Below are positions 1-64,000 of a stretch of DNA of 64,000 nt, piece by piece. How positions within the stretch are numbered: the first letter of the stretch is position 1; each line of letters opens with the position of its first letter. Where the stretch lies: contig DGHT01000022.1 in assembly GCA_002392765.1 (NCBI GenBank), forward strand, positions 1,324-65,323. The letters run 5' to 3'. Source of the stretch: Verrucomicrobia bacterium UBA3841. GTDB taxonomy: Bacteria > Verrucomicrobiota > Kiritimatiellia > RFP12 > UBA1067. The translations under genes and the position numbers were made by a program. Below the pieces are notes generated by a model that was not told the DNA's origin, made no database searches, and saw only the letters and a program-made list of their open reading frames with translations.

Positions 1-328
1 GAAAGCCGATGTTCTCATCATTACCCTTTCTTTACTCCCGTCTTTATGCCCGTTCTGATTATATATCCCCCGGACCGCAGGGGAGCCGCGCAGAGGAGAG
101 GTTCAGCCGACGCCCCCCGAGCAATTCGCGAAGGCGACGGCCGAGACGGCACCCCGCATTGAGCACACCTCTAGCGAAATTGCTTCGCAATTCTCACTCC
201 GTTCGGGGGATACCGACTTCGTCGACTTCGGCCTTTGGCCTCGGGGGATATGTTCCCCCAGTAAGCCGTTCCCCGTTCTGAACGACCGGGACGGTCGTTC
301 CCCCAGTAGGCTGTTCACTATTCCCCGC
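1..328. repeat. Repeat-rich non-coding region downstream of umuC (palindromic-element debris)
   Basis: ORFs 9..281 and 103..318 are R/S/P-rich shadows. Contains palindrome aattgcTTCgcaatt (178-192; GCGAAGC on the other strand), gggggatacc (205-214; reverse of the GGTATCCCCC boundary at 14738 and 22994), cgacttcg x2 (214-230) and an 8-bp-stem hairpin gaacgacc/ggtcgttc (280-300). Confidence 0.4.
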
Positions 329-1705
329 CTATCTCACTGTCATCAACTCGTCCCAGCGGGTGGTGACGCGCTTGGAAAGCTTACCGCGCTTCATCTTCCA
401 GGCTTTATCCCCGATCCCCTCGCCGGCGGAGAAAACCTTTCCTTTGCCGAAGCGGGCGTTGAGCGAGTCGATGGCCTTGTAGAGTTTTGAGGGATGAGGG
501 ATGGGGGATGAGGGATGAGAGAAGAGGTCGAGTTGCTTCGGGGCGTCAGCCTTTTCCAGCCCAAAGAACACCACGCCCGTCTTGCGGTACTTCGTACCGG
601 GCAGGAAAAGAGCGGGAATCGCCGGACGCAGAGCCTTCATCATTTCGTTCGTGGCGTCCGTAGGCTCCGGGAAAGCGACGCTCCTGATCCGCAAGTCGGC
701 CTCGCCTCCGGCCCCCGGCGGACGCCAGCCGTCCGGTCCCCTGGACTTCCCCCCGGAGCGGAAAATCTGCGCGTAAATATTGCACCCCGCCGCGAACAAT
801 CCGTGTCTGCGCAGCTTAACGGCCGCTTGCGCCGTGAACGATGCTATGGATTCCTCCAGACCTTCGAGCGATCCGACCGGCTCGCCGAAAGAGCGCGAAC
901 AGCTGATGCTGTCGGGATCGGCGTCGTAGTCCTTGTCCTCGTTGCACGGCGTACCGCGCAGCTCTGTCGCGGTGCGCAGGAGCGTCACGCCGCCGATCGA
1001 CCGGATGACGTCGTCGCGGGCGTCCCGCAGGTCTTTCGCCGAGAATATCTGTTCGGCGCGAAGTTTCACGACAAGCCGGCGTCCTACTCCCCATACTTCG
1101 CCGGCTGGAAGCGATGCAAGGACGTCCGTTGGATCGTCGGGAAGGACGAACACGCCCTCTGGACGCTTCTTGGCGATGTGGTCGGCTATCTTGGCGAGCG
1201 TCTTGGTCGGCGCGAAACCGATCCCGCAGGGAAGCCCGATCCAGCGGAGTATCTTGCTTCTGAGCCTTCGGCCATAAGCAAAATACGGGGAATGGGGAAC
1301 GGGGAACGGGGAACGGAAAGAGAAATCGGCGTCTTCTTTTCGCTCTTCCCTCTTCCCTATTCCCTCTAACGCCTCCGGCGACGGAGGCGTTATAAACGCT
1401 TCGTCTATGGAATATTGTTCTACGTCCAGCGCTTCGTCTCGGAGAATCGAGATAAGACGTCTGGACATATCGCCGTAGAGTTCGTAGTTGGACGAGCAGA
1501 AAACAAGCTCTCCCGACGCCTCGCGGTTCTTGAGCTGGAAGTACGGAGTGCCCATCGCGATTCCCAAAGCCTTGAATTCGTCAGACCGCGCGACGCAGCA
1601 TCCGTCGTTGTTCGAGAGGACTGCGACGGGGCGTCCCGCGAGCGAGCGGTTGAACACCCGTTCGCACGAGACGAAGCAGTTGTTGACATCGACGAGGCCG
1701 ATCAT
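329..1705 (-). CDS. umuC: Y-family translesion DNA polymerase V catalytic subunit UmuC
   Basis: MIGLVDVNNCFVSCERVF..VLSNNDGC, SIDEAF, PTKTLAKIA and C-terminal WKMKRGKLSKRVTTRWDELMTVR align with E. coli UmuC landmarks. Start overlaps the umuD stop (ATGA). Carries two in-frame microrepeat insertions. Confidence 0.9.
   Translation of the reverse strand: MIGLVDVNNCFVSCERVFNRSLAGRPVAVLSNNDGCCVARSDEFKALGIAMGTPYFQLKNREASGELVFCSSNYELYGDMSRRLISILRDEALDVEQYSIDEAFITPPSPEALEGIGKREERKEDADFSFRSPFPVPHSPYFAYGRRLRSKILRWIGLPCGIGFAPTKTLAKIADHIAKKRPEGVFVLPDDPTDVLASLPAGEVWGVGRRLVVKLRAEQIFSAKDLRDARDDVIRSIGGVTLLRTATELRGTPCNEDKDYDADPDSISCSRSFGEPVGSLEGLEESIASFTAQAAVKLRRHGLFAAGCNIYAQIFRSGGKSRGPDGWRPPGAGGEADLRIRSVAFPEPTDATNEMMKALRPAIPALFLPGTKYRKTGVVFFGLEKADAPKQLDLFSHPSSPIPHPSKLYKAIDSLNARFGKGKVFSAGEGIGDKAWKMKRGKLSKRVTTRWDELMTVR
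489..516. repeat. Degenerate heptamer array (GAGGGAT/GGGGGAT x4) inside umuC
   Basis: gagggat gagggat gggggat gagggat. Read on the minus strand as SHPSSPIPHPS in a UmuC linker. Confidence 0.9.
1287..1366. repeat. Composite microrepeat insert inside umuC: GGGGAAY x4, spacer, CTMTTCC x3
   Basis: ggggaat ggggaac ggggaac ggggaac (1287-1314), then ctcttcc ctcttcc ctattcc (1343-1363). The arms can pair imperfectly (gggaa/ttccc). Corresponds to about 25 extra residues (..GKREERKEDADFSFRSPFPVPHSP..) relative to E. coli UmuC between SIDEAF and TKTLAK. Confidence 0.85.
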
Positions 1706-2166
1706 TCAACCGAGGGATTGGGGATGCGGGATGAGGGATGCGAGAAGATGTGGATGCAAGCCGTTACTTTCCCGAAGTAATCCAGCTCTTGTCCAGGCTT
1801 GAGTTTAATGACGGGGAACGCTGGATTCGCGGGTTCGAGCCAGACTTCCCTTTCCCCCTCTTTCCTCTTCCCCCTTCCCTCTTCCCTCTCTGCTTTTACG
1901 CGCAGCGTCTTCACGGTGAAATCGCCGTCCACGCAGGCGATGATGACATCTCCGGACGCCGGACGCAGCGAGCGGTCGACTACGAGCAGGTCGCCGTCGC
2001 GGATGCCCCTGCCAATCATCGAGTCGCCCTGGACGCGGACGAAAAACGTCGCCGCCGGACGCTTGACAAGAAGCTCGTTAAGGTCGAGCGGCGTTTCCCG
2101 GTACTGCTCCGCCGGCGACGGGAAACCCGCGACGACCGACCCCGACAATTTCGATTTCGACTGCAT
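1702..2166 (-). CDS. umuD: UmuD-like S24 peptidase (Pol V accessory subunit)
   Basis: No HTH domain. VVAG/FPSPAEQY cleavage-site context, GDSM serine and FTVKTL lysine motifs as in UmuD/LexA C-terminal domain. ATG at 2166 (MQSKSK..). Purine-rich in-frame insert AEREEGRGKRKEGE. Confidence 0.85.
   Translation of the reverse strand: MQSKSKLSGSVVAGFPSPAEQYRETPLDLNELLVKRPAATFFVRVQGDSMIGRGIRDGDLLVVDRSLRPASGDVIIACVDGDFTVKTLRVKAEREEGRGKRKEGEREVWLEPANPAFPVIKLKPGQELDYFGKVTACIHIFSHPSSRIPNPSVE
1713..1740. repeat. Degenerate heptamer array (NNGGGAT x4) at the umuD/umuC junction
   Basis: gagggat tggggat gcgggat gagggat. Encodes the UmuD C-terminal tail SHPSSRIPNPS in the same frame as the umuC array. Confidence 0.9.
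1845..1892. repeat. Pyrimidine-rich CTTCCCY-type microrepeat tract inside umuD
   Basis: cttccctttccccctctttcctcttcccccttccctcttccctctctg. Minus-strand translation KAEREEGRGKRKEGEREVW sits between the conserved FTVK and L.P.N motifs. Confidence 0.8.
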
Positions 2167-2167
2167 T

Positions 2168-2572
2168 TCAGGATCTCCTGGAATTATTTTTCGAACCGTC
2201 CCGCGCCTGTGCGAAGGCCATCGCCCTCTCAATCCACGCCATAAGAAAATCGACTATCCCGGCTTGGCGTTCCGCAGGGATTTCCTCACCCTCCGGAACT
2301 TTCCACCACTTGGCGAGGCATCCGCGGCAGCAGCAGGCGCAGGCATGCTGGGCCTTGAACACGGGGTGTCCCCGCATCGGAGTCTGCCTGCCGTCTTTGG
2401 GTGGATTGGAAGGAGCCAGGCGTGTACGTATGAAGTCTTCGCAATGGGTGCGGATCGTCGCCATCCCCTTGGCTGCGATGTATTCAACATCCTCCTGCGA
2501 CAGACGGAAACGGGAGCGGAATTTCGACTTTGCCAACCGCGCAAATGCTGAATCGTATCTTTTCCCGTCCAT
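2168..2572 (-). CDS. DUF4186-family protein
   Basis: ..DGRQTPMRGHPVFKAQHACACCCRGCLAKWW.. matches my recollection of the DUF4186 core (NDGxQTPxxGHPVFxAQHATATCCRGCLxKWH). Start taken at MDGKRY (2572). Ends 1 nt before the umuD start. Confidence 0.6.
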   Translation of the reverse strand: MDGKRYDSAFARLAKSKFRSRFRLSQEDVEYIAAKGMATIRTHCEDFIRTRLAPSNPPKDGRQTPMRGHPVFKAQHACACCCRGCLAKWWKVPEGEEIPAERQAGIVDFLMAWIERAMAFAQARDGSKNNSRRS

Positions 2573-2615
2573 TTCCGCTCCCGTCTTGACGCCGCCCGCC
2601 ACGGCGGCCTCCCGT

Positions 2616-4535
2616 CTAATCGAGGAAAATGAGCGGCACGCCGTCCCACACCGGATCCGGCGACTCCACGATCTTGAGTGCGCGTTCCTCGATCATCCTT
2701 TCGTAATCCGAATCGTCGTACTCGAGAAGTTCGTCCGGCCGGTCGGGTTCGATCTCAAGCTGCCGCATTGTGGTCTGGGCTATCCGCTTGAACACCGGGC
2801 CCGCCGAGTTGCCTCCCTGGTGGAATTTGCGGCACTCTTCGAAGTCGAGCGTCACGAGGATGACGACCTTGGGCGGCACCGGCTCGGGATCGGTCTCTTC
2901 CCTCTTCACCACGCCGGAAGGGACGATTCCGCAGAACGTCGCCCTGTACAGCCCAGGAGCGTAAGACCTGCCTTTCACTTTCTGCGCCGTTCCCGTCTTC
3001 CCCGCCACCGAATACCCCCTCAGCGCGGCGCGTCTTGCGGTGCCCGCCGGCGACGCCACTCCGAGCATCATCTTTCGCACCGTTCGCGCGCTTTCCGTCC
3101 TGAGCACGCGCACCGGAACGCGCTTGTCGCCGAGAGGCAGCGATCTTCCGTTTTCGTCCATTATCCTGTCCACTATTTTCGCCGGCATCCGCACGCCGTC
3201 GTTGGCGATGGCTTGATATGCGGATACGAGCTGGAGAGCCGTGACCGACACTCCCTGCCCTATCGCCGCCCTTGAGCGCGTGGCCATATCCCATTTTTCC
3301 GGTACGCGCAGGAGGCCGCGCTCCTCGCCCGGCAGTTCTATCCCCGTTTTCCGGCCGAAACCGAACTTCATCATCCATTCGTGGAGGACGCGCGGGCCCA
3401 TCTCGTAGCCGAGCTTGCCTATGACGATGTTCGAAGAGTGGACTATGGCGTCCTCGACCGTCATCGTCGGCTCCCATACGTGGCTTCCGTCGCCGGGCAG
3501 TTTGTAGTATTTCGGTTCGCCCCTGCAATCCTTCTCGTACCGGTCCGTGTTGTACCTCGTGTTCGGAGCGGCATACCCTTTTTCGATCGCGATCGCCGCC
3601 GTGATCACCTTCATAACGCTCCCCGGCTCGTACGTGAACGATATCGCCTTGTTCGGATAGTCGTTGGTGGACGAAAGGGTGTAGTGCGCGGGGTCGAATC
3701 CCGGAGTGGCGGCCATGGCCAGGACGTTCCCGGTGGCGACGTCCATGACTATGCACCATCCGTTTTCGGCTCCGTACTGTTCCACGCCGTCCGCAAGCGC
3801 CGTCTCCGCCTCGTACTGTATGCGATGGTCGATCGTAAGGTAGATGTCGGCCCCTTTTACGGGAAGAGTCTTTTCAATCCTCTTTTCGACGATTTCCCGC
3901 TTGCCGCGCCCGCCGCTGCGCATGCCTTTGATCGCCCCCGGGATCCCGCGCAGGAGCGTGTTGAAGCGCTGCTCTATGCCGTACGACCCCTCGTTGTTCC
4001 TGTTGACGAATCCGAGGACGTTCGACAGTCTGCTGCCTTCGAAATAATGTCTCTCGCTCGTCTCCTTGGCGATAACGCCGGCGACCAGGTGCGGGTTTGT
4101 CAATATCTCGAACGCGCGCCTGTCGCTGGAGCATTTCAAAAACCTGTACCTGTTGGAAATATCCTTCGTATACGCCAGCACCTTGCCGTAATCCATGTCG
4201 AGCACCTGCGCGATGGTGCGGGCCATCGCCTCGCGCGAACGCGGTTTCTCGCGCTTGAATTTGACGACACCGTTCGTCATGGCCACCGGGTCGAGATAGA
4301 AATTCCAGCATTGCGTCGATTTCACCAGCGGATAGGGGGCCAAGGTGCTCGAATTCACCGTGCAATCGTAAATCGTCCCGCGCGTGGTGGCGAGCGTTTC
4401 GTAATAATTGTAGTTGGGCGGCTCTTCGACCTTGGCGAAATGGGACCGGATGAATTTCTGGCTGGTGTAGCCCGCGAATGCCAGAAGAGCGGCCTCCGCG
4501 AACCAAAAACGGATATTCACACCCCGCAAACGCAT
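2616..4535 (-). CDS. ftsI: Class B penicillin-binding protein (FtsI-type transpeptidase)
   Basis: N-terminal membrane anchor, SVMK (SxxK), SSN and KTGTA motifs. Located after ftsL-like in the dcw cluster. Confidence 0.85.
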   Translation of the reverse strand: MRLRGVNIRFWFAEAALLAFAGYTSQKFIRSHFAKVEEPPNYNYYETLATTRGTIYDCTVNSSTLAPYPLVKSTQCWNFYLDPVAMTNGVVKFKREKPRSREAMARTIAQVLDMDYGKVLAYTKDISNRYRFLKCSSDRRAFEILTNPHLVAGVIAKETSERHYFEGSRLSNVLGFVNRNNEGSYGIEQRFNTLLRGIPGAIKGMRSGGRGKREIVEKRIEKTLPVKGADIYLTIDHRIQYEAETALADGVEQYGAENGWCIVMDVATGNVLAMAATPGFDPAHYTLSSTNDYPNKAISFTYEPGSVMKVITAAIAIEKGYAAPNTRYNTDRYEKDCRGEPKYYKLPGDGSHVWEPTMTVEDAIVHSSNIVIGKLGYEMGPRVLHEWMMKFGFGRKTGIELPGEERGLLRVPEKWDMATRSRAAIGQGVSVTALQLVSAYQAIANDGVRMPAKIVDRIMDENGRSLPLGDKRVPVRVLRTESARTVRKMMLGVASPAGTARRAALRGYSVAGKTGTAQKVKGRSYAPGLYRATFCGIVPSGVVKREETDPEPVPPKVVILVTLDFEECRKFHQGGNSAGPVFKRIAQTTMRQLEIEPDRPDELLEYDDSDYERMIEERALKIVESPDPVWDGVPLIFLD

Positions 4536-4558
4536 TCCGATCCCTCGTACGGCGGGAA

Positions 4559-4984
4559 TCAGCGTCTTCTTCTGCGCTGCGCCGAAACGGGCGTCGCGAC
4601 ACCGGCGGTAGCCGCGTTGGAGTAGCGCTCGCGGGCGAGAGCAACGGACGGCTGTCCGGGAAGCGCCCTGCCGTGCGCGTTGATCCTGATCAACTGTTTC
4701 GGATCCGTGGTGTACAACGCAAGCCCCCGCTTGAAGACGGCCTGATCAAGATTTTCGGATGCGCGCATGGCGTCCCACTTCGCGGCGGCGCGGTCGAGAT
4801 CGACCTCGCACTGCCTCAGCCGCGCGTCTTTGGCTTCGAGATTCTTGACCAGCTGGTTGCAGCTGGACGAAGCCAGGACGTTCAATATGACCGCAACGAA
4901 CACGACCGCAATCACCGCGCCGAGACGGAACGTGTGCGAGAGCATTCTCGAATAGCGTTTGGATCTCTTGTAATTCCCTTTCAT
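4559..4984 (-). CDS. ftsL: FtsL-like cell-division protein
   Basis: Small bitopic protein (TM LGAVIAVVFVAVILNVLA followed by coiled coil) between rsmH and ftsI. Start MKGNYK at 4984 overlaps the rsmH stop (ATGA) with GGAGG 7 nt upstream. Confidence 0.55.
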   Translation of the reverse strand: MKGNYKRSKRYSRMLSHTFRLGAVIAVVFVAVILNVLASSSCNQLVKNLEAKDARLRQCEVDLDRAAAKWDAMRASENLDQAVFKRGLALYTTDPKQLIRINAHGRALPGQPSVALARERYSNAATAGVATPVSAQRRRRR

Positions 4985-5916
4985 CGGCATACCTCCGTTT
5001 TTTCGACCGCCCGGAGTTTCGCACTCCTCGATCTTGGATTCAAATCCTTTTCCCGTTCCGTCGCCGTCACGGGATGCCTGAACATCAGGCGCACCCTGGG
5101 CCTTTCGCCAACCCACTTTTCGCCGCCCGCCTGGAGCGATTCGTATCTTCCCGCGTGAGCGGCGAATTTCCTCTTTACGATTCTGTCGGTTATCGACTCG
5201 AACGTTATCACCGCGAAACGCCCGCCGGCCGCAAGAAGCGAAAGCCCCCCTTCCAGCGCCCTTTCCAATTCCCCGACTTCGTCGTTCACATACATCCTCA
5301 AGGCCTGGAACACGCGAGTGGCGGGATGTTTGCCGCCGCTCCTTCCGACCGTCTTCTCCACGAACGCGGCGAGCTCCGCCGTCGACTCGAACGGCTTTGC
5401 GTCCCTCGCGCGCACTATCGCATCCGCCAGCCTCCTCGCCCGCGGCTCTTCGCCCAGCTCGCGGAATATCCTCTCCAGCCCGCCCGCGGAAAATCCATTC
5501 ACCACCGCCGCAGCCGTGAGTCCCTGGAATCGGTCCATACGCATGTCAAGGGGTCCATCCCTGAGAAAACTGAAACCCCGTCCGCCCTCATCAAGCTGAG
5601 GAGACGACACGCCCAGATCCAGAAGGATCCCGTCCGCTTTTTCCCAACCTTTTTCATTTGCAATCCTTTCAATGTCGCCGTGGTTTCCCCTGGCCAGCGT
5701 CAGTCTGCCGGCCCCGGCGCATCCCGCCGCGATCTTCTTTTCCACCTCTTCCAGCGCCTGGCTGTCGCGGTCTATCCCCAGTACGCTTCCGCCGCGCGCG
5801 GCTATCTCCAGAGCATGCCCTGCGCGGCCGAGCGTGCCGTCTACATATCTCCCGCCGTCTTTGACGTCGAGCGCCTTCATTGTCTCTTCGAGAAGAACCG
5901 GAACGTGATTTCCCAT
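4981..5916 (-). CDS. rsmH: 16S rRNA (cytosine1402-N4)-methyltransferase RsmH/MraW
   Basis: HVPVLLEE..DGTLGRAGHA..LLDLGVSSPQLD..GFSF motifs. Position after mraZ. Confidence 0.9.
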   Translation of the reverse strand: MGNHVPVLLEETMKALDVKDGGRYVDGTLGRAGHALEIAARGGSVLGIDRDSQALEEVEKKIAAGCAGAGRLTLARGNHGDIERIANEKGWEKADGILLDLGVSSPQLDEGGRGFSFLRDGPLDMRMDRFQGLTAAAVVNGFSAGGLERIFRELGEEPRARRLADAIVRARDAKPFESTAELAAFVEKTVGRSGGKHPATRVFQALRMYVNDEVGELERALEGGLSLLAAGGRFAVITFESITDRIVKRKFAAHAGRYESLQAGGEKWVGERPRVRLMFRHPVTATEREKDLNPRSRSAKLRAVEKTEVCR

Positions 5917-5931
5917 ATCCCGGCCCTCCCG

Positions 5932-6417
5932 TCAGAAACCTGCGACCGCCAGCGCTTCGCGCAGCGCCGCCTGGTCGACCGTCGCCGCGGGAGCCAGCGC
6001 CGCCGGATCCCACAACTTTATCATACGAACCGCACCAAGCATCGCGACCGTCGTCGTCAAGTTCGCAAACTGAAGGAGCTTGTCGCTGATGCGAATGCGG
6101 CCCTGTCCGTCAACAGCGGGCATTTCCGAGTTGGAGCCGATCGTTTGAAGAACTTGATTCAGCGCCGGATCAAAAAGCGCCTTCTCGCGTAACTTCGCCA
6201 GACGGGACTCCATTTCGATCGCCGGAATGATGTCTATGCATTTATCCGTTGGATCGGCCATCACGTAGACGAACTGCGGATCTCCCATCATTGCGCGCCA
6301 TTCGCGAGGAATGGTGAAACGCTTTTTGGGGTCCAGGTTGTGGTCGTAACGGCCTACAAAACCGCTACCCGCAACTTTAGTCGACTCCGCGACACTCTGT
6401 GTGCCCTCTTTTGACAT
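5932..6417 (-). CDS. mraZ: Transcriptional regulator MraZ
   Basis: FVGRYDHNLDPKKRFTIPREWR and a second DGQGRIRISDKL repeat (duplicated SpoVT/AbrB-like halves). First gene of the dcw cluster. Confidence 0.9.
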   Translation of the reverse strand: MSKEGTQSVAESTKVAGSGFVGRYDHNLDPKKRFTIPREWRAMMGDPQFVYVMADPTDKCIDIIPAIEMESRLAKLREKALFDPALNQVLQTIGSNSEMPAVDGQGRIRISDKLLQFANLTTTVAMLGAVRMIKLWDPAALAPAATVDQAALREALAVAGF

Positions 6418-6461
6418 TTCTTGCCACTATTATACACTTTCTGACACGACTTTGCAATAAA

Positions 6462-6506
6462 AAAATTCCATGAAACACATAATTAAGTAAAATATCATGG
6501 AATTTT
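6462..6506. promoter_or_regulatory. AT-rich mraZ upstream region with perfect 12-bp inverted repeat
   Basis: aaaattccatga (6462-6473) and tcatggaatttt (6495-6506) separated by 21 bp, within a markedly AT-rich stretch 6420-6560 upstream of mraZ. Confidence 0.4.
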
Positions 6507-6551
6507 ATAATTTTGATTATTTATATGATGTTGCAAGAATAAATGCAAATG

Positions 6552-6589
6552 TGTGGTATTTTTCTCTCGCAGAGGCGCAGAAATGGCGT
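6552..6589. repeat. Left half of dispersed element Y, split by prophage insertion
   Basis: tgtggtatttttctctcgcagaggcgcaga..atggcg matches 60326-60370. Continuity resumes at 39089. Confidence 0.85.
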
Positions 6590-6590
6590 T
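6586..6590. repeat. Target-site duplication, left copy (gcgt or gcgtt)
   Basis: gcgtt at 6586-6590 equals gcgtt at 39089-39093. The uninterrupted paralog has one copy (60368-60372). 4 bp if the phage starts TG at 6590, 5 bp if it starts at 6591. Confidence 0.75.
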
Positions 6591-6790
6591 GATTTATGCA
6601 ATGAGATTTGAGAAAGTGCGAAAAAGTGAGAATTTCCGCGAGATTGTGAGATTACCCCCGTTTCTACGGGGCTTTTCTCATTTTAGGCGCGGCGCGCGAT
6701 CCGCGCGATCGGCCGCCGGGCAAATTGAGAATCGCGGCGGGCGGATGGCCGCTGAAATTGACAAAGTATCAAATTGTTGAGAATATCAAC
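6590..6790. repeat. Prophage left end: terminal inverted repeat and subterminal GAGAAT repeats
   Basis: TGatttatGCAATGaGATTTGAGAAAG matches the reverse complement of the right end. GAGAAT/GAGATT cores at about 6628, 6648, 6727 and 6779 are candidate transposase-binding sites. Confidence 0.7.
6656..6684 (+). terminator. Putative intrinsic terminator facing into the prophage left end
   Basis: ccccg-tttcta-cgggg hairpin followed by cttttctcatttt. Would block host read-in. Confidence 0.4.
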
Positions 6791-7024
6791 TTGCCTTGAC
6801 ATGGAGTTTGCAAGGTAAAAGAAAGCCCCCTGCAAGTGGATTGCAGGGGGCTTGAATTGTTTATTCAGGGCGTCTATTTTTTCACGCGCCTTTATCATCC
6901 GATCGGCCTCCTGTGCCTCTCGTGTCCACCATGCCCGAGCCTCGGCAGAAGTGGCGGTTTGGGAAAAAAGCTCGGCCTCTTTGCGGAGGTGATACAACCC
7001 TGCTAGAGTGACTTCAATCGGCAT
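6683..7024 (-). CDS. Hypothetical protein, last gene of the early operon (C-terminus uncertain)
   Basis: The N-terminal roughly 55 aa look like a real coiled-coil sequence. The 3' half reads through a 13-bp-stem hairpin, so the true end is doubtful. Confidence 0.35.
   Translation of the reverse strand: MPIEVTLAGLYHLRKEAELFSQTATSAEARAWWTREAQEADRMIKAREKIDALNKQFKPPAIHLQGAFFYLANSMSRQVDILNNLILCQFQRPSARRDSQFARRPIARIARRA
6813..6853 (-). terminator. Putative intrinsic terminator of the early operon
   Basis: aagccccctgcaa-gtgga-ttgcagggggctt perfect 13-bp stem (6823-6853), followed on the minus strand by ttctttta. Confidence 0.5.
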
Positions 7025-7475
7025 GGCGGCGGAGGTGCGTCTTGAGCATGGCGAGGAGGCGGCGGAGCTGCGGGTTTGTGAGGTCGAGCCAGCCGGAGTC
7101 GGTGGCTAGGCGGGCAGCAAGTGTGGGCTGGTCGTAGCCGCGCACCGTGTGCGACTGGATCATCACGCCCGCCACGTAGTTGAGCGCGTTGTCCGGCGCT
7201 ATCTCCAATGCCGCCTCCATTATCAGGTGGCGGATGCGCGCAGTCGTGGCAAGGGAGTACTTGATGGCGGCTAAATCGTCGCCGGCGTCGCGGCTTATGC
7301 GCGCCATGAGCTTGTCATAGCCGGCCGTGGACGAAACCTGTGAAAGGTGTTCGACGCCAAGCTCTTCCTTGAGTATCCGCTTGCGATAGACTTCCGGATC
7401 TTCACCGGCCTCGAATGCGGCCGGGCGAATCATCCTGAATAGTGCCTTGCGTTGATTAGGTGTCATAGGAGTCAT
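7014..7475 (-). CDS. GemA/Mu gp16-like protein (DUF1018-like)
   Basis: QRKALFRMI...DPEVYRKRILKEELGVEHLSQVS..YDKLMARI resembles the gp16 family pattern. Sits at the distal end of the early region as in Mu. Confidence 0.45.
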   Translation of the reverse strand: MTPMTPNQRKALFRMIRPAAFEAGEDPEVYRKRILKEELGVEHLSQVSSTAGYDKLMARISRDAGDDLAAIKYSLATTARIRHLIMEAALEIAPDNALNYVAGVMIQSHTVRGYDQPTLAARLATDSGWLDLTNPQLRRLLAMLKTHLRRHAD

Positions 7476-7825
7476 GATCTGTCCTCCAGTTGGAATGTCT
7501 GTTGAGTCGGCAGCGGCGAACCGTGCTTGGCCTCGACGAGCGCGGCATCGAACGCGGCCGCGGCCTCCTTCAGGGCCGTAAACGCCGACACCGTCCGGCT
7601 GTGAAAATACGCCTGCTGCGCCTTGCGCATTGCTACGCCGGCGGCATACAATCTATTCATCACAGCCCGCTTGGAATTATACTGCGCCTGGATCGTCTCC
7701 GCCGACTCTGTCGCAGCATTGACTTTCGCCTGCTCCGCCGACAGCTTGATATGCAGATCCTCGACCTCGCGCCGGCTTTCAAGAAGCGCCACGAAATATT
7801 TGCACTCTTTGGGGTCATTGCACAT
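7472..7825 (-). CDS. Hypothetical coiled-coil protein
   Basis: Start chosen at MCNDPKECKYF (7825). The longer track ORF to 8092 overlaps the ASCH gene and is R/P-rich. Confidence 0.45.
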   Translation of the reverse strand: MCNDPKECKYFVALLESRREVEDLHIKLSAEQAKVNAATESAETIQAQYNSKRAVMNRLYAAGVAMRKAQQAYFHSRTVSAFTALKEAAAAFDAALVEAKHGSPLPTQQTFQLEDRS

Positions 7826-7907
7826 TGCGGACCTCGCTTTCTGCTTTCTTGGCCTTGCGGGTGGCATTGGCCTTGACGGCTGCCAGATGCCGCTTGTGCT
7901 TAGGCAT
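7815..7907 (-). CDS. Possible 30-aa basic peptide
   Basis: AAGGAGGTGCCAAATG start context. MPKHKRHLAAVKANATRKAKKAESEVRNVQ. Its stop overlaps the next start. Confidence 0.25.
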   Translation of the reverse strand: MPKHKRHLAAVKANATRKAKKAESEVRNVQ

Positions 7908-8373
7908 TTGGCACCTCCTTTTGGATTATTGGTTTTAACGTCTTGAGGAGTACTTGCGCAAGGGTGTTTTCTGCTGGCACGTTCGCCCGGAGACGCTGCC
8001 AACTCCGGGGTGGCATGACAGCAAACTTTTCGAGCAGCACGGACTCTTCCGGCGAGAATCGCCATGGCGAAGCTATAAGGATTGCGCAACACGTCGCCGA
8101 AGAGCTTCCAGCATAATCAAAAAGAAAGTCGCGGCGAACGCTGCCTGGCTTCCAATTATTGTTGCTTGAGCACTGGTGCCAGACGCGATACGCCGGAGCG
8201 GACAAAACAGCCTCGACGAAGAACGCCCCCGTCACTCTCTGCACCGGCGCGCACTCGTACATGAATACGACCGATCCGACAGATGGCGAGCTTTTCCGAA
8301 ACTCGACCGTCTTCTTGCCGCTGTATAGCTCTTTCGCCCACTTGGGCTTGATGCTCATCAAACAAATATTCAT
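7900..8373 (-). CDS. ASCH-domain protein
   Basis: MNICLMSIKPKWAKELYSGKKTVEFRKS...PPRSWQRL fits the ASCH beta-barrel pattern. The start overlaps the HD gene stop. Confidence 0.6.
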   Translation of the reverse strand: MNICLMSIKPKWAKELYSGKKTVEFRKSSPSVGSVVFMYECAPVQRVTGAFFVEAVLSAPAYRVWHQCSSNNNWKPGSVRRDFLFDYAGSSSATCCAILIASPWRFSPEESVLLEKFAVMPPRSWQRLRANVPAENTLAQVLLKTLKPIIQKEVPNA

Positions 8374-8921
8374 CGTGCCACCTCGATTCCTGGTTTGTCG
8401 CATCCCTCGCACTCGCTCGTCTCCTCAAATATGGACGCCAGATGGTCGGCGGCGTGCGTGAAGATGATAGGGACGGGCCATTTGCGGAGCGCAGCCTTGT
8501 ACTCGGCCATCTGACGCTCGTCAAGCCCGAACGCGCCCATGTGCCACACTATGGCGGCTCTTTCAACCGGATCCAGCCGGATGCCGATATCGGCGGCTAT
8601 CATCGCGCTTGCGACGCCGTGCCCCGGATACGGTGGCTGTGTGTATTCGTACTTGCCGTCACCGACGGCCTTGTAGCACAGGCACTTCACCAGGTCGTGG
8701 TACATGCCGATCCGATAGGCCGACACCTCCGACACGGCGTGCGTCTCAAGCAGGATTTCGGTCACGCGCATCGAATGTTTCGCCAAACCACCTGCGACGG
8801 CGAGGTGGTGGCCTTTTGACGCCGGTGCGTCGAAGTAGCCGATCTCCTTCAGGGCTTCAAACACCGAAAGCGGCTGATCTGTCCGCTCCCAATACTCGTT
8901 AATCCTCTCTTGATCAATCAT
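8370..8921 (-). CDS. HD-domain phosphohydrolase
   Basis: KGHHLAVAGGLAKHS and MYHDLVK (H...HD) motifs. Start MIDQERI at 8921 preceded by AAGGAGGA. Confidence 0.65.
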   Translation of the reverse strand: MIDQERINEYWERTDQPLSVFEALKEIGYFDAPASKGHHLAVAGGLAKHSMRVTEILLETHAVSEVSAYRIGMYHDLVKCLCYKAVGDGKYEYTQPPYPGHGVASAMIAADIGIRLDPVERAAIVWHMGAFGLDERQMAEYKAALRKWPVPIIFTHAADHLASIFEETSECEGCDKPGIEVAR

Positions 8922-9032
8922 TGTGATCCTCCTTGAAAATAAGCCGGTCTCCGTTGTCATCTTACCCAGGGCGCCGACCGGCGAACGCTCTGGCGCAGCC
9001 GCACCCTCCTAGATGTGCGGCGGGGGTTTAAA

Positions 9033-9614
9033 CTACTTCACCTGCTCGTCGGCGATGGGTTCGATCCAGAACTCGTCCGTCTGCTCCATCGAGATTTCGT
9101 ACTCGTCGAGCACGGCCTTCTTCGCCTGGGCCTTGGCGACGACCTCCGGATCCTCGCTCTTGAGGTCGCGGAATACGTCAAGGATCGCTTCCTTGTCGAC
9201 TTCCGGCTGATTCCGTACAAACTGCTTGAGCTTGTCGATGCCGTCAAAGATAAGTCCGAGCGCCTTCCACGCGACCTTCTTGAACTTGCCTGCCTTTGTG
9301 ACGGTCGGCATGCCGAGCCGCACGCCGAAGTTGGCGAGCTTGGTGGACCCGCTGCGCCGCCCAGGCGCGCACAGCTCGCCCGCGTGCGCTTCGAAATACG
9401 GAGCGGCGCGTTCGTGCGCAGTCTTGATATCCGCCTCGAGCGCCTTGATTTCCGCGCCGAACTTGTCGTCGATCTCCTGGTGCCGAGCCTTGAGCGCCGC
9501 GACCTTCTTCTCTCTCTGGACGCAGCACTTCGCCGCCGCGTCCACCGCCTCTTCGAACTCGGCGCGCGTCGCGCACACCGGGATCTTCACTGCCTTTATC
9601 CTTGCCATGTTCAT
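9033..9614 (-). CDS. gam: Mu Gam-like host-nuclease inhibitor
   Basis: MNMARIKAVK..TRAEFEEAVDAAA...KVAALKARHQEIDDKFGAEIKALEADI..YFEAH fits the Gam family layout. Lies downstream of the transposition genes. Confidence 0.7.
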   Translation of the reverse strand: MNMARIKAVKIPVCATRAEFEEAVDAAAKCCVQREKKVAALKARHQEIDDKFGAEIKALEADIKTAHERAAPYFEAHAGELCAPGRRSGSTKLANFGVRLGMPTVTKAGKFKKVAWKALGLIFDGIDKLKQFVRNQPEVDKEAILDVFRDLKSEDPEVVAKAQAKKAVLDEYEISMEQTDEFWIEPIADEQVK

Positions 9615-9748
9615 TTTCCTTTCTTTGCGGGTTTGGTTGATTTGACTGTTCTGTATTTGCATTCAAGCTGCGTGACGCCTGCGAAGAGTAGGCACTTGCC
9701 CTTCTTGTGCCACTTGCAGGATGTGTTTGCGCACTTGACCTCCTGCAT
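9611..9748 (-). CDS. Small Cys-rich protein (45 aa)
   Basis: MQEVKCANTSCKWHKKGKCLLFAGVTQLECKY... with four Cys. Translationally coupled between the MuB-like stop and the gam start. Below the track's size cutoff. Confidence 0.4.
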   Translation of the reverse strand: MQEVKCANTSCKWHKKGKCLLFAGVTQLECKYRTVKSTKPAKKGK

Positions 9749-9749
9749 G

Positions 9750-10817
9750 TCACACCTCCTCGAACTGCGAACGGTAGACAGCGCGGAAACTCTCCCAGTT
9801 GAGAGGATGCCTCTGCTTCGACCGGTTGTTGCCGCTGCACCAGCTCGCGGTGAGCGCGAGGCACGACGTGAGACGGTTCATCCTGATGTTCGAAAGGATT
9901 CCCTCGACACACTCGGTCGAACCGCCGATGCCGTACGCCTTCGCCGCGAGATCGATGTCCTCGGCCGGGATGCGGTTCGGAAGCGTCACCACCCTCTGGC
10001 ATCGCTGGTCAATCTGTACGAGCCATCCCTTCATTCTGGGATCGTTGATAAGATCGTCCTCAAGCGACTTTGTGCCGCACAGCACCATGCCGCATCCGGA
10101 ATTGTCCCATATCTCGCGAATCCACTCGACGACCTTCATCGCGGTGCCCTTCCCGCCGGACATTACCAGCTCATGCAGCTCGTCAATGATGAGGAGCGTA
10201 TTCCGCCCGACCGCCTTCGCGACGCGCTGCCGCGCTTCGTCCACCCTGATCGACGAGCCGACGCCTACCGCCTCGGCGACCGCCGCGATAGCCAGCTTCA
10301 TCGTCGGAGCCGCCGGAATCCTCACGTAGCACACCTGCTTGTTGGACCGGCGCATGTACTCTTTAAGGCAGTATGTCTTTCCGATCTGCGACGGCCCCAC
10401 GAGCCGCACGATCGCGTTGCGCGTTATCGCGAAATTGCAAAGCCCGCTGACGCGCGTCCAGATCGAGTTTTCGATAAATCGATCCGACTTCATCTTGGCG
10501 CGCTCCGCCTCCAGTTCAAGGTAGTTGTTGATTTGCGACACAACCTTGTCTAGCGCGCCTTCGTACTTGCCCGCGAAGAGCCGCGACAAGGTCGCGCCCG
10601 AATACTCGACAAGCGCGCCTGTCTGGTCGAACGAATATCCGCGCTGCTTGCCGAGGTTGAAAAGCCGGATTATGCTCTCGAGGCCCTCGTCGGTAATCCG
10701 CCCCGCGTCCACGTAAATGCGGCATGTAGCCCTCACCTGGTCCGCGCTACGGTTCATGCCCTGGCTTGGTGTCGCCGGCACAAGGTCGCTCACGACCTCT
10801 GGTATGATTATGCTCAT
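9750..10817 (-). CDS. MuB-like DNA transposition AAA+ ATPase
   Basis: N-terminal HTH-like segment (YSGATLSRLFAGKYEG), Walker A GPSQIGKT and Walker B LLIIDELH. Immediately downstream of the transposase. Confidence 0.85.
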   Translation of the reverse strand: MSIIIPEVVSDLVPATPSQGMNRSADQVRATCRIYVDAGRITDEGLESIIRLFNLGKQRGYSFDQTGALVEYSGATLSRLFAGKYEGALDKVVSQINNYLELEAERAKMKSDRFIENSIWTRVSGLCNFAITRNAIVRLVGPSQIGKTYCLKEYMRRSNKQVCYVRIPAAPTMKLAIAAVAEAVGVGSSIRVDEARQRVAKAVGRNTLLIIDELHELVMSGGKGTAMKVVEWIREIWDNSGCGMVLCGTKSLEDDLINDPRMKGWLVQIDQRCQRVVTLPNRIPAEDIDLAAKAYGIGGSTECVEGILSNIRMNRLTSCLALTASWCSGNNRSKQRHPLNWESFRAVYRSQFEEV

Positions 10818-10847
10818 TGTATTTTCCTCCTGTGTGTTGTGTTTGGT

Positions 10848-13055
10848 TTAGTCAATAAAATCGTCATGCGGTATCAGAGGCTCCTCGCCTTCGTCGAGGT
10901 CGCCTATGTCAGCGCCCTCTTCGCCCGGCACGTCGTCCGGATCGAGCGTGACGTCCGCGCCTTCGACTCCCGCAAGCTCGCCGCGCTGCCGCTCTTCGAG
11001 TTCCCGGCGCTCCACCGGATCCTCGACCCCGAGCGCGGCGAGATTCGCCGCCGCGGCCTCGTTGCGCTCCTTGAGACGCGCCCTGACAACCGGCTCGAGC
11101 TTCGCCTTGGCGTCCGCGAGCGCCGCGCTGCGAAGACCCAGCTGCTCCTGGAGCGCCGCAACGTCCGCGTCCGCATCGGCGCGAACCGCCGGAATCGACT
11201 TTGCAACCCCGAGGAAACGCCCTTGCAGGTCGCATACATACGCCTTGCCGCAGTCCATCGGATTGACCCAGACATGCAGCTTCATCCCCCGCGGAAGCGG
11301 CTTGCCGTCGATGATCGCGGCAACGACATACCTCTCGCCCGTCTCGGCATCGCGCACCGTCACCGTCAGTTTGTCGCCGACCGTCCCAATATGCGCCAGC
11401 TCCTTTCCCAGGATCATCGGAGCGAACGCCGGCGAGACGCTCTCGAGCTTCGCGGCCTTCGTCGCGCTCGACCACGCCTCCGCCGGACTCATCCGGCGCT
11501 CGCGGTACATCGCCGCGCCGGACGCGACAAGCGCCCTGACCTGCGCGGCCCTCTCGGGCGGGAGCGCCGCCATGCGCGGCATCGCCGTCCAGTGCGGCAT
11601 ACCGGCAACCTGCATTTCCCCGACCATAAACCCGCACTCCTCCCAGCCCTCCAGCTGGTGCTCCGTCCGCTCGTCCATGCGCCTGTGCGCATCATCGACC
11701 GCGACCGCGAACGCGCGCCACGTCGGGAAGTTGAACCGCAACCCGCTCCCCGGCGTCGCCGGAAGCGCTTCCGCCAGCCTCATAAGCGCCGCGTCCTCGC
11801 GCACCATGCCGATCGTCTCCTCGGGCTGGACGCCCCGCCCGCCGCCGATGTTGCCGAAGATTGCCGCGTCGGTGTAGTTTTTGAGCGTCGCATGCATCTG
11901 CTCTATCATCCCCTTGTGCCGCGGGTTGCCGTGGTGCTGCACGTCCGGCAGTCCCTTCGCAAGCGGCTCGGTTATAATCGAGCCCGCCCGGAATACAACC
12001 GGCTTGCGCCCCGCGCCCTCGCGTACCGCGTTGATCGCGGCGAGCGCCGCGCCGAACGTGTCGTCCGCCGACGCCGTACCGTGCTCGCCCTTGATTACGC
12101 AACCACCCTCCGGCACGCCGACTACACAAAGCAGATAATGGTATAGATACCTCACCCACGCGCTTTTCAGCGTCTTCCTGGTGCCGTCCTCCGCCTCGAC
12201 AACCGGCTTGGCAAGATGGCATATCACATGCCCCGTGAGACGGTCCATCGCCGCGAACTCGACGACCCGCTGCGGCTTCGCGTTCCCGCCGAAGATCACC
12301 ATGTGCTCGTACCACATGTCGTCCACCTCGACGACCTGGCACGGCAGGAGCCCGACGCGCGTCATCCTCACCGTCGGCAGGAAGTCTATCTTCGCCTGCC
12401 CAAGCCCGATCCGCGCCGCCTCTAGCGAGCATTTGTCGGGCTTTAGCGACATCAGGTTCCGGAGCGACCATCCGGGCGGAGGGTTGCGCTCCGACCAAGG
12501 ACACGGCTCGCCCTCAGCCGGACGGTAGCCGTGCACGTTGAAATAGATGTCCTGCCATTTGCCGAACCCGGGTATGGTGTCGCCGGTGGCGAGATCCCTC
12601 ATCAGTTTCACCCAGGCCGGCTTTACCTTCCGCTTGCACGAGAGGACCCGCGCGTGCCAGTCGGCCATGAAGGCATCGTTGAACGCGAGACCGTGGCCGG
12701 ATACACGGTTGGCGATTCTCATGTCGACGGCGCCCCAGACATCGACGACAACGGTCATCCTGCCGTTGCGGGATTCCTCCCTGAATACCCTGGCGCATTT
12801 CCGGTAGAGGCTCTTGAGCGATATGCCGCCGATCCCCAGCCGGTCGAGCCGCGCGGCGATCTCGTCGGCGCACCGCGCCTTGTCGGCGGAGAGCCGGAAT
12901 ACGTTGAGCGCGTCGACGAGCGACAGAGTGCGCCGCACTTCGTCACCGGGCAAGAGTTCGAACAGCCGGTCGATGTCGGCCTTCGGAATCAACGGCTTGC
13001 CTCTGCCGGAGTCTTCCGGCAGCGGCGCGGCCGGGGCTGCAATCAGTGTTCCCAT
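10848..13055 (-). CDS. MuA-like DDE transposase
   Basis: 735 aa with an rve-like core (..VVEVDDMWYEH.., ..SADD.., ..HKGMIEQMHATLKNY). Start MGTLIAAP at 13055 after AAGGAGA. Confidence 0.8.
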   Translation of the reverse strand: MGTLIAAPAAPLPEDSGRGKPLIPKADIDRLFELLPGDEVRRTLSLVDALNVFRLSADKARCADEIAARLDRLGIGGISLKSLYRKCARVFREESRNGRMTVVVDVWGAVDMRIANRVSGHGLAFNDAFMADWHARVLSCKRKVKPAWVKLMRDLATGDTIPGFGKWQDIYFNVHGYRPAEGEPCPWSERNPPPGWSLRNLMSLKPDKCSLEAARIGLGQAKIDFLPTVRMTRVGLLPCQVVEVDDMWYEHMVIFGGNAKPQRVVEFAAMDRLTGHVICHLAKPVVEAEDGTRKTLKSAWVRYLYHYLLCVVGVPEGGCVIKGEHGTASADDTFGAALAAINAVREGAGRKPVVFRAGSIITEPLAKGLPDVQHHGNPRHKGMIEQMHATLKNYTDAAIFGNIGGGRGVQPEETIGMVREDAALMRLAEALPATPGSGLRFNFPTWRAFAVAVDDAHRRMDERTEHQLEGWEECGFMVGEMQVAGMPHWTAMPRMAALPPERAAQVRALVASGAAMYRERRMSPAEAWSSATKAAKLESVSPAFAPMILGKELAHIGTVGDKLTVTVRDAETGERYVVAAIIDGKPLPRGMKLHVWVNPMDCGKAYVCDLQGRFLGVAKSIPAVRADADADVAALQEQLGLRSAALADAKAKLEPVVRARLKERNEAAAANLAALGVEDPVERRELEERQRGELAGVEGADVTLDPDDVPGEEGADIGDLDEGEEPLIPHDDFID

Positions 13056-13086
13056 TTCTGTTTCTCCTTGTCTTGTGGTTTGTGGA

Positions 13087-13812
13087 TTAGACCTTTTCAA
13101 GTCGTTGCAGCGCCGCTTCGGCGTCGCTGCAAAGCGACTTCAGGATGCTGTGCGCCTCGGCGAGCTCGACGAGGTCGAGATGGTCGATGACGTGGTGGTC
13201 GCGCTGCGCATCCTGGAGCGGACGCAGATGGTCGCGGACCGTCGCCCATGCAGACGACGCCGTCTCGGCCACCTTGTCGAGCTCTACCATCTCCGCTTTG
13301 CCCGATGCCTCGCCCTTCGGCTTGCGGCCCTGGCCGCGACCAGGGCCGCCCCAGCTGTTGCCGTCTTCGTTCTTAATGCGCTTGACGATGCCGAGGTCGA
13401 TCATCGCCCTCGTCGCGCTCTTGTCTTCCATCCCAACCGTCGCGGCGGAGAGTTCAGTGACTGTCGGCTTTTTCGAGATAGGTATCTCCGCCGCAGTCCT
13501 CATCACACCGACCGTCCTCGTGAAAAACTGTATATACCGGTCGGCGGTGAAGCGCGATATTTGCAGATTTTTGTCGCACCATTCGACCCAGCCTCCGTAG
13601 CCGATGGCCTGCTTCTGCTTGGCGAGTTCCCACCCGGCAAGTATCAGATGGGCAAGCGCCTGGCGGCCGTGGTGCTGCGCCATGCCGACGTGGTAGTTGA
13701 TGCGCTCGCCTGGCGTGTTGTAGTCCGGCTCATTGATGTCGCCCAGCGGCGGCAGTCCTTCCGGCGCGATCGGAGCGACGGGAGCAGGGAGATACTTCTT
13801 TGACTTTTTCAT
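13087..13812 (-). CDS. DUF3102-family protein
   Basis: ..LILAGWELAKQKQAIGYGGWVEWCDKNLQISRFTADRYIQFF.. matches the DUF3102 core pattern (G..L...K......G.W..W......S..TA..YM). Confidence 0.6.
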   Translation of the reverse strand: MKKSKKYLPAPVAPIAPEGLPPLGDINEPDYNTPGERINYHVGMAQHHGRQALAHLILAGWELAKQKQAIGYGGWVEWCDKNLQISRFTADRYIQFFTRTVGVMRTAAEIPISKKPTVTELSAATVGMEDKSATRAMIDLGIVKRIKNEDGNSWGGPGRGQGRKPKGEASGKAEMVELDKVAETASSAWATVRDHLRPLQDAQRDHHVIDHLDLVELAEAHSILKSLCSDAEAALQRLEKV

Positions 13813-14043
13813 TTAGATGGAGCCTTCGTCTGGGGTGTATTCGTTGGATTCGATGTAATCGCGCGCGGCGTCGCGTGAAATGATGTACTTGCCGTTGAGG
13901 ACGTTGGCGGCAAGCTTGCCGGTCTTGATGTCGGCAAGAATAGGAGCCGTCGTCGAAAGCCCGTACGCGGCGGCGATGTCCGCAGGCGACAGCAGGGGCT
14001 TTCGCGGCAGCATCTGGATGATAGTCTGTGTCGTGGCGTTCAT
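13813..14043 (-). CDS. Excisionase-family/HTH_17-like DNA-binding protein
   Basis: LLSPADIAAAYGLSTTAPILADIKTGKLAANVLNGKYIISRDAARDYI. Confidence 0.55.
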   Translation of the reverse strand: MNATTQTIIQMLPRKPLLSPADIAAAYGLSTTAPILADIKTGKLAANVLNGKYIISRDAARDYIESNEYTPDEGSI

Positions 14044-14046
14044 TAG

Positions 14047-14376
14047 TTACTTCCATTTATTTGCATAGAAACACTGTCCGCGCGTTTCAATTCGCGCGCG
14101 GCCGCAAATGCGGATATTTGTTTTCAGCTTTATCAGCTCGTATTTCTGGTCGCGTTCCGCGAGGTGCTGCAGCAGCTTCTCGCGGAACGTCCGCCGTTCC
14201 CATTTAAGGTGTTTTAGATGCGGATCGGCACGGTCGTACTTGCGCACCGTCGGCAATGCATGGTGGTCGCTGAGGTATTTCGCGCGCTTGCGGCAGGCGT
14301 CGGAGCAGTACCGCGTGTTTTTGTGTACTGCCCGAAACGCCTGTCCGCAGATGCCGCATGTTTTTTCCACAATCAT
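14047..14376 (-). CDS. Zinc-ribbon protein
   Basis: CGICGQAF...YCSDACRKRAKY Cys4 pattern. Confidence 0.5.
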   Translation of the reverse strand: MIVEKTCGICGQAFRAVHKNTRYCSDACRKRAKYLSDHHALPTVRKYDRADPHLKHLKWERRTFREKLLQHLAERDQKYELIKLKTNIRICGRARIETRGQCFYANKWK

Positions 14377-14699
14377 TGCGCGGAATCCCCCTTACGGTCT
14401 TCCCTCGCCTCCGCTCTCCGCCTGCGCCTGCGCTCGAGGGTGTGGACGTTCTCCTGGATGTAGGCGTTCGATGCCGCCGCCGCGCACTTTAGTACGCGGT
14501 GGAAGCTAGAGCCCGTCAGGCAGAATTTCTCCTCGCCGTCGATTCTGAATACAGCGACGATGTCGTCCTTGAACTTTTTGACGTGCAGGTTGTATACCTG
14601 CCCCTGGTTGTTTACGGCGAAGGCAGTCCAAAAGCCCTCGCCCTTGATGTACTTTGCCGGGAGTGTCCCGATCTTCAACTGGTTGTTGTCTTCTTGCAT
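14373..14699 (-). CDS. Hypothetical early protein
   Basis: Coupled start/stop within the operon. Non-shadow amino-acid composition in the N-terminal roughly 85 aa. Confidence 0.45.
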   Translation of the reverse strand: MQEDNNQLKIGTLPAKYIKGEGFWTAFAVNNQGQVYNLHVKKFKDDIVAVFRIDGEEKFCLTGSSFHRVLKCAAAASNAYIQENVHTLERRRRRRAEAREDRKGDSAQ

Positions 14700-14727
14700 T
14701 GCGTTTTCCTCCTGTTTGGGTGTAATT

Positions 14728-14800
14728 CAAGGAGATGGGTATCCCCCGGCCTCAGGCCATCCGCGAAGCGGATGCCCTAGCAGGGGTGCGTCCCGCTCCG
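14728..14800. repeat. Palindromic element X (three stem-loops incl. GCGAAGC mini-hairpin) with CAAGGAGATG left boundary
   Basis: caaggagatg-ggtatccccc-ggcc tca ggcc-atccgc gaa gcggat-gccct agc agggg. About 55 bp nearly identical to 22994-23050. Confidence 0.85.
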
Positions 14801-14801
14801 T

Positions 14802-14975
14802 TCAATCCCTCGTATCGACCGTATCCGCGAGCGACGGCTTGCGGACCTCGCCCTCGTCGTCCTCGTCGTCGCCGTCGAGTACCGCCATGACCGTCGCCGC
14901 GACTATCGTGCCGACGACCCCGACCGCAACCCCGAACAGGAATACGGCCCATGCCATCATTGTATCTGCTATCAT
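14802..14975 (-). CDS. Possible 57-aa membrane protein
   Basis: MIADTMMAWAVFLFGVAVGVVGTIVAATVMAVLDGDDEDDEGE.. has one TM helix and an acidic tail. Preceded by the GGAGGGGAGGAATAAAAAATG junction. Below the track cutoff. Confidence 0.4.
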   Translation of the reverse strand: MIADTMMAWAVFLFGVAVGVVGTIVAATVMAVLDGDDEDDEGEVRKPSLADTVDTRD

Positions 14976-14978
14976 TTT

Positions 14979-15257
14979 TTATTCCTCCCCTCCTTGAACT
15001 TCAAGCCCAGTTCGCGCCTCCTTCTTGTCGAGGCGCTCGAAGGTGACCGTCTCGCGGCCGCCGCCGAAGCGGTCGCATGGCTCGAGCTTTACGACCACGA
15101 ACTCGGCATACTCCTTGCTGTGGTAGCAGCAGTCGCCGGTGATCCGGAGCATGACGTGCTGGCCGACCTGGAACTGCCCAGCCTTGAGATCGGACACCTC
15201 GCGGGGTTTCGCGTGGGTCTGTCCGTTTCGATTGAGTGTGACTTTCTTCATCTTCAT
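14979..15257 (-). CDS. Hypothetical early protein
   Basis: CAAGGAGATACCAATG start context. 92 aa. Confidence 0.5.
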   Translation of the reverse strand: MKMKKVTLNRNGQTHAKPREVSDLKAGQFQVGQHVMLRITGDCCYHSKEYAEFVVVKLEPCDRFGGGRETVTFERLDKKEARTGLEVQGGEE

Positions 15258-15291
15258 TGGTATCTCCTTGTTTGTGGGTTGTGGTTTTTAG

Positions 15292-15360
15292 ACAGGATTT
15301 ACAGGATTGACAGGATTTGTCGCAGAGAGGTTCAGGGGCGGAGTATCTTGCTCCGCTCCT
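15292..15360. repeat. 9-mer array ACAGGATTK x3 plus hairpin
   Basis: acaggattt acaggattg acaggattt (15292-15318), then gcggag-tatcttg-ctccgc (about 15338-15356), related to SL1 of the cloverleaf family. Confidence 0.8.
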
Positions 15361-15580
15361 GTTGTGACTGAGCCTCGAGAAAGTTGAGCACATTACGGCT
15401 GCGGACGGCATCCAGCTTTTTAAAATGCGCCCCGCCGGTGCCTGCATAGAAGTCGGCGCAATAGCACCAGCACGGATCGCTGAATGTAGAGTGGAACGCG
15501 CACTTGTCGCAATCCTTCCCCTTAAGCACTTCGTAGAGCCAGGGGCCGATTGCCACGATTATCTGTCCAACTTCTTGCAT
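15332..15580 (-). CDS. Cys-rich hypothetical early protein
   Basis: ..CDKCAFHSTFSDPCWCYCADF... ATG at 15580 overlaps the upstream stop (TGATG). Confidence 0.45.
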   Translation of the reverse strand: MQEVGQIIVAIGPWLYEVLKGKDCDKCAFHSTFSDPCWCYCADFYAGTGGAHFKKLDAVRSRNVLNFLEAQSQQERSKILRP

Positions 15581-15909
15581 CACTTCCCCTCCTTGAACTC
15601 TTTGCCGTCGACGGTTCCAAGGGATATAGTAAGGATCATGTAGCGCTTTCCATGCTCGGCTGGGCCGTCCTCGTCGGTGGAGGAGAAGAAACTAAGGCCA
15701 AGCAGTCCGCCGGCATACGTGAAGCTCGTGATTATCTGGACGCGCTCGACCGGGTCCTTGTACAACGCGCTCACGTATGCGGTATCCTTGGAGCAAGATG
15801 CCTCGGCATTCTTGATCTCTTCCGCAGCGACAAAATCGCACCTCTCCGCAAACCGCGCAGCTGCCCGCCGCACTTGATTGAATAGACCGCGAATTTTCCT
15901 GGCGTGCAT
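15580..15909 (-). CDS. Hypothetical early protein (109 aa)
   Basis: Starts MHARKIRG at 15909, overlapping the Ner-like stop. The track ORF 15580..16116 fuses two genes. Confidence 0.5.
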   Translation of the reverse strand: MHARKIRGLFNQVRRAAARFAERCDFVAAEEIKNAEASCSKDTAYVSALYKDPVERVQIITSFTYAGGLLGLSFFSSTDEDGPAEHGKRYMILTISLGTVDGKEFKEGK

Positions 15910-16079
15910 CACTTCCCCTCCTTGAACTTGAGCCCGAGTTCGCGCATCTTTGCGCGGAGCGGGCGCGAAATCCTCATACCGCGCGACGCATAGCACACAT
16001 GCGCCGGCGAATATCCCGTCAAGCGCGCGATTTCGCGTACGCCGGCGGCCCGCAATTTCGGTTTTCCTTTTGTTGCCAT
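15909..16079 (-). CDS. Ner/Cro-like small HTH regulator (56 aa)
   Basis: MATKGKPKLRAAGVREIARLTGYSPAHVCYASRGMRISRPLRAKMRELGLKFKEGK (hand-translated). AAAGGAGGG RBS. First gene of the early operon, divergent from the repressor. Confidence 0.55.
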   Translation of the reverse strand: MATKGKPKLRAAGVREIARLTGYSPAHVCYASRGMRISRPLRAKMRELGLKFKEGK

Positions 16080-16129
16080 CTGCCCTCCTTTTTGATATAT
16101 TATTTTTCTGTTCCAACGGAACGAGGGAT

Positions 16130-16159
16130 ATTATACCAAATTGGAATATTGGTTGTCAA
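16130..16159 (-). promoter_or_regulatory. Early promoter (sigma70-like TTGACA-N18-TATAAT)
   Basis: Minus strand: TTGACA (16159-16154), 18-nt spacer, TATAAT (16135-16130), about 45 nt upstream of the Ner-like ATG. One operator repeat lies in the spacer. Confidence 0.6.
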
Positions 16160-16176
16160 TACCAGATTGGAATATT
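16140..16176. promoter_or_regulatory. Putative operators: ATTGGAATATT x2
   Basis: Identical 11-mers at 16140-16150 and 16166-16176 between the divergent Ner-like and repressor genes. Confidence 0.55.
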
Positions 16177-16189
16177 TTTTGGAGGCCGA

Positions 16190-16540
16190 ATGATCGATAA
16201 AGTCAGACGGAATCGCTTTGCGGCGAATTTGAAAGCCTTGCGCACTGGCGCAGGGCTCAATCAGCACGCCCTCGCTAAATTGCTTGGGATAGCACAGCCG
16301 GCAGTTGCCAGATATGAGTCAGGTGTGCGGGAACCTGACCTTGATGATTTGATGTCTATCGCGGATAAACTCAACACGACGCCGAACGACCTTCTAGGAT
16401 TTGCGCCGCAACGATCGACACCATCTGCGCATTCTTGTGCGACCAACATCCACACAGGTAATAACTCACCCGTTGCAATCGGCAATAACATTACACAAAT
16501 GTTAGGACCGTTAAAGACAAAAAGAAGTAAGGATTCATGA
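16190..16540 (+). CDS. XRE-family HTH repressor (Mu c / CI analogue)
   Basis: FAANLKALRTGAGLNQHALAKLLGIAQPAVARYESGVREPDLDDLMSIADKLNTTPNDLLGF. GGAGG RBS. No S24 peptidase domain. Confidence 0.8.
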   Translation: MIDKVRRNRFAANLKALRTGAGLNQHALAKLLGIAQPAVARYESGVREPDLDDLMSIADKLNTTPNDLLGFAPQRSTPSAHSCATNIHTGNNSPVAIGNNITQMLGPLKTKRSKDS

Positions 16541-16544
16541 TGCA

Positions 16545-17243
16545 ATGAATAACCCCGAACGCCTTTTAGAAATATTGTTTAAGTATAAACTTCCGCAACC
16601 TGCGAGTGCCGACGCAGAAGGCATAATACAGGAAACCATTGAATACGCGAAGAAGCGAAATCCCGGCGCAGCCGTTCTCGTTTGTTCTAGAACACTTGCC
16701 GAAGCTATGTCTCGATATACCTTGGCACAAGGTAATGCCGAATTTTCAATTCCTGAGGCAAGTCAACTGCTGGATGCAATTATAAAATATTATTTTTCCA
16801 CCATTTATAAAGCACCCAAGCAAGCGCTTGAAGCGGCGTCAACTGAAGAATGTGTTCAGACACTACTTCGTTTAGAAAATAGTGCGGCACAATACAAGGA
16901 AGACACCGACGCTATTGGACTTAGGATATTTCCCGCAAGAGAATTACGTCTATTTATGCACATTGGAAATAACGAACAAAAAGTTGAGGATTGCAAGCGC
17001 AAATGGATTCAGTGCGGAGGTGGCTTATATGGTGGTAAAATGATAGCATTAACAATGGATTCAATATGGGAGAAAATGTCTATATTCCAACTACCATACC
17101 CACCATTTGATTTTCGGTGCTGTTTTGGAACACTAGGTGTGCCAAGAAAAGACTGTATAAGTATTGGATTGATAAAGGAGCCGAAACACCTAATCTTGAA
17201 GCGCAAGTTGCCAGCAATTAGGCTCTCGATTAAAGCCAAATAG
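16545..17243 (+). CDS. Repressor-linked low-GC accessory protein with MuF-core-like C-terminal domain
   Basis: Begins 4 nt after the repressor stop. Visibly AT-richer than its surroundings. aa 129-211 align with aa 126-205 of the MuF-like protein at 31622..32758 (..W...GG..YGGKMIA...D..WE..S.F..P.PPFD....G.L.V.RK..I..GLI). Confidence 0.6.
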   Translation: MNNPERLLEILFKYKLPQPASADAEGIIQETIEYAKKRNPGAAVLVCSRTLAEAMSRYTLAQGNAEFSIPEASQLLDAIIKYYFSTIYKAPKQALEAASTEECVQTLLRLENSAAQYKEDTDAIGLRIFPARELRLFMHIGNNEQKVEDCKRKWIQCGGGLYGGKMIALTMDSIWEKMSIFQLPYPPFDFRCCFGTLGVPRKDCISIGLIKEPKHLILKRKLPAIRLSIKAK

Positions 17244-17247
17244 ACAT

Positions 17248-17284
17248 CCCCCCTTGCACCCCGCTTGCAGGGGGTTTGTTTTAT
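17248..17284 (+). terminator. Intrinsic terminator after the repressor operon
   Basis: ccccct..gca / tgc..aggggg stem followed by tttgttttat. Confidence 0.6.
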
Positions 17285-17322
17285 GGGCGCACGGTCGGTT
17301 GGTCGTGCGCTTTTTTTGTACA

Positions 17323-17403
17323 TTCAAGTTGATTAAGTTGTTGCACGCGTGCAACAACCTCTTCAAGTTGATTTGACCCTGTTTTGCTCATTTGACCCTG
17401 TTT
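17323..17403. promoter_or_regulatory. Dense repeat cluster between lysogeny and late modules
   Basis: ttcaagttgatt x2 (17323, 17362) flanking the 22-bp perfect palindrome gttgttgcacgcgtgcaacaac (17337-17358). atttgaccctgttt x2 (17371, 17390). Confidence 0.5.
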
Positions 17404-17464
17404 CATTCATCTTGATTATTTAGACCATTTTGCTCATTTACCCCCTTGCACCCCCGTGCAGCGT

Positions 17465-17493
17465 TTGAAATCGGCCGTTTGCTATGTCATAAT
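17465..17493 (+). promoter_or_regulatory. Candidate late/middle promoter TTGAAA-N17-CATAAT
   Basis: TTGAAA 17465-17470 and CATAAT 17488-17493. About 160 nt upstream of the first late ORF. Confidence 0.35.
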
Positions 17494-17616
17494 ATTGGCG
17501 TCTTGACCGATCATTGGTCCTCCTGAATGTGTATGGAAAGCAAGCCGCGTCCGGCGGTAGCTCGCGGAAGGTCTCGAACCCCGCGAACCGGACACCCCGA
17601 ACGGGGGTTGAAGCGA

Positions 17617-17651
17617 ATGTAAAATGTAAAGTGTAAAATGTAAAATGTGAG
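17617..17651. repeat. Heptamer array RTGTAAA x4-5 abutting the first late start codon
   Basis: atgtaaa atgtaaa gtgtaaa atgtaaa atgtgag, then ATG at 17652. Confidence 0.9.
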
Positions 17652-18107
17652 ATGGTGGAAACAACGACTATAGACGCGCTGCTGAATGTCGCGGTCAGAT
17701 ATGAACTCTACGGCGTAGATTTCATCCGGGATTTCGACTACGCCACGCTCTGCCGCGAATACAACGGCATCGGCCCGGAATGGGCGGGCGCTCCGATCCG
17801 CGAAAAGACTACGAAGTGGTTCTCCCTCTTCGAGCCCGCGGCGCTTATCCACGACATGCGCAACTACATGTCGGATGGCCGCAAGGAGGCATTCGACGCG
17901 GCGAACCTGGAGTTCCTCGCGAACTGTCGCAAGCTTGCAAACGCCGCGTATCCCTGGTACAGCTGGCGCAGATACCGCGCGCGCTTTGTCGCGCATCTCC
18001 TGTACGATTTTGTGGACGGCCCCGGCGGATGGATGGCTTGGCGCGAATGCTGGGAGAAGAGGAAAGAAAGAATACAAGGAGATGGAGCGTCCCGCTCCGT
18101 CGTATAG
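17652..18107 (+). CDS. Hypothetical protein at the endolysin position (YNGIG...HD motif)
   Basis: First late gene. EYNGIGPEW....AALIHDMRNY. The C-terminus is read through the cloverleaf element. No lysozyme, transglycosylase or amidase motif recognised. Confidence 0.5.
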   Translation: MVETTTIDALLNVAVRYELYGVDFIRDFDYATLCREYNGIGPEWAGAPIREKTTKWFSLFEPAALIHDMRNYMSDGRKEAFDAANLEFLANCRKLANAAYPWYSWRRYRARFVAHLLYDFVDGPGGWMAWRECWEKRKERIQGDGASRSVV

Positions 18108-18133
18108 ACGCGGCGGGACGCCGCATCTCCTTG
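18075..18133. repeat. 59-bp cloverleaf palindromic element (family Z), complete copy
   Basis: caaggagatg | gagcg tcc cgctc | cgtc gtata gacg | cggcg gga cgccg | catctccttg: 10-bp terminal stem plus three abutting stem-loops. Paralog at 60444-60502. Confidence 0.9.
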
Positions 18134-18172
18134 AAATATACCGATTTGTCAACAAAAACGAAAGGATGAAAA

Positions 18173-18694
18173 ATGAAACGACTGATGATGTTCGCCGCGC
18201 TTGCGGCAGTACTGGCCGGATGCCGCGCGGTGACGGTCGAGAACTTCGGCGAGGAAATCGCGCGCGACGCCGACAATAAGCCGGTCACTCTCCCAGACGG
18301 CAGAATCCAGACTGTCAACAGGGGCTGGAAGGTCCACCACAACCAGCACTGGATGGCGACGGACGTTGACACGATGGAAGCACACATCAAGCCGGAAGAC
18401 ATTTCGTTTTCCGTCGGCAAGATTTCGACGAAGCCGTCCGAGGAACTGGCCAAGCTCGTCGACGTCTCCCTGAAGGGCGCGGCGGAACTCGCGGCGAAGA
18501 TCGGCGCGGCGATCGCAACCGGCGGCGGATCTGTCGCAGGCGAGGCGGGATATACCGCACTCAGGAACGCGATATCGAACTTCATCGGCAAGGGCGGCGA
18601 CGCGTCGAAGGCGACCGTGACGTGCGAGGGAGGCAACTGCACCATATCCGACGGCACGGTCACGGAGGTTTGCGAGAGCTGCTTCGAGAGGTGA
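18173..18694 (+). CDS. Phage lipoprotein (possible o-spanin-like or exclusion protein)
   Basis: MKRLMMFAALAAVLAGC signal peptide with lipobox LAGC. Located in the lysis-cassette position. Confidence 0.6.
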   Translation: MKRLMMFAALAAVLAGCRAVTVENFGEEIARDADNKPVTLPDGRIQTVNRGWKVHHNQHWMATDVDTMEAHIKPEDISFSVGKISTKPSEELAKLVDVSLKGAAELAAKIGAAIATGGGSVAGEAGYTALRNAISNFIGKGGDASKATVTCEGGNCTISDGTVTEVCESCFER

Positions 18695-18700
18695 TCGCAG

Positions 18701-19042
18701 ATGGACGTCGAAACGATCATCCAGGGCGGAGGTCTGATCCTCTCCGGCGCGGCGGTCGGAAAGATCGTCGACGTCGCGGTCAAGGCGTGGACGGCCCGCC
18801 ACCACAAAGGCGAGGTGTCCGTAACGCCCGATCCGCTGAACGTCCGCAAGGAAGACAAGTTCGTGACACGCGGCGAGTTCAACAAGCACGTCGAGCAGAA
18901 CGACGCCGCGCACACCGAAATCTTCCGGCGACTCAAGGAGACGGAGCAGAAGACCGAGCACCAGGACGGCAAGCTGGACGTGATCGGCAGCGACGTGAAG
19001 ACCATCAAGGACATCTTAATCGGAAAGGCACTCAAGAAATGA
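18701..19042 (+). CDS. N-terminal TM plus coiled-coil protein (i-spanin- or holin-like)
   Basis: IIQGGGLILSGAAVGKIV hydrophobic segment, then a charged coiled coil. Confidence 0.45.
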   Translation: MDVETIIQGGGLILSGAAVGKIVDVAVKAWTARHHKGEVSVTPDPLNVRKEDKFVTRGEFNKHVEQNDAAHTEIFRRLKETEQKTEHQDGKLDVIGSDVKTIKDILIGKALKK

Positions 19043-19299
19043 ACGCAAACGACCCGGCCGTGCAGCTGAGAATACGCACGGCGCTCCAGACGCTGGAGCG
19101 CATCCCCGTGGGACTCCCCGCCGACGCCCTCGTGCGCCAGGTGGATTCACTCGTCGGCGACCCGACCAGCCCCGTCGAGGGCGAGGAGCTGCTGACGTTC
19201 CTCGTGCGCAAGCGCTGGGTCTACACGCTCACGGACGCGATCGGGCGCACGCTCTACCGCCTGTCGTCCGCCGGCAGAGAGGCTCTCGCGGAGGTCTGA
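19039..19299 (+). CDS. Hypothetical protein (86 aa)
   Basis: ATG 19039 overlaps the upstream stop (ATGA). In-frame portion of track ORF 18622..19299. Confidence 0.45.
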   Translation: MNANDPAVQLRIRTALQTLERIPVGLPADALVRQVDSLVGDPTSPVEGEELLTFLVRKRWVYTLTDAIGRTLYRLSSAGREALAEV

Positions 19300-19301
19300 C
19301 G

Positions 19302-19901
19302 ATGGCGAAGGCCGCGACCGAGAAGAAGCTGCGCAGCGACGCATGGGAGGCCCCGCTTTCGGCGGAGCTGCGCGAGAAGTTCTACTTCGCGATCGAGCCG
19401 CTGGACTTTCCGGAGGGCTCGGCGCTCGCCGCGAAGGAGCCGTACTCGCTGCGCGCGACGTCGATACAGGCGTACTACCGCTGCCAGGCCCGCGCCCGCG
19501 CGGCGATCGAGAAGGCGAAGACGCGCGCGAGCGCGCTGGCCAAGCTCGAGACCGCGCAGGCCGTCGCGCCGCTCGTGAGGTCGGCGGCGGTCAACGCCGT
19601 CGGCGACGGCGTGATGGCGGACACGCTCGCGTCGCTCGCGGCGACCGCCGTGATGCAGGGCGCGGACAAGGACACGATCACGGCGCTCGGTTCGCTCGCC
19701 TGCGGCTTCCGCGCCAACGCGCTCAAGGCCGCCGCGCAGCAGACCAAGGACGAGCAGCTGAAGCTCGCCCGGGAAAAGTTCGAGGCGGCGGAGAAGAGGC
19801 TGGAGCGCGTCGCCGAGATCGCCGACGCCGCGCGCGGCGGCAAGGTGGACCCCGCGAAGGTCGCCGACGAAATCGACAGAATCCTCGGAAGAAAGAAATA
19901 G
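19302..19901 (+). CDS. Putative small terminase subunit (Mu gp27-position)
   Basis: Immediately upstream of the large terminase. Helical and Ala-rich. Call is by position only. Confidence 0.35.
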   Translation: MAKAATEKKLRSDAWEAPLSAELREKFYFAIEPLDFPEGSALAAKEPYSLRATSIQAYYRCQARARAAIEKAKTRASALAKLETAQAVAPLVRSAAVNAVGDGVMADTLASLAATAVMQGADKDTITALGSLACGFRANALKAAAQQTKDEQLKLAREKFEAAEKRLERVAEIADAARGGKVDPAKVADEIDRILGRKK

Positions 19902-19903
19902 AA

Positions 19904-21349
19904 GTGAACGAAGCCGACACATCATATTTCCTGCCATACCAGGAAGCGTGGATCAACGACGACTCGCCGCTGAAGGTGGCAGAGAAGTCGCGCCGCGTCG
20001 GCTTCACCTACGCGTCGAGCTACCGCATGTTCCAGAAGTGCATGAGGCGCGGCAAGGGCTTCACGCAGTGGGTGAGCTCGCGCGACCGGCTGACGGCGCA
20101 GGAGCTCATACGCGACTACATCGCCATGTGGTGCAAGCTCGCCAACGTCGCCGCCCAGGGACTGACCGGCGAAGACATCCAGGTGATCGACACGGAGAAG
20201 GACATAACCGCCTTTGTCTGCACGTTCCCGAACGGCGCGCGCATCGTCTCGCTCTCCTCGACTCCGGAGGCGTTCGCCGGCAAGGGCGGCGACGTGTTCC
20301 TGGACGAAGTGGATCTGCACCGCGACTCGGGCGCGCTCATCGACATGGCGTATCCCTGCATCATGTGGGGCAACCAGCTTGAGATGGTCAGCGCCTACCG
20401 CGTGGACGGGTCGAAGGACACGCCCTTCGCGAAGCTCGTCGCCGAGGCGAAGAAGGACAACCCGCAGCATGCGTCGCTGCACCGCGTGACGATTCACGAC
20501 GCGGTGGCGCAGGGGCTCGTCGAGAAGATCAACGCGAAGTCGGGCCGCAGCCAGACGCGCGAGGAGTTCCTGCAGCAGACCCGCGCCGGATGCCGCACGC
20601 TCGCCGCATGGGAGTCGCAGTTCGAGTGCAAGGTGCAGGACGCGGGCGGGAAGCTGCTGCCGACGAAGATCCTCGCTCCGTGCGAAATGCCGGCGGAGGA
20701 GATCGCGGCGATCGAGCGCCGCTATCCGGACGCGCCGCGCTTCGCGGGCTTCGACATCGCCCGTCGCCGCCACGCGAGCGCCTGGAGCGAATGGCTGCAG
20801 ATCGGCGTCACATTCTTCCTCGTCAGGCGCGAGACCTTCCACGACATGGAGTTCGAGGCGCAGCGCAAGTTCCTCGAAGCTCAGATGCAGGGCCGCACTT
20901 CCAAGCGCATCACGCGGCTCGCCATGGACGCGACGGGCCTCGGCATGGAGACTGCGGAGTGGGCCGCCAAGAAATGGCCGGGCCGCGTCGACCAGGTGAA
21001 CCTGGAGTCGCACCGCCGCCACGAGATATGCATGATGTTCCAGGACTGGTTCAACACCGCGAACGCGAGGATCCCGGCGGACGCGGTACTTCGCGAGGAC
21101 TACCAGACGCCCGTCCTCAAGACCGCCGCGAACGGCAACGTGCGCGTGTCCGTCCCGGAGTTCGAGAACGACGAGGGCGAGACGTCTCACTGCGACGAGT
21201 TCATGGCGGGGGTGCTGGCGCGCTCCGCCGCCGACGCCGGCGGCGCGGAGCCCGCCATGCAGGCGACGGCGGAGATCGATGACGACGATTTGGGGAACGG
21301 GGAATGGGGAACGGGGAACGGAACCCTTACGAGAAGGAGCTTCATGTGA
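19904..21349 (+). CDS. Terminase large subunit (Mu gp28-like)
   Basis: GTG start at 19904. FLPYQEAWINDDSPLKVAEKSRRVGFTYASS.. N-terminal ATPase pattern. Followed by the portal gene. The C-terminus (LGNGEWGTGNGT) is encoded by a GGGGAAY array. Confidence 0.8.
   Translation: MNEADTSYFLPYQEAWINDDSPLKVAEKSRRVGFTYASSYRMFQKCMRRGKGFTQWVSSRDRLTAQELIRDYIAMWCKLANVAAQGLTGEDIQVIDTEKDITAFVCTFPNGARIVSLSSTPEAFAGKGGDVFLDEVDLHRDSGALIDMAYPCIMWGNQLEMVSAYRVDGSKDTPFAKLVAEAKKDNPQHASLHRVTIHDAVAQGLVEKINAKSGRSQTREEFLQQTRAGCRTLAAWESQFECKVQDAGGKLLPTKILAPCEMPAEEIAAIERRYPDAPRFAGFDIARRRHASAWSEWLQIGVTFFLVRRETFHDMEFEAQRKFLEAQMQGRTSKRITRLAMDATGLGMETAEWAAKKWPGRVDQVNLESHRRHEICMMFQDWFNTANARIPADAVLREDYQTPVLKTAANGNVRVSVPEFENDEGETSHCDEFMAGVLARSAADAGGAEPAMQATAEIDDDDLGNGEWGTGNGTLTRRSFM
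21292..21321. repeat. GGGGAAY heptamer array in the terminase 3' end
   Basis: ggggaacggggaatggggaacggggaacgg, identical 30-mer to 22942-22971. Same family as umuC 1287-1314. Confidence 0.95.
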
Positions 21350-23283
21350 TGAACATCCTAAGCGGCATCAGGCGGTTTTTCTTCCAGAAGGCGTCGAACG
21401 ACTTCGACGCGAACGAGGCGTTCCGCCGCAACCAGCTCAGGTACAACGCGCTGCGCGCGCTCGACCCGGACGTCCTGGTGCGGCACCTCGAGGCGTTCCA
21501 GCGCGGCGACATCTGCGGGCTCGAGCGCGTCATCGACGAGTTCGAGCAGCGCGAGGACAAGATGCGCATCGGCTCGTTCAAGATGGCGGCCGCCGTCTCG
21601 TCCAAGCCGTGGAAGGTGCAGATACGCCAGGGCGAGGAGGAGAACCCGCGCGCCAAGCTGCACCAGGAGCACTTGACGAAATTCTGGAACCGCGTCGAGG
21701 CGACGGACGCCTTCTGCCGCAATAGGAAAGGCGGGCTCAGGCTCCTAGTCAAGCAGATGATGAGCGCGCAGTCGCGCGTCTACTCCGTCCACGACATCTG
21801 CTGGAAGGTCAACGGCGACGGCACATTGAACGCGACGTTCACGCACGTTCCGGCGTGGTGCTTCGAGAACCGCACCGGACGGCTCAGGTACATCAGGAAC
21901 GACTGCGACACCGTCGGCGCGGAGATGCCCGACGGCGAATGGCTCGTCACCGTGGGCGAAGGCGTCGGCGTCGCGGCGGCGGTGATCGCCATGGCCAAGC
22001 GCCTCTCCTGGAACGACTGGCTGCTCTTCTCGGAGAAGTGCGGCATGCCGGTCATCCTGGGCAACACCAACGCGCAGCGCGATACGCCCGCATGGGCGGC
22101 GATGAGCCGCGCCATCCGCGCGATCGCGCCGAAGACCGGGCTTCTCGCCGACACCGGCACGACCCTGAACGCCGTCTCGATGGGCGCGGGCGGACAGAAC
22201 ACATACCGCGAGCTCGTCGACACGGTGGACCGTGCGATATCCGCGCTCTACCGCGGCGGGGACCTCGCCACGCAGTCGAGCGGACCGGACGCCGCGGGCG
22301 TCAACGCCCAGGCGGGCGAGTCGGAGCTGATGGACGACGACGGCTGCAAGATGGTCGCGGAGACGCTGCGCGACCAGGTTGAGAAGTTCGTGATCCGGTT
22401 CGAGCTCGGCGACTTCGAGCCGCTCGCGGAGATCGTCATCAACCCGCCAGCCGACACCGACGACGTCGACCGCGAGATGAAGATCGACACCCACCTCTCC
22501 GGACTCGGCGTGAAGCTGTCGAAGAAGGACGCGCTCGCCCGGTACGGCCGGACGGAGGCGGAGGACGAAAACGACGCCCTTGCCTTGTCGTCGGCACCTG
22601 TGACAGATTCCGATTCGCAGAAACTCACCGCTCAGGACATCGCATCGCTTATCTATCCGCTCAGAGCTGGTGGATATAAAATCTCCCAGCCGGTAGACGA
22701 GAGAGCGACAGGTCTCAAACTGGAGGAAATCACCCCTGGAGATGGAAGTGACGGCAGCAAAAACCAGCTTGCGAACGAGAAGACAGGCAAGACCCCCTTG
22801 CAAAACGACGAGAACCGCTTGCAAAACGCGCCGCGCGTTTCGGACGGACAAGGAGACCCCTCGGGCGAGGACGCGCTTGTAGAGGCTCTAAGCGGCCTGT
22901 TTGAGAAGTCGCTTGCCGAGGCAGCGGCTGACGCCGCCGCCGGGGAACGGGGAATGGGGAACGGGGAACGGGAACCGGTAGGGGCCGACCACCGGTATCC
23001 CCCAGCCGAAGGCTGTCCGCGAAGCGGATGCCCTAGCAGGGGTGCGGCCCAGGAAGAGCTTGCGAACTCCACCGACGCCCAGGGCAACGAGCACGCCGAA
23101 GCCGGATCCAATAACGGTGGCCAGTTCGTCAGCAAGGGTGAGGGCGGCGAAGCCCACACGCCTGAACAAAAGAAACGCATCGACGGCACGATGGCCGTGC
23201 AAACGGTTGTTCCGGACACGAAGCGCAAGACGCTCTTCATAACTTCGACAAGGATTGAAAAGCGAAAGGACGGGCACTTATAG
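21349..23283 (+). CDS. Portal protein (Mu gp29/DUF935-like) with extended C-terminus
   Basis: ATG overlaps the terminase stop and GAGAAGGAG lies upstream. MNILSGIRRFF..FRRNQLRYNALRALDPDVL..FQRGD. About 130 extra C-terminal residues contain repeat-element-encoded sequence. Confidence 0.8.
   Translation: MNILSGIRRFFFQKASNDFDANEAFRRNQLRYNALRALDPDVLVRHLEAFQRGDICGLERVIDEFEQREDKMRIGSFKMAAAVSSKPWKVQIRQGEEENPRAKLHQEHLTKFWNRVEATDAFCRNRKGGLRLLVKQMMSAQSRVYSVHDICWKVNGDGTLNATFTHVPAWCFENRTGRLRYIRNDCDTVGAEMPDGEWLVTVGEGVGVAAAVIAMAKRLSWNDWLLFSEKCGMPVILGNTNAQRDTPAWAAMSRAIRAIAPKTGLLADTGTTLNAVSMGAGGQNTYRELVDTVDRAISALYRGGDLATQSSGPDAAGVNAQAGESELMDDDGCKMVAETLRDQVEKFVIRFELGDFEPLAEIVINPPADTDDVDREMKIDTHLSGLGVKLSKKDALARYGRTEAEDENDALALSSAPVTDSDSQKLTAQDIASLIYPLRAGGYKISQPVDERATGLKLEEITPGDGSDGSKNQLANEKTGKTPLQNDENRLQNAPRVSDGQGDPSGEDALVEALSGLFEKSLAEAAADAAAGERGMGNGEREPVGADHRYPPAEGCPRSGCPSRGAAQEELANSTDAQGNEHAEAGSNNGGQFVSKGEGGEAHTPEQKKRIDGTMAVQTVVPDTKRKTLFITSTRIEKRKDGHL
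22942..23050. repeat. GGGGAAY array plus element X copy, in-frame inside the portal gene
   Basis: 30-mer array 22942-22971, then ggtatccccc-cagcc gaa ggctg-tccgc gaa gcgga-ccct agc aggg (22994-23050). Translated as GERGMGNGERE...YPPAEGCPRSGCPSRGAAQ. Confidence 0.9.
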
Positions 23284-23358
23284 GGCCGAAGCCCAAGTGG
23301 ATACCCGTCCTAACGACGCCACAAATTATACCACAACCACTTTCGGAAAGTCAAGGAG

Positions 23359-24405
23359 ATGAGAATGAAGAGCCTCAACATATATGCTCTCGCGAACGAA
23401 CTGAACCTCGGAGACCCGAAGTCCGGCACAATACGCGTGCCCTTCGGCCGGTGGGACTTCGGCGCGAAGAAGCTCGACGACGGCCGCACCGTGTTCTTCG
23501 TCCAGGAGCTGACGAAGGACGGCGCGGAGCGGATGGCCGCGAAGATCAACGCGGGCGTCGCGGACGGCGAGAAAGGCGTCCCGGTGTACTGGGGGCACCC
23601 CGACGTTCCGGAGCTCGCGCACAAGTACCCCGACAAGCGCGCCAAGGGCTGGATCAAGTCCGCGGCGGTCGATGCGGACGCGCTCGTCCTGGGCGTCGAA
23701 TGGCTGGAGGAGAACGCGACGGACGGCTTCGGCTGGTTCTCGCCCTACTGGGGCGGCCCGGCGACGGACCTCGGAGAGGGGCGCTACCTGAAGCACCTCG
23801 ACTCGCTCACGTCGGTCGCCTTGATCAACATCCCCAACATACAGGAATTTCGCCTTGCAAACGAGTTGCATGGCGGCTTAAACAACAATGAAACCGGCGC
23901 TATCGCCGGGGAAGGAGAAAAGAAAATGGATCGAGTGAAGCTCATCCAGGCCCTTGGGCTCCCGGAGACCGCGACGGACGAAGACATCTTCGCGGCCATC
24001 GAGAAGAACAAGGCAGCTGCGGCCGACGCCGCGACGAAACAGGCAGCCGCCGAAGCCGAAAAGGCGCAGGCAGAAACGGAGAAGGACGAGGCGAAGGCGG
24101 AGCTCGCGAACGAGCGCGCCGCGCGCTGCGGGCTTCTCCTGGACCAGGCGATCGCCGAGGGGCGCATCAGCGTCGCCGGCCGCCCCGCGTGGGAGAAGCG
24201 CCTAAAGGACGACTTCGCCGCCGGTTCGGTCGCCCTCGCGAACGAAAAGCCGCTCAAGACCGCGAGCGCGGTCACGCAGACGCCCGCCGCCCAGGCGAAG
24301 GTCGATCTCGTCGCGCTCGCGAACGAGCGGATGCAGAAGAACCCCTCCCTGACCTATCCCGCGGCGTTCGCGGCGGTCATGAAGGAACACCCCGAAGTCA
24401 AGTAA
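23359..24405 (+). CDS. Mu I-like prohead protease/scaffold
   Basis: ..IRVPFGRWDFG...FVQELTKDGAERMAAKINAG.. N-terminal domain, then an Ala/Glu-rich coiled-coil C-terminus (scaffold-like). Lies between portal and capsid. Confidence 0.7.
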   Translation: MRMKSLNIYALANELNLGDPKSGTIRVPFGRWDFGAKKLDDGRTVFFVQELTKDGAERMAAKINAGVADGEKGVPVYWGHPDVPELAHKYPDKRAKGWIKSAAVDADALVLGVEWLEENATDGFGWFSPYWGGPATDLGEGRYLKHLDSLTSVALINIPNIQEFRLANELHGGLNNNETGAIAGEGEKKMDRVKLIQALGLPETATDEDIFAAIEKNKAAAADAATKQAAAEAEKAQAETEKDEAKAELANERAARCGLLLDQAIAEGRISVAGRPAWEKRLKDDFAAGSVALANEKPLKTASAVTQTPAAQAKVDLVALANERMQKNPSLTYPAAFAAVMKEHPEVK

Positions 24406-24422
24406 ACGAAAGGTAAAAGCAA

Positions 24423-24794
24423 ATGAATGCAATCCACCAGAACGGCAAGGCCACGTTCACGGCCGGTGCCGCAATCGCCAAGGGCGAGTTCGTGAAGTTC
24501 TCGTCCGGAAAGGTCGTCAAGGCCTCCGCCGCGACCGACGTCTGCATCGGCGTCGCGCTCGATTCGGCGGCAGCCGACGGCGACATCATCCCCGTGCAGC
24601 TCCTCTCGAGCGGCGACACCGCCCTCGTCAAGGCGGGCGGTGCGGTCGCGCAGGGCGGCACGGTCTCGTGCCTCGGCACGACCGTCTCCACGGCCGGCGC
24701 GCTCCAGTACGGCATCGCGCTCGAGGCGGCCACCGCCTCCGGCCAGATCATCAACTGCATCGTCGGACTCCCGGCGGTCATCAAGATCAGCTAA
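24423..24794 (+). CDS. DUF2190-like capsid decoration/cement protein
   Basis: FTAGAAIAKGEFVKFSSGKVVKASAATDVCIGVALDSAAADGDIIPVQL. Directly upstream of the capsid gene. Confidence 0.65.
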   Translation: MNAIHQNGKATFTAGAAIAKGEFVKFSSGKVVKASAATDVCIGVALDSAAADGDIIPVQLLSSGDTALVKAGGAVAQGGTVSCLGTTVSTAGALQYGIALEAATASGQIINCIVGLPAVIKIS

Positions 24795-24819
24795 GTTGAA
24801 ACCCAAGAAAGGCAATCAA

Positions 24820-25800
24820 ATGAACATGAATCCGTTCAACATTCTCGCATCCGGCACGGCGGCGAAGCCCGGCCAGGTGTTTCTCGCCAACGAGGGCGCG
24901 GTGGACAACCAGTTCCTCTCCGAGGCGCTCACGCAGTACTCCGTCGGCTGGACGTCGCCGGACGGCAAGCTCGAGGCGCTCCTCCAGACGCTCACCGGCG
25001 CGCCGGTCGTCGTCCCGAAGCGCTTCAGCTTCAAGAAGATGAACAACGCCAAGGCGTTCGCCGCCGTCGAGAACGACGAGGACGTGCGCGCGATCGGCGC
25101 GGACTTCAAGCGCGTGACCGTCGGGGGCTCGACCGTCGACGCGCACACGGTCTCGAAGGGCCTGACGCTCCGCATCGACCGCGACGAGCTCAACGACAAC
25201 CCGCAGGCCGAGCAGGACGCAGTCGCCTACCTGAAGACGATCCTCCTCCGCGGCGAGATCATCCGCGCGTTCGCCGGTCTCAACGGCGCGGCGACGGGCG
25301 GCAAGGCCATCACCGCGACCTGGACGGCAGCCGCCAAGGCCGACGCCGACGCGGAGATCCTCGCGCACCTTCAGACGCTCGCCGACGACTCCGGGCTTCT
25401 CCCGAACCGCGTCTTCTTCGGCGCGACGGCGTTCGCGAAGCGCTTCACCACGATGCGCGCCTCCGCCGCGGTCGCCGTCTCGAACGGCGCGGGCCTGACG
25501 CCCGAGCAGCTCGCGGGCCTCTACGCCGTGGACACGGTGAACGTGTGCAACGAGCGCTACCAGACCGGCAGCGGCAAGGCGACGCTCGTCTCCAACAACG
25601 TCGTGCTCCTGTTCAACGCGCAGGGAAGCGGCGTGAAGGACGACCCGTCGAACATCAAGCGGTTCGTCACGAAGGTGAACGGCCAGGACTTCGCGGTGTT
25701 CCGCGAGGAGAAGGCGGCGGGCGTCGACGTCACGGTGGCGCACCAGTCGCTCATCGCGATCACGTCCGGCCTCGGCATCGGCAAGATCACCGTCTCGTAA
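24820..25800 (+). CDS. Major capsid protein
   Basis: 326 aa after the protease and decoration genes. Start MNMNPFNIL at 24820. Followed by a very long hairpin. Confidence 0.7.
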   Translation: MNMNPFNILASGTAAKPGQVFLANEGAVDNQFLSEALTQYSVGWTSPDGKLEALLQTLTGAPVVVPKRFSFKKMNNAKAFAAVENDEDVRAIGADFKRVTVGGSTVDAHTVSKGLTLRIDRDELNDNPQAEQDAVAYLKTILLRGEIIRAFAGLNGAATGGKAITATWTAAAKADADAEILAHLQTLADDSGLLPNRVFFGATAFAKRFTTMRASAAVAVSNGAGLTPEQLAGLYAVDTVNVCNERYQTGSGKATLVSNNVVLLFNAQGSGVKDDPSNIKRFVTKVNGQDFAVFREEKAAGVDVTVAHQSLIAITSGLGIGKITVS

Positions 25801-25802
25801 GA

Positions 25803-25895
25803 AGTTGAAAGGTTGAAAAGTTGAATAGTTGAGAAGTTGAACAGAGGCAAGAACCTTTCAACCTTTTAACCTTTCAACTTTTCAACTTTTCAACC
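25803..25895. repeat. Long hairpin whose arms are tandem 8-mers (GTTGAAAN x5 / NTTTCAAC x5)
   Basis: agttgaaaggttgaaaagttgaatagttgagaagttgaac - agaggcaagaa - cctttcaaccttttaacctttcaacttttcaacttttcaacc, immediately after the capsid stop. Confidence 0.9.
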
Positions 25896-25899
25896 TGGG

Positions 25900-26361
25900 A
25901 TGGAGCGAAGCGACATGAACTGGAGAGCAGTTGACGAAAACGACCTCGCGGCGACGACCTCGCAGGGCGAGATCGACGCATTCCGCCAGGACGCCTCGCT
26001 CGACGGCTCCGATCCCGTGGCGCGGCTCCTTAAGCGCACCGTCGCGATGGTTCGCGGCTACATCGCCACGAACGGCAAGGTGCGCCGCATGGGGCCCTCG
26101 GGGACTCTCCCCGAGAGCCTCATATCCCCCGCGATGGACTACGCCGCGGCGGACGTCCTCAAGCGACTCGCCGTGCCGCTCAACGACGACCGGCGCAAGG
26201 CGCGCGAGCGCGCGGAGGACCTCTTCAAGGACGTCGCGGCGGGGAAGTACACTCCGGAGAGCGACGACGCCGACGACACCGCGTCTACCGACGGTCCGGC
26301 GATCGAAGTAGTCTGCACCGTCCGCGACCGCGTGAGCGCGGCAAAACTGGAGGGACTGTGA
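25900..26361 (+). CDS. Head-tail adaptor, Mu gp36/DUF1320-like
   Basis: 153 aa after the capsid gene. ..EIDAFRQDA...RTVAMVRGYI..LPESLISPAMDYAAADVLKRL.. resembles the DUF1320 pattern. Confidence 0.45.
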   Translation: MERSDMNWRAVDENDLAATTSQGEIDAFRQDASLDGSDPVARLLKRTVAMVRGYIATNGKVRRMGPSGTLPESLISPAMDYAAADVLKRLAVPLNDDRRKARERAEDLFKDVAAGKYTPESDDADDTASTDGPAIEVVCTVRDRVSAAKLEGL

Positions 26362-27659
26362 AAATATCCAATGTGAAAATGTTGCCAATATCCAGTTCCA
26401 ATTCCAATTGGAAACTGGCAACATTGGTACTGGCAACAATGGCAACGATGGCAACATTCGCAAAGACCTTCGACGTCGACATCTCGACCGGGCGGCCCGC
26501 CGCGTCGAACGAGGCATACTACCACGGCGAGACGATAGAGTTCCGCGCCGTCCGCGGCAGATCCGTCGTCACCAACGTCGAGTACAGCTGCGTCTGGTAC
26601 ACGACAAACAACTCGTCCTCCGTAGCCTCCGGCGAAGGAGGATGGTGGAAGACCGACGGGCTTGTCTTTCACCCAAGCAACGACGTCGGCGCGGCGAGCT
26701 ACAGGTTTTTCATGGAGGGCCGGGACGAAATCGGCCGCGACTGGCACGCGAACGGGCTTCTCCGGCTCCTGGATTCTCCGGGGTTCGCGCCCAATGCGCT
26801 CGAGCTGCCCGTAAAGACGATCGACTTCGCCGCGGTCCAGGCAGCGAACGCGCCCTGGATCGAGACGGAGGCGGACCCCACCGTGCCCGGCTGGGCGAAA
26901 TCGGAAGCGCAACCGCTGCCGCCCGACTACGAGACAGTCTCCAACCGCGCGATGAATGCCGCGCTTGCCGCGGACACCTGCACCAAGGCGCAGCTGGACG
27001 CGCGAATCCGGGCTATACTCGCGACCAACACCTACAACCTGGCGGCTAATGCCGGGTACTATCTCGTTGTCCGCGACCTTGCCGTCGCTTTCGGCGCGAC
27101 CGTCACGAACGACCCATACGCCATCCCGCCAGCCCCCGCGCCGTCGCCGGAGCCTGCGCCGTCCATCCAGACGCGGCGGATTGCGATGTTCATCATTCCC
27201 GTCAACTCCGAGACGAACGGAATTTTCTGCGGCTTCGAACTCAAGGCCTCGACGAACAATTTCTCGCACGCGGCGGACGAAGCGGCCCGGTTGCAATACT
27301 ACGCCCAATCCGAAATCGCCGACACGGGCATGGAGGGTACGAACATCTGGGACCGCATCCGCATCTATACCGGCACGTCGCACGGCACGGATGACGTCCG
27401 CGCCTACACGCGCATACCGAACACCATCGAATGGCCCTGGCCGCTGACGAGCGTTGTCGCGCTAGTCGATGCATCGTGCCTGGTGCGCCATCCGTCCGGC
27501 GATTGGCTGCGCGAGGACAACGAGGAAATCGTCTGGTGCTACCTGCGCAACCGCGCGCTCTCGCCGCCCTACGAGCGGGAATCCGGCACGGCACACGGCC
27601 TCTGGCGCCCGATCGCTCCCGTCAGATGGTACAAGGAGTTGCCCCCATGGGCGCGGTAG
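26358..27659 (+). CDS. Hypothetical protein (start uncertain; possible Ig-like N-domain)
   Basis: The 5' end is built from an inverted repeat and a 9-mer array (LATLVLATMATMATFA). Alternative ATGs at 26379, 26439 and 26448. Confidence 0.5.
   Translation: MKISNVKMLPISSSNSNWKLATLVLATMATMATFAKTFDVDISTGRPAASNEAYYHGETIEFRAVRGRSVVTNVEYSCVWYTTNNSSSVASGEGGWWKTDGLVFHPSNDVGAASYRFFMEGRDEIGRDWHANGLLRLLDSPGFAPNALELPVKTIDFAAVQAANAPWIETEADPTVPGWAKSEAQPLPPDYETVSNRAMNAALAADTCTKAQLDARIRAILATNTYNLAANAGYYLVVRDLAVAFGATVTNDPYAIPPAPAPSPEPAPSIQTRRIAMFIIPVNSETNGIFCGFELKASTNNFSHAADEAARLQYYAQSEIADTGMEGTNIWDRIRIYTGTSHGTDDVRAYTRIPNTIEWPWPLTSVVALVDASCLVRHPSGDWLREDNEEIVWCYLRNRALSPPYERESGTAHGLWRPIAPVRWYKELPPWAR
26378..26457. 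repeat. Inverted repeat plus 9-mer array TGGCAACNN x3
   Basis: aatgttgcca (26378-87) pairs with tggcaacatt (26416-25) around a ttccaattggaa palindrome. Then tggcaacaa tggcaacga tggcaacat (26431-57). Confidence 0.8.
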
Positions 27660-27725
27660 GGGCACGCGTCCGCCCGCGATCGCAACGGTTTTTGCAGACC
27701 AAACCAAGAAAGGAAAAAAACAAAA

Positions 27726-28727
27726 ATGAAAAAGACAACGATACTCGCCGCTATCGCGGCAACCGCAATCGCGGCTATCGCCGCCGGTCGCACTCCGGCC
27801 GAAATCCGCGACGCAATCTCCGATATCGCGGCGCGCGACATATCGCAGGCCGAGAAGAGCGCCGCCCGGGTCGACCTCTTGCGCGGCATGTCCGAGGCCG
27901 AATGGCGCGCGTGCTTCGACGACGTTCTCGCCTACGCGGCCGACAAGCCATACAAGGAGGGGGAGAAGTGCAATTCCGCCGTCTACAATTACGCATTCTT
28001 CAAGGGCTTGAATCTAGTCAACTTCTTAGGCAGAGCGAAGGATCTGCCGTTCGATTCGCGTGCGCTCTGCGCCGAGTATGACGAGCGCTTCGCCGCGCTG
28101 CATTTCATCAAAACACTCCCGCCGTATGCCGCGTGGCCCAAAATGACAATCGAGCTCATGCACCGCGCGAGGTACTACGAATTGTGCCCGACAACCGCCG
28201 CGAAAATTGAAGCCAGCATTGCCGCGGGGAAGAATAAGTGCGACGTGTCCGGACAGACTTTCGCCCAGCATGTCCGCGACATGGCCGAGGCGCTCGCGTA
28301 CGCCAACGATGCGTGGGGGCGGCAGTATGCGACCATGTCGGAAAAGTTCGCCGACGATCTCTGCAAACGGCTCTCCAAGAGCGCGCTCAAGGCCGTCAAG
28401 CGCTCATTGCGCGCCAAAGGGAAATCGTTCGTTGCGAAGGTTGGCGGGGAGAATCCCGTCGAGGCCCCGGTCAATGCGCTGACGGACGCGCTCAATGCGC
28501 CGCGCTTCGCGGGGCTTGTCGAATGGTGCGACGAGTGGTGTCCTGAAGCGTCCGCCGAAGCTGCGAGGCTGATTGCCGCGTTGCCGGGCGAGGAGGCGAT
28601 CGCCGCGTTAAAAAATGGCGTATTCGTCGGCGAACTCGACTTCAACTCCGCGCGCAGGGCGTGGTTGCGCATGTGCCTGGGCGTTGAAGAGTACAACGAG
28701 TTCATCCGCCAGTACAACGGCGATTGA
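27726..28727 (+). CDS. Hypothetical protein with N-terminal signal/anchor
   Basis: MKKTTILAAIAATAIAAIAAG.. No recognised domain. Confidence 0.5.
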   Translation: MKKTTILAAIAATAIAAIAAGRTPAEIRDAISDIAARDISQAEKSAARVDLLRGMSEAEWRACFDDVLAYAADKPYKEGEKCNSAVYNYAFFKGLNLVNFLGRAKDLPFDSRALCAEYDERFAALHFIKTLPPYAAWPKMTIELMHRARYYELCPTTAAKIEASIAAGKNKCDVSGQTFAQHVRDMAEALAYANDAWGRQYATMSEKFADDLCKRLSKSALKAVKRSLRAKGKSFVAKVGGENPVEAPVNALTDALNAPRFAGLVEWCDEWCPEASAEAARLIAALPGEEAIAALKNGVFVGELDFNSARRAWLRMCLGVEEYNEFIRQYNGD

Positions 28728-28733
28728 GGGCGC

Positions 28734-28824
28734 GTGTAAAGTGTAAAAAGGGAAAAGGAAAAGTGAAGGAATAATAGAAATGAAACCCATCCGCAACTTT
28801 ACACTTTACACTTTACATTTCACA
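28734..28824. repeat. Hairpin with heptamer arms (GTGTAAA x2 ... CTTTACA x4) enclosing a start codon
   Basis: gtgtaaagtgtaaa (28734-47) and ctttacactttacactttacatttcaca (28797-824). The ATG of the next ORF (28780) lies in the loop. Confidence 0.85.
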
Positions 28825-29388
28825 CTCTCTTGCGCGGCGCTGGCGGCGGCACGCGAGAAGGTAGAGCCTGCGACACCCGCGCGGGCCCCCGCGTCCGAAA
28901 CCCCGGCCGCCGGGGAAATTTCGCGGATGGGCGGGGAAATCACCCGGGCCGCCGGGTTTTACACCCGGGCCGCCGGGTTTTCTTCCCCGGCCGCCGGGAA
29001 CGCCGAAAGCGTCCTCGCCGCGGCGTTTGCGTCGGCGAACGCGGCGGATATTCCGGCAATCCTCGCCGCGGCGTTTGCGTCGGCGAACGCGGCGGATATT
29101 CCGGCTATCCTCGCCGCGCTTCCGGCGGACATGCTGGATTCCGCCGCGCCGGAAATTGCCGCGACGCTGTACGCGGCGCTACTCAAATCTGCCGCGCCCA
29201 GCCTCTCGCCTGCCGCGCTTGCCGACGCAAAACGCGAGTGGTACGAGCGATTTGCCGCGGACGGCGGCTCGCGCGCAAGTTGGATTCTGCGGCGCGCCAA
29301 GACGCTTGCGGAGCGCGGCGAATCGACGGACGCTCTGCGCGCGGCGTTTTTGTCGACGCTCGAGCGTTGGATGCAAGAGGAGGATTGA
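28780..29388 (+). CDS. Hypothetical Ala-rich protein with internal tandem duplication
   Basis: Contains LAAAFASANAADIPAI x2 and RAAGF x2. Confidence 0.45.
   Translation: MKPIRNFTLYTLHFTLSCAALAAAREKVEPATPARAPASETPAAGEISRMGGEITRAAGFYTRAAGFSSPAAGNAESVLAAAFASANAADIPAILAAAFASANAADIPAILAALPADMLDSAAPEIAATLYAALLKSAAPSLSPAALADAKREWYERFAADGGSRASWILRRAKTLAERGESTDALRAAFLSTLERWMQEED
29013..29119. repeat. 48-bp tandem duplication (about 2.2 copies)
   Basis: cctcgccgcggcgtttgcgtcggcgaacgcggcggatattccggcWat at 29013 and 29061, with a partial third copy. Confidence 0.9.
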
Positions 29389-29391
29389 ACC

Positions 29392-29847
29392 ATGCGGAAA
29401 CTGTACGAGTTGGGACCCGATTCCGAAGTTGCCGAGCCGTCCGACGTGCCGACGGTCCCGTCCAACGTCAGCGCATTCGCGAACGACGCGGGGTATGTGC
29501 GGCGCTATGCGCTTCTTGCCGCGGATGTCGCGTACTCCGGCGCGACCGCGTCCGCCGCGCTGCGAGACCGCGCGGTGAACGGTGTCGACCTTTCCGGGCA
29601 TGCTTCGACCGCGGCGCTTTCGCTGTCGTTCCCAGAGGCGTCGAGCGGGTATGCGCGCGATTTCTTTGTCCGGCTCACGGTGGATGCGGGCGCGGCGTCC
29701 GCACCGACGGTGACGTTGCCGACGGGCGCGACAATTGATTTCGGTTCTGATTCTCTCGACGATCTCGATGTCGGGGTCAACCTGTTGCTGTTTTCGGAGA
29801 TCGCGGCGAATCATTGGCTTGTCGGCGTGAAGGGCCCGGAATCATGA
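29392..29847 (+). CDS. Putative fibre-associated protein
   Basis: SNVSAFANDAGY motif (FxNDxGY-type motif common at phage fibre N-termini). Confidence 0.35.
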   Translation: MRKLYELGPDSEVAEPSDVPTVPSNVSAFANDAGYVRRYALLAADVAYSGATASAALRDRAVNGVDLSGHASTAALSLSFPEASSGYARDFFVRLTVDAGAASAPTVTLPTGATIDFGSDSLDDLDVGVNLLLFSEIAANHWLVGVKGPES

Positions 29848-30554
29848 TTGCCGCGCACCATAGCATGTTGTCGGCGGCAAAGTCCGCACCGCTGTTGCCG
29901 GATGGGTACGTTGAACTGCCGTTCGTCAATACAAACGGCGACACTGTTTCCGGGGATGCGAAGAAGGTGAACAGCGCGGCAGCGTTCAACACTGGTTTCA
30001 CGCCGTCCGCGGCAACGGTAGTCGAGACGTCCATTTGTCCCGGCGACAACGGCACGGGGGAGTGGGAGACTTTCATCGGGGGGAGCGACAACGGCGATGC
30101 GCGGACCGGTGCGTGGCTGTTGAGACGATGGGGGCATTTTGCGCAATTTTGTTTTTCCGTAAATGCATGGGTCGGGGATGCGTATGCTAGTGGCGCGAGG
30201 TCGTCAGAATTCATAAACGCGACGTCCTGGGTGCAGCTAAGAATCAGGATTGGGTCGGTGGTATACAGGGTTGATGGAGCGGAGGAGACAGTATCCGTCC
30301 CACATAGCCAGTCGTTTTCCGGTGTTGCGCCGATATGGATAGGCGCATCAGGCAGGAAAAACTACTCTAACAGTTATCGAGGTTGCAAAGCTCTGTTTGG
30401 CCGGACGACCATCACCGAGGGGGGCGTACTTGTTAGAGATTACATTCCGGCAAGGCGGACAATCGATTCCGTATGCGGCTTCTACGATCTCGTCGCGGGA
30501 GAGTTCAAGCCTTCCGAAGTACCCAATCATGTATTTACAGCGGACGGATACTAA
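29844..30554 (+). CDS. Putative fibre/receptor-binding jelly-roll protein
   Basis: ATG 29844 overlaps the upstream stop. GYVELPFVNTN...FNTGFTPS...VVETSI...WETFIGG pattern parallels the N-terminus of the host surface protein 50834..53752. Confidence 0.4.
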   Translation: MIAAHHSMLSAAKSAPLLPDGYVELPFVNTNGDTVSGDAKKVNSAAAFNTGFTPSAATVVETSICPGDNGTGEWETFIGGSDNGDARTGAWLLRRWGHFAQFCFSVNAWVGDAYASGARSSEFINATSWVQLRIRIGSVVYRVDGAEETVSVPHSQSFSGVAPIWIGASGRKNYSNSYRGCKALFGRTTITEGGVLVRDYIPARRTIDSVCGFYDLVAGEFKPSEVPNHVFTADGY

Positions 30555-30565
30555 CGAGGATCGCC

Positions 30566-31102
30566 ATGACACGCTACTACACCTACAACCCAACCACCAA
30601 GAGCCTGACCGTCGCGCCGCGCGTGATTGTCGAGGACGGCAGGACGCTCATTCTCGGCACGGCGGCCGATTACGCGCGATATCTCGGCGCGTATCCTCTC
30701 GCGCCTGCCGCGCCCGCGCCGGAACCGCCGGAGGGCAGGGTCGCCGTTCCGGACGGGTATGCGCTGCAAGACGGCGCATGGGTGCGCTCCTACCGCTACG
30801 AGGACGCGCCGGCACCGACAATCGCGGATTTCGACGCCGCAATGGAGGACCACTTGCGAGCCGAGTGCGAGGCGCGCGGGTACACGACCCGCGAACCCGA
30901 CGCGTACCTCAACAGCGAAGTGCCGCGCTGGGCGAGCGACGCCCGGGACTGGGTTCGCCACCGCGACAAAACGATGATGTACGCGCTCGAGATCATGAAC
31001 GCGGTCGAGGCCGGAGAGCGCGAGCCGCCGACATTGGCAGAGTTCAGGGCGGGGCTTCCCGCCATACAATGGAGTGTGGCTGCAAATGCACTTGACGCTT
31101 AA
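30566..31102 (+). CDS. Tail-fibre assembly/chaperone-like protein
   Basis: Follows the fibre-like gene. ..RWASDARDWVRHRDKTMMYALEIMNAVEAGEREPPTLAEFRAGLPAIQW resembles the C-termini of fibre-chaperone families. Confidence 0.3.
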   Translation: MTRYYTYNPTTKSLTVAPRVIVEDGRTLILGTAADYARYLGAYPLAPAAPAPEPPEGRVAVPDGYALQDGAWVRSYRYEDAPAPTIADFDAAMEDHLRAECEARGYTTREPDAYLNSEVPRWASDARDWVRHRDKTMMYALEIMNAVEAGEREPPTLAEFRAGLPAIQWSVAANALDA

Positions 31103-31625
31103 GATATCCGAATCGGATCTGGCCGACCTGCTGCCAAGCGAAAACAAGCTTGCGCAGGCCGCTGGCCGCGGCGTATCCAATGCGGTCAAGCGACATCTGG
31201 CGGAACGGGACTCCAGGGCGAGGCCTGACGACGGAATGCCGCATACAGGTTATTACGGAGATGCGGCGGGAGGCGTCACTACCGACGTATCCGGCAAGAT
31301 GGCGGTTGTCACGATTCACAAGGAGGGTGTCGCGCTGCACTATTACGGCGGCGTCGTATATCCGACGAAAGGACACAAAGCGCTTGCCATACCGAAAAGC
31401 CCGGCGACAGCGGGAAAGCGTCCCGCCGAAATCGATCCCGACCGTTCGCGGTTCGCGCTCGTATGGCCCAAGGGAAAGACCGTTGGAACGCTGCGCGACA
31501 AAAAATCCGGGGACATAGTGTATCTGCTTGTCAGCAAGGCGACGATTAAAGCAGACAAGACCATCCTCCCGACAGAGGACGAAATGTTCGAAGCCGGCAA
31601 GTCCGCGATGGAGGCGATACTATGA
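31074..31625 (+). CDS. Virion morphogenesis / HK97 gp10-like protein
   Basis: Adjacent to the MuF-like gene. ..SNAVKRHLAE...VTTDVSGKMAVVTIHKEGVALHYYGG.. The start could be 31074 or 31086. Confidence 0.3.
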   Translation: MWLQMHLTLKISESDLADLLPSENKLAQAAGRGVSNAVKRHLAERDSRARPDDGMPHTGYYGDAAGGVTTDVSGKMAVVTIHKEGVALHYYGGVVYPTKGHKALAIPKSPATAGKRPAEIDPDRSRFALVWPKGKTVGTLRDKKSGDIVYLLVSKATIKADKTILPTEDEMFEAGKSAMEAIL

Positions 31626-32758
31626 CCGAAGCGGAGCTCATACTTCAGAAAGCGCTTGTCGGATCCGATCTGGATTCCTCGCAGTGGAACCAGATACAGG
31701 CGGGCTTCAGGAACCGCGCGTTCTTCTCTTCGCGCGTCGCCGAGGTCAACATCCTCGCGGCAATGCGCGAACGTGTTGCAAAGTACGCCGAGGGCGAAAC
31801 CGATCTCTCGAAGATTCGCATGATGATCCGGGATGACCTGCGCAGGGCGAACTACTCTCCAAAGCCCGGCGAGGAAGGCACGATCCACGACCTCTTCAGC
31901 CAGGCGCGGCTTGACGTCATCATCAAGACCAACGTCGCGCAGGCTCGCGGCTACATGCAGTTCGCGGAGGGAATGAGCCCCGGCGCGTTCGCCGCGTTTC
32001 CCGCGCAGGAATTCATGCGCGTACGCTATTCGCGGCACCCGCGCGGCGACTGGCCGCAGCGATGGGCGAAGGCTGGCGGCAAGGTTTACGGCGGCAAGAT
32101 GATCGCCATGAAGGACGACCCGGTATGGGAGCGGCTTTCGGTATTCGGCAATCCGTTCCCGCCCTTCGACTGGGGCAGCGGCATGGGCGTCCTCGATGTG
32201 GACCGCAAGACCGCGATCCAGCTCGGGCTAATCAGCGACGAGGAGCTGCGCGGCAAAACCGCCGCGCTCCGCGAGAAGCCCGTGCCCGACTTCAACGCCA
32301 ACCTGCAGGCGACCGTGCCTGTGCCGAACCTCCGGCACGACTCGCTCTGCGGGAAGATACTCATAAAGAACTTCGGCGACCAGGTTGCGATTGAGAACAG
32401 CGTCGTCAGCTGGCAGGGGAATCTGATTCAGGACGTAATCGCCGGTCGGCGCAAGAAGGCGCAGCTTGGCGTCGGATACAACGGCCGCCCCCTGCCTCTT
32501 TCGCACAACTTCTTCAGGGAACACCTCTCGAAGCACTTCGGCGACAACGAGACAAACCCGCAATCCATCCCTCTGACGGTCGGGGACTACGAGCTGCTGC
32601 CGACAGTGTGGCGCAGCCCGGACAGGGTGACAAAGAGCCGCGACCGCGACCATCTTGAGTTCGAGACGTTCGATGGCGGTATCCTGCATCTATTCGTCTC
32701 TGACATCAAGGGCATAAGGAGTTTCTACAAAACGAAATCCGGGAGGAGCCTGCAGTGA
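31622..32758 (+). CDS. MuF/SPP1 gp7-like head morphogenesis protein with C-terminal nuclease-like (PBECR-type) extension
   Basis: MuF-like core (..IIKTNVAQARGY...RVRYSRHPRGDWPQRW...PFPPFDWG..), then about 150 aa with ..HNFFREHLSKHFGD..LTVGDYELLPTVWRSPDRV..LEFETFDGGILHLFVSD..IRSFYKTK. Confidence 0.55.
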   Translation: MTEAELILQKALVGSDLDSSQWNQIQAGFRNRAFFSSRVAEVNILAAMRERVAKYAEGETDLSKIRMMIRDDLRRANYSPKPGEEGTIHDLFSQARLDVIIKTNVAQARGYMQFAEGMSPGAFAAFPAQEFMRVRYSRHPRGDWPQRWAKAGGKVYGGKMIAMKDDPVWERLSVFGNPFPPFDWGSGMGVLDVDRKTAIQLGLISDEELRGKTAALREKPVPDFNANLQATVPVPNLRHDSLCGKILIKNFGDQVAIENSVVSWQGNLIQDVIAGRRKKAQLGVGYNGRPLPLSHNFFREHLSKHFGDNETNPQSIPLTVGDYELLPTVWRSPDRVTKSRDRDHLEFETFDGGILHLFVSDIKGIRSFYKTKSGRSLQ

Positions 32759-32853
32759 GTCGCACACACGACTCGCGCCTTTTGGCCAAGCTGCAGCTGA
32801 ACGCCCGGACACGGATATAATACCATAAACCACTTCAAAAAGGCAACAGCAAA

Positions 32854-33282
32854 ATGAAGATCAAGGAATTCCAGGAAGCGATAGCCGACGAGTTGAACGG
32901 CATTGACGAGCTTGTTCAGGGCGGATGCAAGGCATTTGCAGAGGACTCCCGGGAAGTCTACAAGGGGTCCGACCAGCACGTCCAAAGCGGGAAGGTCGCC
33001 ATTGTCGTGGTGACGCCGGAGATGACAAGAAACGGCTGCTCGTCCGATGCCATTTCGGCGGAAACGCAGCTGCTTATCCAGTGCAGCGAAAAGCCAATGG
33101 TGGCGCGCGCCCAGCCGGGCGTCATAACCGCGCTCGACGCGGCGGAGATCGTCATGTACGCGCTTGACGGCTCGCAGTTCTGCTGGCTCGATACGCGGCA
33201 GACGCTCGACCGGCAGGCGGGCGTTCTGACTGCTACAGTCACTTTTGCGACATCGATGTCATTCGAGAAGTGTAAAGTGTAA
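32854..33282 (+). CDS. Hypothetical head-tail joining/tail terminator-position protein
   Basis: 142 aa upstream of the tube gene. Call is by position only. Confidence 0.3.
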   Translation: MKIKEFQEAIADELNGIDELVQGGCKAFAEDSREVYKGSDQHVQSGKVAIVVVTPEMTRNGCSSDAISAETQLLIQCSEKPMVARAQPGVITALDAAEIVMYALDGSQFCWLDTRQTLDRQAGVLTATVTFATSMSFEKCKV

Positions 33283-33320
33283 AATTGCGGTATCAAGGAG
33301 ATGGAGCATCTTGTTCCGTC
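33270..33320. repeat. GTGTAAA x2 plus truncated cloverleaf-family copy
   Basis: gtgtaaagtgtaaa (33270-83), then caaggagatg-gagca tct tgttc-cgtc.. (33294-) without the right terminal repeat. Confidence 0.8.
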
Positions 33321-33356
33321 ACCAACCGGAAAAAACAAAACAGAAAGGAACAAACA

Positions 33357-33728
33357 ATGCCGATAACACCAGCATCGGTCGACGGAACCTGGGGCGTGTC
33401 GAAAACGCTGTCCGGGTACACGATCGAGTCGTACAACGAAACAAAAAACCCGGTCAGGGAAACCGTCCCGGACCAGTACAACCGCGTAGCGAAGGAAATC
33501 CGCTACGATACGCGCTGGGACCTGCGCATGACAGTCCGCGGCAGTGCTGCGCCGTCCGACGTCTCGATCTCGTTCAACAGCAACACGTACATAGTCGACA
33601 GCGTCGAAGAGGCCGGGCAATACAACGGGCTGCTGCGCTACAACATCACGGCGCACCGTTACGAGAACTGCAATGCGGAAACGGCCATGTCAGCCGGATC
33701 GTCGACACCAGCCGGATCGTCGACATGA
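33357..33728 (+). CDS. Putative major tail (tube) protein
   Basis: 123 aa immediately upstream of chaperone and tape measure. Start MPITPAS after AAAGGAAC. The C-terminus carries an 18-bp x2 repeat (SAGSSTPAGSST, 33693-33728). Confidence 0.4.
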   Translation: MPITPASVDGTWGVSKTLSGYTIESYNETKNPVRETVPDQYNRVAKEIRYDTRWDLRMTVRGSAAPSDVSISFNSNTYIVDSVEEAGQYNGLLRYNITAHRYENCNAETAMSAGSSTPAGSST

Positions 33729-34275
33729 GCAGGCTGAATCCCGATAAAGCGATGGCGGCGCTGATGCCGCTGCCGATCGAGATTGCGCCGGGCGTTGAGG
33801 TGAGGCCTGTGACTCTCGGCATGTGGGCCGCACTCGAGCGCATAAAATCCCCGCTCGTCACAGGCGAGGAGCCGAAGGACACGCTGGAGCTCATCCCGTC
33901 ACTCTACCTCCTTACGCACGATCCGCGTATTGTGCTCAATGGCGGGCTGCTGGAGGCCGCGATGGCCTGGGCGGACACTCTGCCGGTGACGGCGATGGAC
34001 GCCATACAACGCGCCTGCAACAAGCATATAGACGCGGCACTTGCTGTAATCCCTCAAAAAAAAACGACGGACCGCGCAGGCATTCAGACGGATTCATCGC
34101 CCGTCTCGTCGACTTCGCCGCGGCAAGGTACGGGTGGAGTTTTTCCGAAATCCTCTGGGACGTGCCAATGTCGGCGCTCTACCTCCTTGAAAGGCAAGAG
34201 TGGCTTGACAAGGACAAAATCTTCCCGCTCAGTGCGATAGAGGAGATTGACAATGGCAAAGAAGCTGAAAGTTGA
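33725..34275 (+). CDS. Tail assembly chaperone with -1 frameshift (G/GT-like)
   Basis: Frame 0 is 33725..34240. At A AAA AAA (34057-34063) a -1 shift continues as ..KKNDGPRRHSDGFIARLVDFAAARYGWSFSEILWDVPMSALYLLERQEW.. to 34275. The frame-0 tail after the slip site is S/T/R-rich and looks non-coding. Confidence 0.55.
34056..34064 (+). promoter_or_regulatory. Slippery A9 run (candidate programmed -1 frameshift site)
   Basis: ccc tca aaa aaa aac: nine consecutive A, unique in this GC-rich context, at the chaperone frame switch. Confidence 0.5.
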
Positions 34276-35194
34276 AGTCGAAACAGACACGCGGCAGGCG
34301 AAGAGAGAACTAGCGGACCTGGCGAACGGTGTCGATTCCGGCGGCGCGTCCGACCAGGCCGCCTCTGCGGCCAAGCGCTTGGCGCAGGGCGCGGATGCGG
34401 CGGCGAAATCGTCGCGGCAGCTGTCGCAATCGGCTTCTGAAGGCGCGGCGAGTTTGAAGGCGACCGTGAAGGTGTTCGGCGGCATGGCCGTCAGGATGGC
34501 CGCGTCGGCGGCAGCGCAGTCGCTACCGGAAGGTTCGACTGCCCGCACGACGGTGGATGCCGCCGGCGGCGCGATTGCGGGTGCCTTGCAGGGCGCGGTC
34601 GCAGGTCCGATCGGAGCGGTTGCCGGCGGGCTAATGGGGCTTACAAGCGCCCTCATGCAGGCCAATGCGGAGGAAAAGGCCAGAAAGGACGCCATCCTCG
34701 CCACGAATGCCGCCAACCGCGAACAGCTGGAGGCGATGTGGAAGGCGGAAGACCGCACGGAAAAGTTCAAAAAGCAGCTCGATGAACTGTCGAAAATCGA
34801 GGATCCTGATTTGCGCAGGGAGCGCTTGACGTCCGCATTGAAAGAACGCGAAGTGAACGGGATGAATGAGAGCGACACGAAGCTGTTCAACGCCTCCTCC
34901 AATTTCGCGGGAGAGGGTGGCGACAAGGCGTTCCGGGAAGCGCTGACGGAGCGTAGCGCGCTCAAAAGCGAAATATCGCAGCTCAAGGCGCTGCTGGAGC
35001 AGCCTGAAGCCCGCAAATCGGGAGGCGGCGGGAGCAGCCGTGAAAGCATGTCCGCTTTGGACAATCTGTCCAGGCTTGGCGCGTCATTCGGCGGCGATTC
35101 GGGGCGCGACATGCTCAATGTACAAAAAGACCAGCTGGAAGTTTTGAAGTCGATTGACCGCAAGTCGACTTCGGGAGGTGCAACATGGCAATAA
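34253..35194 (+). CDS. Tape measure protein (short, 313 aa)
   Basis: GAGGAG 8 nt upstream of ATG 34253. Coiled-coil rich with a Gly/Ala hydrophobic segment (AGGAIAGALQGAVAGPIGAVAGGLMGL). Follows the chaperone. Confidence 0.6.
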   Translation: MAKKLKVEVETDTRQAKRELADLANGVDSGGASDQAASAAKRLAQGADAAAKSSRQLSQSASEGAASLKATVKVFGGMAVRMAASAAAQSLPEGSTARTTVDAAGGAIAGALQGAVAGPIGAVAGGLMGLTSALMQANAEEKARKDAILATNAANREQLEAMWKAEDRTEKFKKQLDELSKIEDPDLRRERLTSALKEREVNGMNESDTKLFNASSNFAGEGGDKAFREALTERSALKSEISQLKALLEQPEARKSGGGGSSRESMSALDNLSRLGASFGGDSGRDMLNVQKDQLEVLKSIDRKSTSGGATWQ

Positions 35195-36042
35195 CAGTAC
35201 CCTCGGGTTGTTATCGGCAACCGATAGAGCAGGAAGGCATAGACGCGTCCGGCGCAAAGACGTTTAATTACGTGCTTAAGGGCCCATATTCTTCCCTGCA
35301 GACTTTCAAGAACAGTCTGACGGGCGGGCAGGAGATTGAATCCGGGTGGGGGTTCGCGTCCGCCATGCTCAACCGCAATCCTGGCGGTCTGGGCACATTG
35401 ACCATAACATGCAAACCGATCGCAGATGGAGAATCAGGCGGCGGGTCCGATGCGTCCACAACGCCACTAGATGAAATATGGCAGATTAAATCATGCCGCA
35501 ACGACATGTCGGTTTTAGCATATTGCGGCAAGGGTCCGTCAAATCCATGCCGGGAATGGATCGAAGCATGGATGAAAGAGCCCGACGGCGAGCTGGCGAA
35601 GGCCGACTCGTTCAGGAAGCCTGACGGTGAAGTTTTTGCCATACTTGCTGGGTCGGAGGGTTCATCGGAGAGTTCAGGAGCCGAAACCCGCGGGCAGGCG
35701 ACCGTCGAGGTCATGGGCAAGTTGCGGGAAGGGAAAGAATCGGTAATGCGGTTTTATCCGATGCTGATTTGCACCAAGATATATTCCGTCGCCCCGGCTT
35801 CAGTGTACGAAAATCTCTCTTATATAGACACGCCAAACCCCGGCACGACCACCAAGAAGCCGGGAAATCTATCAACAATCATCAGCAATCACGAGTGGCT
35901 TAAATGCCAAGATGATTGCGAACAGATGCAAAACGGAAACTGGCGGCGCATCCAGGCCTGGATCGGCGCGCCCTCCTGGGACGACAATTTCTACGGCACC
36001 GCGAACCGCTGGCCCATGCCATACTCGCACAGCAACAGCTGA
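35185..36042 (+). CDS. Hypothetical tail-tip protein (distal tail position)
   Basis: Overlaps the tape-measure stop. 285 aa. No recognised motif. Confidence 0.4.
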   Translation: MAITVPSGCYRQPIEQEGIDASGAKTFNYVLKGPYSSLQTFKNSLTGGQEIESGWGFASAMLNRNPGGLGTLTITCKPIADGESGGGSDASTTPLDEIWQIKSCRNDMSVLAYCGKGPSNPCREWIEAWMKEPDGELAKADSFRKPDGEVFAILAGSEGSSESSGAETRGQATVEVMGKLREGKESVMRFYPMLICTKIYSVAPASVYENLSYIDTPNPGTTTKKPGNLSTIISNHEWLKCQDDCEQMQNGNWRRIQAWIGAPSWDDNFYGTANRWPMPYSHSNS

Positions 36043-36048
36043 AACCCG

Positions 36049-36080
36049 CCTTCAACTTTTCAACCTTTCAACTTTTCAAC
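36049..36080. repeat. 8-mer array YTTTCAAC x4
   Basis: cttcaac ttttcaac ctttcaac ttttcaac. Same family and orientation as the right arm of the 25803-25895 hairpin. Confidence 0.9.
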
Positions 36081-36086
36081 CGTTAA

Positions 36087-36761
36087 ATGATACAAATTCC
36101 GCAGAAAGGAGAACCGCTTCGAGCCGATTGGGCCGCCCAAATCACGGGCCGCGTCAACTCGTTGGCGCCGATAGGCTCGCCGAGGATGCTGGTTCGCGAC
36201 GGCATTGGCGGCTTCGGCAGCGAACCGTGTCCGCCAAACCACCGCGACAGGCGCGGTATCGCCAGCAGGACGTCGCCGCCAGGTTGCTTCGAGCTTGTTG
36301 AGCGTACTGTCACGCGCAATAACATTTCGTTAATCGAACATTTCTTCGTCAATCAATACTACATGGTCGGAGACCTTTTGAAAAAATGCTCGGTGATTGA
36401 CGGGGAAGTAGAATCAGAACAGTTTGTCATTTCTTTGGAATCGATCCTGCTTTCATCTATCGGCGAGAATGTGCAATCTGGAGAAATAACATCATGGGTA
36501 ATGCTCCAGATAGATGCACGGGGCGATGCCTATCCAAGGGGCAATGGCGAGACGGAGGAAAACGACGAGGCTTCTCCGCAAATTAAAATATTTATGGATT
36601 TCAACGAGGTTGAAGAATGCCAGAGAGACCTCGACTTTCATACTATACCCCTTTTCATAGTGCAATTTCAATACGTTGCCGAGGAAGAGGTCATTAAAGG
36701 GCTGGAAATCACATGCGACTTTCGCCGTGGTCTCTTTGGCCAGCAAGTGGAGCTTATATGA
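36087..36761 (+). CDS. Hypothetical tail-tip protein
   Basis: 224 aa. GC content drops visibly within this gene, from about 36300 onward. Confidence 0.4.
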   Translation: MIQIPQKGEPLRADWAAQITGRVNSLAPIGSPRMLVRDGIGGFGSEPCPPNHRDRRGIASRTSPPGCFELVERTVTRNNISLIEHFFVNQYYMVGDLLKKCSVIDGEVESEQFVISLESILLSSIGENVQSGEITSWVMLQIDARGDAYPRGNGETEENDEASPQIKIFMDFNEVEECQRDLDFHTIPLFIVQFQYVAEEEVIKGLEITCDFRRGLFGQQVELI

Positions 36762-39007
36762 GATTGATTGTGATCCTGTTCGCGCTTATATACCGATCTG
36801 CAATGGGTATCATGTCGCAAAACGCAACATTGTTTTTCGGAGGCGATGCAACAAACAAATTGCCGGCATTCGTAGATTCTTATGGATATTTCGACTCGTC
36901 GGTCACAAACCGCCGTCCAAGCTTGCGGATATCGTCCTCGGTTGCCGCCGCAGTACTATCAACTGCCGGAGGAATCCTGCAGCGCCACATCCTCGCTGTG
37001 GAGCCGGAAAGACTGAATATCGATAGGTTTGATGCCGAATATTTCAGGACAAACGATTTTCTGGGGTGTATCTACGATTGCGACAAATATGCTGCGGCAT
37101 CGAATCGCACGGTGGAACTGTGCAGAATTACAGGGGATTATCTGGAGTACGCATTTGACATGTTTCGGAGTGCAGTCAATATCGGCAATCCCAATGGGTA
37201 TACCTGGGATGGTTATAGAGACGGAGATTACCTTAGGAATCCATTTGGCTGGGGTTCATCTGTACTAGACAACTACATTATAGCACTTAATGCACCCTCT
37301 GTCTTGGAAGCCGCCGAGTCAGAAGGTAATCCTGAATTATTGGAGTACAACCCCGAGTTTCCCGAATGGGACTGGCGTGAAGGCAGCGCCTGGCAATGGC
37401 GAACACCAGGGCAATGGGCATATACATGGCCAATGCTTTGCTATTGCAATGCTGATGGATTCATTATTAGCACCAACACATCGTTTCGCCCGCCGGAGAC
37501 CATTCTGAACACCTATGTAATTCCTCTTTCCAATTGGTGGACGGGAGAGAATTTTCTGCGAACAAACCCTCCTGTTATGCGCAGTGTAGAAATTCCTCGG
37601 CTCCTTGCAAGTCGATATGTCGACCGTCCCGCCTCGAACTACAATGTCAATATCACAAGCAATTTGATTAATACCAGCCGCATGTCCCATGCGAAAGCCG
37701 GTGCAATTCAGTATGCTGTTGCTATGATGGACAGGCTTTACGGTCAAAGTTTTGGTTTTAGGTTTTGGGAAGGTAAAGAGCAGTACGCATTACGAGGTGT
37801 AGACTATGGCGGCGGGATCACTGTCGGCGAAGGTAATTGGCAGTTCATAGCGAAAGAACGTCTTCCTGGCGCTTTTGTCGGAACCATGTCAATAAACCAG
37901 TCGCTACCGTGGGGAGACCCTCACCCCGTATGGATTCAGGAAGACACCACTAATTTTCCAAGCCACAATGAATTTACAATGGAGACTCCTTTCTACTCCT
38001 GTTCTGGCATCCACCATGGTTACGGAGGGATTGTGTCAGCATCCCAAGGTCTCGTCGTCCCGTTTGAGGCTCTTCAGAGTTTGATTTTGGGCATAGGTCC
38101 GCCAGGCACTTACGAGATATCACTTGAATTGGTCGCTCCCGACACCGTCACAATATCGGCGTGGGGATCGTCTAGGTCGTGCCGCGCCGACCTAGACGAT
38201 CTCTATGTTAGTTTTGGCGTAAGCGGCGCAGAAAGCACGTTCGTTGTTTATCCTGGCAATGTCATTTCAAATGCAAACCCGTACGTGCACTGTTCTGTTG
38301 GCGTGGGAGGAGACGGACACTGGCTGTCCGGGAAATATCTGTGGTCAATGATTGAAGCCGATGTATATTCATTTGACCGCATGGAGGTTTATGGGGAGTA
38401 TACATCTGCCGGAGGCCTTGATTTATTAGGACAACCGGATCAGGCGTCAATGTTCGATTATGGCCTGAGTGTTTACACGAATTATGTAGAGTATACTCGC
38501 ATCCGCAAACTTCGAGACGGCATTAATAAAGGGGCAAAATCCATTCACAATGTTTCAAATATGGTACTCAATGCGGCTGACAATCTGAAAGCCCAAGCTA
38601 GATCTCAAATATCCCAATTGATAGGAGGCGATATCGAGGATCTTAGATCGCTCCTTGTCGTTGACAATCGCGAGATAACGAATCTTCGCGGTCAGATTGA
38701 CGGCGCAATCGCTTCGTTGCCGGCTCGCTCGGCTTTGTATATGTCCAGCTTTACTTGCTCATGCGACAATCCGGGCGGCCCGTATACTGTCACATACCGT
38801 ATTGACAGCGAGGGATCGGCAATACCTGTCACCCACACCCTTGTTATGACACCAGGCACTGTACTGTCCGTCGGCTCAATATCCGCCGACTTCGTTCCAA
38901 CCTCGAGCAAGGAAGGAAGCACCCCGCCAGCATCGGTGTATGCTACGCAGTATTTCCCGACGCGCTATAGATTTAGCCTTGACACCATCAACCTACCTGA
39001 GGATTAA
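36758..39007 (+). CDS. Large tail fibre / receptor-binding protein candidate
   Basis: 749 aa and the last gene before the right end (the Mu fibre position). AT-richer than the phage backbone. ATG 36758 overlaps the upstream stop. Confidence 0.45.
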   Translation: MRLIVILFALIYRSAMGIMSQNATLFFGGDATNKLPAFVDSYGYFDSSVTNRRPSLRISSSVAAAVLSTAGGILQRHILAVEPERLNIDRFDAEYFRTNDFLGCIYDCDKYAAASNRTVELCRITGDYLEYAFDMFRSAVNIGNPNGYTWDGYRDGDYLRNPFGWGSSVLDNYIIALNAPSVLEAAESEGNPELLEYNPEFPEWDWREGSAWQWRTPGQWAYTWPMLCYCNADGFIISTNTSFRPPETILNTYVIPLSNWWTGENFLRTNPPVMRSVEIPRLLASRYVDRPASNYNVNITSNLINTSRMSHAKAGAIQYAVAMMDRLYGQSFGFRFWEGKEQYALRGVDYGGGITVGEGNWQFIAKERLPGAFVGTMSINQSLPWGDPHPVWIQEDTTNFPSHNEFTMETPFYSCSGIHHGYGGIVSASQGLVVPFEALQSLILGIGPPGTYEISLELVAPDTVTISAWGSSRSCRADLDDLYVSFGVSGAESTFVVYPGNVISNANPYVHCSVGVGGDGHWLSGKYLWSMIEADVYSFDRMEVYGEYTSAGGLDLLGQPDQASMFDYGLSVYTNYVEYTRIRKLRDGINKGAKSIHNVSNMVLNAADNLKAQARSQISQLIGGDIEDLRSLLVVDNREITNLRGQIDGAIASLPARSALYMSSFTCSCDNPGGPYTVTYRIDSEGSAIPVTHTLVMTPGTVLSVGSISADFVPTSSKEGSTPPASVYATQYFPTRYRFSLDTINLPED

Positions 39008-39009
39008 AT

Positions 39010-39088
39010 AAGTTTGCAAATCTCTTGCAACCGCATTGCACATTCTCGACAACTTGATTCTTTATCTCAAATCCCATTGCGTTTTACA
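39010..39088. repeat. Prophage right end (terminal inverted repeat, ends ...CA)
   Basis: Reverse complement TGtaaaacGCAATGgGATTTGAGAtAAAGaatcaagttgtcGAGAATgtg aligns with the left end. Confidence 0.7.
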
Positions 39089-39093
39089 GCGTT
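39089..39093. repeat. Target-site duplication, right copy
   Basis: gcgtt directly after the terminal CA (39087-39088). Confidence 0.75.
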
Positions 39094-39200
39094 TGCGGGC
39101 AAAGCGGGGACGGGGAGTTGTGAAATTGTGGCAACTGGGAAAGTCAGCATCCTGCCGGCGGAATCAAGGAGATGGAGCATCTTGCTCCGTCACTGCCGGG
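39089..39200. repeat. Right half of dispersed element Y (plus truncated cloverleaf copy at 39165)
   Basis: gcgtttgcgggcaaagcggggacggggagttgtgaaattgtggcaactgggaaagtcagcatcctgccggcggaatcaaggagatggagc.. is near-identical to 60368-60474. Confidence 0.9.
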
Positions 39201-39300
39201 GGAAACTGGGGGAACGGGCGTCCCGCCCGTTTGAGAATTGTGGAATTGTGGGAAGAGTGAACCGGGGAGGGACCGGGAAGGGTCGCGCTTCAGCGCGTCC

Positions 39301-42300
39301 TTATTGCGCAGCGCCGGCGCCATGCTCCACATACCCGCGCTCGAAGTCGATGACCGTTGCGGGAAGGCCGTTGTCCCACTGGTGCCACCATGCGTCGAGA
39401 CGTCCAAGATAGAAGTCGGCGATCAGCCCGGACCACATCCTCGCCGCATAGTCGTTCGTCGGCGGTCCCCATACGGTGAGTATCCGCCTTGCGTTCTTCA
39501 CATAAATATCCGCAAGCGCCGGATCGCCCTCGGCGCAATCCCGCGCCATTGCGACCCATCTCTCCATGTTGAGCGTCGGATGGTTCCTGAGCCTCGCGTC
39601 AATGTCGAGAAGTCCCTCCCGTATCTGGCGCCGGAGCTCAAGCGCACGCTCCGTGTTCAGGGCTTCGCGTTCGCGCTGCTCTTCGTACATAAGCCTGTCG
39701 ATGCGGTATCCGTCGACCAGAGACGTGTATTCCGCAAGGTCGAAGCGGAAAAGCGGCGAAGCCGCAAGGACAGGGTCCTTCGCCGCTTCGCGCATCGCGG
39801 CCGCACCTTCCTCCCGCAACGCCATCTCATCGTCGGCGATCTCGCCCCACCAGGCGCTGCCGCCGGCGGACGGACGCTCCACCGGCTTCTTGCCGCCGGG
39901 ACCGGAACTCCAGTGCGGTTCCGCCGGACTCGACTGCCAGCGGAAGCGCGGATGGTCGTTGAACCTGGACCAAGGTCCGCGCAGAAACGCATCCCAGGCT
40001 CTCTCCAGCGCCGGGGAACATGCCCCGTACCGGCACAGAGACCATCGGCGGAACCAGTCGTGAAGATCGATCCTTGCCGCGCCCTCCGGCCGCCAATAGG
40101 AATCGTAGACAAGCTCGAACACCGGCTCCATGCACTCCACGCCCTCCGGCGCAGTGCCAAAGCCGACAAGATTGCCGCGATTGGACGATGCAAGCGCGCC
40201 GTCGCGACCGTTCGCGTAGAACTCAAGCGGCCCGGACCCGAAGTCGTTGGCGCCGCCCATGTTCGGGATCAGGCTCCATATCCATTCCTTTCCGCCGAAT
40301 CCCGCGAAACGGTCCCAGTTCCACTTGCCCTTGCCGTAGTGCCGCGTATAGTCGACCGCAAGGTCGAGGACAAGCATGGCGTCGTCCGGGATGTTCTCCG
40401 TAAAGGCCCTGTATCTGTCAGCGGTCCAGCAGTCCTCGAGGAACATCCAGCCCTGCACAGCCCACGTGGCGTCAGGGTTGGCGTCGCGGATTCCATCAAG
40501 TATGTTTTCCGCGCAGTGCGCAAGGCCCCTGCGAATATCCTGCTCGTCCGTCCAGGGGAACTTGAGTTCGTTGAAGCTGTCGGCGAGGTAGTACCTGGTC
40601 CTGCCGAACTCCTTCTCCCACTCCTCCACCCATACGCGAGCCATCTCCCTGAATATGGGCTGGTCGGGAGAAAGGAACCACGCATGGTTCGTGTCCCAGC
40701 GGACTTCCTTGAGCTTCACGTCAGTCCGCACTTCCCTCAGAGCCTCCGGAACGAACCCCGCGAAGCCGTGCACGACCGGCTCAATGCCAAGCTCGCGCAT
40801 CCGGGAGAGTACCGCATGCTGAAGTCTCACCGACCTCTCGCGCCACTGGCGCGGCAAACCGTCGGGATATCCGGAGAGGTTGCCCATCCTGAACCACGGC
40901 AGATGCGCGGGACCGACAAACCACTTCTCTATCTTCTCCTCCGGGACGCCAAAGCGCCTCAGCATGCGAAACGCAATCTCCTCGTCGGCGATCGTTGCAA
41001 GCGACATGTTTATGCCGTGCAGCGCCATCCAGTCCAGCTCCTCCATCCAGCGCTTCTCGCTCCAGAACGGCATGGAGTAGCCGAACGTCACAACGTTGAA
41101 AGCCTGAAAGTACCTGACGGGCGCCTCGACACGCACATCCGGCGAAGGCGCGAACGCGGCAGCCGCGTCGAAGCGCTTTCCGCTCCATGTCGCAATCGCG
41201 GCGTTCTTCGACTTCGCGTTGTCATAGAAGGCACGGCAGATCGCAGTTGGAGACGACCCGCGCAACGTCCACCCGCCGTCCGCGATCTCGTACACCTGCC
41301 GTCCCCCGGGGGCGCACGGAATATCCTCTATCCTGACCCTCGCGGCAACTTCCTCGCCGGCAAAGCGCGCGATGACGCCGCGCGACGGATGCGCCGCCGC
41401 ATTTTCAGCGGTCACCTCCAGCGAGGCCTTCAGGCGGATATCCTCGCTGCTGGAGCCGACAAGCACCTCGAACGTCCCTGGCTCAACGACCCACTTCAAA
41501 TTCGCATCGAGAAGCGCCAGATGGTGCGGCTCGAGGGCAAAGGATATCCGCCTTGTCTCCATCGGCTCCAGATGGACCTTTTCAAACCCGCGGAGCATGG
41601 AGTCCCACGTGACCACGCTCGACTCGACGTCCTTCACATACAGCTGCACGACCTCCGAGCCCGCCATCCATCCAGTGTTGGTGACGTCCAGCGAAACGAC
41701 GCGCCGCGTCGCCGCGTCGGCCACGCGGGGTTCCACGCTGATGTTCGAATAGGCGAAACGCGTATAGCTCAGCCCGTAACCGAACGGATACAGCGCCCCT
41801 TGTACGCGAGTATGCGCAAACTCGTCGGTCTGGCCGTTGTGCGAACTTTTCCGGAACGGAAAGTTCAGCTCGATCTGCCCGACCGTCTTCGGGAACGTCA
41901 CGTTCAGCCGTCCGCACGGATTCACCTCGCCGAACAAAGTGCGAGCGACGGCGACGCCGACCCTGCTTCCGCCGAACCACGTCTCAAGGATCGCCGCGAC
42001 GTTGCGCTCGGCCCAGTTGACGGTGACGGGCTGGCCGTTGACCAGGACAAGCACTACCGGCCTGCCCGTCGCATGCAGACGCTTCAGCAGCATTTCCTGC
42101 CGGCCGGGGAGGTCCAGCGACGTACGCGACCTGCACTCGCCGGTGATCTTCTCGCTCGTGCCGAGGACCGCCACCACCACGTCCGCGTCCGCCGCGGCCG
42201 CCACGGCCTCGTCCATCATCTCCATTTCGTCCCTGTCTGGCTCTGTCGGGACGATCTCGCTGTCCGGCCACGTCCTGTCGACCGTTTCGCAACCCTTCCT

Positions 42301-44937
42301 GTAGACAACTTCCGCATGCCCGTCCAGATATTCCCTGAGCCCGCGCAATATGCTGACGTCGTCGTTGTCCCGCGGTCCGTAGCGGCTCGTCATGTAGTCT
42401 GTCTCGTCCGCGAGCGGACCGGCGACCAGTATCTTTCCGACGCGGCTCCGGTCCAGCGGCAGCACGCCGGTGTTGCGCAGGAGCACCAGCGACTCCTCCT
42501 GGATCCGGTCGGCTGTCGTGGTCCGCGGCCCCGCCCCGTCTGCACTCGACTCCATGAACACCTGGAGCCGCGCGCCCCATTCGCGGCGAAACTGCCCTGG
42601 ACTGCTCTTCGGCAAGGCGCACTTGACGAGAAGGTAGTTGTAACCCTTCGTCACCTTGTGCCGGAACCACTCCGGCGCCATCAGCATGCCTTCCGTCCAA
42701 GGGAGGCCGCGATAGACCTCCTTGTCTCCGATGAACGCCTGGAGCCGCGATGCACCTCCAAGCGCGAAAACCGCCTCGCCCGCCTCGTCGCTCCAGAAGC
42801 GGAACATCAGATACGCGAGCCGCCCGCGCTCGCTGCCGTAGACGTCGCGCAAGTCGAAGAACACTTCCGGCGTCCGCTGCGGAACTTTGTAGAGGTTGCG
42901 GTACTTCAAGTCGTCCCACCCTTCCGGCTCGAAGACCTGTTCCTCAATCGGCTTCGTCTCGTCGTAGGGATACGCCTCGCCGGACGTGTAGGCGGCGACG
43001 ACAGGCAGTTCGACGCGCTTGACCGTATCGGGGAAGCACGTAATGCGCCCAAGCGTCGTCGCATACGGTACCAGTTCGATCGCCGTTCTCCTTCCAGTCG
43101 GATGCACAAAGAGCGGCGGATCGGGCATGAAGCGGTTGAAGTCCGCTGTTCGCCACTCCTCGATTTCGCACACCGGCACCTTGAGCACCATCGCCGGGGA
43201 CTCGAACGGATAAGAGCTCTTCCTGAACTCGACCTTTAAATCGGCTTTCTTGAGCTCGTTCGTGTCAAAGGCATAGTTCCAGGGGCCGTTAGGCACAATC
43301 CTGAGCGCCCCAAACGCGTCGCCGGGCTCTTCTTCGACAACTTCGCTCGGCACGGCGTATGCGAAGGTAATCGGTCCGCGCTCAAACCAATGCCAGTTGC
43401 GTTCGCTCTTCAAGGCGACCTTCGTGGGAAGCGGAACGACGAACGTGTCACCGTCCTTCCATACGCGTTTTTCGACAAGGACCTTTCCCGCATCGGGCCG
43501 GTCGCACCACGACGGAACGCGGTACTTGAGCGGCATCTCGACGGTTCCGCCGCGATAGACGATTCTTGCTTCGTCGCCAAATGGATAGCCGCCGTCAAGC
43601 TCCTCCAGCGTGTACTTTACGCCGCGATATTCGCCGGAGAGCGTGGACGGACCGTAGACCATCTTGACCGGCGCGCCCGTCTCAGCGTCCTTGAGCCACA
43701 GACGCGCAACGTACGCGGGCATGGCGCGACCGATGTTGCCGGTGCAGCACTGCGGAAAGTGCGCCTTGCGGTACTGCCGCCAGGTGGATTCCGCATAGTT
43801 GAAGTGGGCGCTTTGCGAAAACGGCGTGCAAAACGCCTGGTTTACGGACGAGAGATACTGGTGGCGCCTGAAGTCTTTGGTGCAGCTTCCCGGAAGCGCA
43901 TTGTAGACGATCCGCTCCATGCGGTCAGCCGCCGCGACGCTCCCCTCCGCCATCAGATAGTAGCCAAGCGCCCATGTCATGTCGGCAGCGAGACATGTTT
44001 CGTGCCCCTGCCTCGGATCGCGTCCGGAAAGAAACTCGTTGCCCGAAATCTGTCCATCCGCCTGTTCATTGACGGCAAAGACATCCTCCATAGCGCACCG
44101 GCCTTTTTCAAGAAGCGCCTTGTCGCCGGTGTAGAGGTAGAGCAGCGCGGGGATTTTAAGCGATTCGCAAAAGGAAACGCCGTGGTCGTGGATGCGCCGC
44201 TCGTTGCCGAACTCGCGGCAGTAGCGCGTCCCCCTGTAGGAGGCGAGCGCGTCCTCGAGAAGAGACTTGTCGCCCGTCCGCTCGTATATCTTGCACATTC
44301 CCTCGGCGGCAAGCATGTCGCGTCCGTCCCACTTCGCACGGTCGGCCTTGTGCGCGGCAAAATGCCGCGCAAACGCTTTTGTCACCTCGGCCTCGCGCCC
44401 TGTCGCCTCTCCCCACGCCCAAATCGCGCGGAAAAACACGACAAGCGGCCATTGCGTCCCCGAGTTTGAAAGCGGCGTGAAGATGTCGCCGTCATTCGCA
44501 GGATGGGCAAGAACCCACTCGAAGGACCTGGCCGCATCCTCCATCAGCGCAGGAGCGTCTGCAAGCGCGGCGACGCGGACCATGCCGTCCAGCAGGTATG
44601 CGCTCTGCTCGAAAGGCCACCACGAACCGCTCGCCCAGAAATCCTCCTTCGTGCCTTCCTTTTTCTGGTCGCTGCCGTTGTAGACGCCCTCGGTGAAGTA
44701 TATTTCCTCCATCCGTCCTTCCCAAAGGGATCCGTCGAACGGATAGCCAAGCTTCTCGCGGTGGCCGGTCAAGCCATCCGCCTGACGGCGCAGAAACTCC
44801 AGCAAATACCCGGTTGGCTTAACTTCGCCGGTCTTCGCCTCGCGACACACGCCGTAGTAAGGCACCTCGGCTGCGGCAGCTTCAAGACAGCAGATCGCAC
44901 ACAGCGTCGCAAGGCTTGCTATGCACATGGTTCTCAT
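39301..44937 (-). CDS. Secreted tri-modular glycosidase: GH127-like (DUF1680) + GH3 C-terminal/Fn3-like + GH89 alpha-N-acetylglucosaminidase
   Basis: Start MRTMCIASLATLC (signal peptide) at 44937, overlapping the upstream stop. HETCLAADM and FPQCCTGNIGR (GH127 Cys/Glu site). LVLLRN..ITGECRSRTSLDLPGRQ..GYGLSYT (GH3-C plus Fn3-like). WMALHGINM..VGPAHLPWFRMGNL..HGFAGFVP (GH89). One uninterrupted frame. Confidence 0.75.
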   Translation of the reverse strand: MRTMCIASLATLCAICCLEAAAAEVPYYGVCREAKTGEVKPTGYLLEFLRRQADGLTGHREKLGYPFDGSLWEGRMEEIYFTEGVYNGSDQKKEGTKEDFWASGSWWPFEQSAYLLDGMVRVAALADAPALMEDAARSFEWVLAHPANDGDIFTPLSNSGTQWPLVVFFRAIWAWGEATGREAEVTKAFARHFAAHKADRAKWDGRDMLAAEGMCKIYERTGDKSLLEDALASYRGTRYCREFGNERRIHDHGVSFCESLKIPALLYLYTGDKALLEKGRCAMEDVFAVNEQADGQISGNEFLSGRDPRQGHETCLAADMTWALGYYLMAEGSVAAADRMERIVYNALPGSCTKDFRRHQYLSSVNQAFCTPFSQSAHFNYAESTWRQYRKAHFPQCCTGNIGRAMPAYVARLWLKDAETGAPVKMVYGPSTLSGEYRGVKYTLEELDGGYPFGDEARIVYRGGTVEMPLKYRVPSWCDRPDAGKVLVEKRVWKDGDTFVVPLPTKVALKSERNWHWFERGPITFAYAVPSEVVEEEPGDAFGALRIVPNGPWNYAFDTNELKKADLKVEFRKSSYPFESPAMVLKVPVCEIEEWRTADFNRFMPDPPLFVHPTGRRTAIELVPYATTLGRITCFPDTVKRVELPVVAAYTSGEAYPYDETKPIEEQVFEPEGWDDLKYRNLYKVPQRTPEVFFDLRDVYGSERGRLAYLMFRFWSDEAGEAVFALGGASRLQAFIGDKEVYRGLPWTEGMLMAPEWFRHKVTKGYNYLLVKCALPKSSPGQFRREWGARLQVFMESSADGAGPRTTTADRIQEESLVLLRNTGVLPLDRSRVGKILVAGPLADETDYMTSRYGPRDNDDVSILRGLREYLDGHAEVVYRKGCETVDRTWPDSEIVPTEPDRDEMEMMDEAVAAAADADVVVAVLGTSEKITGECRSRTSLDLPGRQEMLLKRLHATGRPVVLVLVNGQPVTVNWAERNVAAILETWFGGSRVGVAVARTLFGEVNPCGRLNVTFPKTVGQIELNFPFRKSSHNGQTDEFAHTRVQGALYPFGYGLSYTRFAYSNISVEPRVADAATRRVVSLDVTNTGWMAGSEVVQLYVKDVESSVVTWDSMLRGFEKVHLEPMETRRISFALEPHHLALLDANLKWVVEPGTFEVLVGSSSEDIRLKASLEVTAENAAAHPSRGVIARFAGEEVAARVRIEDIPCAPGGRQVYEIADGGWTLRGSSPTAICRAFYDNAKSKNAAIATWSGKRFDAAAAFAPSPDVRVEAPVRYFQAFNVVTFGYSMPFWSEKRWMEELDWMALHGINMSLATIADEEIAFRMLRRFGVPEEKIEKWFVGPAHLPWFRMGNLSGYPDGLPRQWRERSVRLQHAVLSRMRELGIEPVVHGFAGFVPEALREVRTDVKLKEVRWDTNHAWFLSPDQPIFREMARVWVEEWEKEFGRTRYYLADSFNELKFPWTDEQDIRRGLAHCAENILDGIRDANPDATWAVQGWMFLEDCWTADRYRAFTENIPDDAMLVLDLAVDYTRHYGKGKWNWDRFAGFGGKEWIWSLIPNMGGANDFGSGPLEFYANGRDGALASSNRGNLVGFGTAPEGVECMEPVFELVYDSYWRPEGAARIDLHDWFRRWSLCRYGACSPALERAWDAFLRGPWSRFNDHPRFRWQSSPAEPHWSSGPGGKKPVERPSAGGSAWWGEIADDEMALREEGAAAMREAAKDPVLAASPLFRFDLAEYTSLVDGYRIDRLMYEEQREREALNTERALELRRQIREGLLDIDARLRNHPTLNMERWVAMARDCAEGDPALADIYVKNARRILTVWGPPTNDYAARMWSGLIADFYLGRLDAWWHQWDNGLPATVIDFERGYVEHGAGAAQ

Positions 44938-46259
44938 TTTGTCCCTCCTGTCATGAAGTATGCGAGCATGATGCGGCCGATAATCTGCTTGCCGAGCTCG
45001 CCGGAATGGACGAAGTCGCGGCTGTAGTATTGGTTGGGCAGCCCCGAACCGTAAAGCCACGTGTAGCAAGGCAAGAACTCGTCCCACCACTGCATCCTGT
45101 TCGCCGCGCAGAGTTTCTTCAGCGCTCCGTATTCCGTCTCCATCTCGCGCATTCTGAACTGCGACGGGCCGAACGGCATCTTCGGGAGCGGCGCATCCAG
45201 GTTGTCGTCGTCGTACGGACGCGTATCGACGGAAAGCGGCGAATTGACGAGCAGGACTTCGCAACCGAGACGTTCGCGGGCAACCTTCGCTACGCGCACC
45301 ATCGCGTCCGCGCCGGTCGGACCAACATCCTTCCCGCCTTTCTCGTCGTGCTTCCTGTTGTTGGAGATACCGCCGATTATCAGGATGTCTGGCTTGTGGT
45401 CTACAACATACGGATAGAAGTTCTCGGCGAGAATGTAATGCCAGCAGCCCGTTCCGCCGCGCATGGAGAGAATCCACTCGACGTTCGACTGCGGGAATTC
45501 GCGCTTGACGAGCGCGTGGAACTGCGAGTGGAACGTATCCTGTATGATCGAATCGCCGAGCATCACGACGCGCCACGGCTTGCCGGTCTTGAGCGCATCC
45601 ATCGTGCGCGGCAGAAGCGCAGTCCAGTCGCCTTCGGGCGCGAAGTCGAGCGGCGCTTTCGCTGCGATCTCGCCGTAGATGCGGTCGGCATACTCCGCCG
45701 CGTCCTCCCATGTCGCCGTTTCGATCTTGACGTTGGAAACCTCAAGCGTACACCTGTCGCCCTTCTTCTCGTTCATGGCCCACGGCTTCTGGAAAAAGAG
45801 TTCGAAGGAATCCACCTCGTCCCATGCGTACAAAACGCGCTCGTAATGCCTCGCCGCATCCACCGCAGGATACATCGTGTCGTAGCAGTCGGGCAGAACC
45901 TTGCCGTTCCTGTCGTAGAAGAACACCCCCTGGTTGCAGCGCTGCGGTCTGCCGCCCGGAGTGCCGGACATGAACTCGTACTTCGCATCGAACGAGAACT
46001 TGAAGTAAACGCCCTTGCCTGGCTCCTTGTGCGGAAGACGCAGCTTCTTCGTAGTAAGCCGGCCCTTCGCGCCCTCCGTCATCTCGATCTGCTCGAACTT
46101 CGCGCAGACGCGGTCGTTGTCCGTGAACGTGACGTTCCCAAACCTGAAGCCGGGCGTCCTGTCGGTTACGACGCCCTTCGCCTCGAATATCGTCCCGGCG
46201 TTCGCCGTGACAGCGGCGGCGAATACCGCCGCCAGGATTGTTCCGTACAGCATTCTCAT
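44934..46259 (-). CDS. SGNH/GDSL-family carbohydrate esterase with N-terminal beta-sandwich-like domain
   Basis: VVMLGDSI, IIGGISNN and DFVHSGE blocks. Signal peptide MRMLYGTILAAVFAAAVTANA. GGAAAGGAGG RBS. Confidence 0.7.
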   Translation of the reverse strand: MRMLYGTILAAVFAAAVTANAGTIFEAKGVVTDRTPGFRFGNVTFTDNDRVCAKFEQIEMTEGAKGRLTTKKLRLPHKEPGKGVYFKFSFDAKYEFMSGTPGGRPQRCNQGVFFYDRNGKVLPDCYDTMYPAVDAARHYERVLYAWDEVDSFELFFQKPWAMNEKKGDRCTLEVSNVKIETATWEDAAEYADRIYGEIAAKAPLDFAPEGDWTALLPRTMDALKTGKPWRVVMLGDSIIQDTFHSQFHALVKREFPQSNVEWILSMRGGTGCWHYILAENFYPYVVDHKPDILIIGGISNNRKHDEKGGKDVGPTGADAMVRVAKVARERLGCEVLLVNSPLSVDTRPYDDDNLDAPLPKMPFGPSQFRMREMETEYGALKKLCAANRMQWWDEFLPCYTWLYGSGLPNQYYSRDFVHSGELGKQIIGRIMLAYFMTGGTK

Positions 46260-46478
46260 TTTCGCCTCCTTTCCAACTTTCAACTACAGATCCCTTAGGC
46301 TAGAATATGCAAGCGCGCCGCATGCCGAGACAAAGCCTCGCCGTGTCAGCCCGCATCCCCTATTCAAACCCTCCCGTGTTTTCATCTTTATCCCTCAATT
46401 CCTGGCGCTGAACAGACACGCGCCGCCGAGACTCTTTCTGTCAAAGGCGTCTCACCACGCAATTTCAATACTGCTGTA

Positions 46479-49400
46479 TCAATAAGCTCTTCTCTCTGCG
46501 GACTGCAACCATGGAGCATCGTTTTCCGGACGCGGACCCGCGAGCGAGGCGTCCCACTCCTTGAAACCGAGCTTGAGCGCGGGCGAATCCGGCTTCAGAC
46601 GGAAATCTCCGTTCCTTGCATCGACGAAGAGCGGATCCGCCACGACGTCGCCGTATGCCCTGCCGGACGCGAGGAACCCCTCGGCGGAGCGTCCGTCGAA
46701 GTCGTCCGCCTCCGTGCCGCCCTCCTTCCACCATACGTTATGCGCCCATACGCCGTCCACCGACATAGAGCCGCGGCAAGCGAGAGGCCCCTTGTGGGTG
46801 TAGAATATATTTCCGGTGACATGCACCTGGGACGGCACCCCGAACGCCTCCCGCCTCTGCGTCGAGAGGCATCCGCGGGCATCGTTGTATGCGACGATGT
46901 TGTTGCGGAAGACGCAGCCGCTGCCAAAGTGCTGGTTGATGCCGCCGAACTCGGTGTGCGAGACGATGTTGTTCTCGAACACGATGCCCTCGGAGCCTTC
47001 GTCCGCGTAAAGCCCCCACGCCGCCGTGTCGTAGCCGAACACTTCGGAGATCACGTTGTTGGAGACAACCGTACCGAAGCTCGTCGCAAGGGTGTATATC
47101 CCTCCCATGTCGGAGAGCTCGTGCTGGCCAAGGCGCGAAATGCGGTTGAATGCAATGACATTGCGCTGCGCCGTGCTGCCTTCGTAGCCCCACGTGTAGC
47201 CGACTGTAACGCCCGAATAGTACCAGTCGTCGATTTCATTGTGCTCTATGCGGCAGTCTGAGGCGTGCGTCACGAACACCGCCGTTCCCTCCGGGTTGAA
47301 GCGCCCGCCATGCCGGAGCCGGCAGTCCTCTACTACGTTGAACGCGCACGAGGCTGGCTCTGTCGGCGCAAGGATGGCGCGCTTCAGCACCCCTCCCGGA
47401 GGATGCATCTTCTCCGATCCTATCCAGACGCCGCCGGCACCGGTGTCCCAAGTCTCGCATCGCCGCAGCGCCACGTTCCGGCATCCGTCCGCGATACGGA
47501 AGGCGTAGTTCCCTGTCCTCGCCACGCGGCAGCGGACAAACTCAACTCGCTCGGCGTAGCGAAGCTCGACCGTGGCGTCGTAGGTAGCGGCAGACTGGCA
47601 GCGGTAGGTCTGGTTGTTCCTTCGAGGATCGTCGGCAATCCCTCCCTGCGGCGCATCGGCGTACTCGAATGAAAAGCCCTCGAAACACAGGTCGCGGACT
47701 CCGTCCGCAGTCAGGAGCTTCGACAGCCTGTTCGCCGGCGCGACGGCCCTGAGAGACTCGGCCGCCTCGCCTTCCCGAAGCCGGTACAGCACTTTGCCCG
47801 CCTTTGCGTCGTAGAACCACTCGCCCGGTTCCGTAAACGCCGCGCGGAGATTCTCGAACCGAACCGCAGACCGCTCGCACCAGCGGTTCTTCGTCGCCCG
47901 CGACCTGCCTCCGAACGCCTCGGTCAGAACCTCGCGCTTCGAGCGGTCCCAGCCGACGACCCGGCGGCGGTCCTGCGTCCAGTCCATCCTGACCTGCATC
48001 TGCACATACGGCAGGTCGTCCGCGTCGACCTCGTCCAGCACTGCGGCCGCATCCGGGCCAAGGCGCGTGAACTCCCGCGCATAAGTCACGTCTCCGTTTG
48101 CGTTCGTCGAAACAAGCTCGTAGCGGCTGTCATCCTCGCCGCCGGGGATTCTGAACGATCCCCGGTTCTTCGGCAGCACGGAACGAGAGACCCGCTCGCC
48201 GTTCACGAACAGCATGTCGAGCGCAAGGAATTTCCCGTCAGCATTCCTAGGGATAGGCGCAGAGACGACGCCCTTCCCCTCGTTCTTCCACGGCCCGATG
48301 TCGACGCCGCCGCGGATTGTCACGCCTTCGCCCTTCCAGACGACCAGAGCACCGGGACGACCGGAATCTTCCGCGCCGAATGACAGCGCCTCGTCAAGAC
48401 GGATTTCGCCCGCCGGGACGACCACCGTCCACGGCTCGTTCGGCTGCGCGGCCTTCAGCCTACGGACCTCGGTCTGCGCCTCCCTGAAGCCCGAGGCGCC
48501 CGCCTTCGAGTACACGACACCGCCGAAATCATACCGCGCAGGTCCAAGCCCCTCAGCCTCGGCGGTCAGCGTGATCACGCCCTCGCCGGTGCGACGCACT
48601 ACGACAAGAGCCTTGCCGAAACGGAGCGGAAACGCGGCGAAGTCACGGAACGAAGTCGAACCGTGTTCGTCTGAATTGCCGACTGCGACCAGTTCGCCCT
48701 GGCCTGACACCGAGAACCTCACCTTAGGCTCGGCAAACGGATCGCGCGTTCCATGCGCGTCGACGACGTCGACCTGTATGAAGCGGAGCGCCGACGGGTC
48801 GTCCGGCTGGAACGGATCGGCCGACAGCTTCAGCGCAACCGGAGAACCGCATGTACGAATCGTTTCCTCTGCGATCCTCTTCCCGGCCTTGTAGGCGACG
48901 GCCTTCAGCTCGCCGGGCTCGTAAGGTACGGAGTCCCAGCGGAGGCGATAACGGTCGCACACGTCGTAGTACGCAGTCACGAGCTGGTTCGAGACGGACG
49001 GCGTCATCTGATGCGGCAGAAGCCATCCCTTCCCTGGCTCATTGGGGTACGCGAGGTCGAGAGGATAGTCCGTGCGCGTCGATTTGGCCCTGCGTTCGAG
49101 GGAACGTCCGTTGAGGAACAGCTCCGCCTCGTCGCCGTTAGTGTAGAGATAAACGGGAATACGTTCGCCGGCACCAAAGTTCCAGTGTCCCGGCACAATA
49201 TGGCAGGTGGTCTCGTCGGGGAGCCAGTGCGAACGGTAGAGCCAGAAGCGGTCTTTCGGGATAACGCAGAGGTCGCACACGCCGAAGTAGCTCGACCGCG
49301 CCGAGTCGTGCGGAGTCGGCTCCCCGAGGTAGTCGATGCCCGTCCATACGAACTCCCCGCCGCAGTAGCGGTCGCGCTCCATCCGCCAGAACTCGTAGTC

Positions 49401-50837
49401 CGGGATGTCGCTCCACCATGCGGAATGGCGGTCGTACGCCGAACATGTGCGGGTCATCCGCCTGAAGTCTGTCCGCCACTCCGGCAGCGGAAGGGACGTG
49501 TCGCCGAACGACGAGACGGCGCTGGCCGATTCGGTGTAGAGGACTGGCTTGCCGGGCGCGTGCGCCTTCATCTTCGCATACTTGCGCGCATAGTTCCATC
49601 CTGTTATGTCAAGGTCGTCCAACCAGCCCTTCTCCACAAGGCCGTCGTCGCATTCGCCGATCCCGACCGGACGCGTCGCGTCCTCGCTCAGCACAGCCTC
49701 GCGGAAAAGACGGCAGCGCTCGCGCGTCACACCGTCCGGATTCTTCTCCGCAGCGGCGTTGACCTCGTTGCCAAACGACCAGACGATCACCGAGGGATGG
49801 TTGCGGTCGCGGCGGACAAAGCGCTTCAGATGGCTGGAGATGTATTCCTCAAGGTTTTCTTCTGGAAGTCGCCCCGCCGTTCCGTCCCACTTGTCGAAGC
49901 ACTCGTCCCATACGACAAAGCCCATCTCGTCGCACAAGTCGAGAAGCTGCGGCGCCGGGCAGTTGTGGCTTGTGCGTATGGCGTTGACGCCCATTGCCTT
50001 CATCGCGAGAAGCTGCCGCGTCATCGCGCTTTTATCAAACGCCATGCCGAGGGGTCCGAGGTCGGAGTGGAGGTCCACGCCCTTGATCTGCACTCGTCTG
50101 CCGTTGAGGAAGAACCCCTCCGCCGCGTCGAAGCGCACGTAGCGGATGCCGTACGGAAACTTGAAGCCGTAGACGTCAAGTTCGTACATATAGGGATCCT
50201 CGATCGACCACAGCCGGGGTTTTTCGACCGTCCACCGCCTGGTCTCGCGTCCCCACGGCGCCTCGAACGTCGCGACCATCTCGGCCTTCTCCTCCGACAG
50301 CCTATCCACGCGAATCGCCATCGTGTCGGGGATGGGATGCGCATGCGGACAGACCCTCAGGCGCACATCGCGGTAGATGCCGCCGCCGGGATACCAGCGC
50401 GCCCGCTGCTTGAGCGTCGTCGCCTTGACGACCAGCTCGTTCGCGCCGGTCTTCCTCACGGCCTTCGTGACATCCAGCTTGTAGCCGAGGTATCCGTATG
50501 TTCCGCCGCCGACGAGCTGTCCGTTCAGGATCACCTCGCTGCGCCCCATCACTCCGTCGAATTCGAGATAGGCGCGTCCGTCCATGTCGAGATTGTCCCG
50601 ATCCTCGTCCGACAGCGCGAATGTCCGGCGGTACTCGCCGGCGCCGCGCCACGGCAGTGCCCCGGTCCAGCCGCCCTCCAGATTCGGCGCGAACGGCCCC
50701 GAAATTCCCCAGTCATGAGGCACGACGACGCTGCGCCATGCCTCATTGACCTCGTTCGTGTTCGCGTCAAGAGTCCTGCGGAACTCCCAGTTCCCCGTCA
50801 GGGCCGTCACTGCGGCCAGCATGCACAAGGTGTTCAT
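46479..50837 (-). CDS. GH2 beta-galactosidase-like enzyme fused to a right-handed beta-helix domain
   Basis: VVVPHDWG, NAIRTSHN, NHPSVIVWSFGNEV and LYTES motifs. The C-terminal roughly 500 aa contain NYAFRIADGCRNVALRRC..GVWIG.. parallel beta-helix-type repeats. Confidence 0.75.
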   Translation of the reverse strand: MNTLCMLAAVTALTGNWEFRRTLDANTNEVNEAWRSVVVPHDWGISGPFAPNLEGGWTGALPWRGAGEYRRTFALSDEDRDNLDMDGRAYLEFDGVMGRSEVILNGQLVGGGTYGYLGYKLDVTKAVRKTGANELVVKATTLKQRARWYPGGGIYRDVRLRVCPHAHPIPDTMAIRVDRLSEEKAEMVATFEAPWGRETRRWTVEKPRLWSIEDPYMYELDVYGFKFPYGIRYVRFDAAEGFFLNGRRVQIKGVDLHSDLGPLGMAFDKSAMTRQLLAMKAMGVNAIRTSHNCPAPQLLDLCDEMGFVVWDECFDKWDGTAGRLPEENLEEYISSHLKRFVRRDRNHPSVIVWSFGNEVNAAAEKNPDGVTRERCRLFREAVLSEDATRPVGIGECDDGLVEKGWLDDLDITGWNYARKYAKMKAHAPGKPVLYTESASAVSSFGDTSLPLPEWRTDFRRMTRTCSAYDRHSAWWSDIPDYEFWRMERDRYCGGEFVWTGIDYLGEPTPHDSARSSYFGVCDLCVIPKDRFWLYRSHWLPDETTCHIVPGHWNFGAGERIPVYLYTNGDEAELFLNGRSLERRAKSTRTDYPLDLAYPNEPGKGWLLPHQMTPSVSNQLVTAYYDVCDRYRLRWDSVPYEPGELKAVAYKAGKRIAEETIRTCGSPVALKLSADPFQPDDPSALRFIQVDVVDAHGTRDPFAEPKVRFSVSGQGELVAVGNSDEHGSTSFRDFAAFPLRFGKALVVVRRTGEGVITLTAEAEGLGPARYDFGGVVYSKAGASGFREAQTEVRRLKAAQPNEPWTVVVPAGEIRLDEALSFGAEDSGRPGALVVWKGEGVTIRGGVDIGPWKNEGKGVVSAPIPRNADGKFLALDMLFVNGERVSRSVLPKNRGSFRIPGGEDDSRYELVSTNANGDVTYAREFTRLGPDAAAVLDEVDADDLPYVQMQVRMDWTQDRRRVVGWDRSKREVLTEAFGGRSRATKNRWCERSAVRFENLRAAFTEPGEWFYDAKAGKVLYRLREGEAAESLRAVAPANRLSKLLTADGVRDLCFEGFSFEYADAPQGGIADDPRRNNQTYRCQSAATYDATVELRYAERVEFVRCRVARTGNYAFRIADGCRNVALRRCETWDTGAGGVWIGSEKMHPPGGVLKRAILAPTEPASCAFNVVEDCRLRHGGRFNPEGTAVFVTHASDCRIEHNEIDDWYYSGVTVGYTWGYEGSTAQRNVIAFNRISRLGQHELSDMGGIYTLATSFGTVVSNNVISEVFGYDTAAWGLYADEGSEGIVFENNIVSHTEFGGINQHFGSGCVFRNNIVAYNDARGCLSTQRREAFGVPSQVHVTGNIFYTHKGPLACRGSMSVDGVWAHNVWWKEGGTEADDFDGRSAEGFLASGRAYGDVVADPLFVDARNGDFRLKPDSPALKLGFKEWDASLAGPRPENDAPWLQSAERRAY

Positions 50838-53752
50838 CGGAAAAATAACGTCATCCCGCCGCTGACGAGATGTGCGTAGATGGTGTTGCCGGAGCGCGTG
50901 AACACGGTGCGCACCCTTTCACCGTCGTTGACGGCGCGGAGCTTTGTCAGGTCGAAAGACGCCCCTTCAGGCAGCGTCAGGACCGGCAACGTCGCATTCG
51001 GCCAGTGTCTGTCCTCGGAACGACCGAAATCTACAGTCCAGTAGCTCTGGCCGTCCGCAAGCTGCACCTCGGCGTTGACAAGCGTCAGGCCAGAATCACC
51101 GCCGTCGGTCGTCGCTGTCGCAGGCACGGTAAACCCTGGCGTCGTGAACACAAGCTTTTCCCCGGCGGACGACAACGTGCCGCCGTTGAGTCCGACGGTG
51201 CCAAGCGCCTGCGTCCCGGCCTCGTCCGAGCAGTCGATGCGAAGCGTCGCCCCCTTCGCGACAGCCACAGGCATGGAAGCGCGGAATGTGCCGTTGGAAA
51301 ACACGAGTGTACCCTCTTCTACGGACAGCGGTCCCGTCCATCCGGCGACCATTTCGGGCTTCGACTGCGTGATAGTGCCTGTGTTGCGGCTATCGGCCTT
51401 GTTCTGAGACGTCAGAACGACCTGCTGGTCCATGTAGAGCGTGCCTTTGCCGATCTTGGCGACTTTCGCCCTGCCTGTGACCTGGAGTCCCATCCAGTGG
51501 GAAACGTCCTCCTCGACGCCGAAGGACACTGTCCGGTCATCCGCCCCAGCGTCTGTTCCGAACACTATCTCGCCCTGCTGAACTCCATTTCCGTTGGCCT
51601 TGCCGTAGCTTACGCCGTCACCGCTCTGGAACCAGACAGTGGCGTCTCCCTGGTCGCAACGCAGCCTGGCCGACGAAGTCGTGCAGTTGAAGTGGATTCC
51701 GCCGCAGCGCAGTGTCGAGCCGTTGCGCAGGTACAGCTGGGGAATTCCCTCGGCCTGTGCTCCGTACGTCTCAGAAACGTCGATTACGCTGCTGTCGGCA
51801 ATGATCTTCGGATCGCCGGACCCGACAAGGCCCTTCCCGGCGAAAACGCTGTTCGTCATGTACATCGTCGTCGATGTCGGCGACCCGAATATGGACGACA
51901 CATAGCGCCTGACGCGCAACGTCGAATTCGTCAGGGCAATGGAAATGGTTGCCGGAAGTCTCGCTGAATGCCCGTCGCGAGCGACATGGAAGCAGCTCCG
52001 ATTCGCGTTGGCGCTAGGCCTCGCGTTTCCGAAACCAGCAACGTCAAAACAGGAATCGACCATCGAAAACGACCAGTTTGTCGGATAGGCCATGTCGTAC
52101 ACGCTGCTCGACGTGTCTGTGTCGCACAGGCCAAGGACATAATACTGCGCGTAGTCGCCCGTCGAACGAAGCGCGGCGCCATCAAGCGAGAACGACCACT
52201 TGCGGTTCACGGAATCCCAGCCGCGGCCGTTCGCGAAGTACGCATTGAACTCTACCACGCGGTTGGTTCCGCACCCTACGAGGCGCAGTCCTCCGTCAAG
52301 GACGTTGAACCCGTAGAGGCCCTTCATGTCCGGCAGCGATCCGTCCGCATGGAACTCCGGCACGGATGTCGGAGTGTCATACGGGCTCTCGCGCGTCTTG
52401 TCGGCCACGACGTTCCAGGTCCAGTCGTCGCCGAACGAAACAGGCCAGGACTCGTAGTCCGGCAGCGCCAGCGTCAGCGTTCCGGAGCCCGTCTTGACGA
52501 TTCCGCCGCCTGTGAACGCCACGACCGTGCCGAGCGATACGTCATTCGGCGCATGGACTACCGTCGCGACCTTGTTCGAGGTCGTCCCCTGGATAGTCAG
52601 CTGGCGCAGAGGGCTAATCTCGCCCGCGCCGGTCAGGTCGAGATAGCCGCCATCTAACACAGCGGAATCAAACGACGACGCATCGTAGGCAACCCAGTCT
52701 CCAGAAGCGTTTCGCATCTCGTGTACCCACCGCCATGTCAGCTGCCGGCACTCCCCTTCGCCCTGCACCGCCTCATACGACTTTGCAGACGACACGGTTG
52801 CGCTTGACCATGTCCCCTGCGAACGGTCGTACGTCTTCAGCTCGTATCCCGTGCAGCGCGACCGTACGCCGAGATCCTCCCGCTCGCAGTCCTCCGCCGT
52901 CGCAACAATGCTGTCCCCGGTCTTGACGAACGTGCAGCCTACCGCCGGAGTCATCTTCCCGCTCGTCACGCCCGAGCTGGCGACCTCCAGCCATCCGTCC
53001 TGCGGAACCGGCCCGACTTCCTCGCCGCCTTCAAGAGACATCGTGCCGCGGTTGGCGCAGAACTTTCCGAGCAGCACCTCGTAGAGACCATACCGCGCAG
53101 TCGAGGACTCCGCCGCATCGTCGTCGCGCGCCGGCACGAACCAGCGCTTCAAAGAGCCGAACTCGTCGTAGATCTTGACCCAGTAGACAGTCATCGGGGC
53201 GACGTTGTTTACGGTATCTTTCGTGGGATCGAGCTTATCTGCGTCCGTACCCTTGGTGTGCGACGCAAGGAAAACGAGCGGGGAGCCCGGAGTATAGTCC
53301 CCGACGGCAGCATCAGCCGAGATTTTGACAGTCGTGACCGTCGTGCCATCGTCGATGCGCCCCTGACAACGTCCGGCATCATAGACAATCGTTATTGGCG
53401 TATCGGACGGCAGCGCAAAACCGCTGGCTGTAGACGCCGACGTGCCCTTGCGGTCAAAGCGCATGCTCCCTCCGCCGATGAGAAAAAGGGATTGCGTCCG
53501 ATCCCATGCGCTGCTGCCGCGGGAGCAAAACACAGTCCAGTTCTCCCCTGCTTTCCTCTCCGCCGGAAACGACACGCACAACTCAATGCGGTTGCTGCAG
53601 CTTGGGGTGTAGTCGCTGACGATAAACGCAGAGCCATCATCGTAAGACGTCGTCGAGATCGACGTCAGTTCCGTATAGGACGCCGCCGCACCCAGCGAAC
53701 CGAGGATGCAGCAGACGCCGGCGAATGCCGTTTTGCATATACTTGTTCTCAT
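50834..53752 (-). CDS. Large secreted surface protein with autotransporter-associated beta-strand (PATR-like) repeats
   Basis: Signal peptide. VKTGSGTLTLA, GKGTLYMDQ and EEGTLVFSNG repeat signatures. N-terminal YTEL...DYTPS jelly-roll-like module. Confidence 0.55.
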   Translation of the reverse strand: MRTSICKTAFAGVCCILGSLGAAASYTELTSISTTSYDDGSAFIVSDYTPSCSNRIELCVSFPAERKAGENWTVFCSRGSSAWDRTQSLFLIGGGSMRFDRKGTSASTASGFALPSDTPITIVYDAGRCQGRIDDGTTVTTVKISADAAVGDYTPGSPLVFLASHTKGTDADKLDPTKDTVNNVAPMTVYWVKIYDEFGSLKRWFVPARDDDAAESSTARYGLYEVLLGKFCANRGTMSLEGGEEVGPVPQDGWLEVASSGVTSGKMTPAVGCTFVKTGDSIVATAEDCEREDLGVRSRCTGYELKTYDRSQGTWSSATVSSAKSYEAVQGEGECRQLTWRWVHEMRNASGDWVAYDASSFDSAVLDGGYLDLTGAGEISPLRQLTIQGTTSNKVATVVHAPNDVSLGTVVAFTGGGIVKTGSGTLTLALPDYESWPVSFGDDWTWNVVADKTRESPYDTPTSVPEFHADGSLPDMKGLYGFNVLDGGLRLVGCGTNRVVEFNAYFANGRGWDSVNRKWSFSLDGAALRSTGDYAQYYVLGLCDTDTSSSVYDMAYPTNWSFSMVDSCFDVAGFGNARPSANANRSCFHVARDGHSARLPATISIALTNSTLRVRRYVSSIFGSPTSTTMYMTNSVFAGKGLVGSGDPKIIADSSVIDVSETYGAQAEGIPQLYLRNGSTLRCGGIHFNCTTSSARLRCDQGDATVWFQSGDGVSYGKANGNGVQQGEIVFGTDAGADDRTVSFGVEEDVSHWMGLQVTGRAKVAKIGKGTLYMDQQVVLTSQNKADSRNTGTITQSKPEMVAGWTGPLSVEEGTLVFSNGTFRASMPVAVAKGATLRIDCSDEAGTQALGTVGLNGGTLSSAGEKLVFTTPGFTVPATATTDGGDSGLTLVNAEVQLADGQSYWTVDFGRSEDRHWPNATLPVLTLPEGASFDLTKLRAVNDGERVRTVFTRSGNTIYAHLVSGGMTLFFR

Positions 53753-53753
53753 G

Positions 53754-56700
53754 TTATTTCTCCTTGTTTGTAGATTTGAGTTCGTACTTGCCCCAGAGGT
53801 CGACCCTGGTGTTGTTGTCGAAAGTCCCGTTGAACGTCATGGCCGACTTGCGGAGCTCCGATTCGGCGTCCGTGTCGTTCACTGTGAAATCGAGCCTGAG
53901 GCGCGACCCGGCGCGAACGCGGAACGCCGACCCCTCGGCGGGACGGATCCTGCCCTGCACGACATATCCGCCGTCCGTGCGCCGTCCGACGGCCTCGACG
54001 GAAACGGACGACTTGTCGCCCATCGCCGTCCAGCTGTCCACGCGGCTCGGCGCGGCCGAGGCGGAGTCGACTGCGCAGCACGTCGTCTGGTCCGCGCCAG
54101 GCGAACGCTGGGTGCCGAGCTTGCCGGCTTCGCGCGTGTCGGTGAAGACCTCGAGGCAGTCGTAGCAGAACGGAAGTTTGCCGTCCGCCGGGCAGGGGCA
54201 CACCACGTCGTCCGTCACCTTCATGATGAAGTGAATCGCGTCGTCCTCGGTCCAACCGAGCTTAAGGCGGCACGAGAGGTCATTGGGGCCAGCCCAGTGC
54301 GGATTCCACAGGCAGGCGAGGTTGGGACGCCCGTGCGAGACATCCTCAAGGCTGTCGCAGACGTATTCGCGCACGCCTTCCCATCCGTCCCCGGACGCAT
54401 CGAACTTCGGCGCCTTCTCCAATACGGGGATGAACATCTTCGATCCGTTCGAGTCGAACGGCGCCGCCGCGGCCGCGACGACCTTCCCGTCCCGGCGGAA
54501 CTCGAAGCGTGCGACGTACGCGCGGCTGCGGAGCGAAACGGACTTTACCGAAAAGGGAATCTCAAGGCGCTCGCCTGGTTTGAGGGAGACTGGCACATCC
54601 ACGGGCGCGATCTCCATGCCGCGCTCGCCGACGGAAGCGAGATGCCCGGAAATCGAAACGCCGCTCTCGTTGACAAGCGTCGCGACGCCGTTCAGCGTGC
54701 CGTCGCCCGGCATGGTCTTGGGCATGCGGACCTTGAGCATCGCCGACTCGGCGAAGTCTCCGGGCACGTCGAACACGTAGAGCGGATTCATCCCGGCCTT
54801 GACGCTTAGGATGCCCGTCCCGTCCGTTCGCACCGACCCGAAGTTGCCGAGCATGTCCATCGTGCGGTATGTCTTGTCCGGCGCGAGCCGGAAGTTGATC
54901 GGCTCGTCAGCCATGCCGCAGATCGCGGCAATCCGCGAGCCGTCGTCCTGTTCGACGATAAAGCACGCCATGTTGAGCGACGCCAGCGGAAGGCGCGAGA
55001 CGCGCGTCTGGCGGTTGAGGACCTGCCCGGCCAGCGCGGTCCACGCGACGCCCTGGAGGCTGGGCGGGCTTTTGAGACCCGGCGCCATGCACTTCACGTA
55101 GAACTTGAACCCCAGCGCCAGTTCGGAGAGGACGGCATGCACCTGCATCGCGGCGGCTTCGTCCTCCGGTGCGCACGGCATCGAAGTCATGAACATCTCG
55201 TATCCGTGCGAGACACATGCGGAGTACCCGGCCCGGCGAGCCTCCTCGTGCGTCATCGGGCGACGCCCTACGCGCGGCAGGTAGTCGTAGCCGCTTTCCG
55301 TGTTCCAGTATTCGAGCTTCCTGCCGGGATGTTTCGCGAAGATGGCGCGGATGGGCTTGGTAGGGTCGTTCAGATTCATCTCCATCAGCGGATTGCCGCG
55401 GTAGGAATGGTAGGAAATGCCGTCGACGAGCGACGCAACCTCGTCCGTCAGCATCCTGTCGGTCCACGGCAGGCCCACGGGGCATACGCCAGCAGGGAAG
55501 AGCTTCACCTCGGGATGGCGCTCGCGGATGAGCCGGGCCGCGAGGGCGATCGACTCGCTCGCGGAATCCGGGGTCGCGCGGTGGTCGTCCGGTTCGCTCA
55601 TGAACTCGACGCCGAATACGTTGACCTGCGGGAGGAAGTCTGCGACATCCGCGTAGTAGCGCTCCCACTGCGCCCGCTTCTCGGCCGTCATCGTCGAAAG
55701 CTTCTCGCCTTTCGTGGGATATCCGAAGAACACGAAATTACGCAGCTCCGGGGTAATGGCGCGGCGGTTTTCGAATTGCTTCCTGGCGACATCTCTCCAG
55801 TCGCTCTTGAGCCAGCTCGTGAACGGGCTGTGGAAATCCGCGCGGCGAATCGGCGAATCGTACGAGAAGTCGTTGTCGACCGCCCACAGCCCCATCGGGT
55901 TGCGGGCAGTCAATCCGCCTTCCGGAGCCTTCGGCGTCACGGCGACGACGCGCGAGGGATCGAGACGGCGCACGATTTCGCCGCCGGGCCCCTTTACCGT
56001 CACGTCGACGAAATAGACGCCGCAGACAGGCGGCTCAAGCACGAGCTCCGCCCTGCCGCCTCCCTTGACGGAGAACGTCTCGGACTTTCGGAACGGCCCC
56101 ATCATCTGCTCGCATACAATCTCGACCGTATGTACACCAGCGAACATGTCATCATCTGGAATCGCAACCGAGACTGGAATCGGCGTTCCTATGCGGAAAT
56201 AGCCGCTGGAATCGTCCGGTACGCATATCTCGATCTGCCTGCGCTTCGCCTCAGCGTCGTTGAACGCAGCCATCGCCTTCTGCTGGTCGGACTCCGGCAC
56301 GGACGGCTTCCCCGCGTCATACAGCGAGTCAAGTTCGGCGACGGAGAGCGCTCGGTCGAATACCAGTATCTCGTCGCAGTCGACAAATTCGATTTTCTCA
56401 CGGTTGAAGTTGTAGCCGACACGCACATACGGCGTACCGCCCCATCCGCCGATTTCGGACGTGAGTTCATTCAGCTGCCCCGGCTTCGGATGCGGCGCAG
56501 TCATCAGCGGAATCAGGGAGTTCGTGCAGGCGACCTCGGACGTGCGCCCGTCCGCGTAGATGCGGCAGAACCCGTCGCCGAGCGTACAGGCGACGAGATG
56601 CCACTGTCCGCTCTTGCAGTCCTTGAGGCGGAAGTCGAGCCGCTCGGCCGCATTCGTCGCCGCCAGCCGAAAGCCGAGCTGACCCTCGGGACACCACGGC

Positions 56701-57197
56701 GTTATGTCGTGGAAGAAATGGAATCCGCTCTGCTTCGTGTGGGCGTCTCCGAGGAAAAGAAGCCCCGTGCCGCCGTGCTTCGTCTCGCCGGTCGGGCGCA
56801 TCCACATTGCAAATGTAAAGCCGTTCGCAAGTTCGCGTCCCGTCACAGCCATGCGGTGAAGCGCGGCCATTGTAGTTCCGCTGCGGACGGCGAACGATCC
56901 GGGGCGACGCCCGTCCGCGATCCAGCGCGGCGCAATCTCGGTCGGGCGGCCCTTGCCCCTGCATCGCCAGCCGTACGGCTTGACCGTCACAAGGCTCATC
57001 GAGCCGAATGGTCCGCCGGTAATCGCGATTCTGTCGGAATCGACTGGCGCGGAGTTTGCGACCTCCGTGCCGAATCCCTCCTCGAATGTGTAGTGGCGGA
57101 TGAGACCGGAAACGCCGTTCGGTGTCGATGCTCCGAGCGCACAACTCGCAAACAATGACAGCGCAGGAAGTGACAATCTTGATACAGTGTGTTTCAT
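53754..57197 (-). CDS. Secreted LamG-domain / clan-A-like glycoside hydrolase / CBM9-like protein
   Basis: Start MKHTVSRLSLPAL at 57197. LamG-like N-domain (..FTFAMWMRP..GQWHLVACTL..IYADG). TIM-barrel-like middle (..YWNTESGYDY). C-terminal ..IHFIMKVTDD...YDCLEVFTD.. is CBM9-like. Confidence 0.55.
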   Translation of the reverse strand: MKHTVSRLSLPALSLFASCALGASTPNGVSGLIRHYTFEEGFGTEVANSAPVDSDRIAITGGPFGSMSLVTVKPYGWRCRGKGRPTEIAPRWIADGRRPGSFAVRSGTTMAALHRMAVTGRELANGFTFAMWMRPTGETKHGGTGLLFLGDAHTKQSGFHFFHDITPWCPEGQLGFRLAATNAAERLDFRLKDCKSGQWHLVACTLGDGFCRIYADGRTSEVACTNSLIPLMTAPHPKPGQLNELTSEIGGWGGTPYVRVGYNFNREKIEFVDCDEILVFDRALSVAELDSLYDAGKPSVPESDQQKAMAAFNDAEAKRRQIEICVPDDSSGYFRIGTPIPVSVAIPDDDMFAGVHTVEIVCEQMMGPFRKSETFSVKGGGRAELVLEPPVCGVYFVDVTVKGPGGEIVRRLDPSRVVAVTPKAPEGGLTARNPMGLWAVDNDFSYDSPIRRADFHSPFTSWLKSDWRDVARKQFENRRAITPELRNFVFFGYPTKGEKLSTMTAEKRAQWERYYADVADFLPQVNVFGVEFMSEPDDHRATPDSASESIALAARLIRERHPEVKLFPAGVCPVGLPWTDRMLTDEVASLVDGISYHSYRGNPLMEMNLNDPTKPIRAIFAKHPGRKLEYWNTESGYDYLPRVGRRPMTHEEARRAGYSACVSHGYEMFMTSMPCAPEDEAAAMQVHAVLSELALGFKFYVKCMAPGLKSPPSLQGVAWTALAGQVLNRQTRVSRLPLASLNMACFIVEQDDGSRIAAICGMADEPINFRLAPDKTYRTMDMLGNFGSVRTDGTGILSVKAGMNPLYVFDVPGDFAESAMLKVRMPKTMPGDGTLNGVATLVNESGVSISGHLASVGERGMEIAPVDVPVSLKPGERLEIPFSVKSVSLRSRAYVARFEFRRDGKVVAAAAAPFDSNGSKMFIPVLEKAPKFDASGDGWEGVREYVCDSLEDVSHGRPNLACLWNPHWAGPNDLSCRLKLGWTEDDAIHFIMKVTDDVVCPCPADGKLPFCYDCLEVFTDTREAGKLGTQRSPGADQTTCCAVDSASAAPSRVDSWTAMGDKSSVSVEAVGRRTDGGYVVQGRIRPAEGSAFRVRAGSRLRLDFTVNDTDAESELRKSAMTFNGTFDNNTRVDLWGKYELKSTNKEK

Positions 57198-57286
57198 ACG
57201 AATAATTATAGCCAAAATCCGCTTTAAATGAAAGACCCTGTTTACAGGGGCTATGCAAAACGCACGGCTTATGGTAAAATATTTGT

Positions 57287-59434
57287 ATGAATACTGGCTG
57301 CCGCACATGGCCCCGTTTCTTCGCGACCTTGGCGATGTTTGCCGCCTCCAATCTGGCGGCAGCGGCCTCTGCGCAGTCCGTTCTCACGAACTGCACGATG
57401 GTGGCGGAGGCCTTCCTTGACGGCGAAACAGTTGCGGATATGGAAGTGGTCGCGACGGTGACCGGAGTGGAAGACGACAGCACAAAGGCCAGAACGACCG
57501 TATGCGATGGGATAGCCGCTTTCGACTTCGACTATGCAGGCGACAAAGCGACCGGACTTAGTCTCGGCGATGTCGTGCGGGTCAGAGGTTCGTTGACGAG
57601 GAACATCTACGACGAGCCGGTGACCATCGTCTCTTCCGCCACCGTCATAGCCCACGGACCGCCCCCCAAGCCGGTCGACATCTCGCCCGACGAGTTCAAG
57701 AGCGGACGTTTCGACGACTGGTTCGTCAGGATATCGGGAGTCGTGCGCTGCACAGTCCAGGACGAAATCGATCCCAACTGGAGATTTCTGGTGCTGGCGG
57801 TCGGAGGGCAGATAGTCTACGTGGCGCAGCATATAAACGCGGCGAGGGAACCGGCCGACATGGATCTGCTTGGTGCGTCCGTAGCCGTCGCGGGCTTCTG
57901 CCGGCGCAATCGCCATGGCGTCAGGCGTCCGCCGTACCGGCGCATAGAGCGCGAGATCGTGGCGGTCAGGGACGGAATAGAGGTAATCAAACCCGCCGAT
58001 GCGGACTTCAGCCGCATGCCGGACATCGGTACGTTCACGTGCCGTCTTCCGGAGACGATACCCCTCGACGAGCGATTCCGCGTCAGAGGAAACGTCCTCG
58101 CCGTCTGGAACGGCGACACCGCCCTAATACGCGCCGCCACAGGTCCGATCGTGCAGGTGCAGTTCGCCGCCGAGCCCCTGCCGGCGATCGGGGATTCCGT
58201 GGATGTCGCCGGATTCCCGGAATACAATCTCTTCACCTTCGGCCTCAGCGGATGCGTATGGCGGAAGACCGACCATATCGCGCTGCCCGAACCGTCCGCC
58301 ACCAACGTAAGCGCGCGCTGTCTGCTTGAAGACGGATTCGGACGCCCCGTGGCGAAGATCATTCTTCACGGGAAAGCCATCCGGATGGAGGGAGTGGTGC
58401 ACAGCGCAAGAGGCGAGGGCCTTGACCACCGCATGATTCTCTCGTCCGACGGCTACCTCGTGCCCGTAGACGCCGGGACCAGTCCGGAGGCACTTGCCGG
58501 CATCCCGGTCGGGAGCCGCGTCTCCGTCACGGGGATATGCGTGATGAACATCGACGACTGGAGGCCGGCCGCGCCATTCCCCCGCATCAGGGGCTTCACT
58601 GTAGTCATGCGGTCGCCGGAAGACATCCGGGTGTTGGCTTTTCCGCCATGGTGGACCCCCGCCCGGCTCACCGCGCTTCTGCTGCTCATTCTGGCCGTGC
58701 TGTGCTGCAGCGCACTCCTCAACATACTTCTGAGGCGCCTTGCAAAGCGGCGGCGACAGCAGCTTGCGAAGGAAATCCGCACACGCATCGAGTCGGACCT
58801 CAAGGTGAAGGAGCGCACGCGTCTCGCGGTAGAGCTCCACGACGCGATGTCCCAGACCCTGACGGGAGTCGCGCTTCAGCTCCAGACCGTACGCAGCGGG
58901 GAAGGCGCGATGTCCCCACATGCGGCAAAGCACCTCGCCATAGCCGAGAAGTCCCTTGATTCCTGCCGGACGGAGATGCGGAACTGCATCTGGGACCTCC
59001 GCAACGACACGCTGGACTGTCCGGACATGAACGAGGCGATCCGGCATACGCTGTCCCCGTGCATTGGCGGCGCGAAGCTCTTCGTCCGCTTCGACGTGAA
59101 CCGCACCCGCTTCGCGGACAACTTTGCGCATGCCCTTCTGCACATCATCCGCGAACTTGCCTCCAACGCCGTGAATCACGGCCGCGCAACGCGGATAAGA
59201 ATCGCAGGATGCATTGAGAACGGGCGGCTGCTGTTCTCGGTCTCTGACAACGGATGCGGCTTCGACCCGCAGCACACTCCGGGCATCGAGGAGGGGCATT
59301 TCGGGCTCATAGGCGTGCGGGAACGCATAGAGGGCTTCGACGGAAAGCTGAAGATAGACAGCGGTCCGAAGGGAACAACCATCACGGCGGCGATGAACAT
59401 AAAGCCGGACAAAGGACGGGACGAGGCGACATGA
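57287..59434 (+). CDS. Sensor histidine kinase (HisKA_3/NarX-LiaS type) with large extracytoplasmic domain
   Basis: ERTRLAVELHDAMSQTLTGVAL H-box and a C-terminal HATPase (..NAVNHG..DNGCGF..GHFGLIGVRER..). Confidence 0.8.
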   Translation: MNTGCRTWPRFFATLAMFAASNLAAAASAQSVLTNCTMVAEAFLDGETVADMEVVATVTGVEDDSTKARTTVCDGIAAFDFDYAGDKATGLSLGDVVRVRGSLTRNIYDEPVTIVSSATVIAHGPPPKPVDISPDEFKSGRFDDWFVRISGVVRCTVQDEIDPNWRFLVLAVGGQIVYVAQHINAAREPADMDLLGASVAVAGFCRRNRHGVRRPPYRRIEREIVAVRDGIEVIKPADADFSRMPDIGTFTCRLPETIPLDERFRVRGNVLAVWNGDTALIRAATGPIVQVQFAAEPLPAIGDSVDVAGFPEYNLFTFGLSGCVWRKTDHIALPEPSATNVSARCLLEDGFGRPVAKIILHGKAIRMEGVVHSARGEGLDHRMILSSDGYLVPVDAGTSPEALAGIPVGSRVSVTGICVMNIDDWRPAAPFPRIRGFTVVMRSPEDIRVLAFPPWWTPARLTALLLLILAVLCCSALLNILLRRLAKRRRQQLAKEIRTRIESDLKVKERTRLAVELHDAMSQTLTGVALQLQTVRSGEGAMSPHAAKHLAIAEKSLDSCRTEMRNCIWDLRNDTLDCPDMNEAIRHTLSPCIGGAKLFVRFDVNRTRFADNFAHALLHIIRELASNAVNHGRATRIRIAGCIENGRLLFSVSDNGCGFDPQHTPGIEEGHFGLIGVRERIEGFDGKLKIDSGPKGTTITAAMNIKPDKGRDEAT

Positions 59435-60048
59435 AGACAAGAATACTCATTGCAGACGACCACGCCATCATCCGCTACGGACTCGCCTCTCTCATCGCGA
59501 CGCAGCCCGACATGGAAGTCGTCGGACAGGCGAAGAACGGCAGGGAGGCGGTCGACATCGCCTGCAGGACAAATCCCGACATCGTCATCATGGACATTGA
59601 GATGCCCAAGATGGACGGAGTCGAGGCGACGGAGGCTCTGCGCGACAAGGTGCCGTCTGCAAAGGTCGTCGTCCTGACGTCGTTCATCGCCTCCGACAAG
59701 ATTGCCCACGCCCTGGACAGCGGCGCTTCGGGGGCCATAACGAAGACCGCCAACGAGCAGGCCATACTCCCGACACTGCGGAAAATCGCCGCCGGCGAGC
59801 GCGTGATCTCGCCGGACATCAGGCGGCAGCTGGCCGTCGACCCGCCGGTGCCTAAGCTGTCCCCGCGCCAGCGCGAGATACTCGATTCAATAGTACGCGG
59901 GATGACCAACAAGGCGATCGCATCCCAGCTCGGCATCCGCAAGGACGGCGTAGAGAAGCACATCGAGGCGCTTTTCTCGAAGATCGGCGCGGTGAACCGC
60001 GCCGAAGCTGTTGCCATAGCCATGCGAAAACGGCTGCTGAAAACATAG
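59431..60048 (+). CDS. NarL/LuxR-family response regulator
   Basis: MKTRILIADDH..DIVIMDIEMPKMDG receiver domain and LSPRQREILDSIVRGMTNKAIASQLGI HTH. ATGA overlap with the kinase. Confidence 0.9.
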   Translation: MKTRILIADDHAIIRYGLASLIATQPDMEVVGQAKNGREAVDIACRTNPDIVIMDIEMPKMDGVEATEALRDKVPSAKVVVLTSFIASDKIAHALDSGASGAITKTANEQAILPTLRKIAAGERVISPDIRRQLAVDPPVPKLSPRQREILDSIVRGMTNKAIASQLGIRKDGVEKHIEALFSKIGAVNRAEAVAIAMRKRLLKT

Positions 60049-60109
60049 CCGCCGAATTGTTCGCAAACCTCAAATACCAATTCTTTCCGTCGGAAAGGTT
60101 TCTGCGTGC

Positions 60110-60253
60110 CGTCTTTACGCTTTTCCCCACCTGTTTCCACTCTGCGCAACTTGCATCGCCCGGCAATGCGGATTCAAGTCTGCCAACTACCTTACGCACA
60201 TATTCAAGAGGCGCTTCGGCAAGTCGCCCACATCGCTCCGCCGGCATCGCTGA
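60110..60253 (+). pseudogene. AraC-family regulator C-terminal remnant
   Basis: Hand translation ..RLYAFPHLFPLCATCIARQCGFKSANYLTHIFKRRFGKSPTSLRRHR* matches the second AraC HTH (IA..CGF.S..YF...FK..FG.SP...RR). No start codon or N-terminal domain in frame upstream. Confidence 0.5.
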
Positions 60254-60325
60254 TCGCATCTTGCTTAATGTAGCCGCTCCGCGTTTCAAACCCAGGCAGT
60301 TTCATCACGTATGTCTCTGCCTTGT

Positions 60326-60502
60326 TGTGGTATTTTTCTCTCGCAGAGGCGCAGAGTCGCAGAGATGGCGTTTGCGGGCAAAGCGGGGACGGGGAGTTGT
60401 GAAATTGCGGCAACTGGGAAAGTCGGCATCCTGCCGGCGGAATCAAGGAGATGGAGCTTCCAGCTCCGTCTTGCGGACGCGGCAGGATGCCGCATCTCCT
60501 TG
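60326..60502. repeat. Uninterrupted copy of element Y followed by a complete 59-bp cloverleaf element
   Basis: 60326-60370 matches 6552-6589 and 60368-60474 matches 39089-39195. Cloverleaf at 60444-60502: caaggagatg|gagct tcc agctc|cgtc ttgcg gacg|cggca gga tgccg|catctccttg. Confidence 0.9.
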
Positions 60503-60577
60503 TTCCCTTCCAGCTCCTTGCAAACACTATGGGGTTCAGACACCACAGTGTACAAAGTCTATTTCAAGGCTTTGGCG

Positions 60578-62308
60578 TCACTGAAATTCAACAAAGCCCT
60601 TGGCCGTGAGGAACTCCCAGATTCGGTCGAGATACGTGTAGCTGCCCGTTCCCGGCGATGCCTGGCGCTGGAAGCAGTGCGGCCGCTTGGCGAGCGTATG
60701 GAGCTCGCCCTGGATGCCCATGCGCCGGAGCTGCTCCCACGCCTTGACTGAGTTCATCGAAGCCCACCCGTCGGCGTCGCCGTGGACGAATAGAATCGGC
60801 GGCGTGGAGAGGTCGAACGAAAACTCCGGCGCGAGGCGCGCGGAATCGTCGTTGCCGCCGGTTGTGTTGCCGCGTTCCAGTCCGTCCGTGAGGGCGTATG
60901 CGGGGTAGATCGCCACCGCCCACTGCACGTTGCAGGGCAGCTTGTCTATTTCATCCTTTGGCCGGTATGCGTGACGCCTCGAACTCGTCGCACCCATAAG
61001 CGTCAGGTGTCCGCCTGCCGAGGAGCCCATGATGCCGATTCTGTCCGGATCGAGTCCGCGCGACGGCGCCTCGCTGCGGACGATTCTTATGGCGCGCTGG
61101 AGATCCTGCCAGGCGGTGGTGTGCTTGGCGAGCGGTGCCGCGGGGCGGGGCGTACGGTACTTCATCGTCACGACAGTCATCCCTTTTTCGTTGAGGAAGC
61201 GGCGCGCCGGGGCGACTTCAAATCCGTCCGGGCTGTTGCCATTGTAACCGCCGCCTGAATAAATTATCTGGATAGCCTTCGTAGTCGGAGTCGCCGGAAT
61301 GTGCCATTCTATGTAGGGTGTGCACTGATTGGTCTGGACATCCGGCATGGAGCCTTTGGGCCAGATGTTCTCCTTGGAGTATTGCGCACGGGCGGAATCT
61401 GCGGCATAGCGGTCCATCAGAGGAACTTCTGCGCCGAGCGGAAGGAATTCCATCTGGCGCAGGAACTCGACGGCGCGTTCAAAGCCGAGAACGGCGTGGC
61501 CCTTGTCGGGGTAGAGGTGGAGTTCTGCCGGGATCTTCATGCGGCGCAGCTGACGGTAGACGTGAGCAGAACTTGCCGGAGAATACGGGTCGTTTCCGCC
61601 GTGCGACATCCACATGGGGCAGGTTTTCCCGTCAAACTTGAAAACATCGGAGAGTTTTGCGTCGACGGCGTCGCCGTCGCGCGTGTTGGCTACGCCCAGC
61701 CCGTCAGTCATTCCGTAGGCGATAGCGAAAGTGCAGGCGAAATTGATGTTGCACGCAATGCCATCGATCTCGTCTACGGGCTCGTACGCCGGCGTGAGCG
61801 AACTCGTCGCGAGGAGCGTCGCGAGGTGCGAGCCGGCGCTCATCGACATCGTGCCGATCTTGTCGGGACTGAACCCGCGCGCGGCGGCCTCGCGGCGGAC
61901 GAGCCTCACGGCCCTCTGTCCGTCCTCCCAAGCGCTCTGGTAGAACGGAAGGCCGACGGGACGCGGGGTCCGGTGTACGAGATTGACGCATGTCACGCCG
62001 AGCGCAGTAAGTTCGCGTCTCCAGTTTTCCACGTGCTTGACGTCGCACTGGCATCCGTAGCCGCCGCCCGAAATAAGAATAACGCAGACATCGGTCTTGC
62101 CTTCAGCCTTTGGCGCCTCGAACCACTCGATGTACGGACGTCGCCACTCGTCGGCCTTGAAACCATTGGCGCGCGAAACATCTGTCATCGCGGCAATCTG
62201 TCCCGGCTGCGCATCCGGCATGCGCCCTTCCGGCCAAAGATACACCTTTTCGCCGGCCGATGCCGCCAGCGACACCGCGACGGCCAAAAACATCGATATT
62301 TTCCTCAT
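60578..62308 (-). CDS. Secreted tandem alpha/beta-hydrolase (two esterase domains)
   Basis: Two repeats, each with ..ILISGGGY/IIYSGGGY.. and GxSxG (MSMSAGSH, MGSSAGGH). Signal peptide MRKISMFLAVAVSLAASA. Confidence 0.7.
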   Translation of the reverse strand: MRKISMFLAVAVSLAASAGEKVYLWPEGRMPDAQPGQIAAMTDVSRANGFKADEWRRPYIEWFEAPKAEGKTDVCVILISGGGYGCQCDVKHVENWRRELTALGVTCVNLVHRTPRPVGLPFYQSAWEDGQRAVRLVRREAAARGFSPDKIGTMSMSAGSHLATLLATSSLTPAYEPVDEIDGIACNINFACTFAIAYGMTDGLGVANTRDGDAVDAKLSDVFKFDGKTCPMWMSHGGNDPYSPASSAHVYRQLRRMKIPAELHLYPDKGHAVLGFERAVEFLRQMEFLPLGAEVPLMDRYAADSARAQYSKENIWPKGSMPDVQTNQCTPYIEWHIPATPTTKAIQIIYSGGGYNGNSPDGFEVAPARRFLNEKGMTVVTMKYRTPRPAAPLAKHTTAWQDLQRAIRIVRSEAPSRGLDPDRIGIMGSSAGGHLTLMGATSSRRHAYRPKDEIDKLPCNVQWAVAIYPAYALTDGLERGNTTGGNDDSARLAPEFSFDLSTPPILFVHGDADGWASMNSVKAWEQLRRMGIQGELHTLAKRPHCFQRQASPGTGSYTYLDRIWEFLTAKGFVEFQ

Positions 62309-62464
62309 TTTCTCCCTTTCGTTTTTGATGGACTGCTGCTGTCAGCCCGCAAGTACTTTCATATAGTATATCAAATCCCGATTTTGCAGGCAATACACAA
62401 AATTCCGAGGAGGTGGAAACACAGATGCGCCGCAGAGAAGAAACCGTCCCTTTTACTTGCACCA

Positions 62465-63730
62465 TCACAGCGAGACGGTGGATTTTCTGGACATGACAAA
62501 ACCGGCAAGAAAAGAAAACGCGAACGGCAGAAGCAGCATGTTCAATGCCGCGGCTTTGCCGACATCGCTCCATTCTACGCAAAACGTCTCTTCAAGGCGG
62601 GAGACGGGATCGAATGCGTTCAGCGGGGCCGACATTGAAGCGGCAAAGTCGGTAAGAGCCAGGCTCATTCTGTCCACCTTGCTACCTTCCAGCGGATCCG
62701 GATAGCTTTCCGTCACGCTCGGGCTGACCGCCATTACAAACAGGAGCGACAACACGCAGAATACAGCCACGCTTCTGGACAGACACGCGCCCAAAAGCAT
62801 CCCCAGCGACACGAACGCAACGAGCACGCAGGCCATTACGATCACCGCACGCACGAAATTCCACGCCTGCGGACCGGCTGGCGAAAGGAGCAGCAGATCG
62901 GTTCTGGGATGGAGCGAAAGGCCCGTTCTGCCCGTATTCTCGAAAGAAAGTTCCGACGGGCCGTTCTCCGTCCCGGAACCGGCGGCGGCATCGAGGGAAA
63001 CTGTCGCCACGCCCCCGGTCAGAGCGCCTAGGCCTCCCTTGCGTCCGCGGTACGCAAACACGCCAGACGGCGCGTCGAGGCGTCCGAACATTTCCGTAAG
63101 CCGTATCCTGACGGCGGACGCGCCGTCCCCCGCGCCCGGGAACCGCCACGTGTGCGTCTGGCCGGGAGGGATGGTCTCGTATTCGTTCATGACGTGCTGG
63201 ATCAGGTAGCGCATGATGTCCCGCTTGGGCAGCTTCGATGCGCGCTCCCTGAAATCGGGGTAGTCGGCCATGTACTGCGAGTAAAGTTTCCCGGCCGCCT
63301 CGACGGGATCTTCGAGCGCCGGTTCGTACTTGTGCATGCACTGCACTCCCCTTCCGGCGATGCAGAACGCGATCGCCGCGCAGACGGCCAGAACCGCCGC
63401 CCCGGAGAGCGTCATCGCGGCAATCCTTCCGAGCGCCACGGAAAAATGCCGCACGGGGCGCACAAGCGTCAGCTGCAAAATCTTCATGCGGCGGTCCCTG
63501 GAAATCGATCCCGCCGCCGCCGCGGCAAGGCAGACGAGCACTGCGGAGAACACGATTCCGAGCGAATACCTCAAATAAAGCGCGCGGAAACCTTCCGCCG
63601 TACCGTCGCCCGTTATGAGATACTTCGCGGCGACGGTCCACGCGGCGGACGCCGTAAAGAGCATCGCAAGCGTCTTCGACCGCGCCAGGGCCAGAGCCTC
63701 CAGGCGGAATATCGCCCAGAACCCTCTCAT
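62465..63730 (-). CDS. ABC-2-type transporter permease
   Basis: Start MRGFWAIFRLEALAL at 63730, overlapping the ATPase stop. Multiple hydrophobic helices. Confidence 0.6.
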   Translation of the reverse strand: MRGFWAIFRLEALALARSKTLAMLFTASAAWTVAAKYLITGDGTAEGFRALYLRYSLGIVFSAVLVCLAAAAAGSISRDRRMKILQLTLVRPVRHFSVALGRIAAMTLSGAAVLAVCAAIAFCIAGRGVQCMHKYEPALEDPVEAAGKLYSQYMADYPDFRERASKLPKRDIMRYLIQHVMNEYETIPPGQTHTWRFPGAGDGASAVRIRLTEMFGRLDAPSGVFAYRGRKGGLGALTGGVATVSLDAAAGSGTENGPSELSFENTGRTGLSLHPRTDLLLLSPAGPQAWNFVRAVIVMACVLVAFVSLGMLLGACLSRSVAVFCVLSLLFVMAVSPSVTESYPDPLEGSKVDRMSLALTDFAASMSAPLNAFDPVSRLEETFCVEWSDVGKAAALNMLLLPFAFSFLAGFVMSRKSTVSL

Positions 63731-64000
63731 GCCAGAAACTCCGCCACTTTGAAATTCCTGGCGTCGCCGACCTTGGCAAGGAAATACTCTTCGAGGGAAG
63801 AGCCCATGTCGGCGATTCTCCCCTCGGCGGCCTTCTCGCCGCGATTGAGAATGACAACCGTGTCGCACACGTCCTGCGCGTCGGCAAGAAGATGCGAAGA
63901 CATGACAATCGTCATGCCTGCGGCGGAGAGCGTCTTTACGAGCGTCTTGACCTCGCTTGTGGAAACGGGGTCGAGTCCGCTCGTGGGCTCGTCCATGACA
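63727..64000 (-). CDS. ABC transporter ATP-binding protein (partial, continues beyond the window)
   Basis: DEPTSGLDP (Walker B/D-loop) and SSHLL H-loop. The N-terminus lies off-window. Confidence 0.8.
   Translation of the reverse strand, partial: VMDEPTSGLDPVSTSEVKTLVKTLSAAGMTIVMSSHLLADAQDVCDTVVILNRGEKAAEGRIADMGSSLEEYFLAKVGDARNFKVAEFLA

What the first reader, a model, noticed from the sequence alone, without database searches (positions are those of the whole stretch)
489..1892. Degenerate heptamer arrays inserted in-frame in umuD and umuC
There are four tracts:
- GAGGGAT-type x4 at 489-516.
- GAGGGAT-type x4 at 1713-1740. Both of these are read as SHPSS(P/R)IP(H/N)PS in the same frame.
- GGGGAAY x4 paired with CTMTTCC x3 at 1287-1366.
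- A CTTCCCY tract at 1845-1892.

Aligned by eye to E. coli UmuC and UmuD, they correspond to extra residues in linkers. UmuC has about 25 extra aa between SIDEAF and TKTLAK. UmuD has about 14 extra aa between FTVK and L.P.N.

The unit length is 7 nt, so gain or loss of one unit would shift the frame. That is the logic of contingency-locus phase variation, although these repeats are imperfect.

The GGGGAAY family recurs in the prophage terminase and portal, so host and phage share the same repeat system.
Basis: partly seen in the sequence, partly recalled or inferred. Interest (0 to 1): 0.7.

Follow-up and report, generated by a model that had tools for sequence, protein, structure and literature searches.

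The report
Heptamer repeat arrays inside umuDC genes
Short G-rich 7-base repeat arrays, a type of microsatellite already known from Xanthomonas and cyanobacteria, sit in-frame in loops of an error-prone DNA polymerase operon of a rumen-type Kiritimatiellae bacterium, where they mostly behave as fast-evolving tolerated linkers, not on/off switches.

Summary
Five GGGAWNN heptamer arrays lie inside umuD (1702-2166, -) and umuC (329-1705, -). Two more lie in the prophage terminase and portal tails. That is 16 pattern matches against 0.07 expected.

- **Insertion:** array-less orthologues (415-aa UmuC, about 132-aa UmuD) show the arrays are lineage-specific, in-frame insertions or replacements in loops and linkers.
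- **Variation:** about 50 orthologous loci vary greatly in array presence, unit type and copy number, but the gene stays in frame. Close strains differ by 7 or 14 aa, which is 3 or 6 units.
- **Frameshift:** one allele (L324) lacks exactly one unit and is frameshifted.
- **Shared hallmarks:** the arrays prefer four units, are predicted to form G-quadruplexes, and often occur as inverted pairs forming hairpins. These are the features of the heptamer repeats described in Xanthomonas and Nostoc (Rehm 2015). The same pattern occurs in many phyla and in phages.

Best reading: slippage and template-switch microsatellites filtered by selection for reading frame. This is not a contingency switch.

Three points remain unexplained and interesting:
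- The arrays are about 49-fold denser in umuDC than in its flanks.
- Arrays within one operon share unit types.
- In relatives they occur with a 23S-rRNA-IVP-family gene.

The parts
329..1705 (-). umuC (Y-family polymerase, Pol V catalytic subunit), 458 aa. It carries three insertion or hypervariable sites.
   Evidence: Pfam IMS 2.7e-29, IMS_C and DUF4113. Thousands of homologues; the closest are Kiritimatiellae and 415-475 aa long. Aligns to solved DinB and Dpo4 structures.
1702..2166 (-). umuD (S24 peptidase), 154 aa. Its stop codon overlaps the umuC start (ATGA).
   Evidence: Pfam Peptidase_S24 6.7e-25. UmuD' chain 1umu at 1.7e-26; the alignment ends at residue 91.
489..523 (+). Array 'site 3': (GAGGGAT-type) x4 plus GAGAGAA, G-rich on the + strand. 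It is read on the C-rich strand as FSHPSSPIPHPS (UmuC aa 395-406), directly after the clamp-type motif QLDLF.
   Evidence: Orthologues have SPVEKAEASP, HSPFPVP-type or other arrays at this position.
1287..1316 (+). Array 'site 1, right arm': (GGGGAAY) x4, G-rich on the + strand. It encodes RSPFPVPHSP (UmuC aa 130-140).
   Evidence: Predicted four-layer G-quadruplex on the + strand, -31.6 kcal/mol.
1317..1338 (-). Non-repeat spacer (hairpin loop) between the two site-1 arms. It encodes KEDADFSF.
1339..1366 (-). Array 'site 1, left arm': (GAGGGAA-type) x3-4, G-rich on the coding (-) strand. It encodes EGIGKREERK (UmuC aa 114-123) and pairs with 1287-1316.
   Evidence: RNA fold of 1275-1400(-) is -54.1 kcal/mol against -35.1 +/- 3.6 for shuffles, z = -5.3.
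1367..1395 (-). Small perfect hairpin AACGCCTCC-GTCGCC-GGAGGCGTT that precedes the G-array. Its left arm is the native I-T-P-P codons that follow the catalytic SIDEAF motif.
   Evidence: A different but equally self-complementary version (GTTCCGCCAAATTTGGCGGAAC) is present in L007, L020 and L026. It is absent from array-less alleles.
1705..1747 (+). Junction array: (GAGGGAT-type) x4 at 1713-1740 plus GCGAGAA. It encodes the UmuD C-terminal tail FSHPSSRIPNPSVE (aa 141-154) and ends 8 nt upstream of the umuC ATG.
   Evidence: Orthologues end ...CIHRF* or ...RFAGKR*. Eleven relatives have a C-rich array 1-16 nt upstream of the umuC start.
1846..1893 (-). UmuD loop array: degenerate GAGGGAA/GGGGGAA units, G-rich on the coding strand. 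It encodes AEREEGRGKRKEGERE (UmuD aa 92-107) in the turn after FTVKTLRVK.
   Evidence: Array-less orthologues have TYRRDKDGVR here. Others have GNGEWGTGNG or GKREEG arrays of 3-13 units.
21292..21321 (+). (GGGGAAY) x4 in the C-terminal tail of the prophage terminase large subunit (…DDDDLGNGEWGTGNGTLTRRSFM*), just upstream of the portal start.
   Evidence: Predicted RNA G-quadruplex, -32.6 kcal/mol.
22941..22972 (+). (GGGGAAY) x4 in-frame in the C-terminal region of the Mu-like portal protein (…AAAGERGMGNGEREP…), beyond the conserved portal domain.

Best explanation
The tracts are G-rich heptameric microsatellites with unit GGGAWNN (GGGGAAY, GAGGGAA, GAGGGAT). This is the same kind of repeat as the GGGAATC and GGGGAYT repeats of Xanthomonas and Nostoc.

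**How they arise and change (inferred)**
- They grow, shrink and homogenise by replication slippage.
- They also change by short-range template switching or gene conversion between nearby direct and inverted copies.
- That would account for their frequent arrangement as inverted pairs that fold into hairpins, and for arrays within one operon sharing unit types.

**Why they survive inside genes (shown and inferred)**
- They persist only where three conditions hold.
- First, the strand being read has no stop codon. The GAGGGAT type has TGA on its G strand and is read only on its C strand.
- Second, the encoded Gly/Glu/Arg-rich or Ser/Pro/Phe-rich peptide falls in a permissive loop or tail.
- Third, the net length is a multiple of three.
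- Selection therefore makes them behave as 21-nt (7-aa) steps.
- Occasional one-unit slips give null alleles that are mostly purged.

**Shown versus inferred**
- Shown: the arrays, their positions, their polymorphism, frame conservation, the four-unit mode, the hairpin and G-quadruplex predictions, and the wide taxonomic distribution.
- Inferred: the slippage and template-switch mechanism, and the absence of any protein-level function.
For: - Non-random, period-specific arrays.
- Array-less orthologues define the insertion points: after catalytic SIDEAF, after QLDLF, in the UmuD turn and in the UmuD C-terminal tail.
- Presence and absence are mosaic on the UmuC tree; sister alleles differ.
- All site-1 lengths are multiples of 3. 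Close loci are single-frame.
- Members of the same 90% cluster differ by +7 or +14 aa. The L001 array has a 21-nt period with 97% matches.
- The L324 allele lacks exactly one heptamer and is frameshifted.
- The unit-number mode is 4: 29 of 75 arrays.
- G-quadruplexes are predicted for each four-unit array. The site-1 hairpin has z = -5.3.
- Unit types agree within a locus more than between loci: 0.339 against 0.181, permutation p < 0.0005.
- The same pattern occurs in more than 120 genome stretches from cyanobacteria, Xanthomonadales, Gemmatimonadota, Acidobacteriota, Planctomycetota and a sheep-rumen Kiritimatiellae MAG. It also occurs in more than 120 viral contigs.
- Rehm et al. 2015 (PMC4692102) report the four-unit preference, the convergent pairs and the strain-to-strain length variation.
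Against: - A purely neutral slippage model predicts a monotonic length distribution, not a mode at four units.
- The arrays are about 49-fold denser in umuDC than in 254 kb of flanking DNA. Permissiveness alone does not explain this.
- The left part of the site-1 cassette is 96% identical between two alleles (L001 and L012) whose flanking coding DNA is about 65-90% identical. This hints at constraint or recent transfer.
- Many arrays are orthologous, so counts of arrays are not independent events.
Confidence: 0.6

Rival explanations
1. Selected nucleic-acid structure element. The arrays act as G-quadruplexes or long hairpins in DNA or mRNA. They might tune umuDC expression by limiting umuC translation initiation, by pausing transcription or replication, or by RNase III-type processing of an IVS-like stem.
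For: [quoted passage not shown]
- Strand orientation is conserved at each site across orthologues.
- A C-rich array lies 1-16 nt upstream of the umuC ATG in many relatives, and 8 nt upstream in the window.
- Paired arms usually share the same unit type.
- The site-1 fold has z = -5.3.
- The small hairpin covaries with its native left arm in two allele types.
- Strong enrichment in umuDC.
- In 11 relatives, a 23S-rRNA-IVP-family gene sits between the G- and C-arrays.
Against: - Many functional-looking orthologues have no arrays at all.
- Some alleles have a G-arm without a partner (L034, L038, L022).
- The long-range umuD pairing is not significantly more stable than shuffles, z = -1.8.
- Arm concordance can also come from gene conversion.
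- No function was found for the equivalent repeats in Xanthomonas.
Confidence: 0.2
2. True contingency locus. Gain or loss of one heptamer switches Pol V off and on reversibly, giving a phase-variable mutator.
For: - The unit length is not a multiple of 3.
- Copy number varies between close strains.
- L324 differs from its in-frame sister allele (P0177) by exactly one unit, which puts the DUF4113 domain out of frame.
- L325 is also out of frame at site 3.
Against: - About 50 close alleles are in frame.
- Variation comes in 3-unit steps.
- The arrays are short and imperfect.
- Five arrays per operon would make the OFF state hard to reverse.
- L325 also carries a large deletion, so it shows decay and not switching.
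- The same arrays occur in a terminase, a portal and a glycosyltransferase.
Confidence: 0.1
3. Insertion of a miniature mobile element (MITE or REP-like, analogous to Rickettsia palindromic elements) that carries the hairpin, arrays and spacer as one unit.
For: - The site-1 cassette has a palindromic architecture.
- It is nearly identical in the distant alleles L001 and L012.
- Presence and absence are mosaic on the tree.
- Other small elements do insert in-frame in these genes: the 'ISPERSE' element and the L046 insertion.
Against: - The cassette spacers and hairpins are found only at umuC site 1 in 2.5 Mb of fetched DNA.
- There are no terminal inverted repeats or target duplications distinct from the arrays.
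- The left hairpin arm is native coding sequence.
- Unit types differ between alleles at the same site.
Confidence: 0.1

Closest known systems
Quadruplex-forming heptameric repeats GGGAATC (Xanthomonas) and GGGGA(C/T)T (Nostoc), Rehm et al. 2015, PMC4692102
   Same: - 7-nt unit with a G3-4 tract.
- Clear preference for four units.
- Frequent convergent inverted pairs.
- Extensive length and sequence variation between related strains.
- No association with surface genes.
- The Xanthomonas unit fits the GGGAANN pattern used here, and Xanthomonas and Lysobacter were hit.
   Different: - Those repeats are 89-93% intergenic, usually within 50 bp of ORF ends.
- Here, five arrays are translated in-frame inside one operon and two inside phage structural genes.
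- The host is a Kiritimatiellae bacterium.
- The arrays are concentrated in umuDC instead of being spread evenly.
Cyanobacterial short tandemly repeated repetitive (STRR) heptamers (my own knowledge) and TAACTGA repeats of Beggiatoaceae (MacGregor 2015, PMC4679880)
   Same: - Lineage-specific families of tandem heptamers with 2-6 copies.
- Often located next to start codons.
- Several unit families occur per genome. The window also has AATGTAA/GTGTAAA and AAGTTGAA families.
   Different: - Those are mostly intergenic and not G-quadruplex-capable.
- A role in translation has been proposed but not shown.
Rickettsia palindromic elements (my own knowledge, not tested here)
   Same: Small palindromic DNA inserted in-frame into conserved proteins at surface-exposed sites and tolerated as extra peptide segments.
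   Different: - RPEs are dispersed copies of a defined 100-150 nt sequence.
- Here the inserts are tandem heptamers with no dispersed unique core.
Phase-variable simple sequence repeats (contingency loci), including the 7-bp repeats of Haemophilus HMW1A (PMC8262952)
   Same: Slippage-prone repeats whose unit is not a multiple of three. One natural one-unit frameshift allele was found (L324).
   Different: - The tracts here are short and imperfect.
- Alleles are overwhelmingly in frame.
- Changes occur in three-unit steps.
- The genes are a DNA polymerase and phage structural proteins.

Membership tests
G-rich heptameric SSR (Rehm 2015 type) | Tandem 7-nt units, each containing a run of 3 or more G | tested here: met
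   Units are GGGGAAY, GAGGGAA and GAGGGAT.
G-rich heptameric SSR (Rehm 2015 type) | Preference for four units | tested here: met
   Histogram of unit number: 2 units, 15 arrays; 3 units, 12; 4 units, 29; 5 units, 8; 6 or more, 11. The arrays are partly orthologous, so they are not independent.
G-rich heptameric SSR (Rehm 2015 type) | Frequent convergent inverted pairs | tested here: met
   Site 1 (1287-1316 with 1339-1366), and the UmuD loop array with the junction array..
G-rich heptameric SSR (Rehm 2015 type) | Mostly intergenic, close to ORF ends | tested here: not met
   All 7 G-rich arrays in the window are inside ORFs. Two of them (junction and terminase tail) do lie just upstream of the next start codon.
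G-rich heptameric SSR (Rehm 2015 type) | Forms G-quadruplexes in vitro | not testable with these tools
   Prediction only: ViennaRNA with its G-quadruplex model gives -7 to -39 kcal/mol for the G-rich strands.
G-rich heptameric SSR (Rehm 2015 type) | Length variation between related strains | tested here: met
Contingency locus (phase-variable SSR) | Repeat unit not divisible by three, within an ORF or promoter | tested here: met
   Period 7, inside ORFs.
Contingency locus (phase-variable SSR) | Out-of-frame (OFF) alleles common among closely related strains or within populations | tested here: not met
   None of about 50 tblastn-recovered close alleles is frameshifted at an array. Two such alleles were found by looking at truncated cluster members.
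Contingency locus (phase-variable SSR) | Long, perfect tract that gives a high slippage rate | tested here: not met
   3-5 imperfect units, 84-92% matches.
Contingency locus (phase-variable SSR) | Reversible switching measured in a clonal lineage | not testable with these tools
   Needs reads or cultures.
MITE / REP-like mobile element | Dispersed copies sharing a non-repeat core | tested here: not met
   Spacers and hairpins occur only at umuC site 1 in 2.5 Mb of fetched DNA. That sample is limited and mostly from unrelated genomes.
UmuDC / Pol V operon | S24 peptidase UmuD followed by a Y-family polymerase with a DUF4113 C-terminus, with overlapping genes | tested here: met
   Motifs GDSM, SIDEAF and QLDLF are present.

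The most novel reading that the evidence does not exclude
The arrays are not passive. In many relatives they occur together with a 23S-rRNA-IVP-family gene wedged between umuD and umuC. Together these could form a structured DNA or RNA module (G-quadruplex or long stem, possibly processed like an rRNA intervening sequence) that travels with the umuDC cassette. Such a module could set, or stochastically switch, the level of an error-prone polymerase. That would be a slippage- or structure-controlled mutator in rumen Kiritimatiellae.

A related reading is that the 49-fold local enrichment and the within-operon homogenisation reveal a local copying mechanism for heptamer arrays.
Probability: 0.12. 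Interest if true: 0.8.

Novelty: new variant of a known kind. Interest (0 to 1): 0.45.

Why it matters
Heptamer microsatellites are a long-noted feature of bacterial genomes that nobody has explained.

- **A natural experiment.** Dozens of orthologous alleles exist with and without arrays at four or five fixed sites in a well-understood enzyme. This gives a way to separate mutational process from selection: frame conservation, 21-nt steps, the four-unit mode and homogenisation within an operon.
- **Protein evolution.** Such repeats can be translated and can add or replace 10-60 residues in conserved proteins, so they are a source of linker evolution.
- **If the arrays affect expression.** This would link repeat instability or G-quadruplexes to control of SOS mutagenesis.

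Tried and rejected
- **AlphaFold2 model of UmuC from alignment A1.** Mean pLDDT was 48.7, too poor to use. Loop placement rests instead on sequence alignment to the solved DinB and UmuD' structures.
- **Exact-sequence look-up of the window's UmuC (P0001).** Not on record, so the source genome could not be read beyond the window.
- **Portal relatives in IMG/VR.** None found, so polymorphism of the prophage arrays could not be tested.
- **Searching the protein database with a translated array, (SPFPVPH)n.** It returned only 53-90-aa hypothetical ORFs, mainly from filamentous cyanobacteria. These are probably spurious calls across arrays. The search was uninformative about real in-frame insertions.
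- **Rfam.** Only sub-threshold miRNA-precursor-like hits to the site-1 hairpin.
- **LexA-box idea (GAAC/GTTC half-sites in GGGGAAC units).** Rejected. The spacing does not fit known motifs (my own knowledge), and the GAGGGAA and GAGGGAT families lack GAAC.
- **UmuC site-2 insert (686-751).** Not structured, z = +0.87.
- **Long-range pairing of the UmuD loop array with the junction array.** Appears in the minimum-energy fold but is not significant, z = -1.8.
- **General link between IVP genes and arrays.** Only 2 of 120 genome loci and 1 of 120 viral loci have such a gene.
- **MITE hypothesis.** No dispersed copies found.
Full report
**Genes and organism**

- The minus strand of window 329-2166 encodes a typical umuDC pair.
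- UmuD (1702-2166, 154 aa) matches Peptidase_S24. UmuC (329-1705, 458 aa) matches IMS, IMS_C and DUF4113. The stop and start codons overlap as ATGA.
- The closest UmuC homologues are 71-80% identical proteins from metagenomes. The named ones are Kiritimatiellae, and a sheep-rumen Kiritimatiellae MAG also surfaced.

- Tandem Repeats Finder reports period-7 arrays at 488-527, 1285-1316, 1339-1367, 1721-1742 and 1845-1891.
- The consensus GGGAWNN x3 with at most one mismatch gives 16 matches, which make seven arrays, against 0.07 expected. Five arrays are in umuDC, one at 21292 and one at 22941.
- A strict detector finds arrays only at periods 7 and 8, and none in 30 dinucleotide shuffles.
- 489-531 and 1712-1754 are 86% identical over 43 nt. 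Both are translated on the C-rich strand, as FSHPSSPIPHPS and FSHPSSRIPNPSVE.
- 19343-21349 is a terminase large subunit and 21304-23283 a Mu-like portal. Their GGGGAAY x4 arrays lie in C-terminal regions outside the conserved domains.

**The arrays are insertions in permissive places**

- The commonest orthologue is 415 aa with no arrays. Relatives reach 475 aa.
- Alignment A1 and the DNA of about 50 orthologous loci show variation at a few fixed sites.
- Site 1 follows the catalytic SIDEAF motif. It is 39 nt in array-less alleles, 117 nt in the window and up to 201 nt elsewhere.
- Site 3 is the linker after the QLDLF motif, which matches the beta-clamp-binding motif of E. coli UmuC (my own knowledge).
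- The UmuD turn after FTVK reads TYRRDKDGVR in array-less alleles and carries +13 aa in the window.
- The UmuD C-terminal tail, or the umuD-umuC junction, is the fourth site.
- A further site 2 carries other kinds of insert.
- The alignment to solved UmuD' structures stops exactly at residue 91. Site 1 aligns to a loop after the DE motif of DinB.
- An AlphaFold model was too poor to add anything.

**Why 'same peptide, same frame' is weak evidence**

- Because 7 and 3 share no factor, a heptamer array encodes the same cyclic 7-residue peptide in all three frames of a strand.
- The orientations in use are stop-free. (GGGGAAY)n gives GNGEWGT-like peptides and its complement gives HSPFPVP-like peptides. 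(GAGGGAA)n gives EGRGKRE, and its complement gives FPLPSSL.
- (GAGGGAT)n contains TGA on its G strand. It is read only on the C strand in both window copies.
- This follows directly from the sequences.

**Dynamics**

- On a neighbour-joining tree of UmuC, array presence and absence is mosaic. Sister alleles differ, for example L001 against L010 and L006, and L012 against L017.
- Every site-1 length is a multiple of three.
- tblastn with the 415-aa form finds one frame in all close loci. The exception is L046, which carries an unrelated insertion of about 125 nt.
- Within 90% identity clusters, lengths differ by +7 or +14 aa at arrays.
- The 16-unit array of L001 is a 21-nt repeat with 97% matches.
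- Slippage is therefore frequent but filtered for frame.
- Frameshift alleles do exist. L324 has three units where its in-frame sister P0177 has four, which moves the DUF4113 domain into another frame. L325 is out of frame at the same site and also carries a deletion fusing umuD to umuC.
It looks like occasional inactivation, not a switch.

**Resemblance to known repeats**

- Rehm et al. (PMC4692102) described GGGAATC and GGGGA(C/T)T heptamer arrays in Xanthomonas and Nostoc.
- Those arrays have a strong preference for four units, frequent convergent inverted pairs, G-quadruplex formation in vitro and strain-to-strain variation. They have no link to surface genes, and no function was found.
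- Here the unit-number distribution peaks at four, with 29 of 75 arrays.
- The G-rich strand of each four-unit array is predicted to form a quadruplex.
- Site 1 is an inverted pair. Together with a small perfect hairpin it folds at -54.1 kcal/mol, against -35.1 +/- 3.6 for shuffles.
The hits include cyanobacteria, Xanthomonadales, Gemmatimonadota, Acidobacteriota, Planctomycetota, Bacteroidota and Kiritimatiellae. It hit the same limit in IMG/VR.
- Open frames of at least 120 codons span 41% of the genomic arrays and 73% of the viral arrays. This is an upper bound for in-frame location.
- One Kiritimatiellae example lies in-frame in a glycosyltransferase-like ORF.
- The kind of element is therefore known. 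What differs is that it is translated, and that it is concentrated in one operon.

**What remains unexplained**

1. In the close loci plus the window, 57 arrays lie in 98.7 kb of umuDC and only 3 in 253.6 kb of flanks. That is 5.8 against 0.12 per 10 kb. The flanks differ between loci, so umuDC looks like a mobile cassette that carries its arrays. Shared descent inflates the count, but the mosaic pattern argues for continuing gain and loss.
2. Arrays within one operon share unit types more than arrays at the same site in different operons: 0.339 against 0.181, p < 0.0005. The window's two GGGAT-type arrays, 1.2 kb apart, are the clearest case. This points to short-range copying or gene conversion.
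3. The hairpin, G-array and spacer of site 1 are 96% identical between L001 and L012, although the adjacent coding DNA is much more diverged.
4. Array-bearing alleles start with a perfect hairpin whose left arm is the native I(T/V)PP codons. Two allele types have different, self-consistent versions. This fits either a fold-back origin or selection for the stem.
5. In 11 relatives, a 117-aa PF05635 (23S rRNA IVP, bAvd-like) gene lies between umuD and umuC. The C-array follows directly after its stop codon. All of these loci carry arrays. The window has no such gene.

**Verdict**

- The finding is real and more interesting than a chance repeat.
- Its kind is already described, and the phase-variation reading is largely not borne out.
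- I commit to slippage and template-switch microsatellites retained as in-frame linkers, at about 0.6.
- The main rival is a selected structural or regulatory role, at about 0.2.
- Contingency switching and a MITE-like origin are each at about 0.1.

Noticed in passing
L001 9591-9941; also L007, L009, L019, L020, L024, L025, L026, L034, L038, L324: A 117-118-aa gene of the 23S rRNA intervening-sequence protein family (PF05635, weak bAvd-like match) is wedged between umuD and umuC in 11 relatives. All of these loci carry arrays. The C-rich array starts right after its stop codon and ends just before the umuC ATG. The window lacks this gene. Among array-selected loci from other phyla, only 2 of 120 genome loci (L099 and L149, 33 and 190 nt from an array) and 1 of 120 viral loci have such a gene.
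   Followed up: partly
window 17616-17648, 25802-25896, 28735-28826, 33268-33283, 36051-36080: AT-rich 7- and 8-mer arrays (AATGTAA/GTGTAAA and AAGTTGAA families) lie at gene boundaries of the prophage. (AAGTTGAA)x5 and its inverted complement x5 fill the whole gap after the major head gene. The same families recur in other Kiritimatiellae loci (L012 6660-8255, L031 446-483, L001 3868-3899).
   Followed up: partly
window 28780-28826: The (ACTTTAC)x4 array overlaps the first codons of ORF 28780-29388 (MKPIRNFTLYTLHFTL…), if that ORF is real. An AT-rich array may therefore also be translated.
   Followed up: no
window about 150-215 (- strand); UmuC site 2 of P0006, P0011, P0025, P0027, P0142; UmuD of L050: A roughly 50-nt partly palindromic element (…GTATCCCCCGAACGGAGTGAGAATTGCGAAGCAATTTCGCTAGAGGTG…) lies downstream of umuC in the window. 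Related copies are inserted in-frame as GISPERSEPRQRSLEG in UmuC or EISPERSEHCEAMSLEGC in UmuD of relatives. This is a second class of small element translated inside these genes.
   Followed up: partly
window 686-751 (-): UmuC site 2 carries a +15-aa Gly/Pro-rich insert (GKSRGPDGWRPPGAGGEADLRI, against GGGDFLG in relatives). It is not a heptamer array and is not predicted to be structured (z = +0.87).
   Followed up: partly
window 252-323: Two copies of GTTCCCCCAGTARGCYGTTC flank a 9-bp-stem hairpin (GAACGACCG-GGA-CGGTCGTTC) just downstream of the umuC stop codon. This may be a terminator region with array-like half-units.
   Followed up: no
L046 about 5150-5290: An unrelated GC-rich insertion of about 125 nt in the DUF4113 region of umuC shifts the frame. 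It may be another small mobile element.
   Followed up: no
L325 1-200: A deletion joins umuD codons …FTVKTLR directly to umuC …LRWVGIPCG…, removing everything between the UmuD loop array and just past site 1. The same locus is also frameshifted at site 3, so it is a decaying umuDC.
   Followed up: no
L002/L003, L001/L325, L324 flanks: The umuDC cassette sits in unrelated contexts: an integrase plus DNA methylase island, a Phd/Fic pair, and HipA. Gene order relative to DUF4186 also differs from the window. This suggests umuDC moves horizontally among rumen Kiritimatiellae.
   Followed up: partly
L106 1417-1463: A 7-unit GGGGAAY array is in-frame (…RIGERGMGNGERGMGNGERVK…) inside a 525-aa glycosyltransferase-like ORF of a sheep-rumen Kiritimatiellae MAG. 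In-frame arrays are therefore not restricted to umuDC.
   Followed up: partly
L204-L323 (IMG/VR): Of 132 GGGAANN arrays with 4 or more units in viral contigs, 96 are spanned by an open frame of at least 120 codons. Translated heptamer arrays may be common in phage genes.
   Followed up: partly

Follow-up and report, generated by a model that had tools for sequence, protein, structure and literature searches.

Does a transposable prophage that lies upstream of the cell-division gene mraZ owe its position to chance, or is it directed there? The question is raised by a 64-kb stretch of DNA (64,000 nucleotides, hereafter the window) from a gut/rumen Kiritimatiellae genome, in which such a prophage spans positions 6590-39088 (32,499 bp). 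The new result lies in the site preference of its relatives. The lineage inserts nearly always upstream of mraZ, and in one orientation.

The prediction of a complete Mu-like prophage, with ends resolved to the base and a target duplication, was confirmed. The left junction reads ..AAATG[GCGT]TGATTTATGCAATGAGATTTGAGA, with TG at 6590-6591, and the right junction reads ..TCTCAAATCCCATTGCGTTTTACA[GCGT]TTGCGGG, with CA at 39087-39088. Read inward, the left end (TGATTTATGCAATGAGATTTGAGA) and the right end (TGTAAAACGCAATGGGATTTGAGA) agree at 18 of 24 positions without any shift in register. The features of the two ends and of the target are:
6586..6589, unstranded: left copy of the target-site duplication, GCGT, pairing with 39089-39092 on the single GCGT of the paralogue
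39089..39092, unstranded: right copy of the duplication, GCGT
6590..6613, plus strand: left terminal inverted repeat TGATTTATGCAATGAGATTTGAGA, 18/24 against the reverse complement of the right end
39020..39088, minus strand: right end, with the terminal inverted repeat (39065-39088) and GAGA[AT] sites
6603, 6610, 6628, 6640 and 6648, plus strand: left subterminal GAGA[AT] sites, terminal cluster (motif scan)
6727 and 6779 (region 6603..6783), plus strand: left subterminal GAGA[AT] sites, inner sites TTGAGAAT (motif scan)
60326..60475, plus strand: uninterrupted paralogue of the host repeat split by the prophage

When 6552-6589 and 39089-39191 were joined and aligned, the contiguous repeat at 60326-60470 was restored. 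The right part is 95% identical to the paralogue, the left part contains one 8-nt indel, and both GCGT copies align to one GCGT at 60368-60371. Given the TG..CA ends, the target duplication is 4 bp. The prediction had allowed an optional fifth base, gcgt(t), which did not hold. A 5-bp duplication needs an element start at G 6591, and the left ends of relatives rule against it. These read mostly ...TCA and in a few cases ...ACA before unrelated flank begins, hence the terminal T is part of the element. The left boundary is common to the window prophage and its relatives; a right flank with its duplication was observed for the window prophage only. Sister strains were searched for a true empty site, and none was found. 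As foreseen, there is neither an integrase nor a tRNA attachment site: domain searches found no integrase-type domain in any ORF of at least 250 aa, and the 64-kb window holds no tRNA genes or Rfam matches.

Subterminal repeats of the GAGAAT type were likewise found, as GAGA(A/T) clusters at both ends. They start at positions 14, 21, 39, 51, 59, 138 and 190 of the left end, and 21, 42 and 65 bp from the right terminus. TGAGAA occurs 15 times on the plus strand of the window, four of these no more than 190 bp from the left end. Relatives keep the spacing of the inner sites (TTCTCAAC about 137 and 190 bp inside the terminus), and the right end of relative L061 also begins TGTAA, with its GTTGAGAA sites in the same two places.

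The transposition machinery is encoded on the strand that points toward the left end:
10848..13055, minus strand: transposase of MuA/TnsB fold, 735 aa from ATG 13055 (PHROG 310, E 3e-17, and fold)
9750..10817, minus strand: MuB-like AAA+ ATPase and candidate target selector, helix-turn-helix region near the N terminus (Pfam, PHROG, fold)
9611..9748, minus strand: small Cys4 ORF of 45 aa, immediately following the ATPase, MQEVKCANTSCKWHKKGKCLLFAGVTQLECKYR.., conserved in most relatives

The transposase ORF reaches further, to TTG 13100. The top Foldseek match of its AlphaFold model is the MuA transpososome 4fcy (E 4e-12), and the model also matches the MuA core 1bcm (TM 0.64) and TnsB. Residues D245/D246, E324, K381 and E385 are invariant among 33 diverged members. 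Aligned directly to MuA, the protein gives a hhalign E of just 0.054. The original prediction was to fall if the transposase or the ATPase failed to hit Mu A/B-type profiles. The ATPase matches, and the transposase has no match in Pfam, NCBIfam or PDB sequence searches, which taken literally counts against it. It fails all curated MuA sequence profiles, and its homology to MuA is visible solely through PHROGs and the predicted fold. For the ATPase the MuB assignment stands, with matches to Pfam AAA_22 (E 7e-15), Pfam TniB (E 1e-8) and PHROG 296 (E 8e-34). Its AlphaFold model (pLDDT 87) has the MuB filament 8xvb as top Foldseek match (TM 0.82), with TnsC next. Residues 57-85 match Pfam HTH_31 weakly; compared with non-targeting ATPase types, it has no extra domain.

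Around this machinery lie the other early genes and the regulatory region:
6823..6853, minus strand: terminator-like hairpin at the early operon end, with a stem of 13 bp and then a T tail
6683..7024, minus strand: final early ORF, of 113 aa, at the BcepMu Mor/C position (by position)
7014..7475, minus strand: conserved early ORF, 153 aa, at the GemA position, in nearly all relatives
8370..8960, minus strand: HD-domain phosphohydrolase-like accessory gene (PHROG 5889, E 6e-13; PHROG 28876; Pfam HD, E 0.0011)
9033..9608, minus strand: Gam-like DNA-end protection protein (Pfam Phage_Mu_Gam, E 3e-10; PHROG 491, E 9e-13)
13087..13812, minus strand: DUF3102 protein upstream of the transposase (Pfam DUF3102, E 3e-5), same position in relatives
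15909..16079, minus strand: Ner/Cro-like small helix-turn-helix ORF, first of the early operon (translation inspected)
16190..16540, plus strand: candidate repressor of the XRE type, facing away from the early operon (NCBIfam)
16545..17243, plus strand: low-GC accessory ORF, 232 aa (GC 0.48 in 16-18 kb)

Gam is borne out by its two family matches, and is 191 aa as called in locus L033. The predicted GemA-like protein is suggested by gene position and a weak BLASTP match of the 153-aa ORF to BcepMu gp02 (E 0.005), and has no Pfam match. The 113-aa ORF has no family match and no similarity to BcepMu gp01, and the 232-aa ORF has no match in Pfam, PHROGs or NCBIfam. The HD-domain gene is distributed as a mosaic among relatives. 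A perfect TTGACA-18-TATAAT promoter (16159->16130, minus strand) lies upstream of the Ner/Cro-like ORF, and a promoter-like site (16073-16101, plus strand) lies by the repressor candidate. The latter matches the NCBIfam RstR family (E 1.5e-12, under the curated cutoff) as well as other XRE models.

The late genes run toward the right end:
19343..21349, plus strand: large terminase, ORF bounds, true start probably later (PHROG 2, E 5e-20; PHROG 5909, E 6e-17)
21304..23283, plus strand: Mu-type portal, DUF935 (Pfam Portal_Mu, E 1.6e-44, residues 93-415)
23359..24405, plus strand: Mu I-type head protease/scaffold (Pfam Mu-like_Pro, E 1.7e-7; PHROG 328, E 1e-15)
24640..25800, plus strand: major head protein (PHROG 1005, E 2e-10)
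25900..39007, plus strand: remaining late genes, for head completion, tail and fibres (weak matches)

The portal, which carries a C-terminal extension of about 240 aa outside the Portal_Mu match, and the Mu-I protease were thus correctly named; MuF was not detected. In 25900..39007, searches of Pfam, PHROGs and NCBIfam gave nothing beyond weak matches at 25900-26361 (Phage_Mu_Gp36, E 0.0017) and 31622-32758 (PHROG 220, E 7e-5). No sheath gene is recognisable, as stated originally, and the same holds for every other tail protein of the prophage. Since the ORFs are intact and a head module is present, the phage is likely complete. Taken as a whole, the reading as a Mu-type transposable prophage is supported, and lytic replication may proceed by transposition.

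On the host side, the left end faces the cell-division genes:
6412..6457, minus strand: mraZ promoter and conserved box, TTGCAA-17-TATAAT, then GTGGCAAGAAATGTCA
5932..6417, minus strand: mraZ (Pfam MraZ)
4981-5916: rsmH, after mraZ (Pfam Methyltransf_5)
2616-4535: ftsI, after rsmH (Pfam Transpeptidase)

The promoter block is conserved in 14 of 14 host loci and occurs once in the window. A Mu-like phage would be expected to scatter; the window lineage keeps to a single locus. Relatives were scored for their site on metagenome contigs throughout, with ATPases 46-92% identical to that of the window. They yielded 16 distinct junctions, 14 of them at mraZ, one nested in the end of another copy and one elsewhere. 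All 14 lie 51-225 bp upstream of the -10 box, with the transposase-proximal end always toward mraZ, and the same range covers 17 distances when three nested end remnants at the same loci are included. Every locus with usable flank and an ATPase at least 81% identical (window/L033, L001, L004, L005, L009, L010, L011, L029, L037, L045, L051) has mraZ-rsmH-ftsI right after the left end, as do L060 (ATPase 61%) and L063 and L064 (46%). Between mraZ and the prophage, L005, L011, L042 and L060 carry incomplete remnants of left ends; in L061, the right end of a phage has inserted at 31 nt from the left terminus of another copy. One phage with a mraZ-type ATPase (L065) lies within an ABC-transporter gene, so that mraZ targeting is a strong preference or one of two pathways. 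The distance of 51-225 bp is not fixed, which counts against targeting.

Among the early genes compared between relatives, the ATPase is the only one that tracks the mraZ location. Sister phages with a transposase 72-77% identical, a left end about 80% identical and an unrelated 329-aa ATPase occupy other sites. One such phage has three different flanks (L023, L024, L026), and L027 is a further site. A clade with transposase 50% and ATPase 25-31% identical also has loci elsewhere than mraZ.

We consider it probable, on these comparisons, that the prophage is an intact temperate transposable phage of BcepMu layout with MuA/TnsB- and MuB-type machinery, whose ATPase is linked to one-orientation insertion upstream of mraZ in the Kiritimatiellae chromosome. 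The DDE-type transposase would bind the GAGA(A/T) sites at both ends and join the CA-3' termini to a staggered target cut, giving the 4-bp GCGT duplication, with target DNA delivered by the MuB-fold ATPase. The ATPase, as the putative target selector, may be brought to the site by the conserved promoter block of mraZ, or by MraZ protein sitting on that block, most likely through its N-terminal helix-turn-helix region and possibly with help from the Cys4 protein. It could then steer the transpososome to adjacent DNA, like TnsC recruited by TnsD/TniQ in Tn7-like elements. Insertion would thus fall about 50-225 bp upstream of the conserved promoter/operator, with the early operon co-directional with mraZ and the core promoter of the cell-division operon left intact.

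Two other readings need no target selector. An ordinary Mu-like prophage could insert at random, the mraZ site being coincidence or the outcome of later selection that kept insertions in a harmless or beneficial place. The MuA/MuB-type machinery, positions that vary over about 175 bp, junctions that show no target consensus and the L065 insertion would all suit such a phage. Nevertheless, 14 distinct junctions fall in one orientation within a single intergenic stretch of about 175 bp, in hosts with FtsI identities as low as 45-50%. The sister phages with other ATPases scatter in hosts of the same class, hence harmless sites are plentiful, and selection leaves the single orientation and the nested remnants unexplained. 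Random insertion is already disfavoured, and we hold it to be very unlikely. Alternatively, an ancient and possibly domesticated prophage could have been inherited vertically, the shared locus reflecting descent. This would agree with the same locus and orientation in many species, with well conserved phage genes and with the fruitless search for an empty site. Phage and host identities are incongruent, however: the phages of L009, L010 and L011 have transposases and ATPases 91-94% identical in hosts with FtsI 48-52% and RsmH 64-69%, and the hosts of L005 and L029 are 85-96% identical with transposases at 72%. Junctions differ in near-identical host flanks, by 58 bp in L037/L051 and about 145 bp in L063/L064, and also between L005 and L029. 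The early region is mosaic, the repeat split in the window is still 95% identical to its paralogue, and the phages appear to be still active, to judge from intact ends and nested copies. Since the phages resemble one another in protein sequence far more than their hosts do, and since junctions differ between near-identical hosts, the insertions are independent rather than inherited, and we give descent very little credence. The recurrent locus, the single orientation and the co-variation with the ATPase stand beside this independence as observations, as do the folds of the two proteins, the ends of the element and its duplication.

A third possibility accepts mraZ targeting and places the selector outside the ATPase, in the Cys4 protein, part of the transposase, a late-region gene or a regional property of the DNA. 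An AT-rich stretch upstream of a strong promoter is an example of the last. The module that is 84-85% identical in DNA to other mraZ-type phages (9602-10852) holds the Cys4 ORF besides the ATPase, the ATPase has no added domain, and the comparison of relatives covered their early region. MuB prefers AT-rich DNA, which would fit as well. Against the Cys4 ORF, which is called as a gene in L033, it is missing after the ATPase of L063 at mraZ and kept in some relatives away from mraZ, with homologues in L027 (away from mraZ) and L031 (flank beyond reach). The transposase and left ends are common to the scattering phages; several of the insertions, those of the window and L004 among them, are in GC-rich surroundings, and AT-richness cannot account for a single orientation. 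We regard a selector other than the ATPase as unlikely, and the ATPase stays a candidate for that role.

The inverted early operon and mid-genome repressor, rightly noted as departures from Mu, are already known as the layout of BcepMu (Bcepmuvirus, Burkholderia). In both, an opposite-strand early operon with transposase, ATPase and accessory genes points toward the left end, a divergent cI/XRE-type repressor lies about 9 kb in (about 9.6 kb here), late genes run toward the right end, and a DDE transposase with an AAA+ partner takes the place of an integrase. Similarity between the transposases is undetectable (hhalign E 0.066), that of BcepMu being annotated as Tn552/rve type and that of the window being without a Pfam domain. 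The Mor-position gene has no similarity, the GemA-position gene at most the weak BLASTP match, and the tail genes are unrecognisable in the window prophage. We found no report in the literature of locus-specific insertion by BcepMu-like phages.

With Mu the prophage shares TG..CA termini, several transposase sites per end (spaced and L1/L2/L3-like, or contiguous and R1-R3-like), a MuA-fold transposase, a MuB-fold ATPase, Gam, a Mu-type portal and a Mu I-type protease. It differs in its 4-bp duplication (5 bp in Mu), its inverted early operon and its transposase, which is about 12% identical to MuA, lacks a Pfam MuA domain and appears to have Glu (E324) as second catalytic acidic residue where MuA has Asp. 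Insertion by the window lineage is locus- and orientation-specific, whereas that of Mu is almost random.

Unlike Tn7-like elements, the window element is a phage with head genes; it has no TnsA, and a TniQ/TnsD homologue was not detected. Tn7 inserts at a fixed distance and has target immunity, whereas the window lineage inserts over 51-225 bp and shows repeated and nested insertions at its site. The attachment sites treated in a survey of target selectors in Tn7 (PMC10293859) do not include mraZ. The likeness lies in the machinery, where the transposase is structurally related to TnsB and the ATPase, which matches Pfam TniB, to TnsC, and in the choice of site. Like Tn7 at attTn7 by glmS, the lineage inserts in one orientation next to essential genes that are highly conserved, and leaves that region undisrupted.

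Taken by itself, the prophage is an ordinary representative of a lineage with poor annotation; what is surprising, as far as comparison of the loci can tell, is a specificity for locus and orientation that tracks its ATPase. Beyond the left, transposase-proximal end of the element lies the mraZ promoter, followed by mraZ-rsmH-ftsI, and the right flank holds the 3' end of a gene for a 2136-aa glycoside hydrolase. The insertion is placed 152 bp upstream of the mraZ -10 box. The giant multi-domain hydrolase immediately to the right of the prophage (39301-45711, minus strand) combines GH127-like, GH3 C-terminal, Fn3-like and NAGLU domains.

The element measures 32,499 bp, with its TG starting at 6590 and its CA ending at 39088, in exact agreement with the junctions of the original prediction. 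The left junction reads ..AAATG[GCGT]TGATTTATGCAATGAGATTTGAGA and the right junction ..TCTCAAATCCCATTGCGTTTTACA[GCGT]TTGCGGG. Read inward and kept in one register, the ends share 18 of 24 bases, and these inverted repeats ending TG..CA are accompanied by multiple subterminal candidate transposase sites. GAGA[AT] sites start 14, 21, 39, 51 and 59 bp and then 138 and 190 bp from the left terminus, and 21, 42 and 65 bp from the right terminus, a layout that resembles the spaced L1-L3 and contiguous R1-R3 arrangement of Mu. TGAGAA occurs 15 times on the plus strand of the window, four of these within 190 bp of the left end. The left termini of relatives read mostly ..TCA, and in a few cases ..ACA, with unrelated sequence beyond each; the terminal T therefore belongs to the element, and the target duplication reads as 4 bp and not 5. 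The predicted gcgt(t) duplication thus stands as GCGT, given the TG..CA ends, and loses its optional fifth base; it is one instance, judged against a paralogue (an uninterrupted copy of the host repeat split by the prophage) instead of a true empty site. At L063, L064 and L065 (L-numbers denote metagenome loci of relatives, found through homologous phage proteins), where the ATPase is 46% identical to that of the window, the left termini end with ...GTATCT, not ...CA, as three different flanks beyond the same last base show.

Aligned as the original prediction had proposed, the flanks 6552-6589 and 39089-39191 rebuild the repeat at 60326-60470 (95% identity over the right part), and both GCGT copies land on the single GCGT at 60368-60371 of the paralogue. 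This host repeat of about 150 nt (6552-6589 plus 39089-39191, and 60326-60502) lies just 3' of minus-strand genes, namely the glycoside hydrolase and ORF 60578-62308, and has no Rfam match. Its terminal hairpin, CAAGGAGATGGAGC...CATCTCCTTG, is also found in the prophage at 18075-18133, after ORF 17652-18107, with 86% identity. In the search for an empty site, the exact MraZ sequence was found only on contigs also bearing the prophage, and no record of the exact 2136-aa glycoside hydrolase was found. A second right end was sought through homologues of the late protein 34247-35194, which is poorly conserved; none of the 55 homologues was on a long contig. IMG/VR contributed one related contig only, broken within the ATPase gene.

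A Mu-type transposition machine is present. The early operon lies on the minus strand and runs toward the left end, with the following features in and beside it:

15909-16079, minus strand: Ner/Cro-like ORF of 56 aa, behind a perfect TTGACA-18-TATAAT promoter
Between the Ner/Cro-like ORF and the transposase, minus strand: several small ORFs, then a DUF3102 protein, all in the early operon
10848-13055, minus strand: transposase (PHROG 310 and predicted fold)
9750-10817, minus strand: ATPase (AAA_22, TniB, PHROG 296, MuB fold)
9611-9748, minus strand: Cys4 ORF of 45 aa, directly after the ATPase
After the Cys4 ORF, minus strand: Gam (Phage_Mu_Gam, E 3e-10), an HD-domain protein and three unknowns
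6823-6853, minus strand: terminator hairpin that closes the early operon
16190-16540, plus strand: XRE-type repressor candidate, divergent from the early operon
16545-17243, plus strand: low-GC unknown ORF, following the repressor candidate

The late genes are ordered as large terminase, Mu-type portal, Mu I-type protease and major head protein, followed by about 13 kb of unrecognisable genes. A Mu-type head module is thereby present (Portal_Mu, E 1.6e-44; Mu-like_Pro, E 1.7e-7; large-terminase PHROGs), and the predicted DUF935 portal, Mu-I protease and Gam were all matched (Portal_Mu, Mu-like_Pro, Phage_Mu_Gam). MuF, also predicted, was not detected, and the GemA-like protein is suggested by gene position and one weak BLASTP match. 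For the tail genes, Pfam, PHROGs and NCBIfam were blank over 26358-39007 save two weak matches. No integrase-like domain is present in the large ORFs and no tRNA in the window, where the tRNA and Rfam scans gave zero matches, in agreement with the predicted lack of an integrase and a tRNA att site. The architecture had been described as unlike that of Mu; the inverted early operon is indeed there, in a layout already known from BcepMu. To the nearest deposited phages, identity does not exceed 26% for the ATPase and 22% for the portal.

Several smaller features accompany these genes. Between the divergent early and repressor promoters, at 16100-16190, repeated CCA(A/G)ATTGGAATATT motifs are probably repressor operators. 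The ORF at 16545-17243 (232 aa, GC about 48%), which adjoins the repressor, had no Pfam, PHROGs or NCBIfam match and no counterpart in any relative; its role may be accessory or defensive. The stop codon of the major head gene is followed immediately, at 25801-25895, by a long inverted repeat of 8-bp units, (GTTGAAAA)n facing (TTTTCAAC)n, and a one-armed array of the same unit is located at 36051-36080, just upstream of ORF 36087-36761. There are 10 copies of the pattern TTCAACYTTTCAAC, where 0.02 would be expected, and the unit is similar to TTCTCAAC, the motif of the subterminal transposase sites. These repeats could act as a terminator or attenuator, or could bind transposase inside the element. 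The early region (14738-14794) and the C-terminal extension of the portal ORF (22994-23050) each carry one copy of a 57-nt direct repeat (89% identity), and the late ORF 28780-29388 contains a near-exact tandem duplication of 48 nt (29012-29107, 98% identical, 16 codons).

The early operon encodes a DDE transposase of the MuA/TnsB (RNase H-fold) superfamily, as indicated by PHROG 310 ('transposase', E 3e-17), the predicted fold and invariant acidic residues. The best Foldseek matches of its AlphaFold model (pLDDT 69) were the MuA transpososome 4fcy (E 4e-12) and the MuA core 1bcm (TM 0.64). Behind MuA and MuB, the next-best fold matches of transposase and ATPase were TnsB and TnsC structures. 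Searches of the transposase against Pfam (E <= 0.01; DDE_2, Mu-transpos_C, HTH_Tnp_Mu, rve) and NCBIfam returned no family, and those against PDB sequences (single-sequence phmmer and a 17-sequence profile) nothing relevant. A tblastn search of 50,697 phage records with the transposase, and with two distant members of its family, also gave no match. The predicted MuA-like identity is thus upheld by PHROG 310 and fold, but not by curated MuA sequence profiles, none of which matched. With hhalign, the matches to MuA (E 0.054) and BcepMu gp09 (E 0.066) were both marginal. Residues D245/D246, E324, K381 and E385 (735-aa numbering) are invariant in 33 diverged members; in the marginal alignment, D245 is opposite MuA D269, and E324 falls in a stretch aligned with the region around MuA D336. 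From these sequences, the second acidic catalytic residue seems to be a Glu (E324). An exhaustive profile search recovered a large family of 856 clusters at 50% identity, and none of 33 sampled members had a Pfam match. The whole family is invisible to curated profiles, and such prophages are now annotated without integration genes; a published analysis took a similar Verrucomicrobia region for a defective prophage (PMC6920513).

The predicted MuB-like ATPase beside the transposase is corroborated by several lines of evidence. Its model, predicted with database homologues as input (pLDDT 87), best matches the MuB filament 8xvb (TM 0.82, rmsd 2.9), with TnsC next. It matches Pfam AAA_22 and TniB (E 1e-8) and PHROG 296 (E 8e-34), and tblastn retrieved the 'B transposition protein' of Vibrio Mu-like phages (E 7e-8, 22% identity). 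A helix-turn-helix region at residues ~25-81, in the N-terminal part, has a weak HTH_31 match.

The genomes in which homologues occur were assembled from rumen and gut metagenomes and carry the labels Kiritimatiellae, Verrucomicrobia or Lentisphaeraceae. In every case in which the ATPase was at least 81% identical and the contig continued past the left end, mraZ-rsmH-ftsI followed directly beyond the end in the same orientation. This set comprises the window, L001 (JAFVRB010000077.1), L004, L005 (JAZSOG010000046.1), L009, L010, L011 (JAFXEU010000067.1), L029 (ERZ28615290 scaffold_566), L037, L045 and L051. The mraZ location also recurs at ATPase identities of 61% (L060) and 46% (L063, L064). 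A conserved promoter block, GGTG..AAAGTGTATAATnGTGKCAnnAAATGTCA (short form GTGTATAATnGTGKCA..AAATGTCA), has the 14 distinct mraZ junctions, and three more nested at these loci, upstream of it at distances of 51-225 bp, which cluster at 51-110, 152-163 and 220-225 bp. Orientation is identical in all 14, and the core mraZ promoter is intact throughout, the nearest junction being about 25 bp upstream of the -35 element. Two exceptions occur in the ATPase lineage (relatives with an ATPase 46-92% identical). L061 has its phage right end inserted 31 nt inside the left end of another copy, and in L065 the phage known from L063 and L064 is inserted within an ABC-transporter gene. The nested and partial copies (L060/L061 are ERZ27247096/ERZ27247114) are:

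L005, 16416-16550; L011, 14871-14926; L042, 4427-4536; L060, ~5880-5930: partial left ends, 14 to 134 bp
L061, ~5148: right end nested in the left end of another copy

Judged from these junctions, the mraZ insertions are oriented, recurrent and independent, upstream of the mraZ promoter. Vertical inheritance is contradicted by phage/host incongruence, shifted junctions, a target repeat still close to its paralogue, mosaics and remnants. The phages at L009, L010 and L011 share transposases and ATPases 91-94% identical, while FtsI of their hosts is 48-52% and RsmH 64-69% identical. The reverse is seen for L005 and L029, where host FtsI is 85% and MraZ 96% identical, yet the transposases are 72% identical. 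Within near-identical host flanks the junction is shifted by 58 bp (L037/L051) or about 145 bp (L063/L064), and the split target repeat of the window is still 95% identical to its paralogue. The early regions of relatives are mosaics. Left-end remnants of 14, 46, 55, 95 and 134 bp between prophage and mraZ (L042, L060, L011, L005) point to repeated insertions into the same small window, and together with the L061 nesting they indicate that prophage copies lie in tandem or nested and that DNA near the ends has little or no target immunity. We reject a reading of mraZ-ftsI as phage cargo: the divergence of these genes follows host rates, and both the sister lineage (similar transposase and ends, unrelated ATPase) and the paralogue define the left end. 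Targeting by AT-richness alone is rejected as well, since it would leave the orientation and the GC-rich insertion points unexplained.

Of all the early genes, the ATPase gene alone changes in step with insertion at mraZ. When the tally is limited to loci whose flank reaches 150 bp or more, mraZ is the site for 14 of the 16 in the ATPase lineage (one of the others is nested, one elsewhere) and for none of the five with other ATPases. Phages with a transposase 72-77% identical and a left end about 80% identical, carrying an unrelated 329-aa ATPase, are sited elsewhere: L023, L024 and L026 hold one such sister phage, each with a different flank, and L027 is a further site. The flanks of L003 and L013, also counted with the sister lineage, differ. 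A clade with transposase 50% and ATPase 25-31% identical is also scattered. The shared DNA module, window 9602-10852, includes the Cys4 ORF besides the ATPase; this ORF is missing from the mraZ locus L063, and a homologue of it is present in L027, which is not at mraZ. In L049 and L053 an mraZ-type ATPase (82-83% identical) is found with a transposase of the other clade (about 50% identical).

We infer that the ATPase is recruited to the mraZ block through its helix-turn-helix region. The MuB-fold ATPase would bind the conserved promoter/operator block, or MraZ bound there, via residues ~25-81, and would then steer the transpososome onto adjacent DNA. The 51-225 bp spread would fit a variable-length ATPase assembly better than a fixed Tn7-like complex. 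Tentatively, and with slightly more doubt than belief, we propose that a MuA-fold transposase and a MuB-fold ATPase alone give locus- and orientation-specific integration in the absence of a TniQ/TnsD-like selector, the ATPase reading the mraZ promoter/operator or bound MraZ through its N-terminal helix-turn-helix and insertion taking place 50-225 bp upstream. Contigs L018, L024 and L026 stop at or just past the phage end; such contigs, together with L065, hint that lytic growth may use less specific replicative transposition.

Near-random transposition has its textbook example in Mu, whose MuB ATPase is viewed as activating targets without specificity. Where insertion in the superfamily is targeted, this is credited to additional selectors that Tn7-like elements carry (TnsD/TniQ, Cas). 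If the site does switch with the ATPase module, it would follow that target specificity can reside in, or be recruited directly by, a MuB/TnsC-type ATPase. The natural chimeras, with the same transposase and ends and different ATPases, would offer a comparative system for the possible evolution of Tn7-like targeting, and a compact targeting module testable for genome engineering. An ATPase that reads its target would make these phages a natural, phage-borne intermediate between random Mu and targeted Tn7-type transposition.

Searches of published full text turned up neither a locus-specific Mu-like phage nor any description of mraZ as an attachment region. In its working the element resembles Mu and BcepMu, and it has most of the features of that group, although curated MuA profiles are unmatched; its gene layout is that of BcepMu, hence not new, and its duplication is 4 bp (GCGT) compared to 5 bp in Mu. 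With Tn7-like elements it has in common a TnsB-like transposase, a TnsC-like ATPase and the outcome, oriented insertion beside a conserved essential-gene region. Tn7-like elements additionally have TnsA and TniQ/TnsD, whereas the scanned ORFs contained no TnsA, TnsD/TniQ, TnsE or Cas domain, and just the 45-aa Cys4 ORF follows the ATPase. Furthermore, Tn7-like elements insert at a fixed distance; in this lineage the distance varies from 51 to 225 bp, while the orientation is constant (14/14) and the locus conserved.

Follow-up and report, generated by a model that had tools for sequence, protein, structure and literature searches.

A 232-aa protein encoded immediately behind the repressor of a Mu-like prophage, here termed ORF232, was found to be a new divergent member of the known MuF superfamily and a paralog of a second MuF-type protein of the same phage. 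The gene is located in a window of 64,000 nt (the whole stretch of DNA that was analysed) from a contig of the Verrucomicrobia bacterium UBA3841. The gene is genuine, evolves under purifying selection and belongs to a small clade of related phages in which a repressor-linked, core-only MuF recurs, an arrangement that to our knowledge was previously undescribed. As a repressor-coupled paralog without an effector domain, ORF232 also represents a new variant of prophage accessory/defence cargo. We consider this finding to be of moderate to high interest, because the arrangement is conserved and suggests a form of mimicry that can be tested; the function is one that we infer.

ORF232 and the repressor transcription unit

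The immunity region of the window phage was found to be composed of the following genes and signals:

15909..16079, minus strand: first gene of the divergent early operon, 56 aa (ORF call)
16073..16101, plus strand: promoter-like site TTGCCA-17-TATATT, TG-extended, weaker than the minus-strand site (consensus match only)
16130..16159, minus strand: perfect sigma-70-like site TTGACA-18-TATAAT, facing the early operon (consensus search)
16133-16155 and 16159-16181, no strand assigned: two 23-nt direct repeats, ATACCA(A/G)ATTGGAATATT.. (sequence)
16190..16540, plus strand: c-type repressor candidate of the HTH_3/Xre type, 116 aa (Pfam E 3.6e-14)
16545..17243, plus strand: ORF232, stand-alone core-only MuF-superfamily protein of the short-form clade, 232 aa, ATG start
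17250-17274, plus strand: terminator-like hairpin 1, with TTTGTTTT, closing the repressor-ORF232 unit
17285-17312, plus strand: terminator-like hairpin 2, with TTTTTTT, in tandem with hairpin 1 and closing the same unit

The protein encoded at 16190..16540 was found by PHROG search to match many 'transcriptional repressor' families. Its TGA stop codon ends at position 16540 and the ATG of ORF232 (16545) starts 4 nt past it, exactly as the earlier note had stated. No promoter-like site was seen between the repressor stop and the ORF232 start; the sole site of this kind inside ORF232 (17049-17077, 9 of 12 matches) is positioned near the 3′ end of the gene, while the promoter-like site at 16073..16101 could drive a joint repressor-ORF232 unit. 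At the level of sequence, ORF232 thus appears to share a transcription unit with the repressor. The terminator proposed earlier for this unit (17248-17284) covers hairpin 1, and the second hairpin was also present. The two 23-nt direct repeats (16133..16181) overlap the early promoter and are candidate operators, and the product of 15909..16079 is taken as a candidate Ner/Cro-like protein from its position and size alone. The early operon was read onward in L001, a metagenomic copy identical to the window phage, and was found to encode a DUF3102 protein (faint match), a 735-aa protein, a TniB/AAA protein and Mu Gam; the 735-aa protein is of transposase size and had no Pfam match.

The base composition of ORF232 was found to be AT-richer than the phage backbone, in agreement with the earlier note, at 41.5% GC compared with 59.7% for the whole phage. 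The repressor gene had a GC content of 49%, the gene of the 378-aa late paralog 61.5% with a GC3 of 81.5%, and the GC3 of ORF232 was 35.6%; in the late genes measured, GC3 ranged from 74 to 91% (vs 36% in ORF232). When relatives were compared, the slot behind the repressor was found to be variable. It is empty in the close relative L077, where the repressor-like ORF is followed directly by the first late gene and the terminase and portal are 83% and 84% identical, respectively, to those of the window phage (the portal over the first ~410 aa), and it is occupied by two unrelated AT-rich ORFs in another relative, L088. ORF232 is therefore accessory cargo. The earlier designation as a moron is justified in part, as ORF232 displayed the deviant base composition and the presence/absence among close relatives that are expected of such a gene; it is not a classical moron, however, since instead of forming an autonomous unit with its own promoter and terminator it is followed by terminator-like hairpins but lacks a promoter of its own and shares the unit of the repressor.

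The distribution of the gene was examined by BLAST and by a neighbor-joining tree, in which the short forms were monophyletic with 12 leaves, including ORF232, seven close relatives and four distant proteins, namely P0142 (42% identity), P0200 (33%), P0139 and P0154. Sequence comparison indicates that this short-form clade arose as a branch of the virion MuF-like family found in Mu-like transposable phages, among them phages of PVC-group bacteria (Kiritimatiellae, Opitutus, and Coraliomargarita). Wherever DNA was available, the clade gene was found in a Mu-like phage, with the divergent early (transposition) operon on one side and the late operon on the other, the latter ordered as a conserved first late gene of 143-161 aa (as called/listed), terminase and Portal_Mu. 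A survey of repressor-adjacent genes in related Mu-like phages revealed the short MuF gene directly behind a repressor-like HTH ORF in five diverged lineages, a repeated tight junction that is consistent with the earlier placement of ORF232 in the repressor transcription unit:

Window: 4-nt gap between the repressor and the short MuF gene
L008: repressor-like ORF stop at 5424, short MuF start at 5426 (1-nt gap)
L003: GTGA overlap of the repressor-like ORF and the short MuF gene
L052: repressor-like ORF stop at 7999, short MuF start at 8001 (1-nt gap)
L056: 9-nt gap between the repressor-like ORF and the short MuF gene

The same order was also detected in L002, and in both of the loci that were read downstream, the window and L003, the short MuF gene was followed by a terminator-like hairpin. 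At the locus of the distant member P0154 (L089) the HTH gene is absent upstream, and the host genes mraZ/rsmH adjoin. Searches of GenBank phages by tblastn revealed no match to the ORF232 clade, IMG/VR contained long-form relatives only, and the short-form clade was not found among the GTDB representative genomes. The impression of a one-off acquisition by this phage is not upheld by these results, as ORF232 belongs to a small conserved clade found in the same position.

Identity of the shared domain

The second MuF-type gene of the window and the ORF that follows it are as follows:

31622..32758, plus strand: 378-aa late protein, divergent MuF core (~residues 1-230) and PBECR3-like C-terminal domain (homology)
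32854..33282, plus strand: 142-aa ORF directly downstream of the MuF-PBECR3 gene (ORF call)

When ORF232 residues 153-210 were aligned to residues 147-204 of the 378-aa protein, 29 of the 58 ungapped positions were identical; this count, made by hand in the earlier note, proved exact and is well above the numbers obtained in a shuffle control (mean 11.5 and maximum 15 identities, 200 shuffles). The similarity was significant by BLASTP (38% identity over 111 aa, E 2e-23), and the ORF232 family was aligned to the long family by hhalign over residues 63-214 with a probability of 99.9% (E 3e-34); thus, the earlier proposal that ORF232 is paralogous to the phage's own MuF-type protein is supported by both methods. 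Only these two copies of the domain were detected when the six-frame translation of the window was searched with the domain HMM. Counter to the earlier description of an N-terminal 125 aa that is unrelated and joined to a core half, homology was found to extend back to residue ~63 by hhalign, and BLAST alignments to some long members started from ORF232 residue ~25. These findings reveal ORF232 to be a nearly complete core-only MuF and not a fusion to an unrelated N-terminus, with an N-terminal half that, as judged from the alignments, is the more diverged part of the same MuF core. A resemblance noted by eye between ORF232 residues 36-57 and the 'RAFFSA' segment of the 378-aa protein was dropped, as it conflicts with the BLAST and hhalign registers.

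The curated models of the superfamily did not detect this domain. No match to PF04233/PF06152 or to the NCBIfam SPP1 gp7 model was found for ORF232, the 378-aa protein or 123 family representatives (E ≤ 0.001); the two window proteins remained unmatched by the same models at E ≤ 1, and searches of PDB chain sequences with these two proteins returned nothing meaningful. Mu gpF itself matches PF04233 (6e-32). By profile-profile comparison, the long family was aligned to phage Mu gpF over 182 columns (hhalign 95.8%, E 8.3e-9; gpF residues 15-202). This alignment spans the region of the PP..C.C motif and places the family blocks FPAQE...R, GRMIAL and PYPPFDFGSGMGV on YPYW...DGRTRPE, NMVFQY and HYPPNGWNCRCRV of gpF, respectively. 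In addition, Mu gpF and the 378-aa protein both matched phrog_220 ('minor head protein and DNA pilot'), and did so over the same stretch. The ORF232 family was not significantly similar to gpF when compared directly by hhalign, and its link to MuF is transitive via the long family. Profile-profile homology was the criterion by which Jamet et al. added MuF3 and MuF4 to the superfamily (PMC5576092), and it was found here directly for the 378-aa family and transitively for ORF232. On this sequence evidence, the shared domain is assigned as a divergent MuF core at the superfamily level; the 'MuF' label given earlier holds at this level, based on the profile-profile and PHROG findings, but not at the level of Pfam PF04233, NCBIfam or the PDB, all of which miss the branch.

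An exhaustive profile search with the shared domain identified 1,893 representatives of 50%-identity clusters at E ≤ 0.001 (1,263 at E ≤ 1e-10), thus defining a large MuF-like family that escapes the current models of Pfam and NCBIfam. The domain was usually positioned at ~residues 110-230 of proteins of 260-600 aa. Scanning of the 123 representatives revealed (i) 21 with C-terminal PBECR1/2/3; (ii) seven ADP-ribosyltransferase matches, including four to ADPrib_exo_Tox and three to ART that overlap in at least one protein; and (iii) other C-termini including LPD1, InPase and TopoIB (topoisomerase IB). The same layout, a carrier core followed by a variable effector C-terminus, has been described for the MuF of polymorphic toxins and of polyvalent proteins (PMC5576092, PMC5512222). 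Core-only family members of ~265 aa (Opitutus, Coraliomargarita, and metagenomes) were found among the late structural genes, where they follow a Mu gp36-like gene, and short MuFs form the majority of the superfamily (PMC5576092). Thus, a short length is normal for the MuF-like family, and what is unusual for ORF232 is its location in an immunity operon and the coexistence of a full-length paralog.

The C-terminal third of the 378-aa protein matched PBECR3 only weakly when searched directly (E 0.28); however, the C-terminal HMM of its family matched P0210 and P0249, both of which are PBECR3 proteins above the Pfam cutoff. The effector-type C-terminus ascribed earlier to this MuF-type protein can thus be specified as PBECR3-like by transitive HMM match, and the protein shares the architecture of Mu gpF (MuF plus MuF_C/PBECR). 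Together with the 142-aa ORF directly downstream, which had no family match, the gene appears from its sequence to display the layout of MuF polymorphic toxins, in which a MuF core with a C-terminal effector domain is followed by an ORF of less than 150 aa. MuF genes are located in the packaging/head module, typically right after the portal gene; the 378-aa gene is in the late block yet 8.3 kb downstream of the portal gene at 21349..23283, and ORF232 is in the immunity operon. PHROG, Pfam and PADLOC scans of ~25 neighboring late and right-end ORFs returned almost nothing and thus gave little head/tail context for the 378-aa gene. A portal-PBECR3 fusion was observed in the related phage L054.

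The ORF232 protein itself (26 kDa) was found to be intact and conserved over its full length in eight close cluster-level homologs (230-233 aa, 51-71% identity). Comparison of the window and L008 copies, the one pair in which dN/dS was not saturated, gave a ratio of 0.14. An N-terminal signal peptide was not recognisable by eye, so the protein is probably cytoplasmic. AlphaFold2 with a 150-sequence alignment generated a single compact model (pLDDT 93.1, pTM 0.85), superseding an earlier 8-sequence run in which the C-terminal half had a pLDDT < 50. In the predicted structure, a small alpha/beta domain comes after six or seven helices, and the basic tail (~211-232) is modeled as disordered. When this model was searched with Foldseek, no match at E ≤ 0.001 was found in the PDB; matches in BFVD were weak (E 0.05-1), and the best of these were 'Phage head morphogenesis domain' and 'Minor capsid protein' with alignment over the whole length. 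These fold matches are a consistent hint of MuF homology.

When compared to the virion forms, ORF232 was found to be without their first ~35-60 residues (which include the conserved 'LR.RAFFSA' segment) and without everything past the core, including the effector domain. Most of the near-invariant positions of the long family are kept in ORF232, namely P130, E133, W154, G158, G159, G164, M166, A168, W175, S179, F181, P186, P187, F188, D189, R201 and G208, which correspond to the motifs FP.E, W, GG, G.MIA, W, S.F, P.PPFD, R and G. ORF232 has substitutions at two arginine positions that are 96-98% invariant across the virion family (L136 and E144), and also at W150 (to C), S192 (to C), G193 (to C) and M194 (to F). 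The core of ORF232 is acidic to neutral, with a pI of 6.6 compared with 9.1 for the paralog, and ORF232 has gained a conserved basic tail (residues 211-232, pI 11.3). The residues C150, C192, C204 and H139 are invariant in the clade; the distant members P0200, P0154 and P0139 keep W150 and S192, do not have most of the clade-specific substitutions, and have C204. A zinc site formed by H139, C150, C192 and C204 was considered but set aside, as most of these residues are absent in the distant clade members.

Possible roles of ORF232 in the lysogen

The function that we tentatively favor for ORF232, as a possibility that deserves serious consideration, is that of a MuF mimic expressed in the lysogen to interfere with the head assembly or effector delivery of competing phages. 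In this proposal, (i) ORF232 would be transcribed along with the repressor in the lysogen; (ii) it would mimic the virion MuF core, as its predicted fold and most of the family-invariant motifs are kept; (iii) it would occupy the partner of MuF, most likely the portal or procapsid, in related phages growing in the lysogen; and (iv) as a result, the heads of the competitors would either fail to mature or do so without a functional MuF-effector. Occupation of the MuF partner in competitors is suggested by the combination of kept motifs with the loss of the two arginines, the 'LR.RAFFSA' segment and the effector domain, and the portal/procapsid is the probable partner because SPP1 gp7 (MuF) is held in the capsid complexed with portal proteins, as summarised in PMC5576092. 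The outcome would be a defence of the Tab/TerI type, in which the invader replicates but its progeny are non-infectious. On induction, either shut-off of the repressor promoter or an own portal that is insensitive would spare the resident phage. Counter to the mimicry, the N-terminal segment missing from ORF232 could itself be the portal-binding part of virion MuFs, and the distant member P0154 (L089) is without an upstream HTH gene. No candidate for a counter-defence gene was identified, and no PADLOC model matched ORF232, which leaves it without a link to any known defence family. The broader proposal, that a clade of Mu-like prophages domesticated a MuF copy as a lysogen-expressed mimic that poisons the portal-MuF assembly or injected-effector delivery of rivals, is somewhat doubtful; if true, this would be the first anti-phage/anti-effector device derived from a virion-protein paralog and wired directly to the repressor. 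MuF proteins load effectors and toxins into phage heads by a mode of action that is itself poorly understood, and a repressor-coupled, effector-less MuF paralog may serve as a natural dominant-negative probe for the binding partners of the MuF core.

The main rival to mimicry is that ORF232 acts as a lysogeny-coupled antidote that neutralises an injected MuF-PBECR3 effector, either of its own phage or of homoimmune superinfecting phages, either through pairing with the MuF core of the effector or through competition for the host target or activator of the effector. In this way, the lysogen would be spared harm from effectors that arrive with DNA which the repressor silences. The predicted co-transcription with the repressor and the paralogy of ORF232 to the carrier domain of a PBECR3-type protein are in line with this role. 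MuF-effector proteins are proposed to be injected with DNA (PMC5576092, PMC5512222), and a lysogen would presumably face the injected effectors of homoimmune phages. Nonetheless, we consider an antidote unlikely. In the MuF-toxin systems that have been characterised, the immunity gene adjoins that of the toxin, and its product binds the toxin domain or reverses its effect instead of acting on the MuF domain (PMC11699363, PMC5576092), whereas ORF232 is 14.4 kb from the 378-aa gene, resembles the carrier domain of the encoded protein, and is not similar to its C-terminal domain. The position of an immunity gene is already taken by the 142-aa ORF at 32854..33282, a finding which also weakens the earlier suggestion of an immunity partner for a MuF-linked nuclease. 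Moreover, ORF232 is absent from close relatives with the same head genes (L077), and the PBECR3-like domain is a putative effector, with the PBECR domain of Mu gpF itself predicted to be inactive (PMC5512222).

Re-use of the MuF fold for a regulatory or host-directed role unrelated to virion proteins, such as modulation of repressor stability or induction, nucleic-acid binding via the basic tail, or lysogenic conversion, appears distinctly unlikely. The clade's own invariant residues (C150, C192, C204, and H139) and its conserved basic tail, which is absent from virion MuFs, would fit such a role, as would the unrelated cargo found in the same slot of other phages and the GTGA overlap in L003, a form of translational coupling which suggests stoichiometric co-production of the repressor and the short MuF. 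However, ORF232 retains most of the motifs that do not vary among virion MuFs, which argues for the preservation of some ancestral interaction or activity, and most of the clade-specific substitutions are not found in P0200, P0154 and P0139 (W150 and S192 kept; C204 retained). In addition, ORF232 matched no DNA-binding or enzymatic family.

It is improbable that the phage needs ORF232 for assembly of its own head, as an additional structural or morphogenetic MuF that happens to be encoded outside of the late operon. While its core-only relatives of ~265 aa are ordinary virion-module genes and short MuFs are the superfamily majority (PMC5576092), two terminators stand between ORF232 and the late genes, ORF232 is coupled to the repressor, its GC3 is 36% compared with 74-91% in the late genes measured, and a full-length MuF-like gene is already present in the late region of the phage. 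Furthermore, ORF232 is absent in L077 despite terminase and portal (first ~410 aa) identities of 83-84%, and some residues shared by all virion forms are no longer present in its clade. A decaying, functionless remnant of a duplication or insertion would account for the AT-rich composition and accessory distribution but is disfavored as very improbable, given the dN/dS of 0.14, the intact, full-length gene in all eight close clusters and in distant members with the same position, and the confidently predicted fold (pLDDT 93.1).

Comparison with known systems

ORF232 is tied to the MuF superfamily (Mu gpF/gp30, SPP1 gp7, PF04233, MuF1-4; PMC5576092) by the profile homology of its wider family to Mu gpF, by the PHROG region common to gpF and the 378-aa paralog, and by the architecture of the long members, a core with variable C-termini; core-only short forms occur in the virion modules of related phages. 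It differs in being encoded in an immunity operon, rather than beside the portal/terminase, with a coexisting full-length paralog, in belonging to a family that PF04233/NCBIfam miss, and in the loss of two invariant arginines and the N-terminal segment. A muf-like gene in an immunity operon is not described in the MuF papers cited here, and the word 'repressor' is absent from PMC5576092. Among the MuF-PBECR/polyvalent proteins (Iyer et al. 2017, PMC5512222), the 378-aa paralog is recognisable as 'MuF + PBECR', as is Mu gpF, whereas ORF232 is without an effector domain and outside of the virion gene block. Unlike ORF232, the known immunity genes of MuF toxins are neighbors of the toxin gene, and their products target the toxin domain (PMC5576092, PMC11699363).

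The closest parallel in proposed logic is with Tab and TerI, in which a prophage protein made in the lysogen targets the virion assembly of related invaders. As described in the relevant sections of the sources, Tab of the Mu-like phage JBD26 is made constitutively by the prophage and blocks the tail assembly of invaders (PMC10884400), and TerI of Listeria prophages blocks their packaging (bioRxiv 10.1101/2025.02.27.640495). The same sections do not present Tab or TerI as structural-protein paralogs, and they describe dedicated counter-defence genes in the late operon, whereas none was identified here. The likeness is thus one of proposed logic, with no sequence relationship expected. ORF232 may be regarded as a candidate prophage defence of a new class, acting by structural mimicry, that would extend the recently found assembly-blocking defences of the Tab/TerI type.

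Exclusion genes are also found in the repressor transcription unit of lambda (cI-rexAB). In the Mu-like Pseudomonas phage Fc02, exclusion is mediated by genes, including olg1, that are apparently in the repressor transcript (PMC9936078); these genes precede the repressor and their products are small and unrelated, whereas ORF232 is downstream and a structural-protein paralog. Common to cI-rexAB, Fc02 and, as predicted from sequence, ORF232 is an accessory gene that shares the transcript of the repressor in the lysogen, with Fc02 also being Mu-like. Satellites are known to encode homologs of the structural proteins of their helpers, as exemplified by the PICI capsid homolog Ccm. The principle of a diverged copy of a virion protein that interferes with the assembly of another element is shared between Ccm and the proposed role of ORF232; however, Ccm is encoded by a satellite and acts on the helper phage, while ORF232 is encoded by a prophage and would act on its competitors.

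The slot after the repressor, the portal C-terminus and the AT-richer right end

The slot directly after the repressor gene, which in the window holds ORF232 (a core-only MuF-like protein), was filled in L088, a related Mu-like phage, by two different AT-rich ORFs (6367-7204), neither of which was matched in Pfam or PADLOC:
L088, first slot ORF: 102 aa, GC3 0.31
L088, second slot ORF: 171 aa, GC3 0.42
The slot is therefore a cargo hotspot and a worthwhile place to mine for genes. The portal was also examined. The window portal (21349-23283) was found to carry an unannotated C-terminal extension of ~244 aa, and the close relatives L075-L077 aligned to it over the first ~411 residues only. A fusion was detected in a related phage:
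L054, 8080-10365: 761 aa, Portal_Mu joined to a nuclease domain of the PBECR3 type
Together, the fusion and the unmatched extension suggest that the portal C-terminus is also a variable module, possibly effector-bearing. The right end of the prophage (window 35185-39412) was AT-richer (GC 0.49-0.55), and its ORFs of 285, 224, and 764 aa, all without a match in Pfam, PHROG, or PADLOC, could be tail-fibre/host-range genes or further cargo. An ORF of 2,136 aa on the minus strand (39301..45711) starts just past this stretch.

Candidate control regions and the first late gene

Direct repeats were identified at the early promoter:
16133-16181: two 23-nt direct repeats, ATACCA(A/G)ATTGGAATATT.., with a short palindrome inside each
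Both overlap a perfect promoter-like site on the minus strand (16159->16130) and are candidate operators for the repressor or Ner. On the late side, repeat-rich non-coding DNA (17320-17650) separates the terminators from the first late gene:
17324-17371: 24-nt inverted repeat
17371-17415: 19-nt tandem repeat, x2.3
17249 and 17441: CCCCCTTGCACCCC
17616-17648: AATGTAA, x4.7
Analogous repeats were present in L003 (7440-7640), and the window stretch could function as a late promoter or as an activator region. The gene that follows was strongly conserved, with 52-64% identity among four phages:
Window, 17652-18107
L003, 7802-8278
L052, 9115-9546
L056, 1609-2049
Its product displays the motifs YNGIG, FEPAALIHD, SDG, and W(R)RRYRA; the sole PHROG match, to 'virion structural protein', was weak.

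The MuF-like family at large

The shared-domain profile was matched at E<=0.001 by 1,893 representatives of 50%-identity clusters, and the core of this large family (P0129-P0277) is without a model in Pfam or NCBIfam. One distant short-form relative adjoins host mraZ/rsmH:
L089, 2957-3805: P0154, 282 aa
Upstream of P0154 there was no HTH gene, nor was a transposase operon seen within the locus in view, and terminase and Portal_Mu genes come after it; this arrangement suggests that the element may be truncated or differently organised. Another member, the polyvalent protein P0244, is 1,919 aa long and includes InPase and ART domains.
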